From assembly GCA_021787205.1 (NCBI GenBank), contig JAJYME010000005.1, positions 1 to 49,661 of the forward strand: DNA of 49,661 bases, given 5' to 3'. Numbering within the stretch: position 1 is the stretch's first letter; every line of letters begins with the position of its first letter. The DNA comes from a bacterium (GTDB taxonomy: Bacteria > Patescibacteriota > Minisyncoccia > UBA6257 > Colwellbacteraceae). The notes beneath the pieces are model-generated. The model made no database searches. It was not told where the DNA came from and saw nothing but the letters and a program-made list of their open reading frames with translations. A program made the translations under genes and the position numbers. Of this stretch, positions 1 to 49,661 are shown piece by piece.

Positions 1-1117
1 TTATATTATCGAAAGTGGAGTTATTGGCATTGCATAGAATAAGAGAGGAATACTCTTTGTTAGAAACAGCAACAGTGGAGTTAAAAAACGCTATTTCCTT
101 ATCGCCAGTTCCAGTCGTGTTGGATATCTGATTTGAACATGTAGAACCGTCATATACCCCTTCAACCTTGAAATCAATATCGGTATTATCCTTGGTTACG
201 TTATAGTCAAAATTATTTTCGGTCGAGCCAGAACTCATCTCGATTCCAGATCCTCCGTTAAGAACGGTTGTGTTTGCGGTGATTACATTACCACTATCAA
301 AAGTCAAAAAGATTCCGGAATAAGAATTATGATTAGAAGAGTTGGCAGTTATTTGATTTCCAGAGGAATGCTGCATCCATATCCCATAACTGGAGTCAGT
401 AACCGTATTGCTTGTCATAATTCCGTTGGTAATTCCATGAAACATCATGCCAAAACTGGCATTGGTTATTGTTGTATTTTTCACAATAATACCATTTTTA
501 TCCTCGGCATATATCCCAATATTACTTCTGGTGGGATTTATAGTGTGATAATTGCCATCAAGAGTTATATTATTTGAATCAATCTGGATAGTCTCATCGA
601 CGTCTTGGGTCAGGGTGCAAGTCAAAGTATTCTGATCCCAAGTTCCAAATTGAGAACAAGCTCCCCCATCGGTAGAATTAATATATTTGGTGGATTTATG
701 GGTTTTGATAAAGATAAGATGATTTTCTTTGATATCTTGCTTGAATTCTATCTCTCCATTACTGTTTGATATTATTTCCTCCAAATTGTGGAAATTATCA
801 GCATATTTATAATATTTTGTGTTAGGCTTTAGATTTTGGACTAAAAGCTTGGTATTCCCCGAATCTTTGTTTATATTAATCAGAATTACTTCCGGTATGG
901 AAATAATATCGAGATCGGTTGGTTTGCTGGAAATTACCTTGATGGGTAAGCCATCGACATCCATCGCTTCAAAAATAGTGTCGTTGGCGGTTTTCTTTGT
1001 CCAACCGGCAGGATTCATCATTAATTCCTTGTTCTGAGGATTTATTTTGGCTTGCGATAAGGATGGAATAAGGATGGCCGCTAGAGATAGTGTTAGTAGT
1101 AGTTTGTTTAGTTTCAT
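1..1117 (-). CDS. Exported protein with right-handed parallel beta-helix (NosD/CASH-like) repeats; 3' end runs out of the window
   Basis: Not in the ORF track; manually translated from ATG at 1117: MKLNKLLLTLSLAAILIPSLSQA (signal peptide) ... TIQIDSNNITLDGNYHTI ... GIYAEDKNGIIVKNTTITNASFGMMFHGITNGIMTSNTVTDSSYGIWMQHSSGNQITAN. The frame is open to position 1 and AT-rich. Confidence 0.8.
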   Translation of the reverse strand, partial: MKLNKLLLTLSLAAILIPSLSQAKINPQNKELMMNPAGWTKKTANDTIFEAMDVDGLPIKVISSKPTDLDIISIPEVILININKDSGNTKLLVQNLKPNTKYYKYADNFHNLEEIISNSNGEIEFKQDIKENHLIFIKTHKSTKYINSTDGGACSQFGTWDQNTLTCTLTQDVDETIQIDSNNITLDGNYHTINPTRSNIGIYAEDKNGIIVKNTTITNASFGMMFHGITNGIMTSNTVTDSSYGIWMQHSSGNQITANSSNHNSYSGIFLTFDSGNVITANTTVLNGGSGIEMSSGSTENNFDYNVTKDNTDIDFKVEGVYDGSTCSNQISNTTGTGDKEIAFFNSTVAVSNKEYSSLILCNANNSTFDNI

Positions 1118-1157
1118 AAGAATTTATAATTCTTTATTTTTATTTATATTTGTTTTT

Positions 1158-1184
1158 CTGGATTCCCGCCTACGCGGGAATGAC
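1158..1184. repeat. REP/dRS3-like palindrome (GTCATTCCCGCGTAGGCGGGAATCCAG on the minus strand)
   Basis: ATTCCC-N8-GGGAAT core flanked by GTC and CCAG, the form of a widespread small palindromic repeat. Confidence 0.65.
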
Positions 1185-1269
1185 GCGAGCACATAAAATT
1201 CCCGCATATGTTAGCGGGAAGATATTATTTTCTCATGGCGCTCGTGGCGATGTAAAATCCATTATATTT

Positions 1270-1323
1270 ATTTTACCAAATAAGATGTTAAGAAAAGGTA
1301 AAAAATTGTTAAGGAATTGTTAA
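1270..1323 (-). promoter_or_regulatory. Direct-repeat box array 1 (TTAACA-N5 type) with extended -10
   Basis: Minus strand TTAACA-ATTCC-TTAACA-ATTT-TTTACC-TTTTC-TTAACA, then 10 nt ending TGG, then TAAAAT. Confidence 0.8.
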
Positions 1324-1451
1324 AGTTTTACAAAATACCAGATAAAATGCGGTTTTAAAAAGTGATTTTCCTGATAAAAATCTTATCTACAGGACAATGT
1401 AATAAATTAGGCAAAACAAAAACAAGGCGATTGCCTTGTTTTTTTGAAACC

Positions 1452-2777
1452 TTATATCTTTTTAAGGACGAGGGCCATGAACATTGGAATCTCCTTTCGA
1501 GCCCTGTTCTCGGCATCAGCTCTCGCGCCGACGCTGTTTTTCTCGGAAACCCATTCTTCAAGACGGGTAACGGCGAGACCAGCCTTATCAAACGCCTTGA
1601 AATAATGCTGAAGCGGATGATGAAAAGAAACAGTCGTCTCGGAAGTCTTATCACCGGGATGCATCTCTATAGTCTCCCTCGAATCGGAAATATAGCGCTC
1701 TATCTTTCTGTATTGGACGCTATGATCTTCAGCAAAGCCCCAAGAGGATTGCTTCGGAATTCGGAAGCAAGGATGATTCAAGACAATAACAATCCTGCCA
1801 TCATCTTTGATGACGCGGCTCATCTCCGCCACGACCTCCCTATCTTTCTCGATGTTCTGCAATGCCAGAACGATAGCCGCCTTATCGTATGATTTATCAG
1901 CAATAGCTGACATGTCGTCCGCGGGCGAGACCATATATTCTATTTCCGCAGGAGAATTTTTCTTAGCAAGCTCGATAAGCTCAGGAGAAATATCAGCTCC
2001 TGTAACCTTGGCGCCAGCCTCGTGAAAAGCGCGGCTCATATTGCCTTCTCCGCAAGCGAATTCGATAACGCTATCACCTGGTTTGATATCCATCAAGCGA
2101 ACAAGATTGGGAATAATCAGACTCTTCTGATAGCTATCCTCTTTCGCAACCGTACCTTGGTACCAAGCGGCTACCTTACCCCAAGAAGTTTCCTTCTTAT
2201 CGGCAACGGTTTCGCTGGCAGCGAACTTGTCTTCAAACTTTCTGTCAAAGCTTCTCGGACGATCTCCGAAGCTCCTCCTGGCACCGAAACCACCCCGATC
2301 ACCAAAGCTCTTTCTTTCACCGAAGGGCTTTCTGTCGCCGAAGCTTCTGGGACGATCACCAAAGCTCCTTCTTTCACCAAAAGGTTTTCTATCGCCAAAG
2401 CTCTTTCTTTCACCAAAAGGCTTTCTGTCGCCAAATTCTTTTCTGGCACCGAAACCGCCTCGATCACCAAGGCTCTTTCTTTCACCGAAGGGCTTTCTGT
2501 CGCCGAAGGGCTTTCTGTCACCGAAGCTTCTGGGACGATCACCAAAGCTCCTTCTTTCACCAAAAGGTTTTCTGTCGCCAAAACTCCTTCTTTCGCCGAA
2601 GCCCTCGCTCTTTGATCCAAATTCTCTTTTCTTAAAACCTCCTTGTCGGTCGCCGAACTTTTTATCGCCGAACCCGCCTCTATCGCCAAAGCTCTTTCTA
2701 GCCCCGAATCCTCTTCGGTCGCCAAAGCTTTTTCCATCTCTTCTGCCGCCTTTATTTTCTCTTTTAAAATTATTCAT
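1452..2777 (-). CDS. Class I SAM-dependent methyltransferase with a long N-terminal low-complexity repeat region
   Basis: C-terminal half has VIEFACGEG (motif I), VTGADISPELIELA and IVLNHPCF. N-terminal ~180 aa consists of FG[D/E]Rxx repeats. Confidence 0.85.
   Translation of the reverse strand: MNNFKRENKGGRRDGKSFGDRRGFGARKSFGDRGGFGDKKFGDRQGGFKKREFGSKSEGFGERRSFGDRKPFGERRSFGDRPRSFGDRKPFGDRKPFGERKSLGDRGGFGARKEFGDRKPFGERKSFGDRKPFGERRSFGDRPRSFGDRKPFGERKSFGDRGGFGARRSFGDRPRSFDRKFEDKFAASETVADKKETSWGKVAAWYQGTVAKEDSYQKSLIIPNLVRLMDIKPGDSVIEFACGEGNMSRAFHEAGAKVTGADISPELIELAKKNSPAEIEYMVSPADDMSAIADKSYDKAAIVLALQNIEKDREVVAEMSRVIKDDGRIVIVLNHPCFRIPKQSSWGFAEDHSVQYRKIERYISDSRETIEMHPGDKTSETTVSFHHPLQHYFKAFDKAGLAVTRLEEWVSEKNSVGARADAENRARKEIPMFMALVLKKI
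2243..2730 (-). repeat. Coding tandem repeat, ~18-nt (6-aa) unit FG[D/E]R(KP/RS/KS/GG)
   Basis: More than 20 degenerate copies are visible in protein and DNA, including longer duplicated blocks such as GCTTCTGGGACGATCACCAAAGCTCCTTCTTTCACCAAAAGGTTTTCT. Confidence 0.9.
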
Positions 2778-3794
2778 TTATTTTTTGAACCAAACATTAC
2801 CATCAACTTTGATTTCATATGCCGTAACGGTCGGGAATTGTTTCAGAATAGTCGCCAACTGACTCTTCATTCCCCTTGCAGCGCAGTCATCTTTCAAAGA
2901 CGGAAGCAGTTCTTTTGAGAAATCAATTATGACATCTTTTCCGTCATTGTCAAATTGAAAGCGATTGATTTTGATAGTCCCAGGGAAAGCAGTTTTCAGC
3001 CCCGCTTTGGTTTCAGTCGCCACCGGACCAGACATCGCCTCCTCGATCGAAGCCCTGATTGACGAACGCGAAGCGTTGATTAGACGGGATTTCAAAACGA
3101 CGGCACCGCATTTGGAACCTTGAAGATAAGGGATATTAACCTTAGCCATCATCCCTCCTTTATAAGTGAAGGAGAAGTTCCTGATATCATTTCCCTGAAT
3201 AACCGATATCTTTACATTATCGCCATCCATGATGTCGTTGGCGGTCTTGAGATCAGCAACGAAGGCGAACTTCTTATAGTATTCCAAACCGGAGGGAAGG
3301 GAGATGTCGTCCTCCAGATATTTTTCCCCAGTCCTCGTATTCTGGACCGAGACCTTAATGCCATCGCCAGTCGGATGTATATAACCCTCGACATTAAAAC
3401 TTATATTGACGGGGGTCAGCGATTGGGGCGCCGAGATGATCACAGGAGGCAATTCGGAAATGACAATCGAATCGGCCAGGTTATCCTTGTTGGTAACACC
3501 AACCGAAATACCGGGAGCCAAATAGGTGAGGTTTGCGGGATTGCCCTTATCATCAACAATCTGGGTCTTTTCATCAAGATTGAATTTCTCAACTCCGACA
3601 TCGGTCGAGACAGCAATCTCGGTCGACGAAACGGAGATTACCTTGCCGGAAACAATTGTCCTTTTAAGCCCGGGGAGATTTTGAATGATCCCCGGCTCAT
3701 TGGTCGGCTTGTTCATTATTTTAAAAACAAAATAACCGCCGAGTGCTAATATGACCACGATTAAGATTATTGTTAAAGCTCTTTTAACATTCAT
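2778..3794 (-). CDS. Membrane-anchored protein with C-terminal GerMN domain
   Basis: N-terminal TM helix. C-terminal EEAMSGP...LKTAFP...IIDFSKE...QLATILKQFPTV...IKVDG is typical of GerMN. Confidence 0.75.
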   Translation of the reverse strand: MNVKRALTIILIVVILALGGYFVFKIMNKPTNEPGIIQNLPGLKRTIVSGKVISVSSTEIAVSTDVGVEKFNLDEKTQIVDDKGNPANLTYLAPGISVGVTNKDNLADSIVISELPPVIISAPQSLTPVNISFNVEGYIHPTGDGIKVSVQNTRTGEKYLEDDISLPSGLEYYKKFAFVADLKTANDIMDGDNVKISVIQGNDIRNFSFTYKGGMMAKVNIPYLQGSKCGAVVLKSRLINASRSSIRASIEEAMSGPVATETKAGLKTAFPGTIKINRFQFDNDGKDVIIDFSKELLPSLKDDCAARGMKSQLATILKQFPTVTAYEIKVDGNVWFKK

Positions 3795-3835
3795 GATATT
3801 TTTATTATAGCTTTTCTCCCGCTTCCCTGAAAGTG

Positions 3836-3863
3836 AAAAACACTCCTAACGGGAGTGTTTTTT
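3836..3863 (-). terminator. Intrinsic terminator after the znu operon
   Basis: AAAAACACTCC-TAACG-GGAGTGTTTTT hairpin with A/T tracts. Confidence 0.75.
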
Positions 3864-3868
3864 GATTC

Positions 3869-4687
3869 TTATTTATTTTCAGTCTTGATAAGCGATAAGA
3901 CGCCGAACAAGAAAAGAACCGCTGAGCCGATGATGACAATGGTGGCGCCGGTCGGAAGATTAAGGATATAGGAAATAAGAAGACCGGAGACGACGATCAT
4001 TTCCGAAGAGATGACCGAGGCCCAGACGACACCCCGGAAAGACTTGGCGATAAATCTGGAGATGGAAACCGGGATAATCATCATCGAGGAAACAAGCATG
4101 ATTCCCAAAACCTTGATGCCAAGGACGACAGTCACCGCGGTGATAATGTAAAACAAGGGTTTCAAGACATCTACCCTCATGCCGCTAGTCTTAGCCAGGT
4201 CCTCGTCCAAAGACATCACTGTGAGCTCCCTCTTAAAAAGAAGCAAGAAGACCAGGAGAACTAGAGCGATACCGCTGATCAGATAAACTTCGCTCTGCCT
4301 GACAGAAAGAATGTTGCCAAATAAGAAACTCATCAACTCCGGCTTATAGCCCTTCGAGAAGCCGATAAAAAGAGCGCCTAGCGCCATACCGAAGGAGAAG
4401 ATAATCCCGATAGCCGAATCTCCCGAAATCCCCTTCTTTTCCAAGACATAAATGACGAGGGAAAAGATGATGGCGGAGACGATGGCGGTAAGCAAAGGAC
4501 TGGTGCCCAAAAGCAATCCGAGGGCGATACCCGAGAGGCTGGCGTGAGCGATTCCCTCACCGAAGAAAGACATCCTCTTAAGGGTGATAAAGACGCCTAG
4601 ATAGCTTATCAAGCCGCCCAAGATCAGGCCGATGACAAGAGCCCGGCTCATAAAGGCATATTGAAAGATGTTCAAAAAATTATCCAT
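3869..4687 (-). CDS. znuB: Zn/Mn ABC transporter permease
   Basis: RMSFFGEGIAHASLSG motif, multiple TM helices, operon context. Confidence 0.88.
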   Translation of the reverse strand: MDNFLNIFQYAFMSRALVIGLILGGLISYLGVFITLKRMSFFGEGIAHASLSGIALGLLLGTSPLLTAIVSAIIFSLVIYVLEKKGISGDSAIGIIFSFGMALGALFIGFSKGYKPELMSFLFGNILSVRQSEVYLISGIALVLLVFLLLFKRELTVMSLDEDLAKTSGMRVDVLKPLFYIITAVTVVLGIKVLGIMLVSSMMIIPVSISRFIAKSFRGVVWASVISSEMIVVSGLLISYILNLPTGATIVIIGSAVLFLFGVLSLIKTENK

Positions 4688-5414
4688 GGTTGTGATGTAT
4701 TGAATGCGCGTGACCGTGGCGATTGGTTTCTTTCAGATGACTTGAGGTATAGATGTCTTCCATTTTTTCAGAATTCAGCAATTCCTCGGGACTGCCGATG
4801 GAGATTATCTCCTTATTGATAGCGACGACCTTATCGGCAAAGCGATAGACCAGATCTATCTCGTGAGAGACGAAGACGATGCTTGTCGCATATTCGTCCC
4901 TGACCTTATTCACAAGCTCGGCAAATTCCTTGACCCCTTTAGGATCGATTCCGGTAGTAGCCTCGTCAAGCAGGATGAGGCAAGGATGCAAAATGACCGC
5001 CTTGGCGAGCATTACCTTCTGCAATTCGCCACCAGAGAGATCGCCGATCCTTTTGTCCAACAATCCGGAGATATCGATAACTGACAAAACACCTTCGATT
5101 TCCTTATCGCTGACGGCAGTCGTCATCTTTATAAATTCACGGACCAGAAGCGGAAAATTCTTGTCGAAGACAAACCGCTGGGGAACGTAGCCGATGTGCT
5201 TAACCCGAGAATGATTCTTATTCCCGCAGACGGAAATGTCTCCTTCATAAGGGATGAGGTCCAGGACGGCTTTCAAAGTCGTCGTCTTCCCGGCGCCGTT
5301 CGGCCCGATAAGAGCTACGATCTCCTTCGGCATGACATCGAAAGAAACGTCCTTCACGAGCTCGACGCCCTTGACCGCGATATTCAGATTTTTTACTGAT
5401 AAAATAGGATTCAT
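4680..5414 (-). CDS. znuC: Zn/Mn ABC transporter ATP-binding protein
   Basis: GPNGAGKT, IGYVPQ, LSGGE, LLDEA; His-rich tail. Confidence 0.88.
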   Translation of the reverse strand: MNPILSVKNLNIAVKGVELVKDVSFDVMPKEIVALIGPNGAGKTTTLKAVLDLIPYEGDISVCGNKNHSRVKHIGYVPQRFVFDKNFPLLVREFIKMTTAVSDKEIEGVLSVIDISGLLDKRIGDLSGGELQKVMLAKAVILHPCLILLDEATTGIDPKGVKEFAELVNKVRDEYATSIVFVSHEIDLVYRFADKVVAINKEIISIGSPEELLNSEKMEDIYTSSHLKETNRHGHAHSIHHNHG

Positions 5415-5415
5415 A

Positions 5416-6309
5416 TTATCTTAAAGCATCTTTGATACTGATGACGTTTCGACGCATAAGGCTGATGTAGGTATCCCCCGGCATTCCACCTTCGGCATCC
5501 AAGATGCCGGTTTTCAAGTAGTAATCTTTGGCAAAAGAGTCGACTACATCCCGGGAAAACTCCGGTTCGTAAAAGACCGCCTTGGCGTGAGCATAGTTTG
5601 CCGCATCGCCGACAGCTTTGATATTTCCAGGGGTTATTTCCTTGCCCGGAGAAGAGAGAAGGACAGCAGCGATCTTAAGATCATAACGGCTGGCAAAATA
5701 TCCCCAAGCGTCATGGAAGGTGATAAGGCCCTCCCCGGCAAACGGCTGAAGCTCCTGCTTGATCTCATTGTCCAGGCTCGCAAGGTCTCCATCCAACTTC
5801 TTATAGTTAGCGGTATAGGTATTCCTGCCTTCAGGATCGGTTTCTACCATCCGATCATAAATATTCCTTGCCATAATCTGGGCATTGGACGGGATCGTCC
5901 AATAATGCGGATCATAACCAGTCCCCTCGCTGCCCGCCTCTTCGCCAAATGCCTTTATTTCAAATTTTTGGAAAGGAATATCCTTGTCTACCTTGTAAAG
6001 TTTGTTTCCGGAAACGGAATCGATCCAATCATCGACAATCCCGATCTTAAAGACAACTCTCGAAGTGGCTACGCGCGACGCCACCTGAGGGGTAATCTCA
6101 AAGGTGTGGGGAGAGGCTCCCTGAGGCAGGATCAAACGGACTTCGGCCCTGTCTCCAGCGATTTCCCGAGCCAGATCATAAACCGGGAAAATAGTGGCGG
6201 CATAAGTTATCTTATCCGATTTTGGGGACTTATTCCCCGATAAGGCAAAAAGGACGACGCCCCCGACGATAACAACTAGAAAGGCGGCCATTGCCAACAT
6301 TTTTTTCAT
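5416..6309 (-). CDS. znuA: Zn/Mn ABC transporter substrate-binding protein
   Basis: SPHTFE, DPHYW, TFHDAWGYF metal-ligand motifs. Start moved to ATG at 6309, 7 nt after TATACT. Confidence 0.88.
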   Translation of the reverse strand: MKKMLAMAAFLVVIVGGVVLFALSGNKSPKSDKITYAATIFPVYDLAREIAGDRAEVRLILPQGASPHTFEITPQVASRVATSRVVFKIGIVDDWIDSVSGNKLYKVDKDIPFQKFEIKAFGEEAGSEGTGYDPHYWTIPSNAQIMARNIYDRMVETDPEGRNTYTANYKKLDGDLASLDNEIKQELQPFAGEGLITFHDAWGYFASRYDLKIAAVLLSSPGKEITPGNIKAVGDAANYAHAKAVFYEPEFSRDVVDSFAKDYYLKTGILDAEGGMPGDTYISLMRRNVISIKDALR

Positions 6310-6415
6310 AATTGTAAGTATAGCCAAAGACAGGCAGGAAATCCAAATGAGGAGAAAGCAGGAGCCAAGGGTTCCTATTTTTGACGAACGCAGGAATTTT
6401 ATGAGCGAAACAAAT

Positions 6416-6441
6416 AAAATCCCGCCAGGGGGCGGGATTTT
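6416..6441 (-). terminator. Intrinsic terminator after nrdG
   Basis: AAAATCCCGCC-AGGG-GGCGGGATTTT. Confidence 0.75.
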
Positions 6442-6443
6442 AT

Positions 6444-7133
6444 TTATCTTGAAAAAATGCTTTCCGAAAGATGAGGGAGGGCGGCTTTGAGGATTCCGGC
6501 CACTTCTTCTGAGGAGTGGACCTTATCCGGTTTGGTTATCCCTCCGAGAGTCTTCTCATATCTGATGTCCTGGAGATAATATTTTTCCTTCGGCAAAAGA
6601 TCCTTGGCAATCTCGAAATAATCCTCTATCTCAAAAAGATTAGGGTAGATGGTCGTCCTGAATTCATAAGATATGTCAGAAGAGCGCAAGATCTCCATAC
6701 TCTCCAGGAAGTGCTCATATTTGAAGTTCTCTCCGGAAATAAAAATATATTTATTTTTTGGAGCCTTGATATCCATTGCCACATAATCAACCAGATTATT
6801 TTTCAAAAGATCGGAAACCATCTTGGGATTCGAACCGTTGGTATCAAGCTTTATTTTAAAACGGATAGCTCTTAAGGCGGTCAAGAACTCCGGGAGGTCG
6901 CTCTGGAGAGTCGGTTCCCCGCCGGTGATTACCACACCGTCAATCATCTTTTTGGAATTCTTAAGGATCTCCAAGATATCAGGCTCGCTCAGCAACTTTC
7001 CGGAATAATTATTGATGAGATCGGGATTGTGGCAATAAGGACAACGAAAATTGCAGCCAGCGGTAAAAACGATCGAAGAGATCGTCTCCGGGAAATCAAT
7101 CAAACTTAATTTTTGGAAGCCGCCGATAAGCAT
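6444..7133 (-). CDS. nrdG: Anaerobic ribonucleotide reductase activating protein (radical SAM)
   Basis: GCNFRCPYCHN, ITGGEPTLQ, KLDTNG; adjacent to nrdD. Confidence 0.93.
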   Translation of the reverse strand: MLIGGFQKLSLIDFPETISSIVFTAGCNFRCPYCHNPDLINNYSGKLLSEPDILEILKNSKKMIDGVVITGGEPTLQSDLPEFLTALRAIRFKIKLDTNGSNPKMVSDLLKNNLVDYVAMDIKAPKNKYIFISGENFKYEHFLESMEILRSSDISYEFRTTIYPNLFEIEDYFEIAKDLLPKEKYYLQDIRYEKTLGGITKPDKVHSSEEVAGILKAALPHLSESIFSR

Positions 7134-7149
7134 TCTTCTTTTACCTTTA

Positions 7150-9207
7150 TTATTCTTTTACGATATATTCGGTTCTCTCCGCGAACTCCGATTGCTTTCC
7201 CTTATTCCATTCCCCGACCGGTCGGTAGAAACCGACAACGCGGGACCAGATCTCGGTCTTCTTATCGCATTTCGGGCAAGCCTTGACCTCTCCGGACAAA
7301 TAACCATGGTCAGGACAGATGCTGAAGGTGGGAGTGATGGTGATGTAGGGAAGATGATAATTGTCGGTGACTTTTTTGACGAAATCCCGGCAAGTCTTCC
7401 AATCGTTAATCCTCTCTCCCAAGAACAGATGGAGAACGGTGCCGCCGGTATATTTGGTCTGGAGCTCATCCTGATGATCGAGGGCCATAAGCGGATCTTC
7501 AGTGTAATCAACCGGGAGATGGGTAGAGTTGGTATAGTAGGGCGCATCGGGAGTGCCGGCAGTATGGATATCCGGATAGAGCTTTACATCCTCCTTAGCA
7601 AACCTATAGGTAGCGCCCTCTCCAGGGGTGGCTTCCAAGTTATAGAGATTGCCAGTCTCTTCCTGATACTCCTTGAGCTTCTGCCTGATGAAGTCCATCA
7701 CTTTCAGAGCGAATTCCCTGCCTTCTTTATCGGCAATGTCCTTGCCCAAATAATTGAGCAACGACTCGTTCATACCGTTGATGCCGATGGTGGAGAAGTG
7801 GTTATGCCAAGTTCCCAAATATCTTTTGGTGTAAGGCAAAAGCCCTCTTTCCAAATTATCGGTAATCGCCTTCCTCTTCATCTCAAGGGAAATCTTTGCC
7901 AAATCCATCAGCCTCTCAAGCCTGTCAAAATATTCTCCTTCAGTCTTGGCAAGATAGCCGATTCTCGAAAGATTGATAGTGACGACGCCGATAGAACCAG
8001 TCATCTCGGCCGAGCCGAAGAGACCGCCGCCACGGGAACGAAGCTCCTTGAGATCTAACTGAAGCCTGCAGCACATAGAACGGACGTCTGACGGATTAAG
8101 GTTCGAATTGACGAAGTTTTGGAAATACGGAGTGCCGAATTTCGCTGTCATTTCAAAAAGCAAAGGAACGTTCTCGTTCTCCCAATCGAAATCCTTGGTG
8201 ATGTTGTAGGTCGGGATCGGGAAAGTGAAGGCTCGGCCGCTCCTGTCTCCGGCGGTCATAACCTCGATAAAAGCCTTATTGACCAAATCCATCTCCTTCT
8301 GGCAGTCGGCATAAGTGAAATCAACCGCCTTGCCGCCAATGACAGGGTGCCTGGTTCTCATATCCTCGGGGCAAACCCAATCAAGAGTGATGTTGGTGAA
8401 GGGAGTCTGCATTCCCCAACGCGAAGGAACGTTCAGATTGAAAACGAATTGTTGGATACCCTGCTTGATATCCTTGTAGTCCAAATTGTCGGATTTAACA
8501 AACGGAGCAAGATAAGTATCAAATGAAGAGAAAGCTTGGGCGCCGGCGAACTCATTCTGCATGGTTCCCAAGAAGTTGATCATCTGACCGATAGCGGTAT
8601 CAAAATGTTTTGGAGGCAAAGAGCCGACTTTGTTGTCCACCCCGTTAAAACCTTCTTCCAAGAGCTGTCTCAGAGACCAGCCGGCGCAATATCCGGCAAA
8701 AAAATCGAGGTCGTGGATGTGGAGGTCTCCCGAACGATGAGCTTTGCGAATCTCTTCGGTATAAATGTAGTCCAGCCAGTAATTGGCAACGATCTTGCCG
8801 GAGATTCTCATAATCATGCCTCCGATCGAATAACCCATATTGGCATTTTCCTTGACGCGCCAGTCGGCTTGGTTGACGTACTCGTCGATGGCGTCTTGGA
8901 CGGCGATGACCGTTCCCCTGCTCGAACGAGCCTCAGTTCTCTTCTCCCGGTAAATGATGTAGGCCCGGGCCGTCTTGAAATAACCGTCGGACATCAAGGA
9001 ATTTTCTACCAGGTCCTGGATTGTCTCAACGGAGACCTCATCCTGGTATTCCTTGGAACTTTTAAGGAAGTTCTCCACCGTATCGGTGATTTGCTGGGCT
9101 TCCGCCTCGCCAAATTCCGCCGTTGCCTCCGCTGCCTTGACGATGGCGTTAAATATTCTTTTGGGATCAAATTCCACTTTTGATCCGTCTCTTTTGATGA
9201 CTAGCAT
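7150..9207 (-). CDS. nrdD: Class III (anaerobic) ribonucleoside-triphosphate reductase with ATP cone
   Basis: N-terminal VIKRDG ATP cone, RSMCCRL finger loop, CPDHGY...CPKC Zn site, SRVVGFYRP glycyl-radical motif. Confidence 0.96.
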   Translation of the reverse strand: MLVIKRDGSKVEFDPKRIFNAIVKAAEATAEFGEAEAQQITDTVENFLKSSKEYQDEVSVETIQDLVENSLMSDGYFKTARAYIIYREKRTEARSSRGTVIAVQDAIDEYVNQADWRVKENANMGYSIGGMIMRISGKIVANYWLDYIYTEEIRKAHRSGDLHIHDLDFFAGYCAGWSLRQLLEEGFNGVDNKVGSLPPKHFDTAIGQMINFLGTMQNEFAGAQAFSSFDTYLAPFVKSDNLDYKDIKQGIQQFVFNLNVPSRWGMQTPFTNITLDWVCPEDMRTRHPVIGGKAVDFTYADCQKEMDLVNKAFIEVMTAGDRSGRAFTFPIPTYNITKDFDWENENVPLLFEMTAKFGTPYFQNFVNSNLNPSDVRSMCCRLQLDLKELRSRGGGLFGSAEMTGSIGVVTINLSRIGYLAKTEGEYFDRLERLMDLAKISLEMKRKAITDNLERGLLPYTKRYLGTWHNHFSTIGINGMNESLLNYLGKDIADKEGREFALKVMDFIRQKLKEYQEETGNLYNLEATPGEGATYRFAKEDVKLYPDIHTAGTPDAPYYTNSTHLPVDYTEDPLMALDHQDELQTKYTGGTVLHLFLGERINDWKTCRDFVKKVTDNYHLPYITITPTFSICPDHGYLSGEVKACPKCDKKTEIWSRVVGFYRPVGEWNKGKQSEFAERTEYIVKE

Positions 9208-9408
9208 CGTTCTAATGTTCTTATTTTATTCTTATTATCCGACGTTTGTTTTATCTTAACTTCATTGTACCCCTTCGGGGCCGATATTGAACGAAACCCA
9301 AAAACAAGGCGGAATCCACCGGTTGGACAAAAAAATAAAAAAGTCGGCAAGTTCTCCACAGGAGATCGCCGACCATTTTTCTAGCTGTCAATGAAGTTAT
9401 ACACCGAA

Positions 9409-9837
9409 TTAAACGGAATGCGTCAAGATTTCCAGGATTTCAAAGGGATTGGCCTTGGTGTAGTTGCCAAATCTATCAGAGACGATAACTTTCTTCGCTT
9501 GAGGCGGAATCGCTTCTAAAATCGTGGTTTTATCCTGCTTGGTCGTCAGGATGAAGACCTCCTCATACTCGCTTTTCCAGTTAGTCTCAAGATATTTCTC
9601 CAGCTCTACAGCAAAATCCCTCTTTTCCATTTCCTCCAACTTTGATAGGGGTGCCCCTCCCAACTCGTGCCCGAAACGCCCCTCCTTGTCGGAATAATGG
9701 ACTTCCGGGGCTTTAATTTCAGAAATAAGATTAATCTCCCCGCTCAAGACAGCGTAAATATTGGCCGCTTTCTCAGCGGAGACGATAATTAAAGCCGACT
9801 TATCGATAAATTGCTTATAATTTTCTGATATTTTCAT
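9409..9837 (-). CDS. Hypothetical protein, possibly host-attachment/baeRF-like family
   Basis: Clean 142-aa ORF at the end of the pspC operon. The YSDKEGRF segment and size resemble this family; the family call is tentative. Confidence 0.55.
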   Translation of the reverse strand: MKISENYKQFIDKSALIIVSAEKAANIYAVLSGEINLISEIKAPEVHYSDKEGRFGHELGGAPLSKLEEMEKRDFAVELEKYLETNWKSEYEEVFILTTKQDKTTILEAIPPQAKKVIVSDRFGNYTKANPFEILEILTHSV

Positions 9838-9840
9838 ATT

Positions 9841-9990
9841 TTATTTGTTTGTATCCTTGTCATCGCCCTTTTTCTTATTGAGAAAGATAACCCAAGCCGC
9901 AGTCATAATAAGGAATGGAACTGAGAAAACGACGAGGAGGGTAAGGCAGATCAGCATCAACCGCGCCATTCCTCCGAAGATGGCTATCAT
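9841..9990 (-). CDS. Small single-pass membrane protein (49 aa), not in the ORF track
   Basis: MIAIFGGMARLMLICLTLLVVFSVPFLIMTAAWVIFLNKKKGDDKDTNK*; fills the gap between pspC and the next gene with 2-3 nt spacers. Confidence 0.75.
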   Translation of the reverse strand: MIAIFGGMARLMLICLTLLVVFSVPFLIMTAAWVIFLNKKKGDDKDTNK

Positions 9991-9992
9991 CG

Positions 9993-10235
9993 TTATTCCT
10001 TGCGCCTTCCGGCTTCAGCCTCTTCATCGGCCTTTCGATCCAAGTGATATGGCTCTTCAGGCACTACTGCGGAAGCGACAATATAAGCAAGCGCAGGTAA
10101 AAAGAACATTCCTATAAAAAGGAAAAAGATGTAAAAAACCCTGAGGATGGTGGGGTCGATATCAAGATATTCCCCGATACCTCCGATCAGACCGGTGATG
10201 ACTTTGTTATTTCGGCTTCGATAAAGCTTTTTCAT
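9993..10235 (-). CDS. pspC: PspC domain protein
   Basis: KKLYRSRNNKVITGLIGGIGEYLDIDPTILR...YIVASAVVPEEP. Confidence 0.9.
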   Translation of the reverse strand: MKKLYRSRNNKVITGLIGGIGEYLDIDPTILRVFYIFFLFIGMFFLPALAYIVASAVVPEEPYHLDRKADEEAEAGRRKE

Positions 10236-10241
10236 ATGATG

Positions 10242-10296
10242 ATTATATCACAAAAGATGTTAAGAAAAGGTAAAAAAATTGTTAAGGAATTGTTAA
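10242..10296 (-). promoter_or_regulatory. Direct-repeat box array 2 with extended -10; leaderless pspC promoter
   Basis: Hexamers at plus-strand 10291, 10280, 10269, 10258 (11-bp period), 10 nt ending TGA, TATAAT, 6 nt, ATG. Confidence 0.85.
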
Positions 10297-10346
10297 AGAA
10301 TAATCAAGAAAAAGAAAAAACCGCCCAAGATGAGCGGTCGAGATAA

Positions 10347-10895
10347 TTAAAGAGATGATTGCGTCTTCTCCGGCTTGTTCCGGGTTGAATAGATCAGGTG
10401 CGAGCAGAAGAAGAGAAGGATGGGGATTCCGATCAGGGAACAGTAAGTTTCCCAAGCGGCCCAGAACATGTAAGTGGTCCACTCCCAATCGGAACCGTTG
10501 AGAAGATAGAGAGTTTTCAAAAAGATGTAGACAAAAATCGTGGCGATAAAGAAAATAGCGACAATCCTTCTCTTGTTCAATTCCCTTTTCTTATCATTGC
10601 CGGTGATAGCTCCAACCAAGAAAATCAGGAAAATGACCGGAGTAAGCAGAGCCGAGAGACCGGTCCAAGAAGACCACATTGCTCCAAGAACGCTTTCTCC
10701 ATCGCCGAACGGAATCCAGAGCCCATAAGAGCCAGAAGTCTTAACTGAGCCTAAGATCAGCGCCGGAATGGCAAAAAAGACGACAAGGGACAGGACGGAA
10801 GAGATGAAAGATCTTAAAAATGTCACCCCAGAAAACTTAGCGACAACCCTAGATCTCCGACCGGTAAAGAAGTTAAAACCCTTTCCTTTTAGCAT
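10347..10895 (-). CDS. Hypothetical multi-pass membrane protein
   Basis: About 4 hydrophobic segments. ATG at 10895 is preceded by TAAGGAGGT and a TTGACA-N17-CATATT promoter. Confidence 0.7.
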   Translation of the reverse strand: MLKGKGFNFFTGRRSRVVAKFSGVTFLRSFISSVLSLVVFFAIPALILGSVKTSGSYGLWIPFGDGESVLGAMWSSWTGLSALLTPVIFLIFLVGAITGNDKKRELNKRRIVAIFFIATIFVYIFLKTLYLLNGSDWEWTTYMFWAAWETYCSLIGIPILLFFCSHLIYSTRNKPEKTQSSL

Positions 10896-11071
10896 AAAAA
10901 ACAACCTCCTTAAATATATGTTTAATAAAAGTTTCTAAAGGGAATATGACACATCATTATTATTTTGTCAATAGCTTATCCCCCTTTTTTAAGGTATAAT
11001 TGACTAATCAGCGTTCTTGTATCCGACGAAAGAGCAAAATTGCTCGTCCGGACAAGATCGCCAAACCAAAA

Positions 11072-12043
11072 ATGATAGTTGATGAAATAAAAATTAAAGT
11101 GGTAGCCGGAAAAGGAGGCCAAGGAGCAGTCGCCTTCGATAAGAATTTGATGGCTAAGGGGGCGGCCGGAGGTTCCGGCGGCCATGGCGGCAGCGTCTGG
11201 TTTGAGGGAGTTTCCGATCTCACCAAGCTTAACCAATTCCGTTTTAAGAAAGAGCTCGAGGCAGAAAACGGCGAGCCTGGTCGCGGTCAGTGGAGGGACG
11301 GCAAGAATGGAGCCGACTTGATCGTCTACATACCCGTTGGCACCGTAGTCACCAACCTTCAAAACAATGAGAAACAAGAAGTGACCCAGGTGGGCGAAAA
11401 AATCCTGGCCGCCAAAGGCGGAAACGGAGGCAAGGGCAATTTCTTATTCCGCGGTCCGAAGAATACCTCCCCCACCCAATTCCAACCGGGATTGCCAGGA
11501 GAAGAATTCGAATTGAAACTGGAACTGAAAATGATTGCCGATGTCGGATTCATCGGACTGCCTAACGGCGGCAAATCAAGCTTGTTAAACACCCTGACAG
11601 CCGCGAAGGCAAAGGTGGGCAATTACGCCTTCACCACTCTCGAGCCGAACTTGGGAGCTTATTACGAATTGATCCTGGCGGATATTCCCGGATTGATCGA
11701 GGGCGCTTCCGAAGGCAGAGGTCTCGGGGCTAAATTCTTAAGACATGTCGAGAGAACAAAATATTTGTTCCATCTGATTTCGTCGGAAACCCAGGATCCC
11801 GTCCATGATTACAAGATCATCCGGGGCGAGCTTAAGAAATACAACAAGGAGTTGGCTAAGAAAAAAGAGACTGTCTTCATTTCCAAATCAGACCTGGTAG
11901 ACGAGGAAAGGATGAAGGAAATAATCGAAGCCCTGGCCGGAGAGAAAGTCAAAGCGACACCGATAACGATTGCTGACGACGAGGGAATAAAACCAGTCCG
12001 CAAAGCCTTGGAAAAGATCCAAAAGGAAAAAATAAAGAGTTAA
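11072..12043 (+). CDS. obgE: GTPase Obg
   Basis: MIVDEIKIKVVAGKGG, Gly-rich Obg fold, GLPNGGKSS, YAFTTLEPNLG, DIPGLIEGA. Start moved to ATG at 11072. Confidence 0.96.
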   Translation: MIVDEIKIKVVAGKGGQGAVAFDKNLMAKGAAGGSGGHGGSVWFEGVSDLTKLNQFRFKKELEAENGEPGRGQWRDGKNGADLIVYIPVGTVVTNLQNNEKQEVTQVGEKILAAKGGNGGKGNFLFRGPKNTSPTQFQPGLPGEEFELKLELKMIADVGFIGLPNGGKSSLLNTLTAAKAKVGNYAFTTLEPNLGAYYELILADIPGLIEGASEGRGLGAKFLRHVERTKYLFHLISSETQDPVHDYKIIRGELKKYNKELAKKKETVFISKSDLVDEERMKEIIEALAGEKVKATPITIADDEGIKPVRKALEKIQKEKIKS

Positions 12044-12045
12044 GA

Positions 12046-12073
12046 AAAACCCGCCATTTTTTGTGGCGGGTTT
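12046..12073. terminator. Bidirectional terminator between convergent genes
   Basis: AAACCCGCCA-TTTTTTG-TGGCGGGTTT. Confidence 0.75.
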
Positions 12074-12084
12074 GGTTTAAGGTT

Positions 12085-12540
12085 CTAAGAGATTTGGGAT
12101 AGGGATTCGATCCGTTGGATCCGGGCGTTAGTCGCGGCTTCGCGCTTTTCCTGGACCAGGTCAGCGAAGAGCTGAGCCTGAGTCACGGGAGAGTTGTTCT
12201 TCATCCAGACTCCGCAGTCATTGGAGTGGGGTACCCAGAAGCCCAGGTGCTCATAACCGGAAGCCTCGAGGATATCGAAGATGAACTGGCCCTTGTGGTA
12301 CCTTTCCGTCCAGTCAGAGACGATGTCGATAGGAATGGTGTTGCCGTCGATCGGACGATCGGAGAAAACGGAGAGCCGGATAAGCCAGACATCAGCATTG
12401 GTGTCGACAATGGCCAGAGTGCCGTTGTTAACACAGTAGCCACCACGAAGGTTCAGAACATCGGCCGGAAACTCGCTGTCATCGCGAAGAAGACGAACGG
12501 CAAACCGCTTCAGGATCTCAACCAACGTCGTCGTAAACAT
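12085..12540 (-). CDS. Hypothetical protein
   Basis: 151-aa ORF with GGGAGG 8 nt upstream of ATG, a perfect TTGACA-N17-TATAAT promoter at 12611-12639 and a downstream terminator. Confidence 0.7.
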   Translation of the reverse strand: MFTTTLVEILKRFAVRLLRDDSEFPADVLNLRGGYCVNNGTLAIVDTNADVWLIRLSVFSDRPIDGNTIPIDIVSDWTERYHKGQFIFDILEASGYEHLGFWVPHSNDCGVWMKNNSPVTQAQLFADLVQEKREAATNARIQRIESLSQIS

Positions 12541-12694
12541 AATGTCAGCCTCCCAACCTCAATTTAGAGAGCTATCAATTGGAATCTTTAATTCCTTATT
12601 GATTGTCTAAATTATACCATTTATCCCCTTTTTTGTCAAGAGAAAACAATCAAAACTGGCAAAAAACAAAGGTTTTATGCTATTAATTAAGACT

Positions 12695-13234
12695 ATGGAG
12701 AAGGAAGAAATATTGCTTCATATCTGCTGTGCCGTTTGCGGCAGGCTGTTTACCCAGCTCCTTTCAGAAAACTACTCACCCGTGATCTATTATGACAACT
12801 CCAATATCTACCCTGAGGCGGAATATATGAAAAGACGGGATGAAACGAGAAAGCTAGCAGAAAAATTCGGTCTCAGATTCATTGATGGCCGATATGACCA
12901 CGAAGAGTGGAAGAGTTTCGTTGCCGGACTGGAAGAAGAGCCGGAAGGCGGCAAACGTTGCGACAAATGCTTCCTCTACAGGCTTCAGAAGGCCGCTGGG
13001 ATGGCAAAGCAGGAGGGAATCGCAAGATTCACCACCACCCTTTCCCTATCCCCCTTCAAGAACGAGATCAGGGTCGAGGAGGCGGGCGAGGCGGCAAAGG
13101 AGATGCTCGAATTTCTCACCCCATGGAAAGAGTTCGAGAAAAAGGATTTCTGGAGAGATAATATGAAGATCGTGAGAGCTGAAGAAATCTACCGCCAGAA
13201 TTACTGCGGTTGCGAGTTCTCGATGAGAAAATAA
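12695..13234 (+). CDS. queH: Epoxyqueuosine reductase QueH (DUF208)
   Basis: LLHICCAVC, NIYP, EPEGGKRCDKC, FTTTLSLSPFK, YRQNYCGCEFS. Confidence 0.92.
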   Translation: MEKEEILLHICCAVCGRLFTQLLSENYSPVIYYDNSNIYPEAEYMKRRDETRKLAEKFGLRFIDGRYDHEEWKSFVAGLEEEPEGGKRCDKCFLYRLQKAAGMAKQEGIARFTTTLSLSPFKNEIRVEEAGEAAKEMLEFLTPWKEFEKKDFWRDNMKIVRAEEIYRQNYCGCEFSMRK

Positions 13235-13260
13235 AAAACACAGCGAAAGCTGTGTTTTTT
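13234..13260. terminator. Bidirectional terminator
   Basis: AAAAACACAGC-GAAA-GCTGTGTTTTT. Confidence 0.8.
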
Positions 13261-13261
13261 A

Positions 13262-14494
13262 TTACTCATAACGCAGAGCCTCAATCGGATGTTTCTTGGC
13301 GGCGCTTCTAGCCGGATAGAGGCCAAAGACAATCCCGACAAAGGCGGAAACCCCGAAGCCGATCAGAATGGCGTTGGGCGGAACGACAAATGACGCCTCA
13401 CTCGCCGTCGAGAGTTTATTGATGATCAGCATCGCGACATAAGACAAGCCCACACCAAACAAGATTCCGATGATTCCTCCTAGGATCGTGAGAATGATGG
13501 ATTCAAAAAGAAACTGGTTGGAGATATCGCCAGGCGTAGCTCCAAGGGCCTTTCTCAAACCGATTTCGCGGGTGCGTTCGGAAACAGAAACCAACATGAT
13601 GTTCATAATTCCGATACCCCCGACAACCAGGGAGATGGCGGCAACCGAAGTCAAAAGGATAGTGACAATCGCCATAACCGAACCGATTTGTTTCATGAAA
13701 TCGTCAGGAGTGGCGACGGAAAAATCATCCTTCGACGGATCGTCAATATCGTGGGTTTCGCGCAAGGTATACCTGATATCCTCAGCAGTCGCCCCTACCG
13801 TACTGTCTGATTCTGATTTTACCGCCAATTGCTCAAAAGTGTCGGTGCCTTTGAGATACCGGTTGACGGCGGTGTAGGGAATGACAACCGTCTTATTAAG
13901 GTCAAGCATACCCTTCTGGGCGCGATCGTTATAATAGCCGATAACCTTGAAGTTCGTGTCCTTGATCTTTATTTTTTCGCCGATCGGATCCCCCATGCCA
14001 AAGAGATATTCTTTGACATTCGAACCCAGGAGGGCGACCTGGGTACCGGACTTCACATCATCGTCAGTAAACATTCGGCCGTAATCGACATTATAATCGA
14101 ACATATCCATGGCATCGCCCGAAGTGCCAAGAATGGTATAGGTCTTATTGCTGCCTCCATAGGTCACCTTCCCGGAATAAATGGAGACGGGAGCGATATA
14201 CTTAACGAAGTGGACCTTCTCGGGGTTCTTCAAAGCTTCAAGATCCTTCTCGTTAATTCTTCTTGCGAACATACTCGAAGCGTCAAAGCTATGAGAACCA
14301 GGTTCGACAAAGATAATTCCCGAGCCTAAGGATTGGATCTGGTTATAAATCATGCTCTCAGTAATCTTGCCGATGGACATGACGGCAATAATGGCGGCAA
14401 TACCGATGACGATGCCAAGGATAGTGAGGGTGGAGCGGGAACGATTGATGCCGATGGCTTTGAAAGCCATGCTGAAAAGTTGTTTTATTCTCAT
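13262..14494 (-). CDS. MacB/FtsX-family ABC transporter permease
   Basis: RSTLTILGIVIG, LVVGGIGIMNIMLVSVSERTREIGLRKALGA, PIEALRYE. Confidence 0.93.
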   Translation of the reverse strand: MRIKQLFSMAFKAIGINRSRSTLTILGIVIGIAAIIAVMSIGKITESMIYNQIQSLGSGIIFVEPGSHSFDASSMFARRINEKDLEALKNPEKVHFVKYIAPVSIYSGKVTYGGSNKTYTILGTSGDAMDMFDYNVDYGRMFTDDDVKSGTQVALLGSNVKEYLFGMGDPIGEKIKIKDTNFKVIGYYNDRAQKGMLDLNKTVVIPYTAVNRYLKGTDTFEQLAVKSESDSTVGATAEDIRYTLRETHDIDDPSKDDFSVATPDDFMKQIGSVMAIVTILLTSVAAISLVVGGIGIMNIMLVSVSERTREIGLRKALGATPGDISNQFLFESIILTILGGIIGILFGVGLSYVAMLIINKLSTASEASFVVPPNAILIGFGVSAFVGIVFGLYPARSAAKKHPIEALRYE

Positions 14495-15214
14495 TTATTT
14501 ATGATAACCATCCCCAATCTTTCTTCTGTTTTCGACTATGCGATCACTATCCACTTCCCCATCCTTGATCTTGATGATGCGCTCGGCATATTCCGCCGTC
14601 TCAGATTCGTGGGTAATGAGAACGATGGTGATTTTATCTTCATCATTCAATTTTTCAAGGATATCCATAACCACGCCGCCCGATTTGGAATCCAAGTTTC
14701 CCGTCGGCTCATCGGCAAAGATGACCTTGGGCTTATTGACCAGGGCGCGGGCGATGGCAACCCTCTGTTTCTCTCCGCCAGAAAGCTTGGAGGCATCGTG
14801 GTACATCCTGTGTTCGAGGCCGACCGCCTTGACGGCCTCCTCCGCCAACTTCTGCCAGTTTTTTTCAGGAACTTCAGAATATAACAAAGGAAGTTTCACG
14901 TTTTCCAAGACGGTAGTCCTGGGAAGGAGGAAGAACATTTGGAAAACGAAACCGATTTCCTTATTTCTGATCCTGGCAAGGTCGACATCAGACATCTCAT
15001 CCATAGTCTTCCCATTAAAACGGTAAAGACCGTCGGTCGGTCGGTCCAAAAAGCCCATGATATGGAGAATGGTTGATTTCCCCGATCCTGAAGGACCCAT
15101 AATCGAGACGAATTCGCCCTTCTCAATTTTGAAAGAAACTCCCTTTAAAACGGGAGTTTCTATGCCGTCTGAGGCGTAAATTTTAGTTATGTTTTCTAAT
15201 TCTATTAAGCTCAT
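14495..15214 (-). CDS. MacB/LolD-family ABC ATP-binding protein
   Basis: GPSGSGKST, IGFVFQ, LSGGEKQRVAIARAL, DEPTGNLD. Confidence 0.93.
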   Translation of the reverse strand: MSLIELENITKIYASDGIETPVLKGVSFKIEKGEFVSIMGPSGSGKSTILHIMGFLDRPTDGLYRFNGKTMDEMSDVDLARIRNKEIGFVFQMFFLLPRTTVLENVKLPLLYSEVPEKNWQKLAEEAVKAVGLEHRMYHDASKLSGGEKQRVAIARALVNKPKVIFADEPTGNLDSKSGGVVMDILEKLNDEDKITIVLITHESETAEYAERIIKIKDGEVDSDRIVENRRKIGDGYHK

Positions 15215-15216
15215 GA

Positions 15217-16824
15217 TTATTTAGCGCTCTTTATGGAAGACAGGGTGACGATTTCATCGCCAGGCTCCAATCCGGAGACGACTTCAGTATAACCTTCGCT
15301 GCCCTTGAAGCCGGTTTGGATTTCTTTCTCCTCATTAGCAAGAGTTTTCTTTCCGTCAACGTATTTGGCAACCATGACGTACTTCTTTCCTTCTCTTGTG
15401 ATAATCGATCGCTGAGGAACAGACAAGGCTCCCATTTTTTCACCCGTCGCAATGTCGATGTTGGCGGTCATACCAGACTTGATCCGGTCGTCCTTGTTAA
15501 CAAATTCGAAGGTCGTCTTATAGGTGGCGACATTATCCTTAATAACTTCACCGGGGTTGATCATGGTGACCTTAGCTTGGAATTTAACATCCGAACCATA
15601 AGCGTCCAAATCAACGGTGGCGATATCACCGACCTTAATCTTGGCGATATCAGATTCCACAATGTCGGCTTCAATCAAATAATTGCCCGAAGAAATCAAA
15701 GAGACGACGCTCTTCCCTCCAGTTGCCATCTCGCCTACCGAGACATCAGTCCTGGCAACGGTGCCGGAAAAAGGAGCGCGAATCCTGTTCTTTTCCATAG
15801 AAGTGTAAATCTGGTCAATCTGACCCTGGGCGGAAGCGATGGCCGCCAGCTTGGCCGATTTCTCGTATTCGGTGGCCGGAGACTTCTTGAGAGCCAATTG
15901 CTTTTGGTACAAGTTATAGGAGTTTCTTGAGGAAACGTACTTGTCTTTGGAAGCTCTTAACTGGTCAGTCAGAGTGACGGCCGAAGCCCTGGAAGCGGCA
16001 ACGGTAGCCTTCCAATAATCGACGGAAGAAATGCCGACGACTTGACCACTAAGAGCCGTATTAAGGTTATCGCAAAGATCCCTGATCTTTTCCGTTCCGG
16101 AAATAATCGAATCAGCAAAAGAAACGAGTTCATCGCCGCTCATCGTGTTATAAGAACCGGAAGACAGGAGGGCGTCGATAGCATCGGCATTATTTTTCAG
16201 AGTTTCAATCTTCGGTTGGGAAGTAAAATCATTGATGACCGAAAAGTTAAGCTTATTCTCAGTCCCGTACTTAGTAAAAAGACCGGCAAGCTTAGTATCG
16301 ACGATGTTGTCGATGGTGCTGTAACTGTTGCCGAGGTTATTGATCAAATCCTTCTCAGCGGAAACATAAGTGATCCGGCTTGATTCGACTTGAGCCTCGG
16401 AAATGCTGATATCTTCGGCCTTGGCGCCCGCAACCAAGCTATCATACTCGGCTTGCCTGGCAGCCAGGTTGCTCTCAGCGATCTTTAACTGGGCTTCATA
16501 ATCGCTGGTGTTCAAGGAAGCAATGGTGTCCCCAGCCGAAACCTTGGTACCGGCAGCGACGATTCTCGTCACTTTGCCAGAGCCCTCAAAGGCAAGCTCG
16601 ACATTATTCGAAGCCTTGACCTTGCCGGTCGTAGAGACGACCTGATACAAATCCCTGACCTCAGCCTTGACGAATTCCCTAGTATCAGTTTTCGGCCTTA
16701 AAATAACGTAAGCGGCAATCAGAACGATCGTTAAGCCAATGATGACGAACCACTTATTTTTTCCTGAAAAGAGCCAGACAACCGGCTTTTTGGTTTTATC
16801 GATAGCGTGTTTTATTTTACTCAT
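15217..16824 (-). CDS. MacA/HlyD-family membrane fusion (adaptor) protein with extended helical insert
   Basis: N-terminal TM, IRAPFSGTV lipoyl half-motif, IKSGMTANIDI, SGLEPGDEIV. Confidence 0.9.
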   Translation of the reverse strand: MSKIKHAIDKTKKPVVWLFSGKNKWFVIIGLTIVLIAAYVILRPKTDTREFVKAEVRDLYQVVSTTGKVKASNNVELAFEGSGKVTRIVAAGTKVSAGDTIASLNTSDYEAQLKIAESNLAARQAEYDSLVAGAKAEDISISEAQVESSRITYVSAEKDLINNLGNSYSTIDNIVDTKLAGLFTKYGTENKLNFSVINDFTSQPKIETLKNNADAIDALLSSGSYNTMSGDELVSFADSIISGTEKIRDLCDNLNTALSGQVVGISSVDYWKATVAASRASAVTLTDQLRASKDKYVSSRNSYNLYQKQLALKKSPATEYEKSAKLAAIASAQGQIDQIYTSMEKNRIRAPFSGTVARTDVSVGEMATGGKSVVSLISSGNYLIEADIVESDIAKIKVGDIATVDLDAYGSDVKFQAKVTMINPGEVIKDNVATYKTTFEFVNKDDRIKSGMTANIDIATGEKMGALSVPQRSIITREGKKYVMVAKYVDGKKTLANEEKEIQTGFKGSEGYTEVVSGLEPGDEIVTLSSIKSAK

Positions 16825-17260
16825 TTTCTTTTTTTGCGTTTCTAGATTCTCTTCTGGCGGCTCTCCAATGGATAATAAAAATCGGGGTAGCGATCAAGAT
16901 CATGGCGAGAGAGGTGGCTGAAGTCCTGGCTCGCTCGGAAGCGATATAATCAATATTCTTCTCTTTTTCAGACCAAGTCTTATAATCCTCAAGCCACTGG
17001 TGCGCCAGTCGCTTCTCTTCATCAGTAAACTCGGCTGAGCCGTCGATCGCCTCCACCTTCTTGGCAGCTTCAACCTTGGTGTAGGGATCAACCGGTCTAT
17101 TGTTGTACGCGTATCTGTCCTGATCGGCAGCTTTGAAGACATAAGTCTTAAGCATAGTATCGGAAAAATTAATGCTCCCGATAATCATAATGACGAGACA
17201 AATTAGCGAGACCAGATAAAAATAAATCAATTTGATGGCGTTGTTGATTCTAATGGACAT
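16817..17260 (-). CDS. Two-TM membrane protein (DUF5671-like), first gene of the exporter operon
   Basis: IYFYLVSLICL...SLAMILIATPIFIIHW; overlaps the adaptor start. Confidence 0.7.
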   Translation of the reverse strand: MSIRINNAIKLIYFYLVSLICLVIMIIGSINFSDTMLKTYVFKAADQDRYAYNNRPVDPYTKVEAAKKVEAIDGSAEFTDEEKRLAHQWLEDYKTWSEKEKNIDYIASERARTSATSLAMILIATPIFIIHWRAARRESRNAKKENE

Positions 17261-17315
17261 AACTTTATTATTATATGTTTATTTTAGGATTAGGTAAACT
17301 ACTTTGCTATGCATA

Positions 17316-17747
17316 TTACCCCTTGTTTACCAAGGTGATCCTTTTCACCTTTATCAATTCCCCGTCGAGGATTCCGGTGACCTTCGCCCGAATCCCAGCG
17401 GTCAGCAAATCAGCCGAGCAGGCGGACGCTTCCCCGCCGAAATCGCAAATGCTTGACCGATCGAGGACTAGGGCCTTGCGGATGGCTGGGATTCCCGGCA
17501 ATTCATAGAGAAAAGCCTTGCCGGTATTGGTCTCCACGATATATCCTTCACTCTCAAAGAGATTGCCAACATTGCCAGCCTTCTTGCTTGCCTGGTAAGA
17601 ACCGGCGGCGTAGAACTTATCTTCCTTGCTCTTTTCGGAAGCCTTTTGAAGAGCTGGAGGGAGGATGGCGCCGATAACGACAAACATGATCATGATGAGG
17701 ATCAGAGCAATGTGTTTTAGGGGACGAATATCGGGATGCATATCCAT
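17316..17747 (-). CDS. Hypothetical membrane-anchored protein
   Basis: N-terminal hydrophobic helix; YELPG and a Cys pair in the soluble part. Confidence 0.65.
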   Translation of the reverse strand: MDMHPDIRPLKHIALILIMIMFVVIGAILPPALQKASEKSKEDKFYAAGSYQASKKAGNVGNLFESEGYIVETNTGKAFLYELPGIPAIRKALVLDRSSICDFGGEASACSADLLTAGIRAKVTGILDGELIKVKRITLVNKG

Positions 17748-17962
17748 ATAATTCTATTAAAATATATCCAAAAGGTAAAATGACGAAATCAAAATCGACG
17801 CTGCCACCCCCCCCCGGCAAGTCGCGATGTTTCACACCGACCAATCAATATCGCAGCGCCCGCCAGTGTTTGAAACATAAACTTTCCTTCAATCATCGAA
17901 GCCCTAAGCAATGAAGAGCAAAGCGGTTGTTATTTTGACCCAAAAAGGCTAGACTTTGAAAA

Positions 17963-18406
17963 ATGCTTTATTCAGACATCGTTTGGGAGCACTACAAGAA
18001 TCCCAACAATTTCGGAAAACTGAAAAAATACGATTTTGAATTCGAAGATGTGAATGCCAAATGCGGAGACTCCGTCAAATGGTTCTTCAAAATAGACGGA
18101 GACAAATTAACGGACGTCAGTTTTGAAGGTCAGGGGTGCGCCTTATCAGTCGCCGGGTGCTCGATAATATCAGAGTTCTTCAAAGGAAGGGCGCTAAAGA
18201 AGATTATCGCCGCCAAAGACGAAGAGATATGGGATATTTTAGGATTCGAGCCCTACCCGGGTAGAATCCTGTGTTCGACCTTAGGGTTCTCCTCAATAAG
18301 AAAGGCCCTGATCGCCTATATCGAGAGCGCCAAACCGACCAATAAGAAAGTCAAAGACAAAAAAACCGCCAAACCGGCGAAAGTGGACAATAAGGCTAAA
18401 AAGTAG
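17963..18406 (+). CDS. sufU: SufU/IscU-family Fe-S scaffold or sulfur-transfer protein
   Basis: EHYKNPNNFG, NAKCGD, GQGCALS, RILC; Lys-rich tail. Confidence 0.88.
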   Translation: MLYSDIVWEHYKNPNNFGKLKKYDFEFEDVNAKCGDSVKWFFKIDGDKLTDVSFEGQGCALSVAGCSIISEFFKGRALKKIIAAKDEEIWDILGFEPYPGRILCSTLGFSSIRKALIAYIESAKPTNKKVKDKKTAKPAKVDNKAKK

Positions 18407-18451
18407 CATAATTCAGCCAGAAACTAACGAACTCTGAAAGGAGGGATTTCC

Positions 18452-18856
18452 GTGGGAGAGCACGAGGTCTATTATTTGCAAGAGGAAAAGTGGTGGCAAA
18501 AGATGCTGCCGGTAATCGAAAGATACGCAAAAGCAAAACCGGGACAAATCCAAAAGATCCTTTCCGCCCTGGATTTTATCTTGCTCTACAACACATTCGT
18601 TTCAGCACGTTCCCCGAGACTCAAGGCTGCCTGCTTTTATCTCCTTTGTCTTCTGATAAAGAAAGATTTCTCGGGCAACCTCCCGTTTTACCCGTTAAAG
18701 GACTTGTACCTGAAGTGCCCGCTGAATTACGAACCAAAGTGGAGCATCTCCGCCGCGATGCACATCGCCAAGTTCATTCCTGAGAGAGAACAAGCCTGGA
18801 TCTTATCCCTTCCCTGCCCGCATGCCGACTTTCCAGAAGGCTATGCGCCAGAATGA
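18452..18856 (+). CDS. Hypothetical protein
   Basis: GTG start with AAAGGAGG 7 nt upstream and TGGACA-N17-CATAAT; terminator directly after the stop. Confidence 0.65.
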   Translation: MGEHEVYYLQEEKWWQKMLPVIERYAKAKPGQIQKILSALDFILLYNTFVSARSPRLKAACFYLLCLLIKKDFSGNLPFYPLKDLYLKCPLNYEPKWSISAAMHIAKFIPEREQAWILSLPCPHADFPEGYAPE

Positions 18857-18890
18857 AAAAACGCCCTTTTACAAAGGGCGTTCTTTTTTT
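18857..18890. terminator. Bidirectional terminator
   Basis: AACGCCCTTT-TAC-AAAGGGCGTT followed by a T tract. Confidence 0.75.
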
Positions 18891-18896
18891 TATTGC

Positions 18897-20672
18897 TTAG
18901 GCAGAAAAGCCTTCGGATTGGATCTCATAGAGGCTCTTATACAAGCCGCCAAACTCCATCAATTCTTTATGAGTCCCCTGCTCGACGATACCGCCATCCT
19001 TGATAGCAATGATGCGATCCATCTTTTTGATGGTCGAAAGCCTATGGGCGATGATGATAACCGTCTTCCTTTTCATCAGATTCTCCAAGGCTTCCTGGAT
19101 AAGGACCTCGGACTCGGAATCCAGGGCGGAAGTCGCCTCATCCAAAATAAGAATCGGCGCATCTTTCAAGATAGCGCGGGCGATCGCAACCCTTTGCCTT
19201 TCGCCACCAGAGAGCTTGACTCCCCTTTCACCCACCTTTGTATCATAGCCTTCGGTAAAGTTAGCGATGAACTCATGGCAACGAGCCAACTTGGACGCTT
19301 CGATGACCTGCTCGTCAGTCGCCTCCGGCATCCCGTAGCGGATATTGTCCATCAAGCTTCTATGAAAGAGCGATGGATCTTGAGGCACATAAGCGACATT
19401 CTTCCATAAGCTCTCCTGGGTCACCTGGCTGATGTCCTGATTATCAATATCAATCTCGCCGCTTGTGACATCAAACGATCTTAAGAGAAGTTTGACGATG
19501 GTCGACTTCCCGGCGCCAGAGGGGCCGATAAAAGCGACTCTTTCTTTGGGTCTTATTTCAAAGGATAGATTGCTGATGACATCGGCGCCATTCTTGTATT
19601 TGAAACCGACATTCTTAAAAGTGATAGTTCCGTGATCGACGACAAGGTCTTTGGCTTCCTCGGCATCTTTGATTTCATGAGGAGTCAAAAGAATCTCAGT
19701 CATCTCGTTGGCTTCGGCAATGTTCTCATAATAACTCCTGATGACGCGATAAAAGCTCCAAATCCGATGAAAGATCAAGCTGATATAAGATTGAAGCAAG
19801 ACGAAACTGCCGATTGAGAAATTGCCAGCAGCATAAAGCCTGACCGCATAGACCAAAAGCCCGACCTCGAGAACGGTAAACAAGAGAGCTTGGATGCCGT
19901 TAAAAGCGGTACCCAATCCCCAGGAGGTTTTCCTCAATCTTCTGACAGCCTCATTCATTTTGGCGAAGAGACCTGTCTCCCTTTTATAACCGTTGAAGAG
20001 TTTTATGGTCGCATAGTTCGATACCGTATCAGCCAAGACGCCGCTTGTCTCTGACTCCGTCTCAGATAACTCGAGATCGTACTTCAGCTTGAATCTCGAA
20101 AAGGCGATACTGATGAACATATAAAAAACGATCCAGACAAGGATGACGACCGAGATGACGTAGCTCACATCCCAAAGGACGATAACGGCGGAGATGATAG
20201 TGACGATCATCGGGACAACCTCATAAATCAGATTATCCATAATCGCCTCAAACGCCCTCGAGAAACTCCTGACCCTCTTCACTAAAGCGCCGGAAAAATT
20301 GTCAGCAAAGAAACCGGAAGAGTGCTTGTGCAAATAAGCGAAGCACTTGTCCATCAGCTTCGACATTGAAAAAGATTCGAAATGGACGATGGAGAAATCA
20401 GACACTCTCCAGAGCAGCCAGCTTATCCCCTTCAGGACGGCGATGACGACAATGATTCCTAAAGCCGCAGAAACCGAAAAACCGCCCGAGAGCGAATCCA
20501 GGAACTTTTTCATATAAATAGGGGTAATGATATCCAGAATCGAGATAGTCACGATCGAGGCGATCATTAAGAAAAACAAACCCTTAAGCTCCATTGCCTG
20601 TTTCCAAAAAATCGCCAGGGTCTGCTTTGAGTAAGCCTTCCTATTCTTTTTTTCTGCTTTTTTATTCGACAT
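18897..20672 (-). CDS. ABC exporter, fused permease/ATPase (MsbA/Atm1-like)
   Basis: TM domain plus GPSGAGKST, LSGGERQRVAIARA, ILDEATSALD, IAHRLST. Start moved to ATG at 20672. Confidence 0.92.
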   Translation of the reverse strand: MSNKKAEKKNRKAYSKQTLAIFWKQAMELKGLFFLMIASIVTISILDIITPIYMKKFLDSLSGGFSVSAALGIIVVIAVLKGISWLLWRVSDFSIVHFESFSMSKLMDKCFAYLHKHSSGFFADNFSGALVKRVRSFSRAFEAIMDNLIYEVVPMIVTIISAVIVLWDVSYVISVVILVWIVFYMFISIAFSRFKLKYDLELSETESETSGVLADTVSNYATIKLFNGYKRETGLFAKMNEAVRRLRKTSWGLGTAFNGIQALLFTVLEVGLLVYAVRLYAAGNFSIGSFVLLQSYISLIFHRIWSFYRVIRSYYENIAEANEMTEILLTPHEIKDAEEAKDLVVDHGTITFKNVGFKYKNGADVISNLSFEIRPKERVAFIGPSGAGKSTIVKLLLRSFDVTSGEIDIDNQDISQVTQESLWKNVAYVPQDPSLFHRSLMDNIRYGMPEATDEQVIEASKLARCHEFIANFTEGYDTKVGERGVKLSGGERQRVAIARAILKDAPILILDEATSALDSESEVLIQEALENLMKRKTVIIIAHRLSTIKKMDRIIAIKDGGIVEQGTHKELMEFGGLYKSLYEIQSEGFSA

Positions 20673-20745
20673 ATCAAAGAATATGAGTTTATCACACGGG
20701 AGAATAAAAACAACCCCGCAGAAGCGGGATTGCGTATAAAAACAG

Positions 20746-21519
20746 TTATTTAATGCTAAAGACAGCACGGACCGTAAGCATTATTTCCTTATCCTCAGTC
20801 GAGGTATCGTAAGTGCCGTAATCTGAAATATCGACGGAATTAGGAGCCAAAACCTGAGTGACGCCGATTGATGAGCTTCTCAGCGATCCGACTTTGCTAT
20901 TGTCGGAGCCGGCAATCATCTCAGCTCTCTTCCTGGCATCCTTGACCGCCTCTCCGATAAGTTCGATTCTCTTTTCAGAAAGAGGGGTGTAATAATATTC
21001 CGGCGAACCGGGGTTAACAAGGATTCCGGATTCGAATAAGGGCTTGGTGTTATTGGCAACCGCCTTTATCTTGGCTATATCGTTCGATTTGACCTCGACG
21101 CTCTGATTAAAGGTATATCTGTCGGGCCCCTTCGAGCCGGATTTCTCATATTCATAGATCTTACCGGAATTCATAGTTGAGACCGAATATTCGCTCTCAG
21201 AGATTCCGTTATCCTTAAGGAAATCCTTAATGGTATTGAGGTCGGACTCCATCTCCCGAACTCCGGACTTCATATCGTCCTCGGTGACAGTCCTTGAGAA
21301 ATTGATCCTCCATTTAGCCAGATCAGACTTGACCTCGACTTTGGCTGAACCAGTAGTGGTCAGAGTGTTATCAAGAGCTTTTATCTTATAGGCGGTAACG
21401 GAAACGATGGTGAAAGCGATGACAATAAAGACCCCCAGAGCTCCTGCGGCGGCCGCATAAGGATTCTCGCGAATCCCCTTGTTTTCATCAATTATTTTTT
21501 TAACATTTGCCATCATCAT
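20746..21519 (-). CDS. SIMPL (DUF541) domain protein
   Basis: TTTGSAKVEVKSDLAKW, EAVKDARKRAE, DYGTYDTST. Confidence 0.85.
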   Translation of the reverse strand: MMMANVKKIIDENKGIRENPYAAAAGALGVFIVIAFTIVSVTAYKIKALDNTLTTTGSAKVEVKSDLAKWRINFSRTVTEDDMKSGVREMESDLNTIKDFLKDNGISESEYSVSTMNSGKIYEYEKSGSKGPDRYTFNQSVEVKSNDIAKIKAVANNTKPLFESGILVNPGSPEYYYTPLSEKRIELIGEAVKDARKRAEMIAGSDNSKVGSLRSSSIGVTQVLAPNSVDISDYGTYDTSTEDKEIMLTVRAVFSIK

Positions 21520-21555
21520 GGTATTAATTATACTCACTCAAAAAAAATTAACAAA

Positions 21556-21726
21556 TTATTTTGTGTCAAAATGCTCTTTGGTAATGACACCATCAGCACC
21601 GTTAACCATCATGAGCTTATGACACTTGCGACATTTCACCTCTACCTTTCCGGTTATTAACTCACCCTTGAAGAGAAGCTTTCCGCATTCGCAGCGAAAC
21701 TCTTGAAGATTAGATTGGGTTTCCAT
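21556..21726 (-). CDS. Mu Com-like zinc-ribbon protein (56 aa), not in the ORF track
   Basis: METQSNLQEFRCECGKLLFKGELITGKVEVKCRKCHKLMMVNGADGVITKEHFDTK*; RCxCxKLL...EVKCxxC pattern. Confidence 0.85.
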   Translation of the reverse strand: METQSNLQEFRCECGKLLFKGELITGKVEVKCRKCHKLMMVNGADGVITKEHFDTK

Positions 21727-21762
21727 ATTTAGTATAATTTATAACCTTTGTCTTGTTATTTA

Positions 21763-21828
21763 ATTATAGAAAATAAGATGTTAAGCCACGGTAAAAAAAA
21801 TGTTAAGGAATTGTTAAGGAATTGTTAA
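21763..21828 (-). promoter_or_regulatory. Direct-repeat box array 3 with -10
   Basis: Five hexamers at plus-strand 21823, 21812, 21801, 21790, 21779 (exact 11-bp period), 10 nt, TATAAT. Confidence 0.85.
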
Positions 21829-21855
21829 AAAACCCCGCAAAAGCGGGTTTTTTTT
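21829..21855 (-). terminator. Terminator after the kinase/terpene-enzyme operon
   Basis: CCCGC-AAAA-GCGGG hairpin flanked by A and T tracts. Confidence 0.7.
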
Positions 21856-21878
21856 ATTTTCATTTTTGGCGAGAAAAA

Positions 21879-23771
21879 TTATCCACAGGTTTTTGTGAAT
21901 TGGAGATAAGTTTTTCGATCAGCTAAAGTTCTTTCAGTTGCTAACCTTACCGGGGCAATTATTCTCGAAAGAATGACGCTCACATCCCCAAGGTGAGAGA
22001 GGTTTCCAGCCGCGGCCACCGCAGACGCCGAGTACTCCAGGGCCAACTTGCAGACAAGAGGAAGAACATCATTCCAAAAAATCTTATTGATTTCTACTTC
22101 ATCCTTAAGATCGATACCTCTCTTGGCGATAGCGTCCGTCAGAAGAGCGACGACGGGAGAAATCCTCCCCTTGGCTAAATCCTCGAAACAGTCTCTCAAG
22201 TCATCATTCAACTGCCTCGCAATGATATAATTTTTAAAGAAGCCGAGCACCGACGCGATCTCGACCGAGCCGACGGCATATCCAAGTTTCGAGAGGAGAA
22301 TAGTCGGCCCTAGGCTGTGACCCATCGACTTATCAGCGATGATGTCGAGCCGGCTGTATATTTTTCCATACCTCTCCTCCAAGGGACTGTTTTCAATACG
22401 GGCAGCTTCGATCTCCCAAAGGTTTCCGGCGTCCATTTTGTTAAGAATCGAAAGCGACAACCCGAAAAAATCGTCAGAAGATGAAGACTTCAATTCCGAG
22501 ACGACCTTTCTCAAACAATAATTAGCCAGGGGAAGATCGGCCGGATTCCCCTCACCATCCAAGAAACCGTCATAAATCGAATAAGCAATCCAACCACAAA
22601 GACTGACTACTCCTAAAGAAACAAGAAATTCGTCAGAGATCCCCTTCCGACTGTCAGAAGGCAAGCCGGAGGCGAGGAGAGAAGCGACCAGAATGATCTC
22701 CTGTTTTTCCTTCCCGGATGACACCGCTTCAAACCATCTGCTAAACGATTTCCTTAACCCGCCGCAATCGTCAAGATCAGCCTCGATATCCGATTTTACC
22801 TTCGAGAGAATACCGACTAGATAAGAATCATCCCGGGAAACCTCAGCCCCCGAACTTCCAGCGCGATTAATGACCTCGAGCGCCAAGGCTAGCTCAAGGT
22901 CGTAGGAACCGGAATAACTTTTGACACCATTCCTATTGGTCTCGACTACGAAAGGATAAATATTTCCGGACTCGGAATCTAACCAGTTGGCGATCTTTTC
23001 CACGTAGAGCGAGAGGTTGGAGGAATCGACACCACAATTCATCAACCCAAGGACGGAGAATGAGAGATCAAGCGGATTAGCCGCTTTGTCGATATTTTTT
23101 TCAAACCAGATTTTCAAATCCCCGATCTTCTCACCCCGATAGGCCCGGGAAACGAAATAAGCCACAGAAAATTCGGTTTCGTAGTAACGGGAAGAGAAGC
23201 TTCCCATCTCAATTGCCGACTCCATAAAACCGACAAGATTTGGCAGCTCAGCTCCAACTTTTGAAAGGGCGTAGGCGATATTGGCGTTAACCGCCAAGTC
23301 TACATCTTTCCACTTCTCAGCATCCGGGAGGGTGATCCAAGTATAATAAGGACCACCCTCAAAAGCCTCCTCAGAACTAAGGATCATGATGAGATAAGCC
23401 AGAGCCTCACCATCATTTTCGCCATTCAACAAATCCAACGAAGCAAAAGCCATCGAAGTCGAATCCAGGTCGTCCGGATAAGGGACGCTTGCCGCCGCCT
23501 CGGAGTTTCGACGCCAGTAATTGAAACATAAGCGGTCATTTCCCTGGGAGACCAAAAAAGATGTAAGCCGTTCGATAACCGGTTTGATTTCGGGATAAGA
23601 CTTAAGAGATTTGAAGGAATCAAGAATAAAAAAATTGGGAAAGACGGCGGAACTCGGTTTCTTATCGGCAAAATCCGGGTCGAAGGAGGTGAAAACTCGG
23701 AAGCCCTCCCTGATGTCGATCTTGGAAAGACGTGACAATTTAGTTTTTATTATCCGAGAATAATCAATCAT
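21879..23771 (-). CDS. Two-domain isoprenoid enzyme: class II terpene-cyclase-like domain fused to a class I isoprenoid-synthase/ComQ-like prenyltransferase domain
   Basis: N-half: FNYW...YPDDLDSTS, GGPYYTW, DVDLAVNANI, SRYY. C-half: IYDGFLDGE, DKSMGH, RQLNDDLRDCFEDLAKG. The ATG at 23771 overlaps the kinase stop. Confidence 0.72.
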   Translation of the reverse strand: MIDYSRIIKTKLSRLSKIDIREGFRVFTSFDPDFADKKPSSAVFPNFFILDSFKSLKSYPEIKPVIERLTSFLVSQGNDRLCFNYWRRNSEAAASVPYPDDLDSTSMAFASLDLLNGENDGEALAYLIMILSSEEAFEGGPYYTWITLPDAEKWKDVDLAVNANIAYALSKVGAELPNLVGFMESAIEMGSFSSRYYETEFSVAYFVSRAYRGEKIGDLKIWFEKNIDKAANPLDLSFSVLGLMNCGVDSSNLSLYVEKIANWLDSESGNIYPFVVETNRNGVKSYSGSYDLELALALEVINRAGSSGAEVSRDDSYLVGILSKVKSDIEADLDDCGGLRKSFSRWFEAVSSGKEKQEIILVASLLASGLPSDSRKGISDEFLVSLGVVSLCGWIAYSIYDGFLDGEGNPADLPLANYCLRKVVSELKSSSSDDFFGLSLSILNKMDAGNLWEIEAARIENSPLEERYGKIYSRLDIIADKSMGHSLGPTILLSKLGYAVGSVEIASVLGFFKNYIIARQLNDDLRDCFEDLAKGRISPVVALLTDAIAKRGIDLKDEVEINKIFWNDVLPLVCKLALEYSASAVAAAGNLSHLGDVSVILSRIIAPVRLATERTLADRKTYLQFTKTCG

Positions 23772-25170
23772 CTTTTTTTTCAAATAAAGGAATCTGGACA
23801 AGAAAGACCGTCCCTATCTCTTGATCGCTGTCGAAAGCCACGATCCCATTGAAGTCCTCGTAGACCGAACTGCGGACGATGCCTAAGCCGAGACCGACCC
23901 CCTCCTTGCCGGTGGAAAAGAAGTTTTTGAAAATCCTTCTTTTGTTTTCCTCTTTGATGCCGCAACCAAAATCAAAGATTTCAAGGATATAATAACCCCC
24001 CTTCGAAAAGCTCTTGATAACAATTCTCCTATTGTCCTCCCTCTCAACCGTTTCATAAGCGTTGATACCGTTCGAGACAAGATTAGAGACGATATGAGAG
24101 AACTTAACGACTGACCCGCAGATCCTTTTCTCATCCCCGTCCGAGAGAAATTCAAAAACGATATTCCCCTTCTTAGCCTTGTAAGTCATAAAACCGAGAA
24201 CATCCCGTATCTCGTCGTCCGGGTTGAAGACAACCTTTTCCGCCCCCTTCAGTCTTCTCTTGTTTGAGTCCAGAAACTTTTCAAAATCACTCTTGGCTTC
24301 GTGAAACTCCTCCAAATACTCCTTGGCTCTGGTCACCTCTTCGCTTCCGCTCATCTTCTCGTCCATCGTCAACATCAAGACGCCGAGATGATTAGCGAGA
24401 TCGTGGAAGATTCCCGAAGAAAGCTTTCCGAACTCAATAAATCGGGAAGCTTGATTCATCTGATCCCGGTGTTGTTTCTCCAGCTCCTCAGTCCTTTCTT
24501 TAACCTTTATTTCCAAACTGTCCTTTTCGACTCTCAGATCGGACTCGGATTTTTTCAGGCGGCCGAAAGCCTTTTTTATCTCATGGTTGTAAAGATAAGA
24601 GATGATAAAAACAAAGATAATCGAAAAGGAGTAGACAAAGACGTCGACTAACTCGGTCGGCAACATCTTCCAAGATGTCGACGGCACGACGAGCCCTATC
24701 TCCTCGAGATAGAATACGCCGCTGATTGAAAAAAGAGATGAGACCAGCATAAAGACAGTAAACAGGTTATCGGTGAGAATAGAAGCGATGAGGATGGCAA
24801 TGATGTGAAGCAATAAAGCTTGGGGTACCGCGACTCCCCACGAAAGCATCGAGACAACGGCAAAGAACAAATAGAACAAGGACAGGAACTTTGAGGCGAC
24901 AAGTTGGTTTCCAGACATCGCTAAGACCCCCAGGAGGATTAGAAACAGCAAGACATTGACCGCTGTCTGAAGATCAGTGACTTCATTCGACCTGAAAGCA
25001 ACCAGACACATGGCGATCACGGCGACGAGAACCAGCCCGGTAGATAGTCCGAGCAAGATCTTAAGGATCGAGTATTTATGAATATCGTAAGACTCCTCCC
25101 TGTCGAAGTCGAGGATTCGCTTCAAAAGAGAAACAATCCTGTCTTTGAAAAAATCAGCTGTCAATCTCAT
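23764..25170 (-). CDS. Membrane sensor histidine kinase (about 6 TM, HisKA + HATPase_c)
   Basis: GIFHDLAN H-box, NLVSNGINA N-box, DFGCGI, FFST, GVGLGL. Start moved to ATG at 25170 because the longer ORF runs through a terminator and the peptide gene. Confidence 0.92.
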   Translation of the reverse strand: MRLTADFFKDRIVSLLKRILDFDREESYDIHKYSILKILLGLSTGLVLVAVIAMCLVAFRSNEVTDLQTAVNVLLFLILLGVLAMSGNQLVASKFLSLFYLFFAVVSMLSWGVAVPQALLLHIIAILIASILTDNLFTVFMLVSSLFSISGVFYLEEIGLVVPSTSWKMLPTELVDVFVYSFSIIFVFIISYLYNHEIKKAFGRLKKSESDLRVEKDSLEIKVKERTEELEKQHRDQMNQASRFIEFGKLSSGIFHDLANHLGVLMLTMDEKMSGSEEVTRAKEYLEEFHEAKSDFEKFLDSNKRRLKGAEKVVFNPDDEIRDVLGFMTYKAKKGNIVFEFLSDGDEKRICGSVVKFSHIVSNLVSNGINAYETVEREDNRRIVIKSFSKGGYYILEIFDFGCGIKEENKRRIFKNFFSTGKEGVGLGLGIVRSSVYEDFNGIVAFDSDQEIGTVFLVQIPLFEKKDD

Positions 25171-25194
25171 GGATATTATTACGTAATTTAGAAG

Positions 25195-25220
25195 AAAAAG
25201 ACCCGCTCCAAGGAGCGGGT
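25195..25220 (-). terminator. Intrinsic terminator of the small peptide gene
   Basis: Minus strand ACCCGCTCC-TT-GGAGCGGGT-CTTTTT, 8 nt after the peptide stop. Confidence 0.8.
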
Positions 25221-25228
25221 GAAAAAAC

Positions 25229-25342
25229 TTACAGCCAAGGATCACCCAAGACTCCGACAGTCGTCAGGACAAAAGCGCTTGAAAGCAGAGAATTGCGGAG
25301 ATTCTTGTCGGTCAGCATCTTCTGGAGAAGTTCTTTTTTCAT
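25229..25342 (-). CDS. 37-aa peptide, candidate ComX-like pheromone precursor; not in the ORF track
   Basis: MKKELLQKMLTDKNLRNSLLSSAFVLTTVGVLGDPWL*; has its own promoter (TGA-TACAAT), A-rich start context and terminator. The single Trp is penultimate. Confidence 0.75.
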   Translation of the reverse strand: MKKELLQKMLTDKNLRNSLLSSAFVLTTVGVLGDPWL

Positions 25343-25382
25343 TATTTTATTTTTTGATTCCTTCGACCTTTGTTGTAATTCT

Positions 25383-25448
25383 ATTGTATCACGCCGACCC
25401 CCTTAAAAAAGTTAAGGAATTGTTAAGGAATTGTTAAGGAATTGTTAA
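25383..25448 (-). promoter_or_regulatory. Direct-repeat box array 4 with extended -10 (peptide gene promoter)
   Basis: (TTAACAATTCC)x3 TTAACT, 21 nt ending TGA, TACAAT; same register as arrays 1-3. Confidence 0.85.
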
Positions 25449-25473
25449 GACCAAGGATGGGAATAAAAATGAA

Positions 25474-26154
25474 TTAAGCCAACTCCTCCCAGTCGCCATC
25501 AAAACGATACCCCGTCCCCGGAATAGCTTTGATAGCGCCTTCGCAGAACCTTATTTTTTTCCTGAGCAGGGAGATGTAGGTTTCAACCACCCTTGAAAAA
25601 GGATCCATATCGCCATCCCAGAGATGATCCATTATGTCGGCCCGGGACAGGACTTCGCCCTCCTTTTGGGCAAATAGCTTAAGAAGCATATATTCCTTTC
25701 TTGAAAGGTTGACCTCCTTGCCAGCCTCCAGGACCCGGCGGCGGACAAGATCGATTTCCAAAACGCCATATTTAAGCACCGTACTCAGATCATGATTAGA
25801 GCGGCGAAGGACCGCCTTGACTCTCGCCACGACCTCACTCATCGAAAATGGCTTCATGATATAGTCATCGGCGCCCATATCAAGGAAGAAAGTCCTCTCA
25901 GCCGGATCGCCCAAGGCGGAAACGATAATGATTCTCGTCTGGGTATTCTTTTTTCTTATGTTTGAACACACGACGGACCCTTCTTTTTTAGGCAGGACCC
26001 GGTCAAGGAGAATGACGTCATAATTATTGGCTAGGGCAAGGCGCTCTCCGCACTCCCCATCGGCAGCGACATCTACAACGAAGTTCTCAGATTCAAGACC
26101 TGTCTTGAGAAGTCTGGCGATTTTCGCGTCGTCTTCTACAACTAAAACTCTCAT
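25474..26154 (-). CDS. OmpR/PhoB-family response regulator
   Basis: VLVVEDD, ILLDRVLP, GADDYIMKPF; winged helix LSRKEY...VVETYISLLRKKI...GTGYRF. Confidence 0.95.
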   Translation of the reverse strand: MRVLVVEDDAKIARLLKTGLESENFVVDVAADGECGERLALANNYDVILLDRVLPKKEGSVVCSNIRKKNTQTRIIIVSALGDPAERTFFLDMGADDYIMKPFSMSEVVARVKAVLRRSNHDLSTVLKYGVLEIDLVRRRVLEAGKEVNLSRKEYMLLKLFAQKEGEVLSRADIMDHLWDGDMDPFSRVVETYISLLRKKIRFCEGAIKAIPGTGYRFDGDWEELA

Positions 26155-26217
26155 TTTGTTTTTGGTCTTATTGTTATATCCCCATTATAGCAGATGCGGA
26201 TGATTATAAAAAGAATT

Positions 26218-27423
26218 TTAACCAACAAGGGTTGATAAAGCCCGAACCAGCTTATCGATTTCTTCTTTGGAGTTATATAAAGAAAGAGAAACACGGACAG
26301 AGGAAGGAATGCAAAGATATTCATGAGCCAATCCGACGCAGTGCTCACCCACCCTCACGGCGATCTTCTTTTGGTTCAAGAAATAACCGACATCGTGAGC
26401 ATGAAGCCCCTTGATATTGAAAGAGACCAGAGGAATCTTGTCTTTGATCGCCTTCGAACCGTAGATATCGACACCCTTTACCTTTTTGAGAGACGAGAGA
26501 AGATAGGCGAGCAGCTCCTTCTCATACTTCATTATCCCCTTCACGCCTTTTGATTTCAGATATTTCAAGGCGGCGGCGAGAGCGATGGCGCCAGAGACAT
26601 TGGGAGTTCCCCCTTCAAGAATATAGGGAAAGTCCTCGTAGATGACATCTTTCATCCTGACCCTCTTAACCATCTCGCCGCCAAACTTCACGGGAGAGAT
26701 TTGCGAATGCTTCTCCTGTTTGATAGCCAAGACTCCCGTACCCATCGGGGCGTACAGCTTGTGACCGGAGAAAGAAAGAAAATCGACGTTCATTTTTCTG
26801 AAGTTGACCACCTCGTGTTGGACATACTGGGAAGCATCAAAGACGGTAAAGATGTTTTTCTCTTCCGCCAGATCGGTGATTTTCTTAATTTCCGAGGTCG
26901 CAACCTTATTGCCGGTAAAATTGGAAGCTCCGGCAAAGACGATCACTCTGGTCTTACCCGTGACTTCTGACAGAAAATCAGTCGCCATAAAAACCAGATC
27001 CGGATCTTTCGGGAAAACGTACTTTACCTTGATATTTTTTGACTTAGCCAATTCGAGCCACGGTAAAAGGTTGCTGTGGTGCTCCATTCCGGAGACGATA
27101 ATCTCATCGCCAGACTTAAGAAGCGGTCTTAAAATGCCGGCGACGGTATTCAACCCTTCGGTCGAACCGGAGTTGAAAACGACCTCGCTTGGCTTGGCGC
27201 CGATGAAATCAGCAACCGCTTCCCTAGCCGACTCGAACATATCCGTCGCCGCTTCCGCCAAGTCATAAGAACCTCTTTTGATATTGCTGTTATGCTTGAG
27301 ATAAAAACCGCACTCAGCGTCAATGACGGAAAGCGGTTTTTGCGAGGTGGCGGCGGAGTCGAAATAAATCAGGCTTTTATTGTTTTTAAAAAAGGGGAAA
27401 TCTTTTTTATAAATTGAAGGCAT
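26218..27423 (-). CDS. sufS: Cysteine desulfurase, SufS family
   Basis: YFDSAATSQKP, EHHSN, FSGHKLYAP, VRVGEHC. Confidence 0.93.
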   Translation of the reverse strand: MPSIYKKDFPFFKNNKSLIYFDSAATSQKPLSVIDAECGFYLKHNSNIKRGSYDLAEAATDMFESAREAVADFIGAKPSEVVFNSGSTEGLNTVAGILRPLLKSGDEIIVSGMEHHSNLLPWLELAKSKNIKVKYVFPKDPDLVFMATDFLSEVTGKTRVIVFAGASNFTGNKVATSEIKKITDLAEEKNIFTVFDASQYVQHEVVNFRKMNVDFLSFSGHKLYAPMGTGVLAIKQEKHSQISPVKFGGEMVKRVRMKDVIYEDFPYILEGGTPNVSGAIALAAALKYLKSKGVKGIMKYEKELLAYLLSSLKKVKGVDIYGSKAIKDKIPLVSFNIKGLHAHDVGYFLNQKKIAVRVGEHCVGLAHEYLCIPSSVRVSLSLYNSKEEIDKLVRALSTLVG

Positions 27424-28008
27424 CTAATTTTTTATGTTTATGTATTTTCGGATTGTCCGACTCAATTCCTCATCTGAGAGCAGAGGAGAAAGGAAATTCT
27501 CTATAAAAACCCTTACCGCCTCCTCTTTGTCCATCCCGCGAGAGGACAAGTAAAAGATCTTTTCCTTGTCGAAAATCTCGGTGTTGGCGCCATGAGAGAT
27601 GACGACATCGTTGTTCTCGGTAGAGATCGAGGGGATGAAAGAAACCGACGATTCGTCGCCGAGAAGGATAGCTTCGGAAAAAAGACTGACTTCCGAACCC
27701 TTGGCGTTCTTCCTAACATCAGTAACAGCAGAAACATCAGTCCGCCCTTTTCCGAAAATAACGGACCTTATCTTAACCGCGCTTTTAGTCCCCTTTGACA
27801 AGTGATTGACGCGAAGATTGATTGATGCCTTCCCATCTTTCGAAAGATGGGCAACAAAGACGTGAGCTTCCGCTTCCGGGGCCCCAAGGTTTATTTCCAG
27901 ATCTAACGATTCCTCCTCCTTCAAAAAAACCAAGATGTCATTTCTACCTTTCTTGCCAATGTCGATCTTTTTTCTCTTGTTTGTTATATTTTCTCCTTTT
28001 ATGATCAT
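27424..28008 (-). CDS. sufD: SufD-like protein (short)
   Basis: Beta-helix segment, SHGA, FYLSSRGM; lies between sufB and sufS. Confidence 0.8.
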   Translation of the reverse strand: MIIKGENITNKRKKIDIGKKGRNDILVFLKEEESLDLEINLGAPEAEAHVFVAHLSKDGKASINLRVNHLSKGTKSAVKIRSVIFGKGRTDVSAVTDVRKNAKGSEVSLFSEAILLGDESSVSFIPSISTENNDVVISHGANTEIFDKEKIFYLSSRGMDKEEAVRVFIENFLSPLLSDEELSRTIRKYINIKN

Positions 28009-28041
28009 TAGTTCATAATATTTTCAACGCTCCAAAAGATA

Positions 28042-29370
28042 TCAGCCGATCGAGTTCTCAATTTCCATTTCCATAAGCCTGTTAAGTTCGACGGCGTACT
28101 CAAGAGGCAAGGCCTTCGTCACCGGATCGATAAAACCAGCGACAACCAAGGACATGGCTTCGGCTTGTTTGATACCTCGGCTCGCAAGATAGAAGAGTTC
28201 TTCATCACCTATCTTCCCAACCTTGGCTTCATGCCCGACCTTCGCCGAGGGATCACCGACTTGGATGACGGGATAAGAAGACGAAATAGAACGAGAATCG
28301 AGCATAAGGGTGTCGCATTGGGTGTGGGAAACGACATTCTTAGCGCCTTTGATTACCTTGACCAGACCGCGATAATTGGCGCGGCCGCCGTCCTTGATGA
28401 TGTTTTTGGAGATTATCTGGGAACGGGTATCGGAAGCGAAGTGGATCACTTTGGCGCCGGCGTCCTTCCATTGACCGCGACCAGCCATGGTGATATTGAT
28501 ATGTTTTGACCGGGCTCCTTCCCCCATAAGGAAAGACCCGGGATAAAGCATCGTTTTCTTGCTGCCAAGCGAGCCGCCGACCCACTCGATGGATCCATTC
28601 TTATAAACGACGGCTCTCTTGGTGTTCAGGTTAAAGACCTCGTTGCTCCAATTCTGGATCGTCGAATATTTTACCGAGGCGTTATCGTGGACAAAGATTT
28701 CCACCACTGCCGAGTGAAGGGAGCTTGCCAACCTGATCGGAGCAGTGCACCCTTCGATGTAATGAACTTCCGACCCTTCTTCGGCGATAATCAAAGTGTG
28801 TTCGAACTGGCCAGTCGAGCCGTCATTCATCCTGAAATAGGTGTGCAGTGGCAGGTCAACTTTGACCCCCTTCGGAACATAGAGAAAGCTGCCTCCGGAC
28901 CAGACTGCCCCATGCAAGGCGGAGAACTTGTTGTCCCCGACCGGGACACACTTGGTCATGAAATATTTTTTAAATAGCTCCGGATATTCCTTCAGGGCGG
29001 AGTCGGTGTCGGTGAAGATAACTCCACGAGACTTCAGATCGTCCTTGATCTTCGCGTAAAAGACTTCCGATTCGAATTGTCCGGAAACCCCGGCCAAGAC
29101 CTTCTTTTCCGCCTCCGGAATGCCCAACTTATCATAAACCTTCCTGATATCAGAAGGGACCTCTTCCCAAGAAGAGACCTTTTCCGTTTGCGGAGGGATA
29201 TAGTAAGTAAGGCCAGAGAGATCCAGGTCAGAGAGATCTGGCCCCCATTTGGGCATCGGTTTTGATTTGAAAACGTCGTAAGCATTTAGCCGAAAATCAG
29301 TCATCCACTGCGGTTCGTCCTTAGTCCGGGAAATCTCCTTGATTATGTTTTTATTGAGTCCTTTTTTCAT
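28042..29370 (-). CDS. sufB: Fe-S assembly protein SufB
   Basis: GQFEHTLII, YIEGCTAP, LHSAVVE, LPLEYAVELNRL. Confidence 0.96.
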   Translation of the reverse strand: MKKGLNKNIIKEISRTKDEPQWMTDFRLNAYDVFKSKPMPKWGPDLSDLDLSGLTYYIPPQTEKVSSWEEVPSDIRKVYDKLGIPEAEKKVLAGVSGQFESEVFYAKIKDDLKSRGVIFTDTDSALKEYPELFKKYFMTKCVPVGDNKFSALHGAVWSGGSFLYVPKGVKVDLPLHTYFRMNDGSTGQFEHTLIIAEEGSEVHYIEGCTAPIRLASSLHSAVVEIFVHDNASVKYSTIQNWSNEVFNLNTKRAVVYKNGSIEWVGGSLGSKKTMLYPGSFLMGEGARSKHINITMAGRGQWKDAGAKVIHFASDTRSQIISKNIIKDGGRANYRGLVKVIKGAKNVVSHTQCDTLMLDSRSISSSYPVIQVGDPSAKVGHEAKVGKIGDEELFYLASRGIKQAEAMSLVVAGFIDPVTKALPLEYAVELNRLMEMEIENSIG

Positions 29371-30127
29371 TGAAAGAGTCGAAGCCTTCTTTTTCTATTC
29401 TTTTTAAAATCCCAGCTTGCGATTTAACATCGCCGGAAAAGACTATCTTGCCGCCATTCAAAATATGAATGTAGTCGGGAGCGAGATATTTGATCAGTTT
29501 TTCGTAATGAGTGATGATGATAAAGGATGTTCCTCTTTTTTTAAGAAGATTCAAGACCTTGCCGAACTGCTTGATGGTCGGGATATCGGCGCCGGAATCA
29601 ATCTCATCCAAAATGGCAATCTTCGGATCGGCGGCGACAAGCTGCAAGATTTCGCTTTTCTTCTTCTCACCTCCGGACATGTCCTTGTTGACCTGTTTTT
29701 CCAAGAAAGATTCGTCTATTTTAAGGATGGGAAGGAAGGGAGCGAGCCTCTTCTTAGTCTCGGCGATGGGAGACAGGATTCCCAAGGAAGAAACCGATCT
29801 TCTGATCAGGGCGCTGACCGTAAGCCCTTCTATCATCGGCGGATTCTGGAAGGCCAAAAAGATTCCCGACTTGAAGCGGTCAACCGGACTCATCTCGTTG
29901 ATGTTTTTCCCATTAAAAAAAATCTTGCCTGATTTTATCTCAACACCCGGATAGCCAGCGACAGACAGGGCAGCCGTGCTTTTCCCGGAACCGTTCTTGC
30001 CCATCAATATATGGATTTCACCCTTACCTATTTCAAGATTCAATCCTTTGATGACGTTTTTTTTATCCCTCTCGAGACTAAGGTTCGAGATTTTAAGAAC
30101 CGGTTTTACTGCTTTTGTTTCCGACAT
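29351..30127 (-). CDS. sufC: Fe-S assembly ATPase SufC
   Basis: MGKNGSGKST, FLAFQNP, SGGEKKKSEILQ, LDEIDSG. Confidence 0.92.
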   Translation of the reverse strand: MSETKAVKPVLKISNLSLERDKKNVIKGLNLEIGKGEIHILMGKNGSGKSTAALSVAGYPGVEIKSGKIFFNGKNINEMSPVDRFKSGIFLAFQNPPMIEGLTVSALIRRSVSSLGILSPIAETKKRLAPFLPILKIDESFLEKQVNKDMSGGEKKKSEILQLVAADPKIAILDEIDSGADIPTIKQFGKVLNLLKKRGTSFIIITHYEKLIKYLAPDYIHILNGGKIVFSGDVKSQAGILKRIEKEGFDSFNEKRTQ

Positions 30128-30217
30128 GGTAATAAAAGTATATCTTTATTTGCCGGTTTTAGAAACTTGAAAAAAGCAAAAAATGTGTTATACTTTTTAA
30201 GTAAAAAACATTCAGTT

Positions 30218-30293
30218 GGCCCCATCGTCTAGTGGCCCAGGACATCAGGTTTTCATCCTGAAAACAGGAGTTCGATTCTCCTTGGGGCTGCCA
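30218..30293 (+). tRNA. tRNA-Glu (anticodon UUC)
   Basis: GGCCCCA/TGGGGCT acceptor stem, TCAGG-TTTTCAT-CCTGA anticodon arm, GTTCGATT T-loop, encoded CCA. Confidence 0.95.
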
Positions 30294-30524
30294 ACATAAA
30301 AAACCGCCGAAAGGCGGTTTTTTATTAGAACCAAGGAGAATAGAACGTTGAAAGGGGTCGGGAAAACATTATAAATGTTTTCCTGTGTCGGAAGGTCGCG
30401 AAACCGAGGGTTTCGCGGGAGTAGACGACGTGAGATAGCGAAGCGGCTCCTTGGGGCTGCCAAATAAGAATTCCACCTAAAAGGGTGGATTTTTTATTAG
30501 AATCAAGAGAATCGAACGTTGAAA
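30278..30524. repeat. tRNA-3'-end duplication element
   Basis: CTCCTTGGGGCTGCCAA at 30278-30294 and 30447-30463. Each copy is followed by a hairpin and a near-identical TTTTTTATTAGAA-CAAG-GAGAAT-GAACGTTGAAA block. Confidence 0.8.
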
Positions 30525-30557
30525 ACAAAAAACCGCCTGGGGGCGGTTTTTATGTCC

Positions 30558-31790
30558 TTAAACAGCACTGACAAGCTGATAGATAGGAATGATGACGGCG
30601 ATAGCGATACCACCAACCATAACTCCTAAGAAAAGCAGCAGGGCCGGTTCCAAGATGGCAATAAAGATTTTTACGGAAGCGTCAACTTCAGAGGCATAAA
30701 AATTGGAAAGGGTTTCTAAAATATCCTCCATATGTCCGGCCTTCTCGGAGATGGCAATAAGGTTGGTGACAACCTTCGGAAAATAAGTCTCTCTCCTGAA
30801 GGCGTCTCCGATGGTCATACCCTTTGCGATACCCTCTTTGGAGATGCGGATCAAAATATCGTGGAGTTCATCCGAACCGACGGCGCTGGCAGTGATATCA
30901 AGCGCCTCAAGGATCGGAATACCGGCTCGCAAGAGAGAGGCCAGAGTGGCCGAAAAACGCTGGATAGCCAAATGATGGATGATATTTTTCAAGACCGGGG
31001 CGCGGTTAGTCCATCGAGAAAGCATCGCCTTCCCGACCGGATTCTTGGTAAAGAAGTAAATGGCAAAACCGATTCCGCCGAAGAACACCGGGAAGATGAT
31101 GAACTTATAATCGTTGGCGAAGCCTCCGATGGCAAAGACGATTCTAGAAAAAAGAGGTGGTTTCTGGGTAGACTGGGAAAAGACGCCGGAGATCTTCGGA
31201 ATAACCAAGACGATCATCACAAGCATAACGATGCTCGCGATGCTAATGAGGACAATCGGGTAGATCAAGGCGCTCTTTACCTTGTTTTGCAGTTCCTGAT
31301 TCTTCTCAAGCGAATTGCTCAAGTCTTCAAAGACTTTCTCCAGATTTCCTGAGCGCTCGCCCGCCTTGATCAAGTTTATCTCGACTTGGGAAAAATATTG
31401 GGGATACTGGGAAAAAGCCAGATAAAACGGCCGGCCTTGGCTGAGATTATCCCTGATTTCACTCAAGAAAAGTTTGACGGCCGGCTTCTCGAAGTCGGCG
31501 ATCAAGATATCAATCGCGCGGAAAAGATCAGTTCCCACCTTAAGCATCAAGGAAAGGTACTTAGTGACGAAGACCTTGTCAGTCAAGGTTATCCCCTGGC
31601 TAAACAATCCCTTTGAGAGAGAGATGATCTTCCCTCCAACAATGGAGGTTCCCTCGGCGACTACTTTGATCGAGATCGGCTTATAGCCTTGCGAGGTCAT
31701 CCACTCGAGAACCTGGTCCGGACTGGCGGCATCGATATTTCCTTCTGTTATTTTTCCGCTAGCCAGAGCGGCAATGTAGTGATATCTCAT
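30558..31790 (-). CDS. pilC: Type IV pilus platform protein (PilC/GspF)
   Basis: AGERSGNL, SALIYP, AGIPILEAL, LEPALL. Confidence 0.93.
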   Translation of the reverse strand: MRYHYIAALASGKITEGNIDAASPDQVLEWMTSQGYKPISIKVVAEGTSIVGGKIISLSKGLFSQGITLTDKVFVTKYLSLMLKVGTDLFRAIDILIADFEKPAVKLFLSEIRDNLSQGRPFYLAFSQYPQYFSQVEINLIKAGERSGNLEKVFEDLSNSLEKNQELQNKVKSALIYPIVLISIASIVMLVMIVLVIPKISGVFSQSTQKPPLFSRIVFAIGGFANDYKFIIFPVFFGGIGFAIYFFTKNPVGKAMLSRWTNRAPVLKNIIHHLAIQRFSATLASLLRAGIPILEALDITASAVGSDELHDILIRISKEGIAKGMTIGDAFRRETYFPKVVTNLIAISEKAGHMEDILETLSNFYASEVDASVKIFIAILEPALLLFLGVMVGGIAIAVIIPIYQLVSAV

Positions 31791-31793
31791 ATT

Positions 31794-33500
31794 CTAATCT
31801 CCGACGACGCGAAGAACCTCTTCAATCGTCGTCATACCTTTCTCGACTTTGCGGAGCCCATCTTCAAACATGGTAATCATCCCCTGCCCGCGAGCAACCG
31901 CCTTCATCTTATCAACGGAGAAAGACGGAGAGATGATGACGCCTCTGATTTCCTCAGTGACGTTTAAGACTTCAAAGATGGCAATACGACCGGAATAACC
32001 AGTGAAATTGCAGGAGGGGCAGCCCTTCCCCGAATAAACCATGGAGGGCGGATTATATTCCTTCTCAATGCCAAGGGTTTTTAACTGGACCCTGACCGTC
32101 TCGATCAATTCCTTGTCGAGCGGGACGGTATGGATACAATCCATACAAATCTTTCTGACAAGACGCTGGGCAATAACCGCATTCAAGGTAGCAGAGACTA
32201 AGAACGGAGGAACGTTCATATCCATAAATCTCGGAACAGCCGTCGGCGCATCGTTCGTGTGAAGCGAAGACAAAACCAAGTGACCGGTCAGGGCCGCCTG
32301 AGTGGCGATATCAGCCGTCTCATCATCGCGGATTTCACCGACGAAGATGATATTCGGATCCTGACGCAAGAAAGCGCGAAGACCGGAAGCAAAAGTGATT
32401 CCGGCGGCCGGATTGATTTGGGTCTGGTTGACGTATTTGATATTGTACTCGATCGGATCCTCAATAGTAGCAATATTGACTTCCGGACGGTTCAAGAGAT
32501 TGAGGATGGAGTAGAGAGTAGTGGTCTTTCCTGATCCGGTAGGACCGCAAACGAGAATCATACCGAAGCTCTTCTTGATATTCTCCATCACGATCCTCTC
32601 GGTTTCATCCAACATTCCGACTTCCTGCAAGGACAAGGGTCTGGTAGAGGAGGTCAAAAGACGCATAACGATCTTCTCGCCGGAGAAGGTCGGCATGATA
32701 GCGACACGAATATCGATCTCATCGGAACCGATCCTGTAGCGGAAGCGGCCGTCTTGAGGCTTATAATGCTCGTCGATCTTAAGAGCGGAAAGGATCTTGA
32801 TGCGAGCAACGATGGCGGAGTGGACGGCGCGAGGGATCTTCATCATCTCGTGCAAAACGCCGTCTATGCGGTATCTTACCAAAACCATATCCTCAAAGAT
32901 CTCCATATGGATATCGGAGGCGTGGAGCGACAAAGCATAAGCGATGATGTTGTCAACGATGGCGACGATCGGGACTTCACTGGCCGCGTCCTCACCCTTC
33001 TTCCCCGACCTGATCGAAAGACCGATGTTGTCATCAATAATCTTTTTGAAGTCCTCGACCAACTTGCGGCTATAGATAGCGAAACCCTTATTCAAGTCGA
33101 TTTCGTTTGCCAGATAGATCCTGACTTTGACTTTCAGATACTGCTCAAGGAACTCGATGGTCTCAAGATCCATCGGATTCTCGAAAGCGACCGAAATGGA
33201 GCCGTCCGTCTCCCTCTTAAAAGCAATGACTCTCTTCTGGCGGGAGACCGTTTCCGGCAGGAGACGCAAAACCGATTCGTCGATCGTCTTGTTCTGCAGA
33301 TCAGCAAGCGGAATATTGAGATATTTGGAAAGAATCTGATAGAGATAACCCTCGGTAAGGATGTTTTTTGAGACGAGGGTAAAAGCGATATTCTGTTTGA
33401 GACGGGCAGCTTCCTCAACAATGACATCGAAGGCCGCAGCATCGAGCAATCCTTCTTTCAGAACGATTTCTTTAAGTTGTTGATTTGGGATCGAGATCAT
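31794..33500 (-). CDS. pilB: Type IV pilus assembly ATPase (PilB/GspE)
   Basis: ASDIH, PQDGR, GPTGSGKTTT, EDPIEY, LRQDPNIIFVGEIRD, tetra-Cys motif. Confidence 0.94.
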   Translation of the reverse strand: MISIPNQQLKEIVLKEGLLDAAAFDVIVEEAARLKQNIAFTLVSKNILTEGYLYQILSKYLNIPLADLQNKTIDESVLRLLPETVSRQKRVIAFKRETDGSISVAFENPMDLETIEFLEQYLKVKVRIYLANEIDLNKGFAIYSRKLVEDFKKIIDDNIGLSIRSGKKGEDAASEVPIVAIVDNIIAYALSLHASDIHMEIFEDMVLVRYRIDGVLHEMMKIPRAVHSAIVARIKILSALKIDEHYKPQDGRFRYRIGSDEIDIRVAIMPTFSGEKIVMRLLTSSTRPLSLQEVGMLDETERIVMENIKKSFGMILVCGPTGSGKTTTLYSILNLLNRPEVNIATIEDPIEYNIKYVNQTQINPAAGITFASGLRAFLRQDPNIIFVGEIRDDETADIATQAALTGHLVLSSLHTNDAPTAVPRFMDMNVPPFLVSATLNAVIAQRLVRKICMDCIHTVPLDKELIETVRVQLKTLGIEKEYNPPSMVYSGKGCPSCNFTGYSGRIAIFEVLNVTEEIRGVIISPSFSVDKMKAVARGQGMITMFEDGLRKVEKGMTTIEEVLRVVGD

Positions 33501-33576
33501 AAATGTTCATCTTATTATACAATATGTCTGAAAATATAAAAACAAAAACAAGCTCCTAAGAGCCTGTCTTGAAAAG

Positions 33577-34215
33577 TTATAATGACATATCGCTGCCGTT
33601 CTCATAAAAACAAGTCGCATCGACATAGCTGCCGGAGCAAGTATTCTTAGTACCTCCGTCATTGACCATCTTATCCCTATACTTCAAAGACTCCAACCTG
33701 GCGGCAAGCTTGAAGGTATTAGAAGCGCTCGATTTGTAGGCGTAGAAGTAATTCGTGTTATTCACCGGATCAAGCGGCAGAGCGGGAATCGGAGAACCGC
33801 CGGAGGCATCGGTAAACTTGACGTCTACCCAACCATTGCCATCGATAGCGGTAGAGGCAACAACGTTGGTGGCGGCACCGAAGGTGTTCGTAGAGAGGTT
33901 GGTAAACGGAGTGATAGTGGCGGTCGTGGCGCCAGAGGAGGCGCAGCCGACACCGGTAGTGGACGTTCCCACACAATAAGTCCTGAAGTCTAGGTTCACG
34001 CTGGCGGCGCTTACCGCATAAGTATGGATAGCCCTTTCCAAATTGTCCATATCATTGATCCTGGTGCCGTCCCTTCCCTGCTTCATGAGCTCGACGGGAT
34101 TCAAGACAAGAACCGTCGCCGATCCCAAGATCGCAATGATAGCGATGACGATCAAGAGCTCGATAAGGGTGAATCCCTTTTTCTCTTGAATATTAACTGA
34201 TTTCATTTTATTCAT
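33577..34215 (-). CDS. Type IV pilin-like protein
   Basis: KKG|FTLIELLIVIAIIAILG prepilin cleavage motif; start at 34215 or 34206. Confidence 0.9.
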   Translation of the reverse strand: MNKMKSVNIQEKKGFTLIELLIVIAIIAILGSATVLVLNPVELMKQGRDGTRINDMDNLERAIHTYAVSAASVNLDFRTYCVGTSTTGVGCASSGATTATITPFTNLSTNTFGAATNVVASTAIDGNGWVDVKFTDASGGSPIPALPLDPVNNTNYFYAYKSSASNTFKLAARLESLKYRDKMVNDGGTKNTCSGSYVDATCFYENGSDMSL

Positions 34216-34250
34216 ATTTATTATATTACTTTCGCTCATAGCTGCAAACC

Positions 34251-34853
34251 TTACAGGTTTGGATTGCTGCCAACCTCGTACCAACAATCAGTCGTGGCAT
34301 AATTCCCAGCGGTGGCGCAATTATAGATTCCGCCGTCGATTTTCATATTGTCCCTGAACTTCAAGGATTCCAGACGGGAGACGAACTTATAAGTGTAATT
34401 AACATTCTCGCACTTGTAAGCATAAAGATAGGTGTTGTTATTCACGGGATCCTTCGGCAAGACAGAGAGCGGCGGAAAGCCGTTCATATTATTGAAATTA
34501 ACATCAACCCAACCGGTGCCGGTAATGGTGACATCGGATACAATATCCCCGGATGTCACCAGCGGGTGCGCTCCGAAGGGAGACGGGGTGACACCCGCCG
34601 TCCCGGCAGTCAGACGGCCATTAGTCGTGCAAGAACCCAAGGTGAGAGTGACATTTGTATTAGCGATGAAGGTATTGATATCGCTTTTCAAGGCATTCAT
34701 ATCTGACATCCTGACCCGGTCACGTGACTGAGCCATGATCTCCGTCGGATTCAAGACGAGAACCGCCGAAGCGCTTATAATCATAATAATCCCAATGACC
34801 AAGAGAAGCTCAATCAGGGTAAAACCTTTTTTCTTTTGAAAGTTGTTCTTCAT
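34251..34853 (-). CDS. Type IV pilin-like protein
   Basis: KKG|FTLIELLLVIGII. Confidence 0.9.
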   Translation of the reverse strand: MKNNFQKKKGFTLIELLLVIGIIMIISASAVLVLNPTEIMAQSRDRVRMSDMNALKSDINTFIANTNVTLTLGSCTTNGRLTAGTAGVTPSPFGAHPLVTSGDIVSDVTITGTGWVDVNFNNMNGFPPLSVLPKDPVNNNTYLYAYKCENVNYTYKFVSRLESLKFRDNMKIDGGIYNCATAGNYATTDCWYEVGSNPNL

Positions 34854-34857
34854 TTTT

Positions 34858-35433
34858 TTAAACAAGCCTCATTGATTGCCAGATATTGGTCTGATTAAAC
34901 CAGATTGAAATAAGAACAATCGCGAGGATGGCAGACGGGAACCAGAGATAATAAAGCGGCACCACCTCGATCTTTTTTCTGATAAAAAGATTGGCAAGAT
35001 GAACCAAGAGATAAGCGAGAATGATAAATATAAAGACAAAGAGAACGCCAGGGAAGCCGGAAAGGAAGAGAGCGATAAAAGCAAAATTAAGCTCCTCCCT
35101 CTCAAAGAATCTCTCATCTTTTCTCTTGTTTAAGAATTTGGCGAGGAAATAAAAAACCGTCGCGAAAAGAAGGGAGATAAGATAGGACAAGAAGAAGTGG
35201 TAAAGCGAATAGCGCAAAAAATAAGCGATGGGGGCCACCGGAGGGAGGAGATTCCTGGCTAAGGGAATAGTTTGCCAAAGGCGGTATTGGGAAAAAGCGT
35301 AATAACCGGCGATGGAAAAAATGATGACAATCGGAATCAGGGTGAAAATTTTCACATTCTTTGCCAGGAAATTTTTAGCAAAAATCTGAAGGGCGATAAG
35401 CAACAACAAATATCCGACGATGAAAATTAGCAT
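34858..35433 (-). CDS. Hypothetical multi-pass membrane protein in the pilin cluster
   Basis: Hydrophobic 191-aa portion from ATG at 35433 (TATAAT 6 nt upstream). The longer ORF-track start overlaps a pilin gene and a terminator. Confidence 0.7.
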   Translation of the reverse strand: MLIFIVGYLLLLIALQIFAKNFLAKNVKIFTLIPIVIIFSIAGYYAFSQYRLWQTIPLARNLLPPVAPIAYFLRYSLYHFFLSYLISLLFATVFYFLAKFLNKRKDERFFEREELNFAFIALFLSGFPGVLFVFIFIILAYLLVHLANLFIRKKIEVVPLYYLWFPSAILAIVLISIWFNQTNIWQSMRLV

Positions 35434-35536
35434 GATCAAATTATAAAACAAAACAAATAAAAATCCTAAATAAGAAGAAGATATAATACGAAGATTTATC
35501 TTTTTGACGAACATAGAAATCCTAAAAGTAAAAAAC

Positions 35537-35561
35537 AAAAATCCCGCGAAGGCGGGATTTT
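35537..35561 (-). terminator. Terminator after the pilin gene
   Basis: AAAATCCCGC-GAAG-GCGGGATTTT. Confidence 0.8.
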
Positions 35562-35569
35562 TAAGTTCA

Positions 35570-36145
35570 TTAGAATGAAGCCATATTGGTTCCAATCTCG
35601 TAGTAGGCAGTGTTGGTGCCACCATCATTGGTCGCTTTAGTGGAATACTTTGAAGATTCCAACCTGGTCGAGAGTTTGAAGGTGTTGTTGGTGCCCTCGT
35701 ATCTGAAACCATATAAGCAACCGCTGTTGCCGTTATTGGGATCAAGAGGAAGGGCGGCGATCGGAGAACCTCCGGTAAGAGCGCCGAAGTTAATCGGAAC
35801 CCAACCAGCTCCAGCCACGGTGGTGACGGTGCTTACAGTAAAGTTGGTCGTGGTGGCAGTAGCGAGGCCTAAGAAGTTAGCATTATAGGTAGTGCCGGGC
35901 TGAGCGGTCGTACAAGCGACTGAGGCGCATGAACCCATGCTGACGGTGGTAGTATTTACAAGATAATTGTTGATCGCGTTTCTCAAGGAATCGAGATCGT
36001 TCAATCTTGTGCCGTCGCGGGATTGAGCCATGAGTTCAACAGGGTTCAAAACAAGGACGGTTGCCGAGCCCAAGATTGCAATGATCGCGATAACGATCAA
36101 AAGCTCGATGAGGGTAAACCCCTTTTTCTTTTGGATATTATTCAT
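35570..36145 (-). CDS. Type IV pilin-like protein (monocistronic, candidate major pilin)
   Basis: KKG|FTLIELLIVIAIIAILG; own TGA-TATAAT promoter and terminator. Confidence 0.92.
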   Translation of the reverse strand: MNNIQKKKGFTLIELLIVIAIIAILGSATVLVLNPVELMAQSRDGTRLNDLDSLRNAINNYLVNTTTVSMGSCASVACTTAQPGTTYNANFLGLATATTTNFTVSTVTTVAGAGWVPINFGALTGGSPIAALPLDPNNGNSGCLYGFRYEGTNNTFKLSTRLESSKYSTKATNDGGTNTAYYEIGTNMASF

Positions 36146-36275
36146 ATAATTTGGTTTATTTGTTCAACCTATTTGTTTATGTCTCTTATTATATCATAAC
36201 CGCTTGAAATACCATACAAGAATCGGCTGTGGATAAGTGCTAATAAAAAAATCCCCGCTTTCGCGGGGATATTCT

Positions 36276-36653
36276 TTAGACTTGCAGGAGGTAACCCCTG
36301 ATGTGGTTTATAAGGTCATCAATCGAGGTATGGGCCTTGATGTAGTAATCGACAGCTCCCAAATCCTTTCCCCGCTCGATGTCCGAATCCTGGCCGAGGT
36401 TCGAGGCGATAATGACTTGGATCCCGGACAAAGAAGGATCTTTCTGGATCTCTTCCAAGACCTCGAAACCGTTTTTCTTGGGCAAAATGATATCCAAAAG
36501 CACCAACCCGACCTCGGCGGTGTTGGAACGCAAAAGATCGAGCGCCATCTCCCCGTCCATCGCATACAAGACGCTGAATCCCTCCTTTTCCAAACGATTT
36601 TTTATGAGCGACGACAAGAACTTGTCATCTTCAACCAAAAGAATTGATTTCAT
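36276..36653 (-). CDS. Single-domain response regulator receiver
   Basis: ILLVEDD, LLDIILP, SNL, GAVDYYIK; no output domain. Confidence 0.9.
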   Translation of the reverse strand: MKSILLVEDDKFLSSLIKNRLEKEGFSVLYAMDGEMALDLLRSNTAEVGLVLLDIILPKKNGFEVLEEIQKDPSLSGIQVIIASNLGQDSDIERGKDLGAVDYYIKAHTSIDDLINHIRGYLLQV

Positions 36654-36918
36654 ATATTTATGTGAATTAGGCGCTTTTACACGCTCGTTTTTCTGATACT
36701 AACACAAAATCCCAAAAAAATAAAGCAATAAAAAATCCCGGTTTTACCCGGAATTTTCCATATCATACCTTAACGATTTATTCTATAAAGCTTTTCCAGC
36801 TGACCAATCTCTAACCGATTCCCCGGTTAGCGAGCATCGTGACTTCACTATAGAGCTCCACGATTAACACTCTTTTGGTTCAACCAATTTCCTTTATCTA
36901 AAAGATAAAGTCGATCTT

Positions 36919-38421
<1,503 letters not shown>

Positions 38422-38669
38422 AATCAAGGTTTAACTTGATATGGACAATGCCGAAATAAATTTCGAAAGAGTCCATATAAAGCATTCCCTGATCCTGAAT
38501 TAGATCGGACAACTGGAAAAACTCTATAAAATAAAAAGAAATCTTTTGATGGATTTCAAGATTCAACAAACCGTTAAGCAATACTCTTGCAAAACGTGTT
38601 AAATGCTGGTCGTTAAAAAGTATGATTTAATTGTTTAGTTCTCTGTCGCTTTTTCAAGTGACAAGAGTT

Positions 38670-38698
38670 ATATTAAACTATGAAAAAAACAATGTCAA
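38670..38698 (-). promoter_or_regulatory. Sigma70-type promoter of the 16S gene
   Basis: TTGACA-N17-TAATAT. Confidence 0.75.
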
Positions 38699-38731
38699 GA
38701 GCATCCTCAGCAAAAATAAAATCGCCTTGGC

Positions 38732-38998
38732 TTAGGCGATTTTTTTAGTCTTGGTTTCCTTCTTGACGCGAGGCTTCTTATCGGCCTTAGGGGCGGTAGC
38801 CGCCTTTCTGGCTTTGAACTTCTCGACGCGTCCAGCGGTGTCCAAAATCTTTCCTTCCTGTCCGGTAAAGAACGGGTGGCACTTGGAGCAGATTTCAACT
38901 TCCATCTTCTCTTTAGTAGATCCGGTTTTGATCACATTGCCGCAAGCGCAGGTAATGGTCGCATCGGAATGATAAACGGGATGAATGTTCTCTTTCAT
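38732..38998 (-). CDS. rpmE: 50S ribosomal protein L31
   Basis: [31 protein letters not shown]. Confidence 0.96.
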
Positions 38999-39073
38999 AA
39001 CACTGGACATATTACCAAGATTTTTTCAATTTGGCAAATGACCAATTTTAATGTATTTTTATATACATATATT

Positions 39074-39826
39074 ATGAACAAAGTTATTTTGGAACTCAGG
39101 GCCGGAACGGGCGGTGACGAAGCGGCGATCTTTGCCGGAGACCTGGCGAGAATGTACCAAGGCTTCGCTCAATCCCGCGGTTGGAAATTCATAGAGCTCG
39201 ACTCCACTCCCGGAACTTTGGGAGGATACAAGACCTTAGTCGCGGAAATCGCGAGTTGGGATCCGGAAGAAAACATCTATGATTTGTTAAAGCAGGAATC
39301 CGGAGTGCATAGGGTCCAGAGAGTGCCGGAAACGGAACGCTCAGGAAGGGTGCATACCTCCACCGCCTCCGTCGCGATCATGCCTCAGGTTGAAGAAAAG
39401 GAAATTCAAATCAACCCTTCAGACTTGGAAATATCGACTTTCAGATCGTCGGGACCCGGCGGTCAGAACGTCAACAAGGTTGAGACAGCCGTCAGAATCC
39501 TTCATAAACCCTCGGGAATCGTCGTCGCCTCCCAAGTCGAACGCTCCCAGATGGGAAACAAAGAAAGAGCTTTGGCGACCATAAGAGCCAAACTCTACGA
39601 ACATCAACAACTTGAAGAGCAAGTCCGCTTAGGAAAGCTCCGCCGCGACCAGATCGGATCGGGCGACAGATCGGAGAAGATTCGCACTTACAACTTCCCC
39701 GATGATCGCATCACCGACCACAGGATCGGAAAGAAGTGGCATAACATCGAAAAGATCTTGGATGGCGATATGGAACCGATTGTCAAAGCCTGGCAAAAAG
39801 CCGAGGAAGAGAAATCAGAGCAATAA
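39074..39826 (+). CDS. prfA: Peptide chain release factor 1, lacking N-terminal domain 1 (250 aa)
   Basis: LELRAGTGGDEA, ESGVHRVQRVPETE (PxT, RF1 type), GPGGQNVNK, RSEKIRTYNFP. Confidence 0.9.
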   Translation: MNKVILELRAGTGGDEAAIFAGDLARMYQGFAQSRGWKFIELDSTPGTLGGYKTLVAEIASWDPEENIYDLLKQESGVHRVQRVPETERSGRVHTSTASVAIMPQVEEKEIQINPSDLEISTFRSSGPGGQNVNKVETAVRILHKPSGIVVASQVERSQMGNKERALATIRAKLYEHQQLEEQVRLGKLRRDQIGSGDRSEKIRTYNFPDDRITDHRIGKKWHNIEKILDGDMEPIVKAWQKAEEEKSEQ

Positions 39827-39856
39827 TAAAAGACACCGCGAATGCGGTGTCTTTTA
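39827..39856. terminator. Bidirectional terminator
   Basis: TAAAAGACACCGC-GAAT-GCGGTGTCTTTTA. Confidence 0.8.
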
Positions 39857-39860
39857 TTTA

Positions 39861-40950
39861 TTATTGCCTATCCGAGAATGTCGGCGGACAGCTTGCGCCG
39901 GCAGTCTTTGTCACAGAAAGATCGGTGACATAGCGATATCCGACAGTATTTCCCGTGGGATAGCCGACATACCAATTGAATCCCCCGTTAACCGTTGCCG
40001 GCGTGGTGAATGTAGCATATCTTTTTTCCCAGCTGATACCTTCCACGGTTTTCGTTTCAAACAAGGATCCGGCGCCGCTTGTCGTAAACCCGGTTCCGGC
40101 GCCATCATACCATCGGGAATGAAGCACTTGATTGCTGCCGTTATACCCCGACGAATATCCGACCCACAGACTTAGACAATATGAGGTGTTCGCTTCTATC
40201 TGGTCCTGGTTTGAAATGAACCTCATATTCGGTAGTAGGACCGTTCTGTTGGACCACGCAATTGGAACTTCCAGGATTGGGCATCTGGATAACCAGATTT
40301 GTAGGATTGGAATCAGATTCGTTCACAGCTCCCTGACAAGAGGTAAAATTTCCATTGCCGATATAATTTTCCACCCTCGGAGTTATCCCGAGTTTCGTTC
40401 CCCTTTCAAAGACATCGACGCTTTCTCCGCCGTCAACTGCGCCAACAACCCTTTGTTTTTGAGATTCAAGAACAGATGTGATTTCCCATCCTGAAACGTT
40501 GGCAAAAAACGTATAATATTTTCCGCCGGAAGCTTCGTTGGCAGGGTCTGTGGGAAGAGAAGGAATCTTCGAGTCAGACGAAACAAAGTCAACCGGAATC
40601 CACCCATTGCCATCAACCTTGTTCAGGTTTGCCTGCGTTGCGCAATGATAACTCCATCCTGCCAATAACGGCGGTAACGAATAAGAAGAGCAAGCCGGCG
40701 ACGAATCCGGAAGAGAGAGATAAACCGTATTTGCCGCAACAAGAGGAAAACTGGAATTCTTCAAGGAATAGAGATTAAGAGACTTATGCAGGTTTTCAAA
40801 GTCAGACACCCTCGCGGAATCTCTGGCGCTTCTTGTTATCTCAGTGGGATTCAAGACTAAGACTGTCGCAGAGCCCAGGATAGCGATGATGGCAATGACT
40901 ATTAAGAGCTCAATGAGAGTGAAGGCTTTTATACTTTTTCCTGACATCAT
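39861..40950 (-). pseudogene. Pilin-like protein with C-terminal beta-rich domain, split by an apparent frameshift near 40210
   Basis: ORF 40141-40950 starts with KA|FTLIELL. ORF 39861-40226 continues in another frame with similar composition (...EYEVHF / NQDQIEANTSYCLSLWVGY...). Confidence 0.65.
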
Positions 40951-42131
40951 TTTTGTGAATTATAGATTGTTAAGATTTCTCCGGCCGATAACGCCCTGTT
41001 GTAAATACGCACCTCATCCAGCAATCCGTTATAAAAACTCCACGTTCCGCCGCCTCGTGCGCCAATCGTAACAACGGACGCATTTGATGCGATATCTCCT
41101 CCCGACGCCGTATTATAAGTTTCTACGCCATTTATATAAATTTTTTGATTTCCGTTGCCCTGATGCACGGCAACCACATGATACCATTGACCGGCAGTGA
41201 CAGGACTGGCTCCACCCCTCCAGGCCCAAGGGTTAGTGGCATAGTTTATGCTTCCAGACGAAACCCTATACTCATAAGAATTCTCTTTTGTGACCATATT
41301 TTGTTCTCCGACGCCGCCGTTCCAATACATCCATAAAGAAACCGAGATATCTTTTGGATTTAAACTGGAGCTGTTCGGTATATTTACATAATTATTTGTC
41401 CCATTAAACAGAATACAAGAACCTGATTCGCAAGAAGATCCCGATTGCCATGACGGAGAATTATAAAGGATTCCGTTATTTCCATTTCCGCTGCTATCAT
41501 AAACAGTTGTCCCGCCCCCCTCGTCAAATGTCCAATAACCGACAAGTCCCTTATCTCTCAGAGGAGGAGTAAGATCGATATGAGTTCCGACCTGAAGGAC
41601 GCCAGGAAGAGATCCTCCGTCTGATATGGCAGCTTTGTTTTCCTTGCTCGATTCCATAACGGCGGTAAGCTCATAAGAACCTCCGGTGACATAAGTGTAA
41701 TATTTGCCCGAAGAGACAGAGTTAACGGGATCAACCGGCAACGATGTGATATTAGGATTACTGATCGAAGTAAAATTGACAGGCAACCAGCCCGACCCGT
41801 CTATCTTGGAAAGATTAGCGGCGGAAGAACAGACATATTGCCAGCCTGAGGGCAAATTCGGAAGACCCGCAGCGTCACAGTTGGGCGCGGTAGCCGAAGG
41901 AAGGGACAGATAGACTCTTTGGGCAGTTCCGGTTGAGATGGACGGATTACTGAAGATCGCCAGGTCCACGGCTTTTTTTATGACTCCAAGATCGTTGACT
42001 CTTTGGGAATCGCGAGCTTGGGACATCATCTCGACGGGATTCAAAACCAGAACTGTGGCGGAACCTAAGATAGCGATGATAGCAATGACAATAAGGAGCT
42101 CGATTAATGTAAACGCCTGGATGCGAGACAT
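40947..42131 (-). CDS. Pilin-like protein with C-terminal LamG/concanavalin-like domain
   Basis: QA|FTLIELL; GLVGYWTFDEG...DSSGNGNNG...WYHVV...LDEVRIYNRALS. Confidence 0.92.
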   Translation of the reverse strand: MSRIQAFTLIELLIVIAIIAILGSATVLVLNPVEMMSQARDSQRVNDLGVIKKAVDLAIFSNPSISTGTAQRVYLSLPSATAPNCDAAGLPNLPSGWQYVCSSAANLSKIDGSGWLPVNFTSISNPNITSLPVDPVNSVSSGKYYTYVTGGSYELTAVMESSKENKAAISDGGSLPGVLQVGTHIDLTPPLRDKGLVGYWTFDEGGGTTVYDSSGNGNNGILYNSPSWQSGSSCESGSCILFNGTNNYVNIPNSSSLNPKDISVSLWMYWNGGVGEQNMVTKENSYEYRVSSGSINYATNPWAWRGGASPVTAGQWYHVVAVHQGNGNQKIYINGVETYNTASGGDIASNASVVTIGARGGGTWSFYNGLLDEVRIYNRALSAGEILTIYNSQK

Positions 42132-42177
42132 ATTGTTTTAATTCTAACAAAAAACAGCGGTTATAAAAACCGCTGTT

Positions 42178-43338
42178 TCATCTGGCGAGATAATTAATCA
42201 TGTTTTTAAAGAAAATGTCGGAAGGATTAACATGAGGCTGATAATGGAACCATTTCCCTTTGCCGGGTTCTTGGAGATAAACCGACTCGATATAATTGTC
42301 GCTTGCGATAACTACCGCGCCTTGTTTAACAGTCAATATCCCATTGCCGTTATCGGCAAGATTGGACTGATTTGTCCAACCTTCTTGAGTGGGATGATAG
42401 CCGACCTGATTGATGTTCCCGGAAACAAAGATTGTTCCCACGACAGTTGCTATCGGACTAATATTGTTAGTAGTATCGTTTCCTTCGGAGTAAATCGAAT
42501 ATCCAAGATCATAAAGCGAATTTAACAAAGCCGGCTTTGAAACGCCCCAACAACCTTGGGAAGCGATGATTATCTTGGGATTGTAAGCTATCACGTCGGC
42601 GACGGTATTGGCGGTCGAAGTAATGTCGACATAGTTGGTAAAACCAAGCCTAGTGAGCTGAGCAGGAACATCGTTGCTGCCGCAGTTACGATAATCAACA
42701 AGAGCAATCCTGACCGATGCCGGATCGGAAAATGGCGTTTTCATGGATATCCTTCGATTAAGATAGGGCATCGCGGCAAGGGCCGTCCCTCTCTCAAACA
42801 GAGAACCATCGTCACCCCCATCACGGGAAGCGACAGGATATTGTTTTTGGGATTCGTTAACAGCATCAAACTCGAAATTACCGAAGGAAGAAACGGCAAA
42901 AGTATAGAAGACATCGACGCTGTTTACGGGATCAACCGGGAGCGCCGGTATCGGAGAGCCCTTACTCATTGAATTGAAGCTTATCGGGATCCAACCGGTG
43001 CCGTCCGTCTTTTGGAGATTGGCCGCATTGACACAATTATAAGTCCAGCCGGAGGGCAGGGCGGGGAGAGAATAAGACGAACAGGCCGAGGAAGTGTCCG
43101 GCAATGAAGTGTAGACAACGTTCGGCAAAACGGAAGAGTACGAGGAAAATTCAAAATCGTAAAGATCAGTCGCCTTCTTAACAGAATCAAGATCGGATGT
43201 CCTGGTCGAATCCCTGGAATTTTTCATGATCTCGACGGGGTTCAACACCACGACTGTGGCGGAACCCAAAACAGCGATGATAGCCACGACGATCAACAGC
43301 TCTATTAATGTGAAAGCTCTTATATTCTTTTCCGCCAT
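42178..43338 (-). CDS. Pilin-like protein with an additional C-terminal domain
   Basis: RA|FTLIELL; shared pilin core to FERGT, then an unrelated ~190-aa domain. Confidence 0.88.
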   Translation of the reverse strand: MAEKNIRAFTLIELLIVVAIIAVLGSATVVVLNPVEIMKNSRDSTRTSDLDSVKKATDLYDFEFSSYSSVLPNVVYTSLPDTSSACSSYSLPALPSGWTYNCVNAANLQKTDGTGWIPISFNSMSKGSPIPALPVDPVNSVDVFYTFAVSSFGNFEFDAVNESQKQYPVASRDGGDDGSLFERGTALAAMPYLNRRISMKTPFSDPASVRIALVDYRNCGSNDVPAQLTRLGFTNYVDITSTANTVADVIAYNPKIIIASQGCWGVSKPALLNSLYDLGYSIYSEGNDTTNNISPIATVVGTIFVSGNINQVGYHPTQEGWTNQSNLADNGNGILTVKQGAVVIASDNYIESVYLQEPGKGKWFHYQPHVNPSDIFFKNMINYLAR

Positions 43339-43395
43339 CAATCTTTATATTAATACAAAAACAGCGATTATTTAAATCGCTGTTTTTAAATTCAC

Positions 43396-44880
43396 TTATT
43401 GTCCCTTGATGATAGCAATATCGGATTCGAATCTTTCCGCCCTATCAAGAACCGAGTCGCCATAGGCAAAACGGTATTTATACCAGCTGCTTCCGGCATA
43501 ATATTTTGCCGCCGCGCATCGCTCCAAAAGAGTCTGCGCCTGGGCTGGAATTTGCGCCGAATAATCGGTGCAAGCCTTTGAGCTCATCGAATCTTTTATA
43601 TAAAGAGCGGTCGCGACGAAGGCGTCCCGGTTGCTCCAAGGATTGGCGGTCGGGCTGCCGGTGACTGATGTGATCCTTTCGGCATAGAGTTTCCAAGTCG
43701 AAGGGATAAATTGGGAAGGACCCATGGCGCCGCCATAAGAACCATCGGAAACGATCGGACAAGAAACCTTGAGCTTTCCGCTCGAGAGGTCATCTTGCAA
43801 TCCCAACGAGGCAACGATTTCCAAGAAAATGGGGATGTCTCTGGTCGGGTGCATTGCTGTCTTGTAATCGCACCTTCCGACATTCTTTCCTAAGGCTGAC
43901 TCTTGATCCAAAATAGCCAGAAGGATTTCCGGGCGGACGCCGGTAGCGCTAGAAGCGTATTTCGCCAGGTTGTAAGCCTGCTCGAAAGTCATCTCCCCTC
44001 CTCCCATAAGGTGGAATAATCTATTTCTGATCTGAGCGGCCTGCTTCTCCTTATCCTTCAGGAGTTTTTGATAAGCGCTTTCCTTTCCTTTGGTAGCTTT
44101 AAGAAGACTGTCTTTCTCTCTTCTGATATCTTCCGCCGCCTGCTTTTGGGCAAGCTGGAGGTTCTTCAGCTGCTGGGCATTGGTCTTCTGATCAGAAAGA
44201 TTACTCTTTTCCGTCACATAATCTTCTCTCAAAGCTTCCAGGTCCCTCAAATTGTCCTGGAGACTGCTTTGGATGACGGTCAGGTTGCTGATATTCGTAA
44301 AGAAATCGTTTATCGAAGGGTTCAACATCAACATCTCGACGATGTTCTGCCCCTCGGAACTGTTCATGCTTCGCAGGGCTCCAGAGATAGCCTCCTTCTT
44401 CTTATCCATCTCACTCTCGGTCGTCGTAATCTTATTGGATGTCGAAGCTATGTCTTTATCCAGCCTTGTAAGATTAAGATTGACCGCTTTGATCTGAAGG
44501 TTGATCTTATCAACTTGAGCCATCAAGCGTTTGATTTCTCCGGACAAGGTGTTCCCCTGTTTTTTGTAAGTATCGATCGTCTTCTGATATTCCGCCATTT
44601 CAGCTTCAAGCTTTTCGAGCTCGGCTTCAAGGGCTTGCTTCTCATCGCTCATGCTGCCGGTCGTCGTCTGAGCCATGGTATCAACCGTAGGCGCAAAAAC
44701 GGAGGAGAAGCCGAGCAATAATGCAAACACCATAAAAGAAGCGACATATCTCTGAATGGAATGGCTAAAATTACGACGTCTTTTTACAGAAAGATTAATC
44801 CTGTTCTTTACGTCGCTGGAATAGATAGATGGACCGTATTTTTGTTTTATATCAACTAGAACGTTAGACTTCCGCTTCAT
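43396..44880 (-). CDS. Coiled-coil protein with C-terminal lytic transglycosylase domain
   Basis: TM/signal region, long PcsB-like coiled coil, ILDQES (catalytic Glu), GAMGPSQFIPSTW, NPWSNRDA. Confidence 0.88.
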   Translation of the reverse strand: MKRKSNVLVDIKQKYGPSIYSSDVKNRINLSVKRRRNFSHSIQRYVASFMVFALLLGFSSVFAPTVDTMAQTTTGSMSDEKQALEAELEKLEAEMAEYQKTIDTYKKQGNTLSGEIKRLMAQVDKINLQIKAVNLNLTRLDKDIASTSNKITTTESEMDKKKEAISGALRSMNSSEGQNIVEMLMLNPSINDFFTNISNLTVIQSSLQDNLRDLEALREDYVTEKSNLSDQKTNAQQLKNLQLAQKQAAEDIRREKDSLLKATKGKESAYQKLLKDKEKQAAQIRNRLFHLMGGGEMTFEQAYNLAKYASSATGVRPEILLAILDQESALGKNVGRCDYKTAMHPTRDIPIFLEIVASLGLQDDLSSGKLKVSCPIVSDGSYGGAMGPSQFIPSTWKLYAERITSVTGSPTANPWSNRDAFVATALYIKDSMSSKACTDYSAQIPAQAQTLLERCAAAKYYAGSSWYKYRFAYGDSVLDRAERFESDIAIIKGQ

Positions 44881-45040
44881 TCTTTTTCATTATACCAAAA
44901 ATAGAAAAGGTCGCCAACCAAATCCCGATAAAGACGACCAAAGAAACAATTCCTAACCCCTTCAAAAATTATCGATCTTATGAGAAAGATGCAAACAAAA
45001 ATCCCGCATTGGATGCGGGATGATGTTTTTAGAAAATAGA

Positions 45041-45685
45041 TTACTCTTCAGAAGCGGCTTTCTTAGCTTCTTTCTCAGCTCTCTTAACCTCGCCCTCAGT
45101 TTTAACATCAGCGACAGAGACCGGAGCAACCTCGACTTCCTCTTCCGGTTCGGAAACGGTAGCGATAACGGTTTCTTCGTTCTCGGTGATTTCAAACTTT
45201 CCTTCGACGACGATGTCCTTAACATAAAGGCTCTTGCCCATTTCATCGAGAGAAGAGATATCAACCTTGATCTCATGAGGAAGATCGGTAGGCAAAGCCT
45301 CGACTTCAACTTCATCCATAGAGCGGACAAAGATTCCTCCATTCTTAACAGCTTCGGATTCTCCGACGAAGACCAAAGGAACGACGGCGGTGACTTTCTC
45401 TTTCAAATTGACCTTATGGAAGTCAATGTTCAAGATTTCGCCAGTCAGATTGTTCTTATGGCAGTCGTGGATCAAGACCGGGTGAGCGGTGCCTTTGACG
45501 ACAAGGTTCACGACGGTGCTTTCTCCAGCCTCAGCCCAAACCTTGGTGAATTCCTTGGCGTTGACCGCCAAATGAAGATTTTCGGTGCCGGCGCCGTACA
45601 ACTCAGCAGGAACGAAACCGTCCTTGCGAAGAGCGGCGGCCTTTTTGCCGAAAACTTCTCTTATTTCTGCGTTTAAATTAATCAT
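45041..45685 (-). CDS. rplY: 50S ribosomal protein L25 (Ctc-type, long form)
   Basis: LRKDGFVPAELYG, IDF, VPLVFVGES, LPTDLPHEIKVDIS. Confidence 0.93.
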   Translation of the reverse strand: MINLNAEIREVFGKKAAALRKDGFVPAELYGAGTENLHLAVNAKEFTKVWAEAGESTVVNLVVKGTAHPVLIHDCHKNNLTGEILNIDFHKVNLKEKVTAVVPLVFVGESEAVKNGGIFVRSMDEVEVEALPTDLPHEIKVDISSLDEMGKSLYVKDIVVEGKFEITENEETVIATVSEPEEEVEVAPVSVADVKTEGEVKRAEKEAKKAASEE

Positions 45686-45751
45686 TTTGTTGTTTTTTCT
45701 TATATTTTTCCGGCACGAGTACTTGACACAAGCGCCAACTATATTACGGAA

Positions 45752-46639
45752 TTATACCAATTTATTAAATAATTTCAATCTCTCGAAGACTACCTGGGCA
45801 ACCGCCTTCTCGGCGCCGGCAAACAGCTTATAGGGAGCGACCTCGTCCGGCATGGTCTCAAAAGAGTATTCCATCCCCCTTCTCCAAGCCAATCTAAGCT
45901 CGGTATTGATGTGAATTACCGAGATACCGGCATGGATGGCATGCAAGAACTCCTCATCCCGAATACCGGACCCCCCATGCAAGACGAGAGGGACGGGAGA
46001 GGCGCGACGGATGAGATTAATCCGCTCGATGTCGATAGCGGGGTTGGGGGCGTTCTTCAACATCCCGTGGATGTTGCCGACGGCCGGGGCAATGAGGTCG
46101 ACTTTGGTATCCAACCCAAACTGGTACGCCTCCTCCGGCTTGGAATAGAACTCAGGCGAAGGTCGGGCATCGGCTGGAAAGTCAGACAAGATTTTGGAAG
46201 CGCCGCCGATGTGCCCGATTTCCCCCTCAACCAAGAATAACGGATTGATGGCCTTGGCGGCTTTGACCGCGCTCGCGGTCGCCCTGATATTCTCATCAAG
46301 CGAGAGGTGGGAAAGATCAAAAACGGCAGAATCGAAACCGGCGCGCACGCATTCCAGCAAACGCTCGAGAGAATGGACGTGGTCACCATTTATAAAGACA
46401 TTGTATCCGTCCTCCCGCATATTCATAACCAAATCGGCGGCATTCTTTACTCCGACAAAGTCAGCTTCACCTTCAGAGACCCCGATCATGACCGGAACAT
46501 TGACCCGGCACTCCTTGACCACGCGATAGATGGCGTTGCCAATGGCATTCAAGGTAGCGATATCGGAAATGTTAAAGTGAGCGACAGCGGCGCGCTTCCC
46601 TTCGGCTTCCAGAATGAAACGATATAAATTTGAAATCAT
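45752..46639 (-). CDS. fba: Class II fructose-bisphosphate aldolase
   Basis: NGDH, VEGEIGHIG, AVGNIHG, LVLHGGSG, INTELR. Confidence 0.9.
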   Translation of the reverse strand: MISNLYRFILEAEGKRAAVAHFNISDIATLNAIGNAIYRVVKECRVNVPVMIGVSEGEADFVGVKNAADLVMNMREDGYNVFINGDHVHSLERLLECVRAGFDSAVFDLSHLSLDENIRATASAVKAAKAINPLFLVEGEIGHIGGASKILSDFPADARPSPEFYSKPEEAYQFGLDTKVDLIAPAVGNIHGMLKNAPNPAIDIERINLIRRASPVPLVLHGGSGIRDEEFLHAIHAGISVIHINTELRLAWRRGMEYSFETMPDEVAPYKLFAGAEKAVAQVVFERLKLFNKLV

Positions 46640-47679
46640 TTTTTATTTGTTTTTTTAATTTCTTTGACCGTTATTTTCAAATTGTCGAAACGGGAAGACT
46701 TGAGACCGTTCTTATGCAGGGCGGAGACGGAAGCGCCAATCCCCTCGACGACGGAGACGGCATTGGCCGAAGCGAGCCTCGCTGAATGCAAAATGTTCTC
46801 TGGCTTTATCTTTCCCCTGACGCACTTTTCTTTCTTATGGATAAGGCCGGAGACAAAACCGGAGGCAAAAGCATCACCGGCGCCGGTCCGATCGACAAAT
46901 TTCTTCGTCTTGAAAATCGGAACCTTGTAGATCCTCTCGCCATCAGAGATGATGCTGCCCTCAGAGCCGGCGGTGATTGCGATAATTCCTTTGCTGAGCT
47001 TGTTAAGCCTTTCAAAGGCGGCGTCGCGATCGGAAACCCGGGTGTCGGTCAGGACCGCTGCCTCCTCGGTGTTAACCACGAAAAAATCAATGTATTTGAG
47101 ATTTTTAAGTATAGCCTGCTTGCCTTCGTTTATGTGGTACAAAGTGGGATTGAAAGCGAGCTTGATCCCGTTTTTCCTAGCCATTTCAACGACTTTGGGA
47201 AAATATTTGTAAGATTTTCCCGGCAGGGAGACATACCACCAGGAAGCCCTGAGGGCGGAGGAGAAATCAGGAATCTCCAAGAACTCGCCAGCCCCTTTGT
47301 AATTCAGAAGGGTCCTTTCGCCAGCTTGGAGAATGACAGTGGAAAAAGAGGTCGAACGTTTGTCGGTGAAGCTGACGAGGCCGGAATCTATCCCCTCCTC
47401 GGCGATTCTTGAAAGGACCAGATCGGCAGCTTCGTCATCTCCCAAGACGATCATCGGAGCGACTTCGAGTCCCTGTCGGGAAAAAGTGACCGCGGCATTC
47501 ATCGCGTTGCCGCCAACGGAAAAGAAGGCGTCATCGCAATGGAGCTTTGAGCCAAAATCGAGATAAAAAGCTTTCTTGGTCGGAGAGCTTTCGGAAAAGA
47601 TGAGCGGCAAATTGGTTTTTAAGAAAGCGTCGAATGTCGCCGAGCCGATTGTTATTACATCCCTCGAATTAAAGATCAT
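46636..47679 (-). CDS. PfkB-family carbohydrate kinase
   Basis: GGNAMNAA, NTEEA, DRTGAGDAFASG. Confidence 0.9.
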   Translation of the reverse strand: MIFNSRDVITIGSATFDAFLKTNLPLIFSESSPTKKAFYLDFGSKLHCDDAFFSVGGNAMNAAVTFSRQGLEVAPMIVLGDDEAADLVLSRIAEEGIDSGLVSFTDKRSTSFSTVILQAGERTLLNYKGAGEFLEIPDFSSALRASWWYVSLPGKSYKYFPKVVEMARKNGIKLAFNPTLYHINEGKQAILKNLKYIDFFVVNTEEAAVLTDTRVSDRDAAFERLNKLSKGIIAITAGSEGSIISDGERIYKVPIFKTKKFVDRTGAGDAFASGFVSGLIHKKEKCVRGKIKPENILHSARLASANAVSVVEGIGASVSALHKNGLKSSRFDNLKITVKEIKKTNKK

Positions 47680-47762
47680 ATTATTTCACGGTTATTATAG
47701 CATTTTCACTTTCTTCTGTCATTGAGAGGCGTCGCTTAGGCAATCCAACTGATCAGATAAAT

Positions 47763-47792
47763 AAAATATCCGCGATGATCGCGGATATTTTT
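47763..47792 (-). terminator. Intrinsic terminator
   Basis: AAAATATCCGCGA-TGA-TCGCGGATATTTT. Confidence 0.8.
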
Positions 47793-47794
47793 TA

Positions 47795-48073
47795 TTATTC
47801 TTCGGTTTCGTCCTCAAGGATGTCGTCCTCTTCCACTTCTTCGGCGTAGTCGATCAGCTCATCGGCGTCCTTGTCGGCAATCAGAAGATCGCCCTCTATC
47901 TGCTCGTCCAAAGTTTTTTGTTCCTCATCTGACTCGGAGTCGATCTCATCAATGAGATTTTTAATCTTTTCAATCTCTTCGGGAGTCACAGTTTCCATGC
48001 TCTCGAGAGCGGAAAGCTCGGCTTCGATTTCATCAAGATATTGATTGGCTTCTTGTTCGTTTTGAAATTCCAT
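47795..48073 (-). CDS. Highly acidic small hypothetical protein
   Basis: 92 aa dominated by Asp/Glu; lies 7 nt downstream of the coiled-coil gene. Confidence 0.7.
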   Translation of the reverse strand: MEFQNEQEANQYLDEIEAELSALESMETVTPEEIEKIKNLIDEIDSESDEEQKTLDEQIEGDLLIADKDADELIDYAEEVEEDDILEDETEE

Positions 48074-48080
48074 ATTTTTG

Positions 48081-49661
48081 TTATTCGATTGTTTTCAACT
48101 TCGCTTCGATGACTTCGACAATCTTCTCAGCAAGGCCGGAATCAAGTATGCCTCTGGTAACGCATTGGTTAGCCGCTTGGGCCAAACCGCCTAAGGCGTT
48201 GCGGTTCACGTCGGCGGCGTTGACTAAGCCGTCCGCGAGAATGGCAAACTGGTCGTCAATATTGCGACCCTCGGCCCAGGCGGAAGCGATAAGGGCATTC
48301 AACGCTTCTACGGCCTCAGCGCTGGCCATTGGCTTATTCTCCACGACCGCTTCCGACTCGCCGGAATCCGGACCCGGGTTTTCGACGACAGTTTCGGGGG
48401 CAGGAGCTTGTTCTCCGGACGCCTCAGCGCCAGAAGCAACCGTTTCCGGTTGTTGTTCCGGTTGGGCTGCGGGAGTCTCAGGTGCTGAAAGGCGATCTTT
48501 GGCTGCTTTGATAACATCCTTGAAGACAGCGAGAGAGGCAATCGGCTGGTTAGCCTTCTCGAACAAGGACAAAGCTTGTTCGCTTGAAAAGACAAGGTTC
48601 TGAAGCTCCTTTTCCGTCATGTCATAGGCAAGAGCATTATCCGCCGAAGCCTTGAAGTCGGCTGGGTTCATCAGAAGGGCTTTCTCTCGGAGGCAGAGAT
48701 TCAAAACAGAATTGATTTCCGATAATTCGTAGGCGACATTAGCCTTGCGATCGGCGGCGGCAAACCTTGATTTTTGGGGTTCCAACCTCTGCTCCCTCTC
48801 TTGGAACTTAAGAGCGTTATCGGTACGATACTGTTCTTCCGTAACTCCCAGAAGACCCAGTTGCTTTTCAAAGGAGATCTTGTCGGCGGCTTGATATTTT
48901 TCAATCTTGCGATTGGCCTTCTTTAAGTTTTTCTCAATCTTGCCGATTTCCTTTTTCTCCTTCTTTAGGGCCTTCTCGGTTCTCTTTACAAGCTCTGCCC
49001 GTCTCTTCTCAACGACTGGGCTGGATATTTCCGCGAGATTAAGCTTGGCCAAGACCTCTGTGAGAGACCTGATCTTGTCCTGTTTTTCAGCAAAGGCTTC
49101 CATTGAGGGAAGCAGGGCCTCCTGTCTCTGGCGATCTATCTTCGATTCATATTTATCACGTTTTTCTTGGATCCTGCCAGCGATCCTGCCTTTGGCTTCC
49201 TTAGTCCTGGTCTCATAACCGCTAATCTTCTCGTCGAGCTGGTCTTTCTCCGCCTTGGCGGCGTTTCTTTTCTTTTCCGACTTTTCCTTGTTTTTCTCAG
49301 CCTTGTCGATTTCCCTCTGGACCTTGTTTCTCATGCTCTCAGGCATATCAAGACCCTCGATATTGCCAAGGTTTTCAAGATCCTTCTTGGCGGCCATTTC
49401 CTTGCTTTCAAAAGCCTCTCTCTCGCTTTCAAACTTGGTTTCCCGATCGGCAAGTCTCTTGCGAGAAGGCTCGATCAATTCCCTGCCAATACCATTCTCA
49501 AGAATGGCAAACCTGTCGGTAATAGCCTCGATGGTTTTTATCGACTTCAGTTTCTCCCTAGCGCCGCTCAGGACTTCCCGCGCCTTTTGAGAGACCTTTT
49601 CCATTCTCCTCGAACCGAGTCCTTTCTCCGGTTTCGACTTGGACTCCCCAGACTCACGGCC
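48081..49661 (-). CDS. Large coiled-coil hypothetical protein, probably 5'-truncated by the window edge
   Basis: K/E-rich helical ORF; the frame stays open for the 19 codons upstream of the ATG at 49604. Confidence 0.75.
   Translation of the reverse strand, partial: GRESGESKSKPEKGLGSRRMEKVSQKAREVLSGAREKLKSIKTIEAITDRFAILENGIGRELIEPSRKRLADRETKFESEREAFESKEMAAKKDLENLGNIEGLDMPESMRNKVQREIDKAEKNKEKSEKKRNAAKAEKDQLDEKISGYETRTKEAKGRIAGRIQEKRDKYESKIDRQRQEALLPSMEAFAEKQDKIRSLTEVLAKLNLAEISSPVVEKRRAELVKRTEKALKKEKKEIGKIEKNLKKANRKIEKYQAADKISFEKQLGLLGVTEEQYRTDNALKFQEREQRLEPQKSRFAAADRKANVAYELSEINSVLNLCLREKALLMNPADFKASADNALAYDMTEKELQNLVFSSEQALSLFEKANQPIASLAVFKDVIKAAKDRLSAPETPAAQPEQQPETVASGAEASGEQAPAPETVVENPGPDSGESEAVVENKPMASAEAVEALNALIASAWAEGRNIDDQFAILADGLVNAADVNRNALGGLAQAANQCVTRGILDSGLAEKIVEVIEAKLKTIE

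Follow-up and report, generated by a model that had tools for sequence, protein, structure and literature searches.

In Bacillus subtilis, the hexamer read by PhoP is TT[A/T/C]ACA, and that of WalR is TGT[A/T]A[A/T/C]-N5. The TTAACA box described below fits the PhoP consensus. A different form of two-component control is found in the MgrB-PhoQ type, where a small membrane peptide feeds back on a sensor kinase. How the ultra-small, uncultivated Patescibacteria regulate their genes is, to our knowledge, almost entirely uncharted. According to the available part of one published account (PMC2275107), PHO boxes consist of six conserved plus five variable nucleotides, and Streptomyces PhoP binds cooperatively to variable numbers of such 11-nt repeat units, starting from conserved core units.

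Several described systems join a modified peptide to a prenyl-handling enzyme. In the ComQXPA locus of Bacillus and other Firmicutes, the genes for a pre-peptide, a polytopic kinase and a response regulator stand together with that for an enzyme folded like trans-isoprenyl-diphosphate synthases, and the accessible portion of a 2014 census reports no such locus outside Firmicutes (PMC4008528). In Sphaerobacter, StheX carries a prenylated Trp second from its C-terminus, as given in the available text of a preprint (bioRxiv 10.64898/2026.08.29.745113). ChrPC-type RiPP maturases (Hubrich et al. 2024), as outlined in part of a review (PMC13290415), consist of a trans-IDS-like prenyltransferase fused to an MstE-like class II cyclase and act on a Trp of a ribosomal peptide. 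Among the papers listed in a search of the ComQ/ComX literature, none deals with Patescibacteria.

The genome searched here is that of an ultra-small, Patescibacteria-type bacterium (616 kb, with an estimated completeness of 96%), of which the window is the whole stretch of 49,661 nucleotides that was analysed. The original prediction placed four arrays of TTAACA boxes on the minus strand of the window, and all were located in the sequence at the positions given below. The motif scan of the whole genome that it proposed found the motif at six arrays, two of them additional ones on a second contig (C2). The arrays, their -10 hexamers and two neighbouring terminators are as follows:

1286-1323, minus strand: array W1, with two TTAACA (1323-1318, 1312-1307), TTTACC (1302-1297) and a proximal TTAACA (1291-1286)
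1270-1275, minus strand: -10 hexamer TAAAAT, preceded by TGG, 10 nt after the W1 proximal box
10258-10296, minus strand: array W2, with two TTAACA (10296-10291, 10285-10280), TTTACC (10274-10269) and a proximal TTAACA (10263-10258)
10242-10247, minus strand: -10 hexamer TATAAT, preceded by TGA, 10 nt after the W2 proximal box
10319-10339: terminator, with W2 lying directly after it
21779-21828, minus strand: array W3, with three TTAACA (21828-21823, 21817-21812, 21806-21801), TTTACC (21795-21790) and a proximal TTAACA (21784-21779)
21763-21768, minus strand: -10 hexamer TATAAT, 10 nt after the W3 proximal box
21834-21847, minus strand: terminator-like hairpin that ends the cassette operon, directly upstream of W3
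25410-25448, minus strand: array W4, with three perfect TTAACAATTCC units (boxes at 25448-25443, 25437-25432, 25426-25421) and TTAACT (25415-25410)
25383-25388, minus strand: -10 hexamer TACAAT, preceded by TGA, 21 nt (10+11) after the last W4 box
Contig C2, 44062-44100: array C2a, from the genome-wide search
Contig C2, 63657-63695: array C2b, from the genome-wide search

All array boxes are direct repeats of about 6 nt with a period of 10-11 nt, in a single orientation that faces the gene. Their build is composite: two to three perfect 11-nt TTAACAATTCC units are followed by a weaker TTTACC box and then by the promoter-proximal TTAACA, a position that is empty in W4. The arrays had been described as all reading TTAACA-ATTCC-TTAACA with a period of about 11 bp; the phasing holds, and the description is corrected by the TTTACC box in W1-W3, a single 10-nt unit (the TTTACC unit) in W1, and TTAACT in W4.

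Chance does not readily produce such arrays. With up to one mismatch, TTAACA-N5-TTAACA matches eight times in the window, compared with 0.15 ± 0.36 times in 100 shuffles, none of which reaches eight; one of the eight (3771-3787) falls within coding sequence and looks like a chance match. Genome-wide, 19 of the 23 exact TTAACA pairs lying 6-40 nt apart are spaced by 11 nt (eight), 22 nt (six) or 33 nt (five), and the other four occur once each at 21, 27, 32 and 36 nt. In a near-identical strain, one contig spans W4, and no indel is among the differences listed. Some of the copies are duplicates, so that they do not count independently: W1, C2a and C2b share a terminator-like flanking sequence, and W2 has an identical 39-nt core; the flanks of W2, W3 and W4 are unrelated. 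The ATTCC spacer varies no more than the box does, which recent duplication or slippage would also fit. When the full text of the literature was searched for the 11-mer in both orientations, only unrelated primers and similar matches came up and, within those searches, no printed description; a search combining TTAACA with the Pho box likewise found no paper on the present motif.

Five of the six arrays are in register with a -10 hexamer, four at 10 nt (including C2b, where TATAAT follows the last box) and W4 one turn further. The remaining array, C2a, is without a -10 and abuts a beta-helix paralog truncated at its 5′ end. No TTGACA-like hexamer lies 16-18 nt upstream of the arrays' -10 boxes, and a promoter scan pairs only the boxes themselves with non-promoter hexamers. 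Counted on the sequence, these distances bear out the spacing first proposed (10 nt in W1-W3, 21 nt at the peptide promoter) as well as the claimed lack of a canonical -35. W2, W3, C2a and C2b represent separate promoters, since terminator-like hairpins lie directly upstream of each.

The boxes thus occupy the place of the -35, ending about 10 nt short of the -10, as in class II operators of the OmpR/PhoB type, and by analogy they are laid out like the pho boxes from which activators of this family work. The likeness to the PhoB/PhoP promoters of E. coli, B. subtilis and Streptomyces extends to direct repeats of about six plus five variable nucleotides spaced by one turn of the helix, to unit numbers that vary, to conserved core units with weaker extension units, and to a proposed reader of the OmpR/PhoB family. 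In contrast to those systems, Pst and PhoU are lacking here, the putative targets belong to the envelope, the surface and signalling, a polytopic membrane protein takes the place of PhoR as kinase, and the regulator falls below the PhoB equivalog cut-off.

The candidate reader is encoded next to W4, in a cassette with the following parts:

25474-26154, minus strand: OmpR/PhoB-family response regulator of 226 aa (Response_reg and Trans_reg_C domains), adjoining W4
25229-25342, minus strand: gene for a 37-aa peptide with a conserved N-terminal leader and a Trp second from the C-terminus
25201-25220, minus strand: terminator-like hairpin between the peptide and kinase genes
23764-25170, minus strand: histidine kinase of 468 aa (HATPase_c), whose first 200 residues contain some six hydrophobic segments by hydropathy scan
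21879-23771, minus strand: fusion enzyme of 630 aa with domains like class II terpene cyclases and trans-prenyl-diphosphate synthases (AlphaFold2 model, Foldseek)

A profile search for Trans_reg_C (PF00486) gave one match in the genome, namely the gene beside W4; two other receiver proteins (open frames of 140 and 151 aa) had no Trans_reg_C match. The best NCBIfam models for the regulator are the CopR/CusR subfamily and, second, PhoB, all below their cut-offs; for the PhoB equivalog, scores of 169.6 and 161.3 bits do not reach the respective 296.2 and 270. The six arrays are very probably the predicted docking sites of this, the only OmpR-type regulator of the genome, a pairing supported by its agreement with every in-silico test run. 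The four target promoters initially named for this regulator do carry arrays, and two further sites exist on contig C2.

Peptide homologues occupy the same position in six relatives, and M1, L10, R16 and W36 are invariant in all seven cassettes examined. A Pfam search gave no match for this copy of the fusion enzyme, and none of 21 members of its family matched polyprenyl_synt, the Pfam family of ComQ, by sequence. The enzyme has 20 homologues and conserved Asp-rich motifs, and its AlphaFold2 model (pLDDT 90.2) matched drimenol synthase (E 2e-9), MstE (6sbb, E 6e-5) and polyprenyl synthases (about E 1e-4) in Foldseek. Modelling of a complex supports predicted binding of the 37-aa peptide by this enzyme: the score was 0.74, compared with 0.00 for the best of three controls, and of the calibration sets 58 of 80 solved complexes, but just 2 of 110 mismatched pairs, score as high, a calibration that holds only roughly here because own small alignments were used. 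The model runs had at least 55% of contacts in common, with a partner pLDDT of at least 54, and the docking part was the conserved leader, residues 1-19.

These features place the cassette near, yet apart from, the described systems. Like ComQXPA, at least as the latter appears in the available part of the census (PMC4008528), it has four neighbouring genes: those for a polytopic kinase, a response regulator and an enzyme likened by fold to trans-isoprenyl-diphosphate synthases and, beside the kinase gene, one for a short pre-peptide whose C-terminus varies and whose Trp is invariant. It differs in gene order, in its OmpR-type (Trans_reg_C) rather than NarL/ComA-type regulator, and in an enzyme with an extra class II cyclase domain and no match to the ComQ family. 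With StheQ/StheX, as far as the accessible preprint text goes (bioRxiv 10.64898/2026.08.29.745113), it shares the Trp second from the C-terminus. The likeness to ChrPC is by fold only, with peptide leader docking seen in the model; here, the cyclase-like domain is N-terminal, and the gene lies in a two-component signalling operon with a putatively autoregulated promoter and not in a natural-product cluster. As in the MgrB-PhoQ type, a very small gene, putatively activated by the regulator, lies beside a kinase gene. However, only some relatives have a peptide with a hydrophobic C-terminal half, and the invariant Trp and the modelled docking of the leader point to a modified, exported peptide. 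A reading as a small membrane protein is less likely, as the C-terminal half is polar in three of seven homologues (those of relatives G018, G193 and G114). The product of the cassette is probably a signal peptide whose Trp bears a terpene group and which is sensed via the polytopic kinase. Against this, the genome has no recognizable polyprenyl synthase that would supply the prenyl donor.

Regulator, peptide, kinase and fusion enzyme also occur together in G006, G017, G018, G114, G193 and G290, with kinase homologues present in these cassettes. At four of the seven peptide promoters, this one included, 8-mers are repeated at 11-12 nt with at most one mismatch; the box sequences of the relatives differ, and the G006 peptide gene has no repeats before it. 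Conservation of the boxes upstream of orthologs, proposed early on as a check, is therefore seen in part: phased repeats recur at the cassette peptide promoters of relatives, but the exact motif appears in the 40 nearest genomes only as two isolated single pairs with other spacers. Near the relatives' regulator homologues, there were no repeats within 1.5 kb and none upstream of the regulator genes. The G017 box, TCTTTA-N5-TCTTTA, occurs in five genomes at counts near those of a reversed-pattern control, and three other exact matches in G017 sit in apparent coding sequence; for these reasons, no regulon was drawn for the relatives.

Apart from the peptide operon, the putative targets of the arrays in the window are as follows:

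20746-21537, minus strand: SIMPL/DUF541 protein with an N-terminal membrane anchor (profile search, hydropathy), behind W3
21556-21726, minus strand: Zn-ribbon protein of 56 aa, behind W3, with a weak Com-family match (E 0.0022) below cut-off
18897-20672, minus strand: MsbA-like ABC exporter behind a terminator-like hairpin (20710-20733), its membership of the regulon uncertain
9409-10235, minus strand: pspC operon behind W2, encoding a PspC-domain protein of 80 aa, a membrane peptide of 49 aa and a 142-aa protein of unknown function, with a terminator-like site at 9308-9320
1118-1269, minus strand: leader of about 150 nt behind W1, with a terminator-like hairpin at 1199-1220
2-1117, minus strand: secreted right-handed beta-helix protein, running off the contig and continuing on contig C10

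On contig C2, a structured RNA of 296 nt lies downstream of C2b.

Taken together, the TTAACA-N5 arrays are quite likely operator sites of the single OmpR/PhoB-family regulator, which would work by pho-box-type activation and serve as the output of the cassette. From the arrays, their geometry and the uniqueness of the regulator, we infer the following mode of binding and activation. The phosphorylated regulator would bind head-to-tail on successive boxes along one helix face, with the conserved core boxes nucleating binding and the weaker TTTACC box filled cooperatively. Seated in place of the -35 and ending 10 nt short of an extended -10, the regulator would recruit RNA polymerase (class II activation). 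One responding promoter would be that of the peptide, kinase and fusion-enzyme operon, giving positive feedback, and the others those of the pspC operon, the Zn-ribbon/SIMPL operon, the beta-helix leader and gene, and the structured RNA on contig C2; the sixth array, C2a, would be a relic. The missing proximal box of W4 might, as was suggested at the outset, make the peptide promoter respond with another sign or at another threshold. On this view, the conserved Patescibacterial cassette would act on its outputs through the regulator.

The same regulator could instead repress, with binding from about -72 to -23 occluding RNA polymerase and the signal relieving or imposing the block. The proximal box does overlap the region that RNA polymerase must contact, and OmpR-family proteins can repress, e.g., from PHO boxes overlapping promoter elements (available part of PMC2275107), but none of the promoters has a -35 with which to fire unaided, and the boxes leave the -10 and start site uncovered, as is typical of an activator; repression is therefore unlikely. 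As for the identity of the reader, a head-to-tail series of 6+5 repeats every 11 nt is the signature of the OmpR/PhoB family, of which only one member is encoded, its gene abutting the best array, and relatives' peptide promoters also carry phased repeats. Recognition by another DNA-binding protein, such as another small HTH protein of the genome, is rendered quite improbable by these points, even though the pairing of regulator and box is predicted from sequence and the recognition helix (SRVVETYISLLRKK) differs from those of PhoB-like regulators beside the same box in other phyla, a comparison that gave no clear residue code. A promoter or repeat module duplicated by recombination and slippage, and constitutive in action (for example, through phased A/T-rich bending like that of an UP element), would account for the common flank of W1, C2a and C2b, the near-identical 39-nt cores including spacers, copy numbers of 2 to 3.5 units and the copy fused to a truncated gene. 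Such a module is very doubtful in view of the unrelated flanks of W2, W3 and W4 and of the company that the box keeps elsewhere.

The exact 20-mer is found at 29 genome loci and 70 metagenome loci, and a third exact TTAACA follows one period on in 30 of 94 distinct contexts, compared with a background of 0.0006 per position. In other phyla, it precedes pstS, pitA and phosphate-porin genes and those of PhoB-like regulators: the first ORF downstream that reaches 100 aa, known for 63 sites, encoded five PstS-type proteins, one PHO4, four phosphate porins and three OmpR-type regulators, and the regulators beside these sites score best as PhoB. OmpR/PhoB-family regulators thus plausibly read the box, and in several other phyla the 20-mer is likely a pho box, judging by its neighbours. 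These loci, together with PhoB being the regulator's second-best model, would favour a Pho regulon here, with the regulator as PhoB and the boxes answering phosphate starvation. That reading is exceedingly improbable: the genome has no match for PstS-type (PBP_like_2) proteins or PhoU, so the arrays are not a Pho regulon; the PhoB score is far below its cut-off; the polytopic kinase scores 34.5 as PhoR against a cut-off of 334; and the six targets include no phosphate gene. A common box, in other words, does not mean a common regulon.

If the arrays are operator sites of the single regulator, no occurrence of this very distinctive motif, six in all, is left over, and the outcome is a complete six-site regulon hypothesis that is cheap to test. 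What is new is the set of likely outputs of the cassette, namely its own peptide operon, pspC, the Zn-ribbon/SIMPL operon, the beta-helix protein and the RNA. The arrays would tie a Trp-peptide signalling cluster to envelope and surface genes through a classical mechanism, giving the peptide/terpene-enzyme cassette feedback on its own operon along with envelope-stress-type proteins, surface proteins and an RNA. More tentatively, and with rather more doubt than confidence, a quorum-sensing-like circuit could have its point of autoinduction and output at these arrays: the kinase would sense a terpene-cyclised prenyl-Trp peptide, the regulator would switch on the peptide operon, PspC, SIMPL, beta-helix and RNA, and the peptide promoter, whose boxes are the most perfect but which lacks the proximal one, would provide low-threshold feedback. 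If true, no regulon of peptide signalling would have been defined earlier in the candidate phyla radiation. The array promoters might also serve as heterologous reporters for finding the signal and testing communication among episymbiont-like bacteria.

Regarding the transcripts themselves, Rfam assigned no family to the W1 leader or the RNA behind C2b, for which E-value searches gave sub-threshold terminator-like matches only, and BLAST found no homologues of the latter in 40 relatives. The Rfam gathering search returned 16S rRNA and one tRNA only. The pspC mRNA is probably leaderless, since its -10 (TATAAT) lies only 6 nt before the ATG. Finally, in G006, a homologue of the Zn-ribbon protein follows the fusion-enzyme gene.

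All four arrays of TTAACA boxes that the original prediction placed on the minus strand of the window were found by reading the sequence, exactly where they had been described. A genome-wide motif scan, which that prediction had proposed as a check, was run on all contigs of the parent genome (G000; 616 kb in 11 contigs, estimated 96% complete, with the window as contig 1) and raised the number of arrays to six, the extra pair lying on contig C2. The elements concerned are as follows.

Array W1, window 1286-1323, minus strand: upstream of a beta-helix gene
Array W2, window 10258-10296, minus strand: upstream of the pspC operon
Array W3, window 21779-21828, minus strand: upstream of a Zn-ribbon/SIMPL operon
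Array W4, window 25410-25448, minus strand: upstream of the peptide/kinase/enzyme operon
Array C2a, C2:44062-44100: array without a -10
Array C2b, C2:63657-63695: array with TATAAT 10 nt past its proximal box
Candidate structured RNA, C2:63344-63639 (L026:3345-3640), minus strand: downstream of the C2b promoter, ahead of a terminator-like hairpin

With up to one mismatch, TTAACA-N5-TTAACA matches the window eight times, compared with 0.15 ± 0.36 times in 100 dinucleotide-preserving shuffles of the window, none of which reached eight. Seven of the matches lie inside W1–W4, and the remaining one (3771-3787) is in coding sequence. The basic build is two to three perfect 11-nt units, TTAACAATTCC, followed by a weaker TTTACC box and, nearest the promoter, a further TTAACA; W1 contains one unit of only 10 nt. 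Exactly 10 nt separate this proximal box from TAAAAT in W1 and from TATAAT in W2 and W3, as had been claimed for three arrays. The proximal box said to be missing at the peptide promoter is indeed missing: its position in W4 is empty, the last box reads TTAACT, and TACAAT comes 21 nt on. A TG one base ahead of the -10 in W1, W2 and W4 makes these extended -10 elements. The claimed absence of a canonical -35 also holds, with nothing TTGACA-like 16–18 nt upstream of the -10 boxes of W1–W4, and in a promoter consensus scan the boxes themselves paired only with non-promoter hexamers.

Across the genome, exact same-strand TTAACA pairs 6–40 nt apart are spaced by 11 nt (eight pairs), 22 nt (six) and 33 nt (five), with one other pair each at 21, 27, 32 and 36 nt. 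A relaxed scan (10–12 nt spacing, one mismatch) returned only isolated extra pairs, with no third box, ATTCC spacer or in-register TATAAT; the motif is therefore confined to six places. Terminator-like hairpins immediately upstream of W2, W3, C2a and C2b argue for insulated promoters rather than operon-internal sites.

The two arrays on contig C2 differ in what follows them. Downstream of C2b, a stretch of ~290 nt contains no plausible ORF and closes with a terminator-like hairpin. This region folds with a z of -4.5 (none of 200 shuffles was as stable). Searches of Rfam and, by BLAST, of 40 relatives gave no match. The region is a candidate regulator-dependent structured RNA. C2a adjoins an ORF whose product matches the C-terminal two thirds of the W1 beta-helix protein and which has no ribosome-binding site (region C2:42300-44100); the W1 beta-helix gene itself runs on into contig C10. 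There are two explanations for C2a: a leftover of recombination between arrays, or an assembly join made at the repeated sequence.

The predicted reader of the boxes is encoded beside W4 by a gene whose end lies 26 nt before the array, and a profile search identified a receiver and a Trans_reg_C winged helix in its product. This is the single match to PF00486 in the genome; the other two receiver-domain proteins, in open frames of 140 and 151 aa, gave no Trans_reg_C match. The regulator scores under every NCBIfam equivalog cut-off (e.g., CopR/CusR subfamily, 183.9 vs 279; PhoB, 169.6 vs 296). The PhoP box of B. subtilis is TT(A/T/C)ACA, and related half-sites occur in the sites of ArcA, SaeR, CtrA and WalR. 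Interpretation of the arrays as an OmpR-type regulon is supported at the level of sequence, with a predicted promoter mechanism of the classical pho-box type. Targets of PhoB and PhoP are described as head-to-tail repeats of six conserved and five variable nt, and Streptomyces PhoP as binding cooperatively to a varying number of 11-nt units, conserved core units first (PMC2275107).

Four other explanations together hold about a quarter of the probability: the same protein might act as a repressor, a different protein might read the boxes, the arrays might be duplicates of a constitutive promoter module, or the genes might form a true Pho regulon. Duplication of a promoter module would account for the flanking sequence common to W1, C2a and C2b, and for array spacers that are no less invariant than the boxes. 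A true Pho regulon, in which the boxes would serve phosphate genes, is contradicted by the targets, none of which is a phosphate gene, and by the genome, which has no PstS-type or PhoU match (controls matched in 13 of 14 reference genomes). In addition, the partner kinase has no PhoR likeness by NCBIfam, and the regulator is well short of the PhoB cut-off.

If the OmpR-type regulator does activate from these arrays, its phosphorylated form would occupy the perfect units first and then, cooperatively, the TTTACC and proximal boxes. Four to five protomers would span about -72/-61 to -23 and would bring RNA polymerase to promoters with an extended -10 and no -35. W4 holds the most perfect units (3.5) and no proximal box, which would place the bound protein one turn further upstream; the different threshold or sign suggested for the peptide promoter by the original prediction would be a reasonable hypothesis. 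Strong peptide transcription would result from W4, transcripts that pass the hairpin at 25201-25220 would express the kinase and enzyme, and transcription of all three would complete a positive loop. Such a scheme gives the sole OmpR-type regulator of a Patescibacterium a regulon of six sites that is complete and can be tested, and it supplies the tryptophan-peptide signalling cassette of the group with a likely output.

Other outputs would be a secreted beta-helix protein from W1, behind a ~150-nt leader with its own hairpin; the Zn-ribbon/SIMPL operon from W3, with an ABC exporter past another hairpin; and the RNA on contig C2 from C2b. At the pspC promoter of W2 (window 10233-10247), only 6 nt separate the end of the -10 from the ATG, so the operon's mRNA is probably leaderless. 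PspC and SIMPL as outputs suggest an envelope programme. A Zn-ribbon homologue lies immediately 3′ of the enzyme gene in a relative (G006), which makes the Zn-ribbon gene part of the module in relatives as well. Within the W1 leader (window 1156-1220) are two hairpins with an identical stem (TTCCCGC...GCGGGAA) and a T-run after the first; they may act as an attenuator or form a short RNA before the beta-helix gene.

Downstream of W4, the gene order is a 37-codon ORF, a terminator-like hairpin, a kinase with about six hydrophobic segments in its first 200 residues, and the gene for a 630-aa protein that overlaps the kinase stop. The 630-aa protein matched no Pfam or NCBIfam model. A large protein collection holds 20 homologues, of which the sole source name with a taxon is Patescibacteria. 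Weak matches to SQHop_cyclase_C occur in seven of 21 enzyme members, to Prenyltrans in four, and to terpene-synthase families in single members. Asp-rich motifs are kept in the alignment, with consensus sequences (this copy in brackets) of PYPDDLDDT (DDLDST), YDDFLD (YDGFLD) and NDDAHD (NDDLRD). In an AlphaFold model (mean pLDDT 90.2), the N-terminal half resembles class II terpene cyclases, including drimenol synthase (E 2e-9), MstE and small squalene-hopene cyclases, and the C-terminal half resembles trans-polyprenyl diphosphate synthases (E ~1e-4). That C-terminal domain is the only prenyl-synthase-fold protein noticed in the genome. A search of the genome (estimated 96% complete) with polyprenyl_synt (PF00348) found no match, and thus no recognisable source of a prenyl donor for the proposed signal.

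Of 301 genomes sampled from the order, 10 have the fusion enzyme, G000 counted. Its gene adjoins a homologous kinase in six relatives (G006, G017, G018, G114, G193 and G290), and all of these but G114 also have an adjoining homologous regulator (38–45% identity). All six have a small ORF ahead of the kinase gene. The leader is common to all seven peptides (MKKLIKKILTDKxAR by consensus), as is an invariant Trp that lies two to four residues from the variable C-terminus; in three, the C-terminal half is polar, which speaks against a mere membrane peptide. A model of the enzyme–peptide complex scored 0.74, compared with 0.00 for the best of three controls; 58 of 80 solved complexes reach the mark for such scores, as do 2 of 110 mismatched pairs, although these counts hold only roughly because the author's own alignments were used. 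At least 55% of contacts agreed between runs, and partner pLDDT was at least 54. Confident contacts join peptide residues 1–19 to enzyme residues 115–178 and 618–626. The model supports enzyme–peptide binding and predicts that the leader is recognised, as happens with known modified ribosomal peptides.

The same four functions make up ComQXPA, of which the 2014 census reports none outside the Firmicutes (PMC4008528). The prenylated Trp of StheX from Sphaerobacter is given as second from the C-terminus (bioRxiv 10.64898/2026.08.29.745113), the position also of the Trp in the window peptide. ChrPC and NctPC are described as fused prenyltransferase-cyclase enzymes that act on Trp of ribosomal peptides (PMC13290415).

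Conservation of the boxes upstream of orthologues, another check proposed originally, gave a mixed result: the exact box was not found in the 40 nearest genomes apart from two isolated pairs with other spacers, but phased 8-mer repeats (every 11–12 nt, ≤1 mismatch) precede the peptide gene in four of seven cassettes, G000 counted. For example, G017 and G114, from different families, both have the repeat AATCTTTA, and G193 has AGATATAT, with 11 nt and then TATAAT after it. Repeats are weaker in G018 and G290, and none were found upstream of the G006 peptide gene or of the relatives' regulator genes. The recognition helix reads SNTIE(T/A)H... in four of eight aligned regulators vs SRVVETY... in the G000 regulator. 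Among relatives, the promoter architecture thus appears to be kept and the box sequence not, as expected if box and helix co-evolve, although this is weaker evidence than conserved sites.

Beyond the relatives, the exact 20-mer TTAACAATTCCTTAACAATT occurs at 29 loci in species-representative genomes and 70 metagenome loci, compared with the handful that we calculate for any random 20-mer with the same composition in ~600 Gb. A third exact TTAACA, which was not part of the search pattern, follows one period on in 30 of 94 distinct contexts (background, 0.0006 per position). For 63 sites, some of them closely related, the nearest downstream ORF of ≥100 aa was taken, with shorter ORFs and ORF-less sites dropped. 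These ORFs include five PstS-type binding proteins, one PHO4 phosphate transporter, four phosphate-selective porins (one weak) and three OmpR-type regulators, the last with the box right at the promoter. Best models of five regulators adjoining 20-mer sites were PhoB (three), a Bacteroidetes PhoB model (one) and MtrA (one, with PhoB second), all under cut-offs. Given this recurrence, the third boxes, the phosphate genes and the PhoB-like neighbours, it is highly likely that OmpR/PhoB-family proteins read the 20-mer in other phyla.

In Ignavibacteria-type and other genomes (L029, L031, L096, L117, L077, L027, L067, L079 and L101), the 20-mer, often with three boxes, lies ahead of pstS-type, pitA-type and phosphate-porin genes, and it is likely a pho box common to several phyla. 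Ten metagenome contigs with one name prefix (L056, L059, L065, L070, L083, L089, L104, L108, L116 and L124) carry the 20-mer, some in two copies and usually with a third box, ahead of genes for DUF3943 proteins, HlyD-type proteins, a sigma-70 factor and small secreted proteins. L070 and L124 additionally encode an OmpR-type regulator and kinase, and two Treponema genome bins (L036 and L050) show the same arrangement. Collectively, these look like a large regulon on the same box in another phylum.

One further element is kept in all seven cassettes, 20–40 nt ahead of the peptide start codon.

GGTCG(A/G) word, window 25353-25361; same place in L142, L143, L144, L145, L147 and L148

The word is too distant upstream to be a usual ribosome-binding site. 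It reads AAAGGTCGA in four of the seven cassettes, and several have it in the loop of a short hairpin.

Follow-up and report, generated by a model that had tools for sequence, protein, structure and literature searches.

A four-gene cassette around a two-domain enzyme

The analysed window is a 49,661-nt stretch of Patescibacteria DNA, in which four adjacent genes on the reverse strand encode, in order, an OmpR-type response regulator, a small precursor-like peptide, a histidine kinase and a two-domain enzyme. The genes and flanking elements are as follows.

25474..26154, reverse strand: OmpR-type response regulator, the gene that opens the cassette (Response_reg and Trans_reg_C; Pfam E 3.3e-25 and 3.5e-20)
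25410..25448, reverse strand: an 11-bp unit, TTAACAATTCC, repeated three times in tandem ahead of the peptide gene; candidate regulator site, from the sequence
25229..25342, reverse strand: 37-aa precursor-like peptide (coordinates include the stop) whose conserved leader reads LTDKxxRN and whose only Trp, W36, belongs to a PW motif; ORF and family HMM
25201..25220, reverse strand: terminator-like hairpin with a T-run, immediately 3' of the peptide stop; 8 pairs, 6 of them GC
23764..25170, reverse strand: histidine kinase with about six transmembrane helices, short loops and a HATPase_c domain (Pfam HATPase_c 3.9e-16, HATPase_c_5 5.1e-06)
21879..23771, reverse strand: two-domain enzyme of 630 aa, ATG to stop included; ORF and structure model (pLDDT 92.8)
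21834..21847, reverse strand: terminator-like hairpin after the enzyme gene
21801..21828, reverse strand: two and a half further copies of TTAACAATTCC, upstream of a Zn-ribbon ORF; possible second regulator target

The enzyme gene, starting at its ATG, and the end of the kinase gene, with its stop codon, share 8 nt (ATGATTGA), and an alternative TTG start of the enzyme ORF at 23801 lies within the kinase gene. The kinase itself likely starts at the Met codon at 25170; the GTG listed at 25245 overlaps the peptide gene and its hairpin. Hydropathy segments of the kinase fall at residues 63-217, and the sensor is almost wholly embedded in the membrane. This arrangement recurs in related loci: in 74 of 80 the kinase gene immediately precedes that of the enzyme in the same orientation, and in 56 of 80 a relative of the response regulator is found upstream, again on the same strand, its cluster being present in 64 of 81. 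The sole other conserved neighbour is a canonical PF00348 synthase, found in 18 of 81 cassettes (all four of those run against Pfam were confirmed, E 1e-47 to 1e-59); no further gene is conserved, and across the 81 loci the cassette holds no conserved protease or exporter.

The enzyme belongs to a family of 1,517 clusters at 50% identity (E <= 1e-30) that has no model in Pfam or NCBIfam, and single-sequence searches of both returned no match. Searching the PDB with the single sequence (phmmer) gave chance matches only (E > 0.5), and repeating the homologue search from the alignment with a word index retrieved just 23 proteins, none of them new. Atlas rows of similar length from Bacteroidota and Chloroflexota are leads only. 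Conservation counts given below out of 51 rest on an alignment of 51 of 67 homologues; P0011, 14, 21, 26, 30, 31, 33, 36, 37, 39, 50, 54, 61, 62, 64 and 67 were left out, several as partial or of low coverage and the others just to limit alignment size.

The N-domain is a single-domain class II terpene cyclase

The enzyme comprises the following domains and motifs.

22845..23771, reverse strand: N-domain, residues 1-309, single-domain (TC-beta) class II terpene cyclase; profile and structure comparison
23454..23480, reverse strand: YPDDLDSTS (residues 98-106), the motif for class II protonation; its D101 aligns with AsDMS D331 and its D103 with the general acid D333
23352..23429, reverse strand: residues 115-140, including invariant L131, E135, G139 and G140; predicted leader docking surface together with residues 169-177 and 618-629, from the complex model interface
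23181..23192, reverse strand: SRYY, residues 194-197; Y197 aligns with AsDMS Y427 (general-acid partner) and Y196 with Y426
21882..22826, reverse strand: C-domain, residues 316-630, trans-isoprenyl-diphosphate-synthase (trans-IDS)-like alpha domain; domain model (pLDDT 94), Foldseek and structure comparison
22557..22574, reverse strand: YDGFLD, residues 400-405, first Asp-rich motif (FARM); D401 and D405 invariant, G402 in place of the usual Asp
22179..22214, reverse strand: QLNDDLRDCFED, residues 520-531, with a Gln immediately ahead of the second Asp-rich motif; family alignment

The ORF and every motif quoted for it in the earlier note are real, with YPDDLDSTS, DVDLAVNANI and SRYY beginning at residues 98, 156 and 194, and YDGFLD, DKS, QLNDDLRD and DLAKG at 400, 480, 520 and 531. 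Structural searches with each domain, moreover, showed that both halves adopt terpene cyclase or isoprenoid-synthase folds. The proposed relationship of the N-half to HAD-fused drimenol-type synthases extends to both fold and catalytic residues. The family profile matches the cyclase domain of the drimenol synthase AsDMS in the PDB with E 6.7e-16 over residues 28-309, Foldseek finds the same domain with E 1.3e-09, and the N-domain superimposes on AsDMS structures 9mlo/9m7f/9mhs as an alpha/alpha-barrel TC-beta fold (Z 30.7, rmsd 2.4 Å, 281 aligned residues); the monodomain cyclase MstE scores lower (Z 23.7). Pfam detects no HAD-like phosphatase domain in the enzyme, whose partner domain is instead a trans-IDS fold.

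The DxDTT-type motif of the N-domain reads DLDST, and the catalytic positions are well conserved (D101 in 49, D103 in 47, Y196 in 46 and Y197 in 47 of 51 members). Mutation of their AsDMS counterparts D331, D333 and Y427 abolishes activity, as described in PMC12365925. The residues with which AsDMS binds the diphosphate are largely replaced: from the set R378, R380, R513, Y373 and Y426, only Y426 is kept (Y196). R378 and R380 correspond to W154 and D156 in the HMM alignment, which is uncertain near a 6-residue gap, R513 aligns to a non-basic position, and R425 aligns to R195, an Arg in 6 of 51 members. Loss of the diphosphate-binding arginines fits a substrate without a diphosphate head group.

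The C-domain is closest to the prenyltransferase branch of the class I fold

The C-domain fold was found structurally, since its sequence profile gave chance matches only against PDB sequences. In structure comparison the domain is closest to geranylgeranyl diphosphate synthase (GGPPS, 5jfq; Z 23.7) and resembles the Trp farnesyltransferase Ord1 (9v4g; Z 20.3), and the prenyltransferase domain of the fungal copalyl diphosphate synthase PvCPS is also among the matches (Z 19.9). Class I cyclases score about 13-15 (13.2-14.7 for the best of them), and PF19086 matches 1 of 51 family members. The class I isoprenoid-synthase fold claimed for this half is thereby borne out, specifically in its trans-IDS branch. 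PF00348, the model of chain-elongating trans-IDS, does not match the enzyme and recognizes 1 of 51 members weakly (E 0.0096). Two other assignments were not adopted. A class I cyclase that ionises an already cyclised diphosphate was set aside, the C-domain grouping with prenyltransferases; and a squalene/phytoene-synthase reading of the second Asp-rich motif, which we had presumed to resemble those enzymes, was dropped on HpnC scoring Z 13.6 against 23.7 for the trans-IDS and on the lack of a PF00494 match.

D401, D405, Q520, D523, D527 and D531 are each present in 51 of 51 members. The first Asp-rich motif had been described as degenerate, which holds for the present copy with its G402 and not for the family: residue 402 is Asp in 45 and Gly in 2 of 51 members, so the family consensus is a canonical DDxxD. 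Conservation of the second motif is complete, a trait shared with chain-elongating synthases. For Trp-prenylating enzymes of the trans-IDS-like kind, a review (PMC13290415) names a Gln that immediately precedes this motif, which is the position of Q520 here.

A conserved Trp peptide is predicted to dock on the enzyme

The peptide ORF sits between the response regulator and kinase genes. Its family HMM finds exactly one segment per locus in 70 of 80 related loci and in the window, 12 of the matches coming from loci outside the HMM training set. The 10 loci without a match all end early upstream, with at most 2365 nt of upstream DNA, so that the peptide is present in all 70 related loci with enough upstream sequence. 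The present genome has a single copy. In an alignment of 53 peptides (52 of the 70 peptide-bearing loci plus the window), L10, R16 and W36 are invariant, PW occurs in 44 peptides, 52 have one Trp only, the R-to-W spacing is 17-22 residues and 1-6 residues follow the Trp. A further alignment took 44 of 76 complete loci plus the window. The middle of the present copy is hydrophobic; a hydrophobic stretch is found in just 13 of 53 peptides, so that a membrane helix does not characterise the family. In 30 of 69 loci, the 70 nt that follow the peptide stop fold stably (z < -2). The hairpin at this position would also suit an attenuator.

A complex model of peptide and enzyme reaches an ipSAE of 0.79, compared with 0.00 for the best of three controls. 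Among solved complexes 58 of 80 attain this mark, as do 2 of 110 mismatched pairs; the counts are rough here given the use of our own alignments. The model runs agree in at least 69% of contacts, with a partner pLDDT of at least 59. In the predicted interface, peptide residues 1-20 meet enzyme residues that include the invariant L131, E135, G139 and G140. The model is confident for the leader only, and it places W36 in neither active site.

Candidate operator repeats

The TTAACAATTCC pattern occurs 7 times in the window, where 0 matches are expected, and the whole genome contains 9 matches at 6 sites, one of which precedes a PspC-like gene. The reversed-pattern control was uninformative, as the reversed pattern falls inside the same array. 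From their sequence and position we infer that the 11-bp repeats are candidate binding sites of the response regulator. A test of this reading across relatives was negative: of 68 other loci, just 1 has near-perfect three-unit repeats (period 9-12) ahead of its peptide gene, so the operator reading is drawn from the present genome.

Isoprenoid supply in the carrier genomes

The observation that the window contains no prenyl-diphosphate supply genes holds for the whole 616-kb genome (96% complete), in which neither a polyprenyl synthase nor UppS, a GHMP kinase or IspH was matched (PF00348, PF01255, PF00288, PF02401) while every control was. PF00348 synthases are encoded elsewhere in 13 of 16 other carrier genomes, the remaining 3 having no match; the frequency in carriers (13 of 16, and 0 of 1 for the present genome) against a background of 82 of 201 is not interpretable as enrichment, as 6 carriers fall in one family. 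The idea of a host-derived substrate fits the present genome; in 18 of 81 loci a canonical synthase lies inside the cassette.

Putative maturase, peptide, kinase and regulator occur here without a detectable route to IPP, FPP/GGPP or undecaprenyl diphosphate, and the signal could therefore need a host prenyl diphosphate. In such a host-gated circuit, the signal would be made only from host material and would report host contact or metabolic state rather than the cell's own density, a ComX-type variant in an episymbiont; we regard this as a speculative and rather improbable extension.

A proposed peptide maturase

We consider it moderately probable that the ORF encodes the bifunctional peptide maturase of a ComX-like signalling cassette, which prenylates the peptide Trp and then cyclises the attached chain. 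According to the complex model, the 37-aa peptide, whose gene lies two places upstream of the enzyme gene, would dock through its conserved leader helix on the N-domain and the C-terminal helix of the enzyme. The C-domain may bind a C15-C20 prenyl diphosphate through its Mg-binding Asp-rich motifs (D401/D405) and, by analogy with ComQ, ChrPC, PalQ and Ord1, transfer the prenyl group to the invariant W36, with Q520 and D523 positioning the indole. By analogy with AsDMS and MstE, D103, aided by D101 and Y197, would protonate the terminal double bond of the peptide-bound chain, which the homology to these cyclases suggests would be folded into a polycyclic terpene by the N-domain. The lipidated peptide would be the ligand of the co-encoded six-TM histidine kinase, and the OmpR-type regulator would act on the 11-bp repeats before the peptide operon and a few other genes, giving a cassette with the four ComQXPA roles.

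Those parts of the earlier note's interpretation that were open to computation were all borne out. The order of the two reactions differs from that of the earlier note, which suggested that the enzyme may cyclise FPP/GGPP and then transfer the product to the peptide Trp. A fully cyclised C15 diphosphate is no longer allylic. Transfer to Trp fits the Trp peptide encoded in 70 of 70 loci, the predicted enzyme binding and a precedent in print, and it is the order that changes: this chemistry and the report on ChrPC and NctPC favour prenyl transfer as the likely first step, by analogy with those enzymes, for which transfer followed by cyclisation of the peptide-bound chain is described (PMC13290415).

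Alternative readings

The enzyme might instead be a free-terpenoid synthase, in which the C-domain makes or ionises a prenyl diphosphate that the N-domain cyclises, as in PvCPS or abietadiene synthase; the kinase would then sense the terpenoid or the resulting membrane change, and the peptide would be a regulator or chaperone. Both domains indeed have complete catalytic motifs, including the full second Asp-rich motif typical of chain elongation, the prenyltransferase domain of PvCPS turns up in the structure comparison, and a sensor that is nearly all membrane-embedded suits a lipid signal. Yet a separate canonical synthase accompanies 18 of 81 cassettes and is encoded elsewhere in 13 of 16 other carrier genomes, making the fused domain unneeded for elongation, and PF00348 does not recognize that domain. 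The AsDMS diphosphate-binding arginines are not kept, and the invariant single Trp and the predicted docking of the leader on invariant residues would be left unexplained; we judge this reading unlikely. Very unlikely, in our view, is that the small ORF is an attenuator leader or a membrane regulator of the kinase, within an envelope or lipid-carrier stress system whose enzyme uses polyprenyl lipids that the cell scavenges, for instance undecaprenyl (di)phosphate. The hairpin right after the peptide stop, with a stable fold there in 30 of 69 loci, the repeat site ahead of the PspC-like gene and the hydrophobic middle of the present peptide would all suit such a system, as would the presence of MraY in a genome with no UppS or BacA match, where polyprenyl lipids must come from outside. 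However, the hydrophobic stretch is confined to 13 of 53 peptides, a terminator after the precursor gene is also usual in peptide natural-product operons, and a conserved leader, a constrained R-to-W spacing of 17-22 residues and predicted enzyme binding are not expected of an attenuator.

A further reading concerns the present 616-kb genome only: its enzyme copy could be an inactive relic of a family that works elsewhere. With no visible donor source (no match to IDS, UppS, GHMP kinase or IspH at 96% completeness) and with G402, a residue found in just 2 of 51 members, the copy could be impaired. Against this, none of the four genes is disrupted and, G402 apart, the conserved residues are all present; the kinase gene runs into the enzyme gene in the manner of translational coupling, the repeats deviate little from perfect copies, and 3 of 16 other carrier genomes are likewise without a PF00348 match; decay of this copy appears quite unlikely to us.

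Relationship to known systems

The proposed maturase role has counterparts in print. ChrPC and NctPC (Hubrich et al., Chem 2024, by the description in the review PMC13290415) join a prenyltransferase and a monodomain class II cyclase in one polypeptide, target an internal Trp of a ribosomal peptide and cyclise the attached chain. In ChrPC, a trans-IDS-like P domain is described as using C10-C20 donors and a C domain, which resembles MstE, as cyclising the prenyl group; NctPC is another fused prenyltransferase-cyclase RiPP maturase (PMC13290415). Compared by description rather than sequence, the present enzyme, whose cyclase is N-terminal, differs in that this cyclase is nearer AsDMS (Z 30.7) than MstE (Z 23.7), in its new 33-39 aa precursor family, in its own kinase and regulator, and in its occurrence in Patescibacteria. 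Fused maturases being known from that account, the kind of enzyme is not new; what we read as new is the Patescibacteria cassette with the four ComQXPA roles.

ComQXPA of Bacillus (ComQ isoprenyl transferase, ComX pre-peptide, ComP kinase, ComA regulator) likewise consists of four adjacent same-strand genes encoding a trans-IDS-fold enzyme, a small pre-peptide with Trp near its C-terminus and a multi-TM kinase. The present order is regulator, peptide, kinase, enzyme; ComA is not OmpR-type and belongs to another regulator family; and whereas ComQ is a single domain of the PF00348 type, the present enzyme has no PF00348 match, adds a class II cyclase domain and retains the second Asp-rich motif in full. 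A 2014 census describes comQXPA-like loci only in Firmicutes (PMC4008528), and a 2026 preprint (10.64898/2026.08.29.745113) describes a ComQ-ComX pair in Chloroflexi and, in the ComQ homologue StheQ, a second Asp-rich motif that is a metal-free pseudo-motif. Ord1, PalQ and StheQ, trans-IDS-like Trp prenyltransferases, share the fold (Ord1 Z 20.3), the Gln before the second motif and the Trp acceptor, but are single-domain, and the motif that is a pseudo-motif in StheQ is complete here.

The closest solved cyclase homologue is AsDMS (HAD phosphatase plus TC-beta class II cyclase; PDB 9mhs, 9m7d; Pfam AstC-like_C, PF28380), with which the N-domain shares the DxD(S/T)T motif and the Asp/Asp/Tyr catalytic residues. 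The partner here is a prenyltransferase-fold alpha domain in place of the phosphatase, R378/R380 are not kept, and the substrate is probably a prenylated peptide and not FPP. Fungal bifunctional copalyl diphosphate synthases of the PvCPS type also fuse a prenyltransferase alpha domain to a class II cyclase, but they elongate chains and cyclise free GGPP with a beta-gamma didomain, whereas the present enzyme has just one beta domain, bears no PF00348 signature and is paired with a cognate peptide. Within the literature covered, our search returned nothing relevant on terpene cyclases, ComX, quorum sensing, RiPPs or prenyltransferases in Patescibacteria/CPR; the primary ChrPC description might mention the clade or a kinase link.

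Patescibacteria have tiny genomes with few recognisable signalling or natural-product systems. Some carriers of this cassette, the present genome among them, have none of the known isoprenoid supply genes, which makes the source of isoprenoids in episymbionts a wider question. If the proposed reading is true, these bacteria would possess a peptide-pheromone system complete in four genes, its signal bearing a cyclised terpene, ComQXPA-like systems would extend to the candidate phyla radiation, and fused prenyltransferase-cyclase maturases would gain a signalling role.

An enzyme family encoded behind a histidine kinase

The two-domain enzyme belongs to a cassette of four genes, likened to ComQXPA in their roles, in which the start of the enzyme gene (ATG) and the end of the upstream kinase gene (stop codon included) share 8 nt:

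21879–23771 (–), enzyme, 630 aa, ATG to stop
23764–25170/25245, histidine kinase with ~6 membrane helices, upstream of the enzyme
25229–25342, 37-aa ORF ending GDPWL, between regulator and kinase
25474–26154, OmpR-type regulator, upstream of the enzyme

All of the motifs quoted in the earlier note are present (enzyme residues 98, 156, 194, 400, 480, 520 and 531), and they form the most conserved parts of a 51-sequence family alignment: PYPDDLD(D/S)T, GGPYxTW, DIDLAVN, SPYY, YDDFLDGEG and ARQLNDDxxDWxxD. The single enzyme sequence gave no match by sequence in Pfam, NCBIfam or PDB. A word-indexed search returned 67 full-length relatives, those with names being Patescibacteria proteins. When 1.84 billion representatives were searched exhaustively with the profile, 3,477 proteins scored E ≤ 0.001 and 1,517 of them E ≤ 1e-30, the best 150 matches all measuring 573–677 aa. 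A relative is encoded on 250 stretches of GTDB contigs (one genome per species), of which 80, labelled from many candidate-phyla-radiation lineages, were kept as related loci. The family is patchy: when 201 genomes of the phylum were sampled, 9 proved positive, six of them in one family.

The kinase lies directly upstream of the enzyme on the same strand in 74/80 related loci and the regulator further upstream in 56/80, the exceptions being mostly loci cut short. Among all clustered ORFs of at least 70 aa, the only other conserved neighbour is a canonical polyprenyl synthase (18/81 loci), positioned directly 3′ of the enzyme or between regulator and peptide. A RadC-like JAB-domain protein occurs inside six of the related loci (L006, L049, L053, L057, L060 and L063), directly after the enzyme in several (L053, L057, L060); Pfam searches with two of the six gave E 4e-37 and 2.9e-35.

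A class II cyclase-like domain joined to a prenyltransferase-like domain

The class II cyclase-like character proposed for the N-terminal half is borne out by profile and structure comparisons. AsDMS, a HAD-fused drimenol synthase, has a cyclase domain that the family profile hits with E 6.7e-16 over enzyme residues 28–309. The AlphaFold model of the enzyme (pLDDT 92.8) retrieves the same domain in Foldseek (E 1.3e-09) and superimposes on it with Z 30.7 and an rmsd of 2.4 Å over 281 residues, well nearer than to the SHC-like (24.4) or MstE (23.7) monodomain cyclases or to SsDMS (23.6). D331, D333 (the general acid) and Y427 are essential to AsDMS according to reported mutagenesis (PMC12365925), and the HMM alignment pairs them with D101, D103 and Y197 of the enzyme. 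The AsDMS arginines R378 and R380, which hold the diphosphate of FPP, fall opposite W154 and D156 in the alignment. The N-domain resembles a working cyclase of the protonation type, and its substrate may have a head group other than a diphosphate. D103 is missing in 4 of the 51 family members. The subclade P0060, P0063, P0065 and P0066 lacks the class II motif (Y, L or F in place of D103) as well as the PYPDD stretch, while the prenyltransferase motifs are kept. These four may carry out prenylation without cyclisation.

The C-terminal half likewise agrees with the class I prenyltransferase-like assignment made earlier. Modelled alone (pLDDT 94), it scores Z 21–23.7 against trans-isoprenyl diphosphate synthases, 20.3 against the Trp farnesyltransferase Ord1, ~17–20 against prenyltransferase domains of fungal bifunctional synthases and 16.9 against MoeN5; class I cyclases reach only 13–14.7 and the squalene synthase HpnC 13.6. 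D401, D405, Q520, D523, D527 and D531 are invariant in the 51-sequence alignment. The first Asp-rich motif had been called degenerate, which is true of the window copy, with Gly at position 402, but not of the family, where 45/51 members have Asp. PF00348 does not match the enzyme, whereas real synthases adjoining it in other loci reach E 1e-47 to 1e-59; by sequence, the C-domain is no canonical synthase.

A short peptide with an invariant Trp

The regulator–kinase gap of other loci holds ORFs analogous to the 37-aa ORF. A peptide HMM built from these gap ORFs and searched against 21,089 six-frame segments of the related loci matched exactly one segment per locus in 70/80 loci and in the window, including 12 matches outside the training set; the ten loci lacking a match have at most 2365 nt upstream. 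With the exception of L047, all matches lie upstream of the kinase on the strand of the enzyme. At L047 (4355–4738, –), the peptide-like ORF is on the opposite strand with masked bases within, and the kinase match is absent.

L10, R16 and W36, the single Trp of the peptide, are invariant in 53 aligned peptides; 52/53 contain exactly one Trp, which is preceded by Pro in 44/53 and followed by 1–6 residues, and a hydrophobic stretch is found in only 13/53. The peptide is single-copy in the window's genome. A terminator-like hairpin follows its stop codon, and a stable fold occurs there in 30/69 loci.

Complex modelling supports binding of the peptide to the enzyme. Three ESMFold2 runs with the enzyme and peptide alignments gave ipSAE 0.79, 0.79 and 0.77 (best of three controls, 0.00); the ipSAE mark is attained by 58/80 solved complexes and 2/110 mismatched pairs, counts that apply only approximately here, since the present runs used alignments made for this analysis. 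The runs share at least 69% of contacts, with a partner pLDDT of 59–61. The confident interface joins peptide residues 1–20 to enzyme residues 115–140, 169–177 and 618–629, taking in the invariant L131, E135, G139 and G140, and the Trp end of the peptide is left unplaced.

Supply of the prenyl donor

The reported absence of prenyl-diphosphate supply genes from the window extends to its whole genome (616 kb, 96% complete), where PF00348, UppS, GHMP kinases, IspH and BacA give no match. So in this genome either the donor is obtained from elsewhere or the cassette lies idle. Most carriers possess a synthase, sometimes within the cassette: among 16 other carrier genomes, PF00348 is found in 13, UppS in 14 and GHMP kinase in 4; the PF00348 background is 82/201 genomes. 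MraY is present in the window's genome. Given the missing enzymes, the lipid carrier for its cell wall would need to be taken up from outside or produced by enzymes not yet recognised.

Repeats and neighbouring genes

Three 11-bp TTAACAATTCC repeats precede the peptide gene (25410–25448), and further copies precede a Zn-ribbon ORF (21801–21828), suggesting a regulatory loop; genome-wide, the repeat has 9 matches at 6 sites. Comparable near-perfect repeats occur in only 1/68 other loci. Four further sites carry the TTAACAATTCCTTAACA repeat: 1307–1323 and 10280–10296 in the window, and 44084–44100 and 63679–63695 on contig 2. One stands in front of an apparently secreted protein (2..1117, –) that has a signal peptide and beta-helix-like repeats, another in front of an 80-aa PspC-like membrane protein (9993..10235, –), and a third adjoins the MraY locus on contig 2. 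These sites could together make up a small regulon under the control of the cassette's regulator.

The 56-aa Zn-ribbon ORF (21556–21726, –) lies directly past the enzyme's terminator and behind the repeat copies; its resemblance to Mu Com is weak (Pfam E 0.0022, under the cut-off), and tblastn finds a relative in only 6/80 related loci. On the same strand after it are a SIMPL/DUF541 protein and an ABC exporter (ABC_membrane + ABC_tran; 18897–21537, –). The exporter is a possible peptide exporter, though no conserved part of the cassette, an ABC relative lying within the flanks of 11/80 loci. Elsewhere in the window, the N-terminal region of a 441-aa protein (1452–2777, –) carries an extended series of Gly/Arg-rich repeats of the FGDR(K/R) type, followed by a C-terminal part that is methyltransferase-like by appearance.

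Proposed mechanism and relation to known systems

Once its chain is fully cyclised, a C15 diphosphate is no longer allylic. From this, the missing diphosphate-binding arginines and the description of the fused maturases ChrPC and NctPC, we infer transfer before cyclisation. The peptide leader would dock on the N-domain, the C-domain would move a C15–C20 prenyl group to W36, and the N-domain would cyclise the chain while peptide-bound, with protonation from D103; the membrane-embedded kinase would then sense the product.

A 2026 review (PMC13290415) presents NctPC and ChrPC (Hubrich et al., Chem 2024) as fused prenyltransferase–cyclase peptide maturases. As described there, the trans-IDS-like P domain of ChrPC prenylates an internal Trp with C10–C20 donors, its MstE-like C domain cyclises the prenyl group afterwards, and a Gln directly before the second Asp-rich motif is common to ComQ, ChrPC, PalQ and Ord1. 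As this type of enzyme is already known, the finding is not categorically new. A 2014 census confined comQXPA-like loci to Firmicutes (PMC4008528), and a 2026 preprint extends the ComQ–ComX pair to Chloroflexi (10.64898/2026.08.29.745113); the literature searched contained nothing on such a system in Patescibacteria. The observation made in the earlier note is confirmed and its interpretation supported in its main lines. What appears undescribed within that literature is a cassette filling the four ComQXPA roles, together with its novel precursor family, its distribution among Patescibacteria and its occurrence in a genome that lacks an isoprenoid supply.
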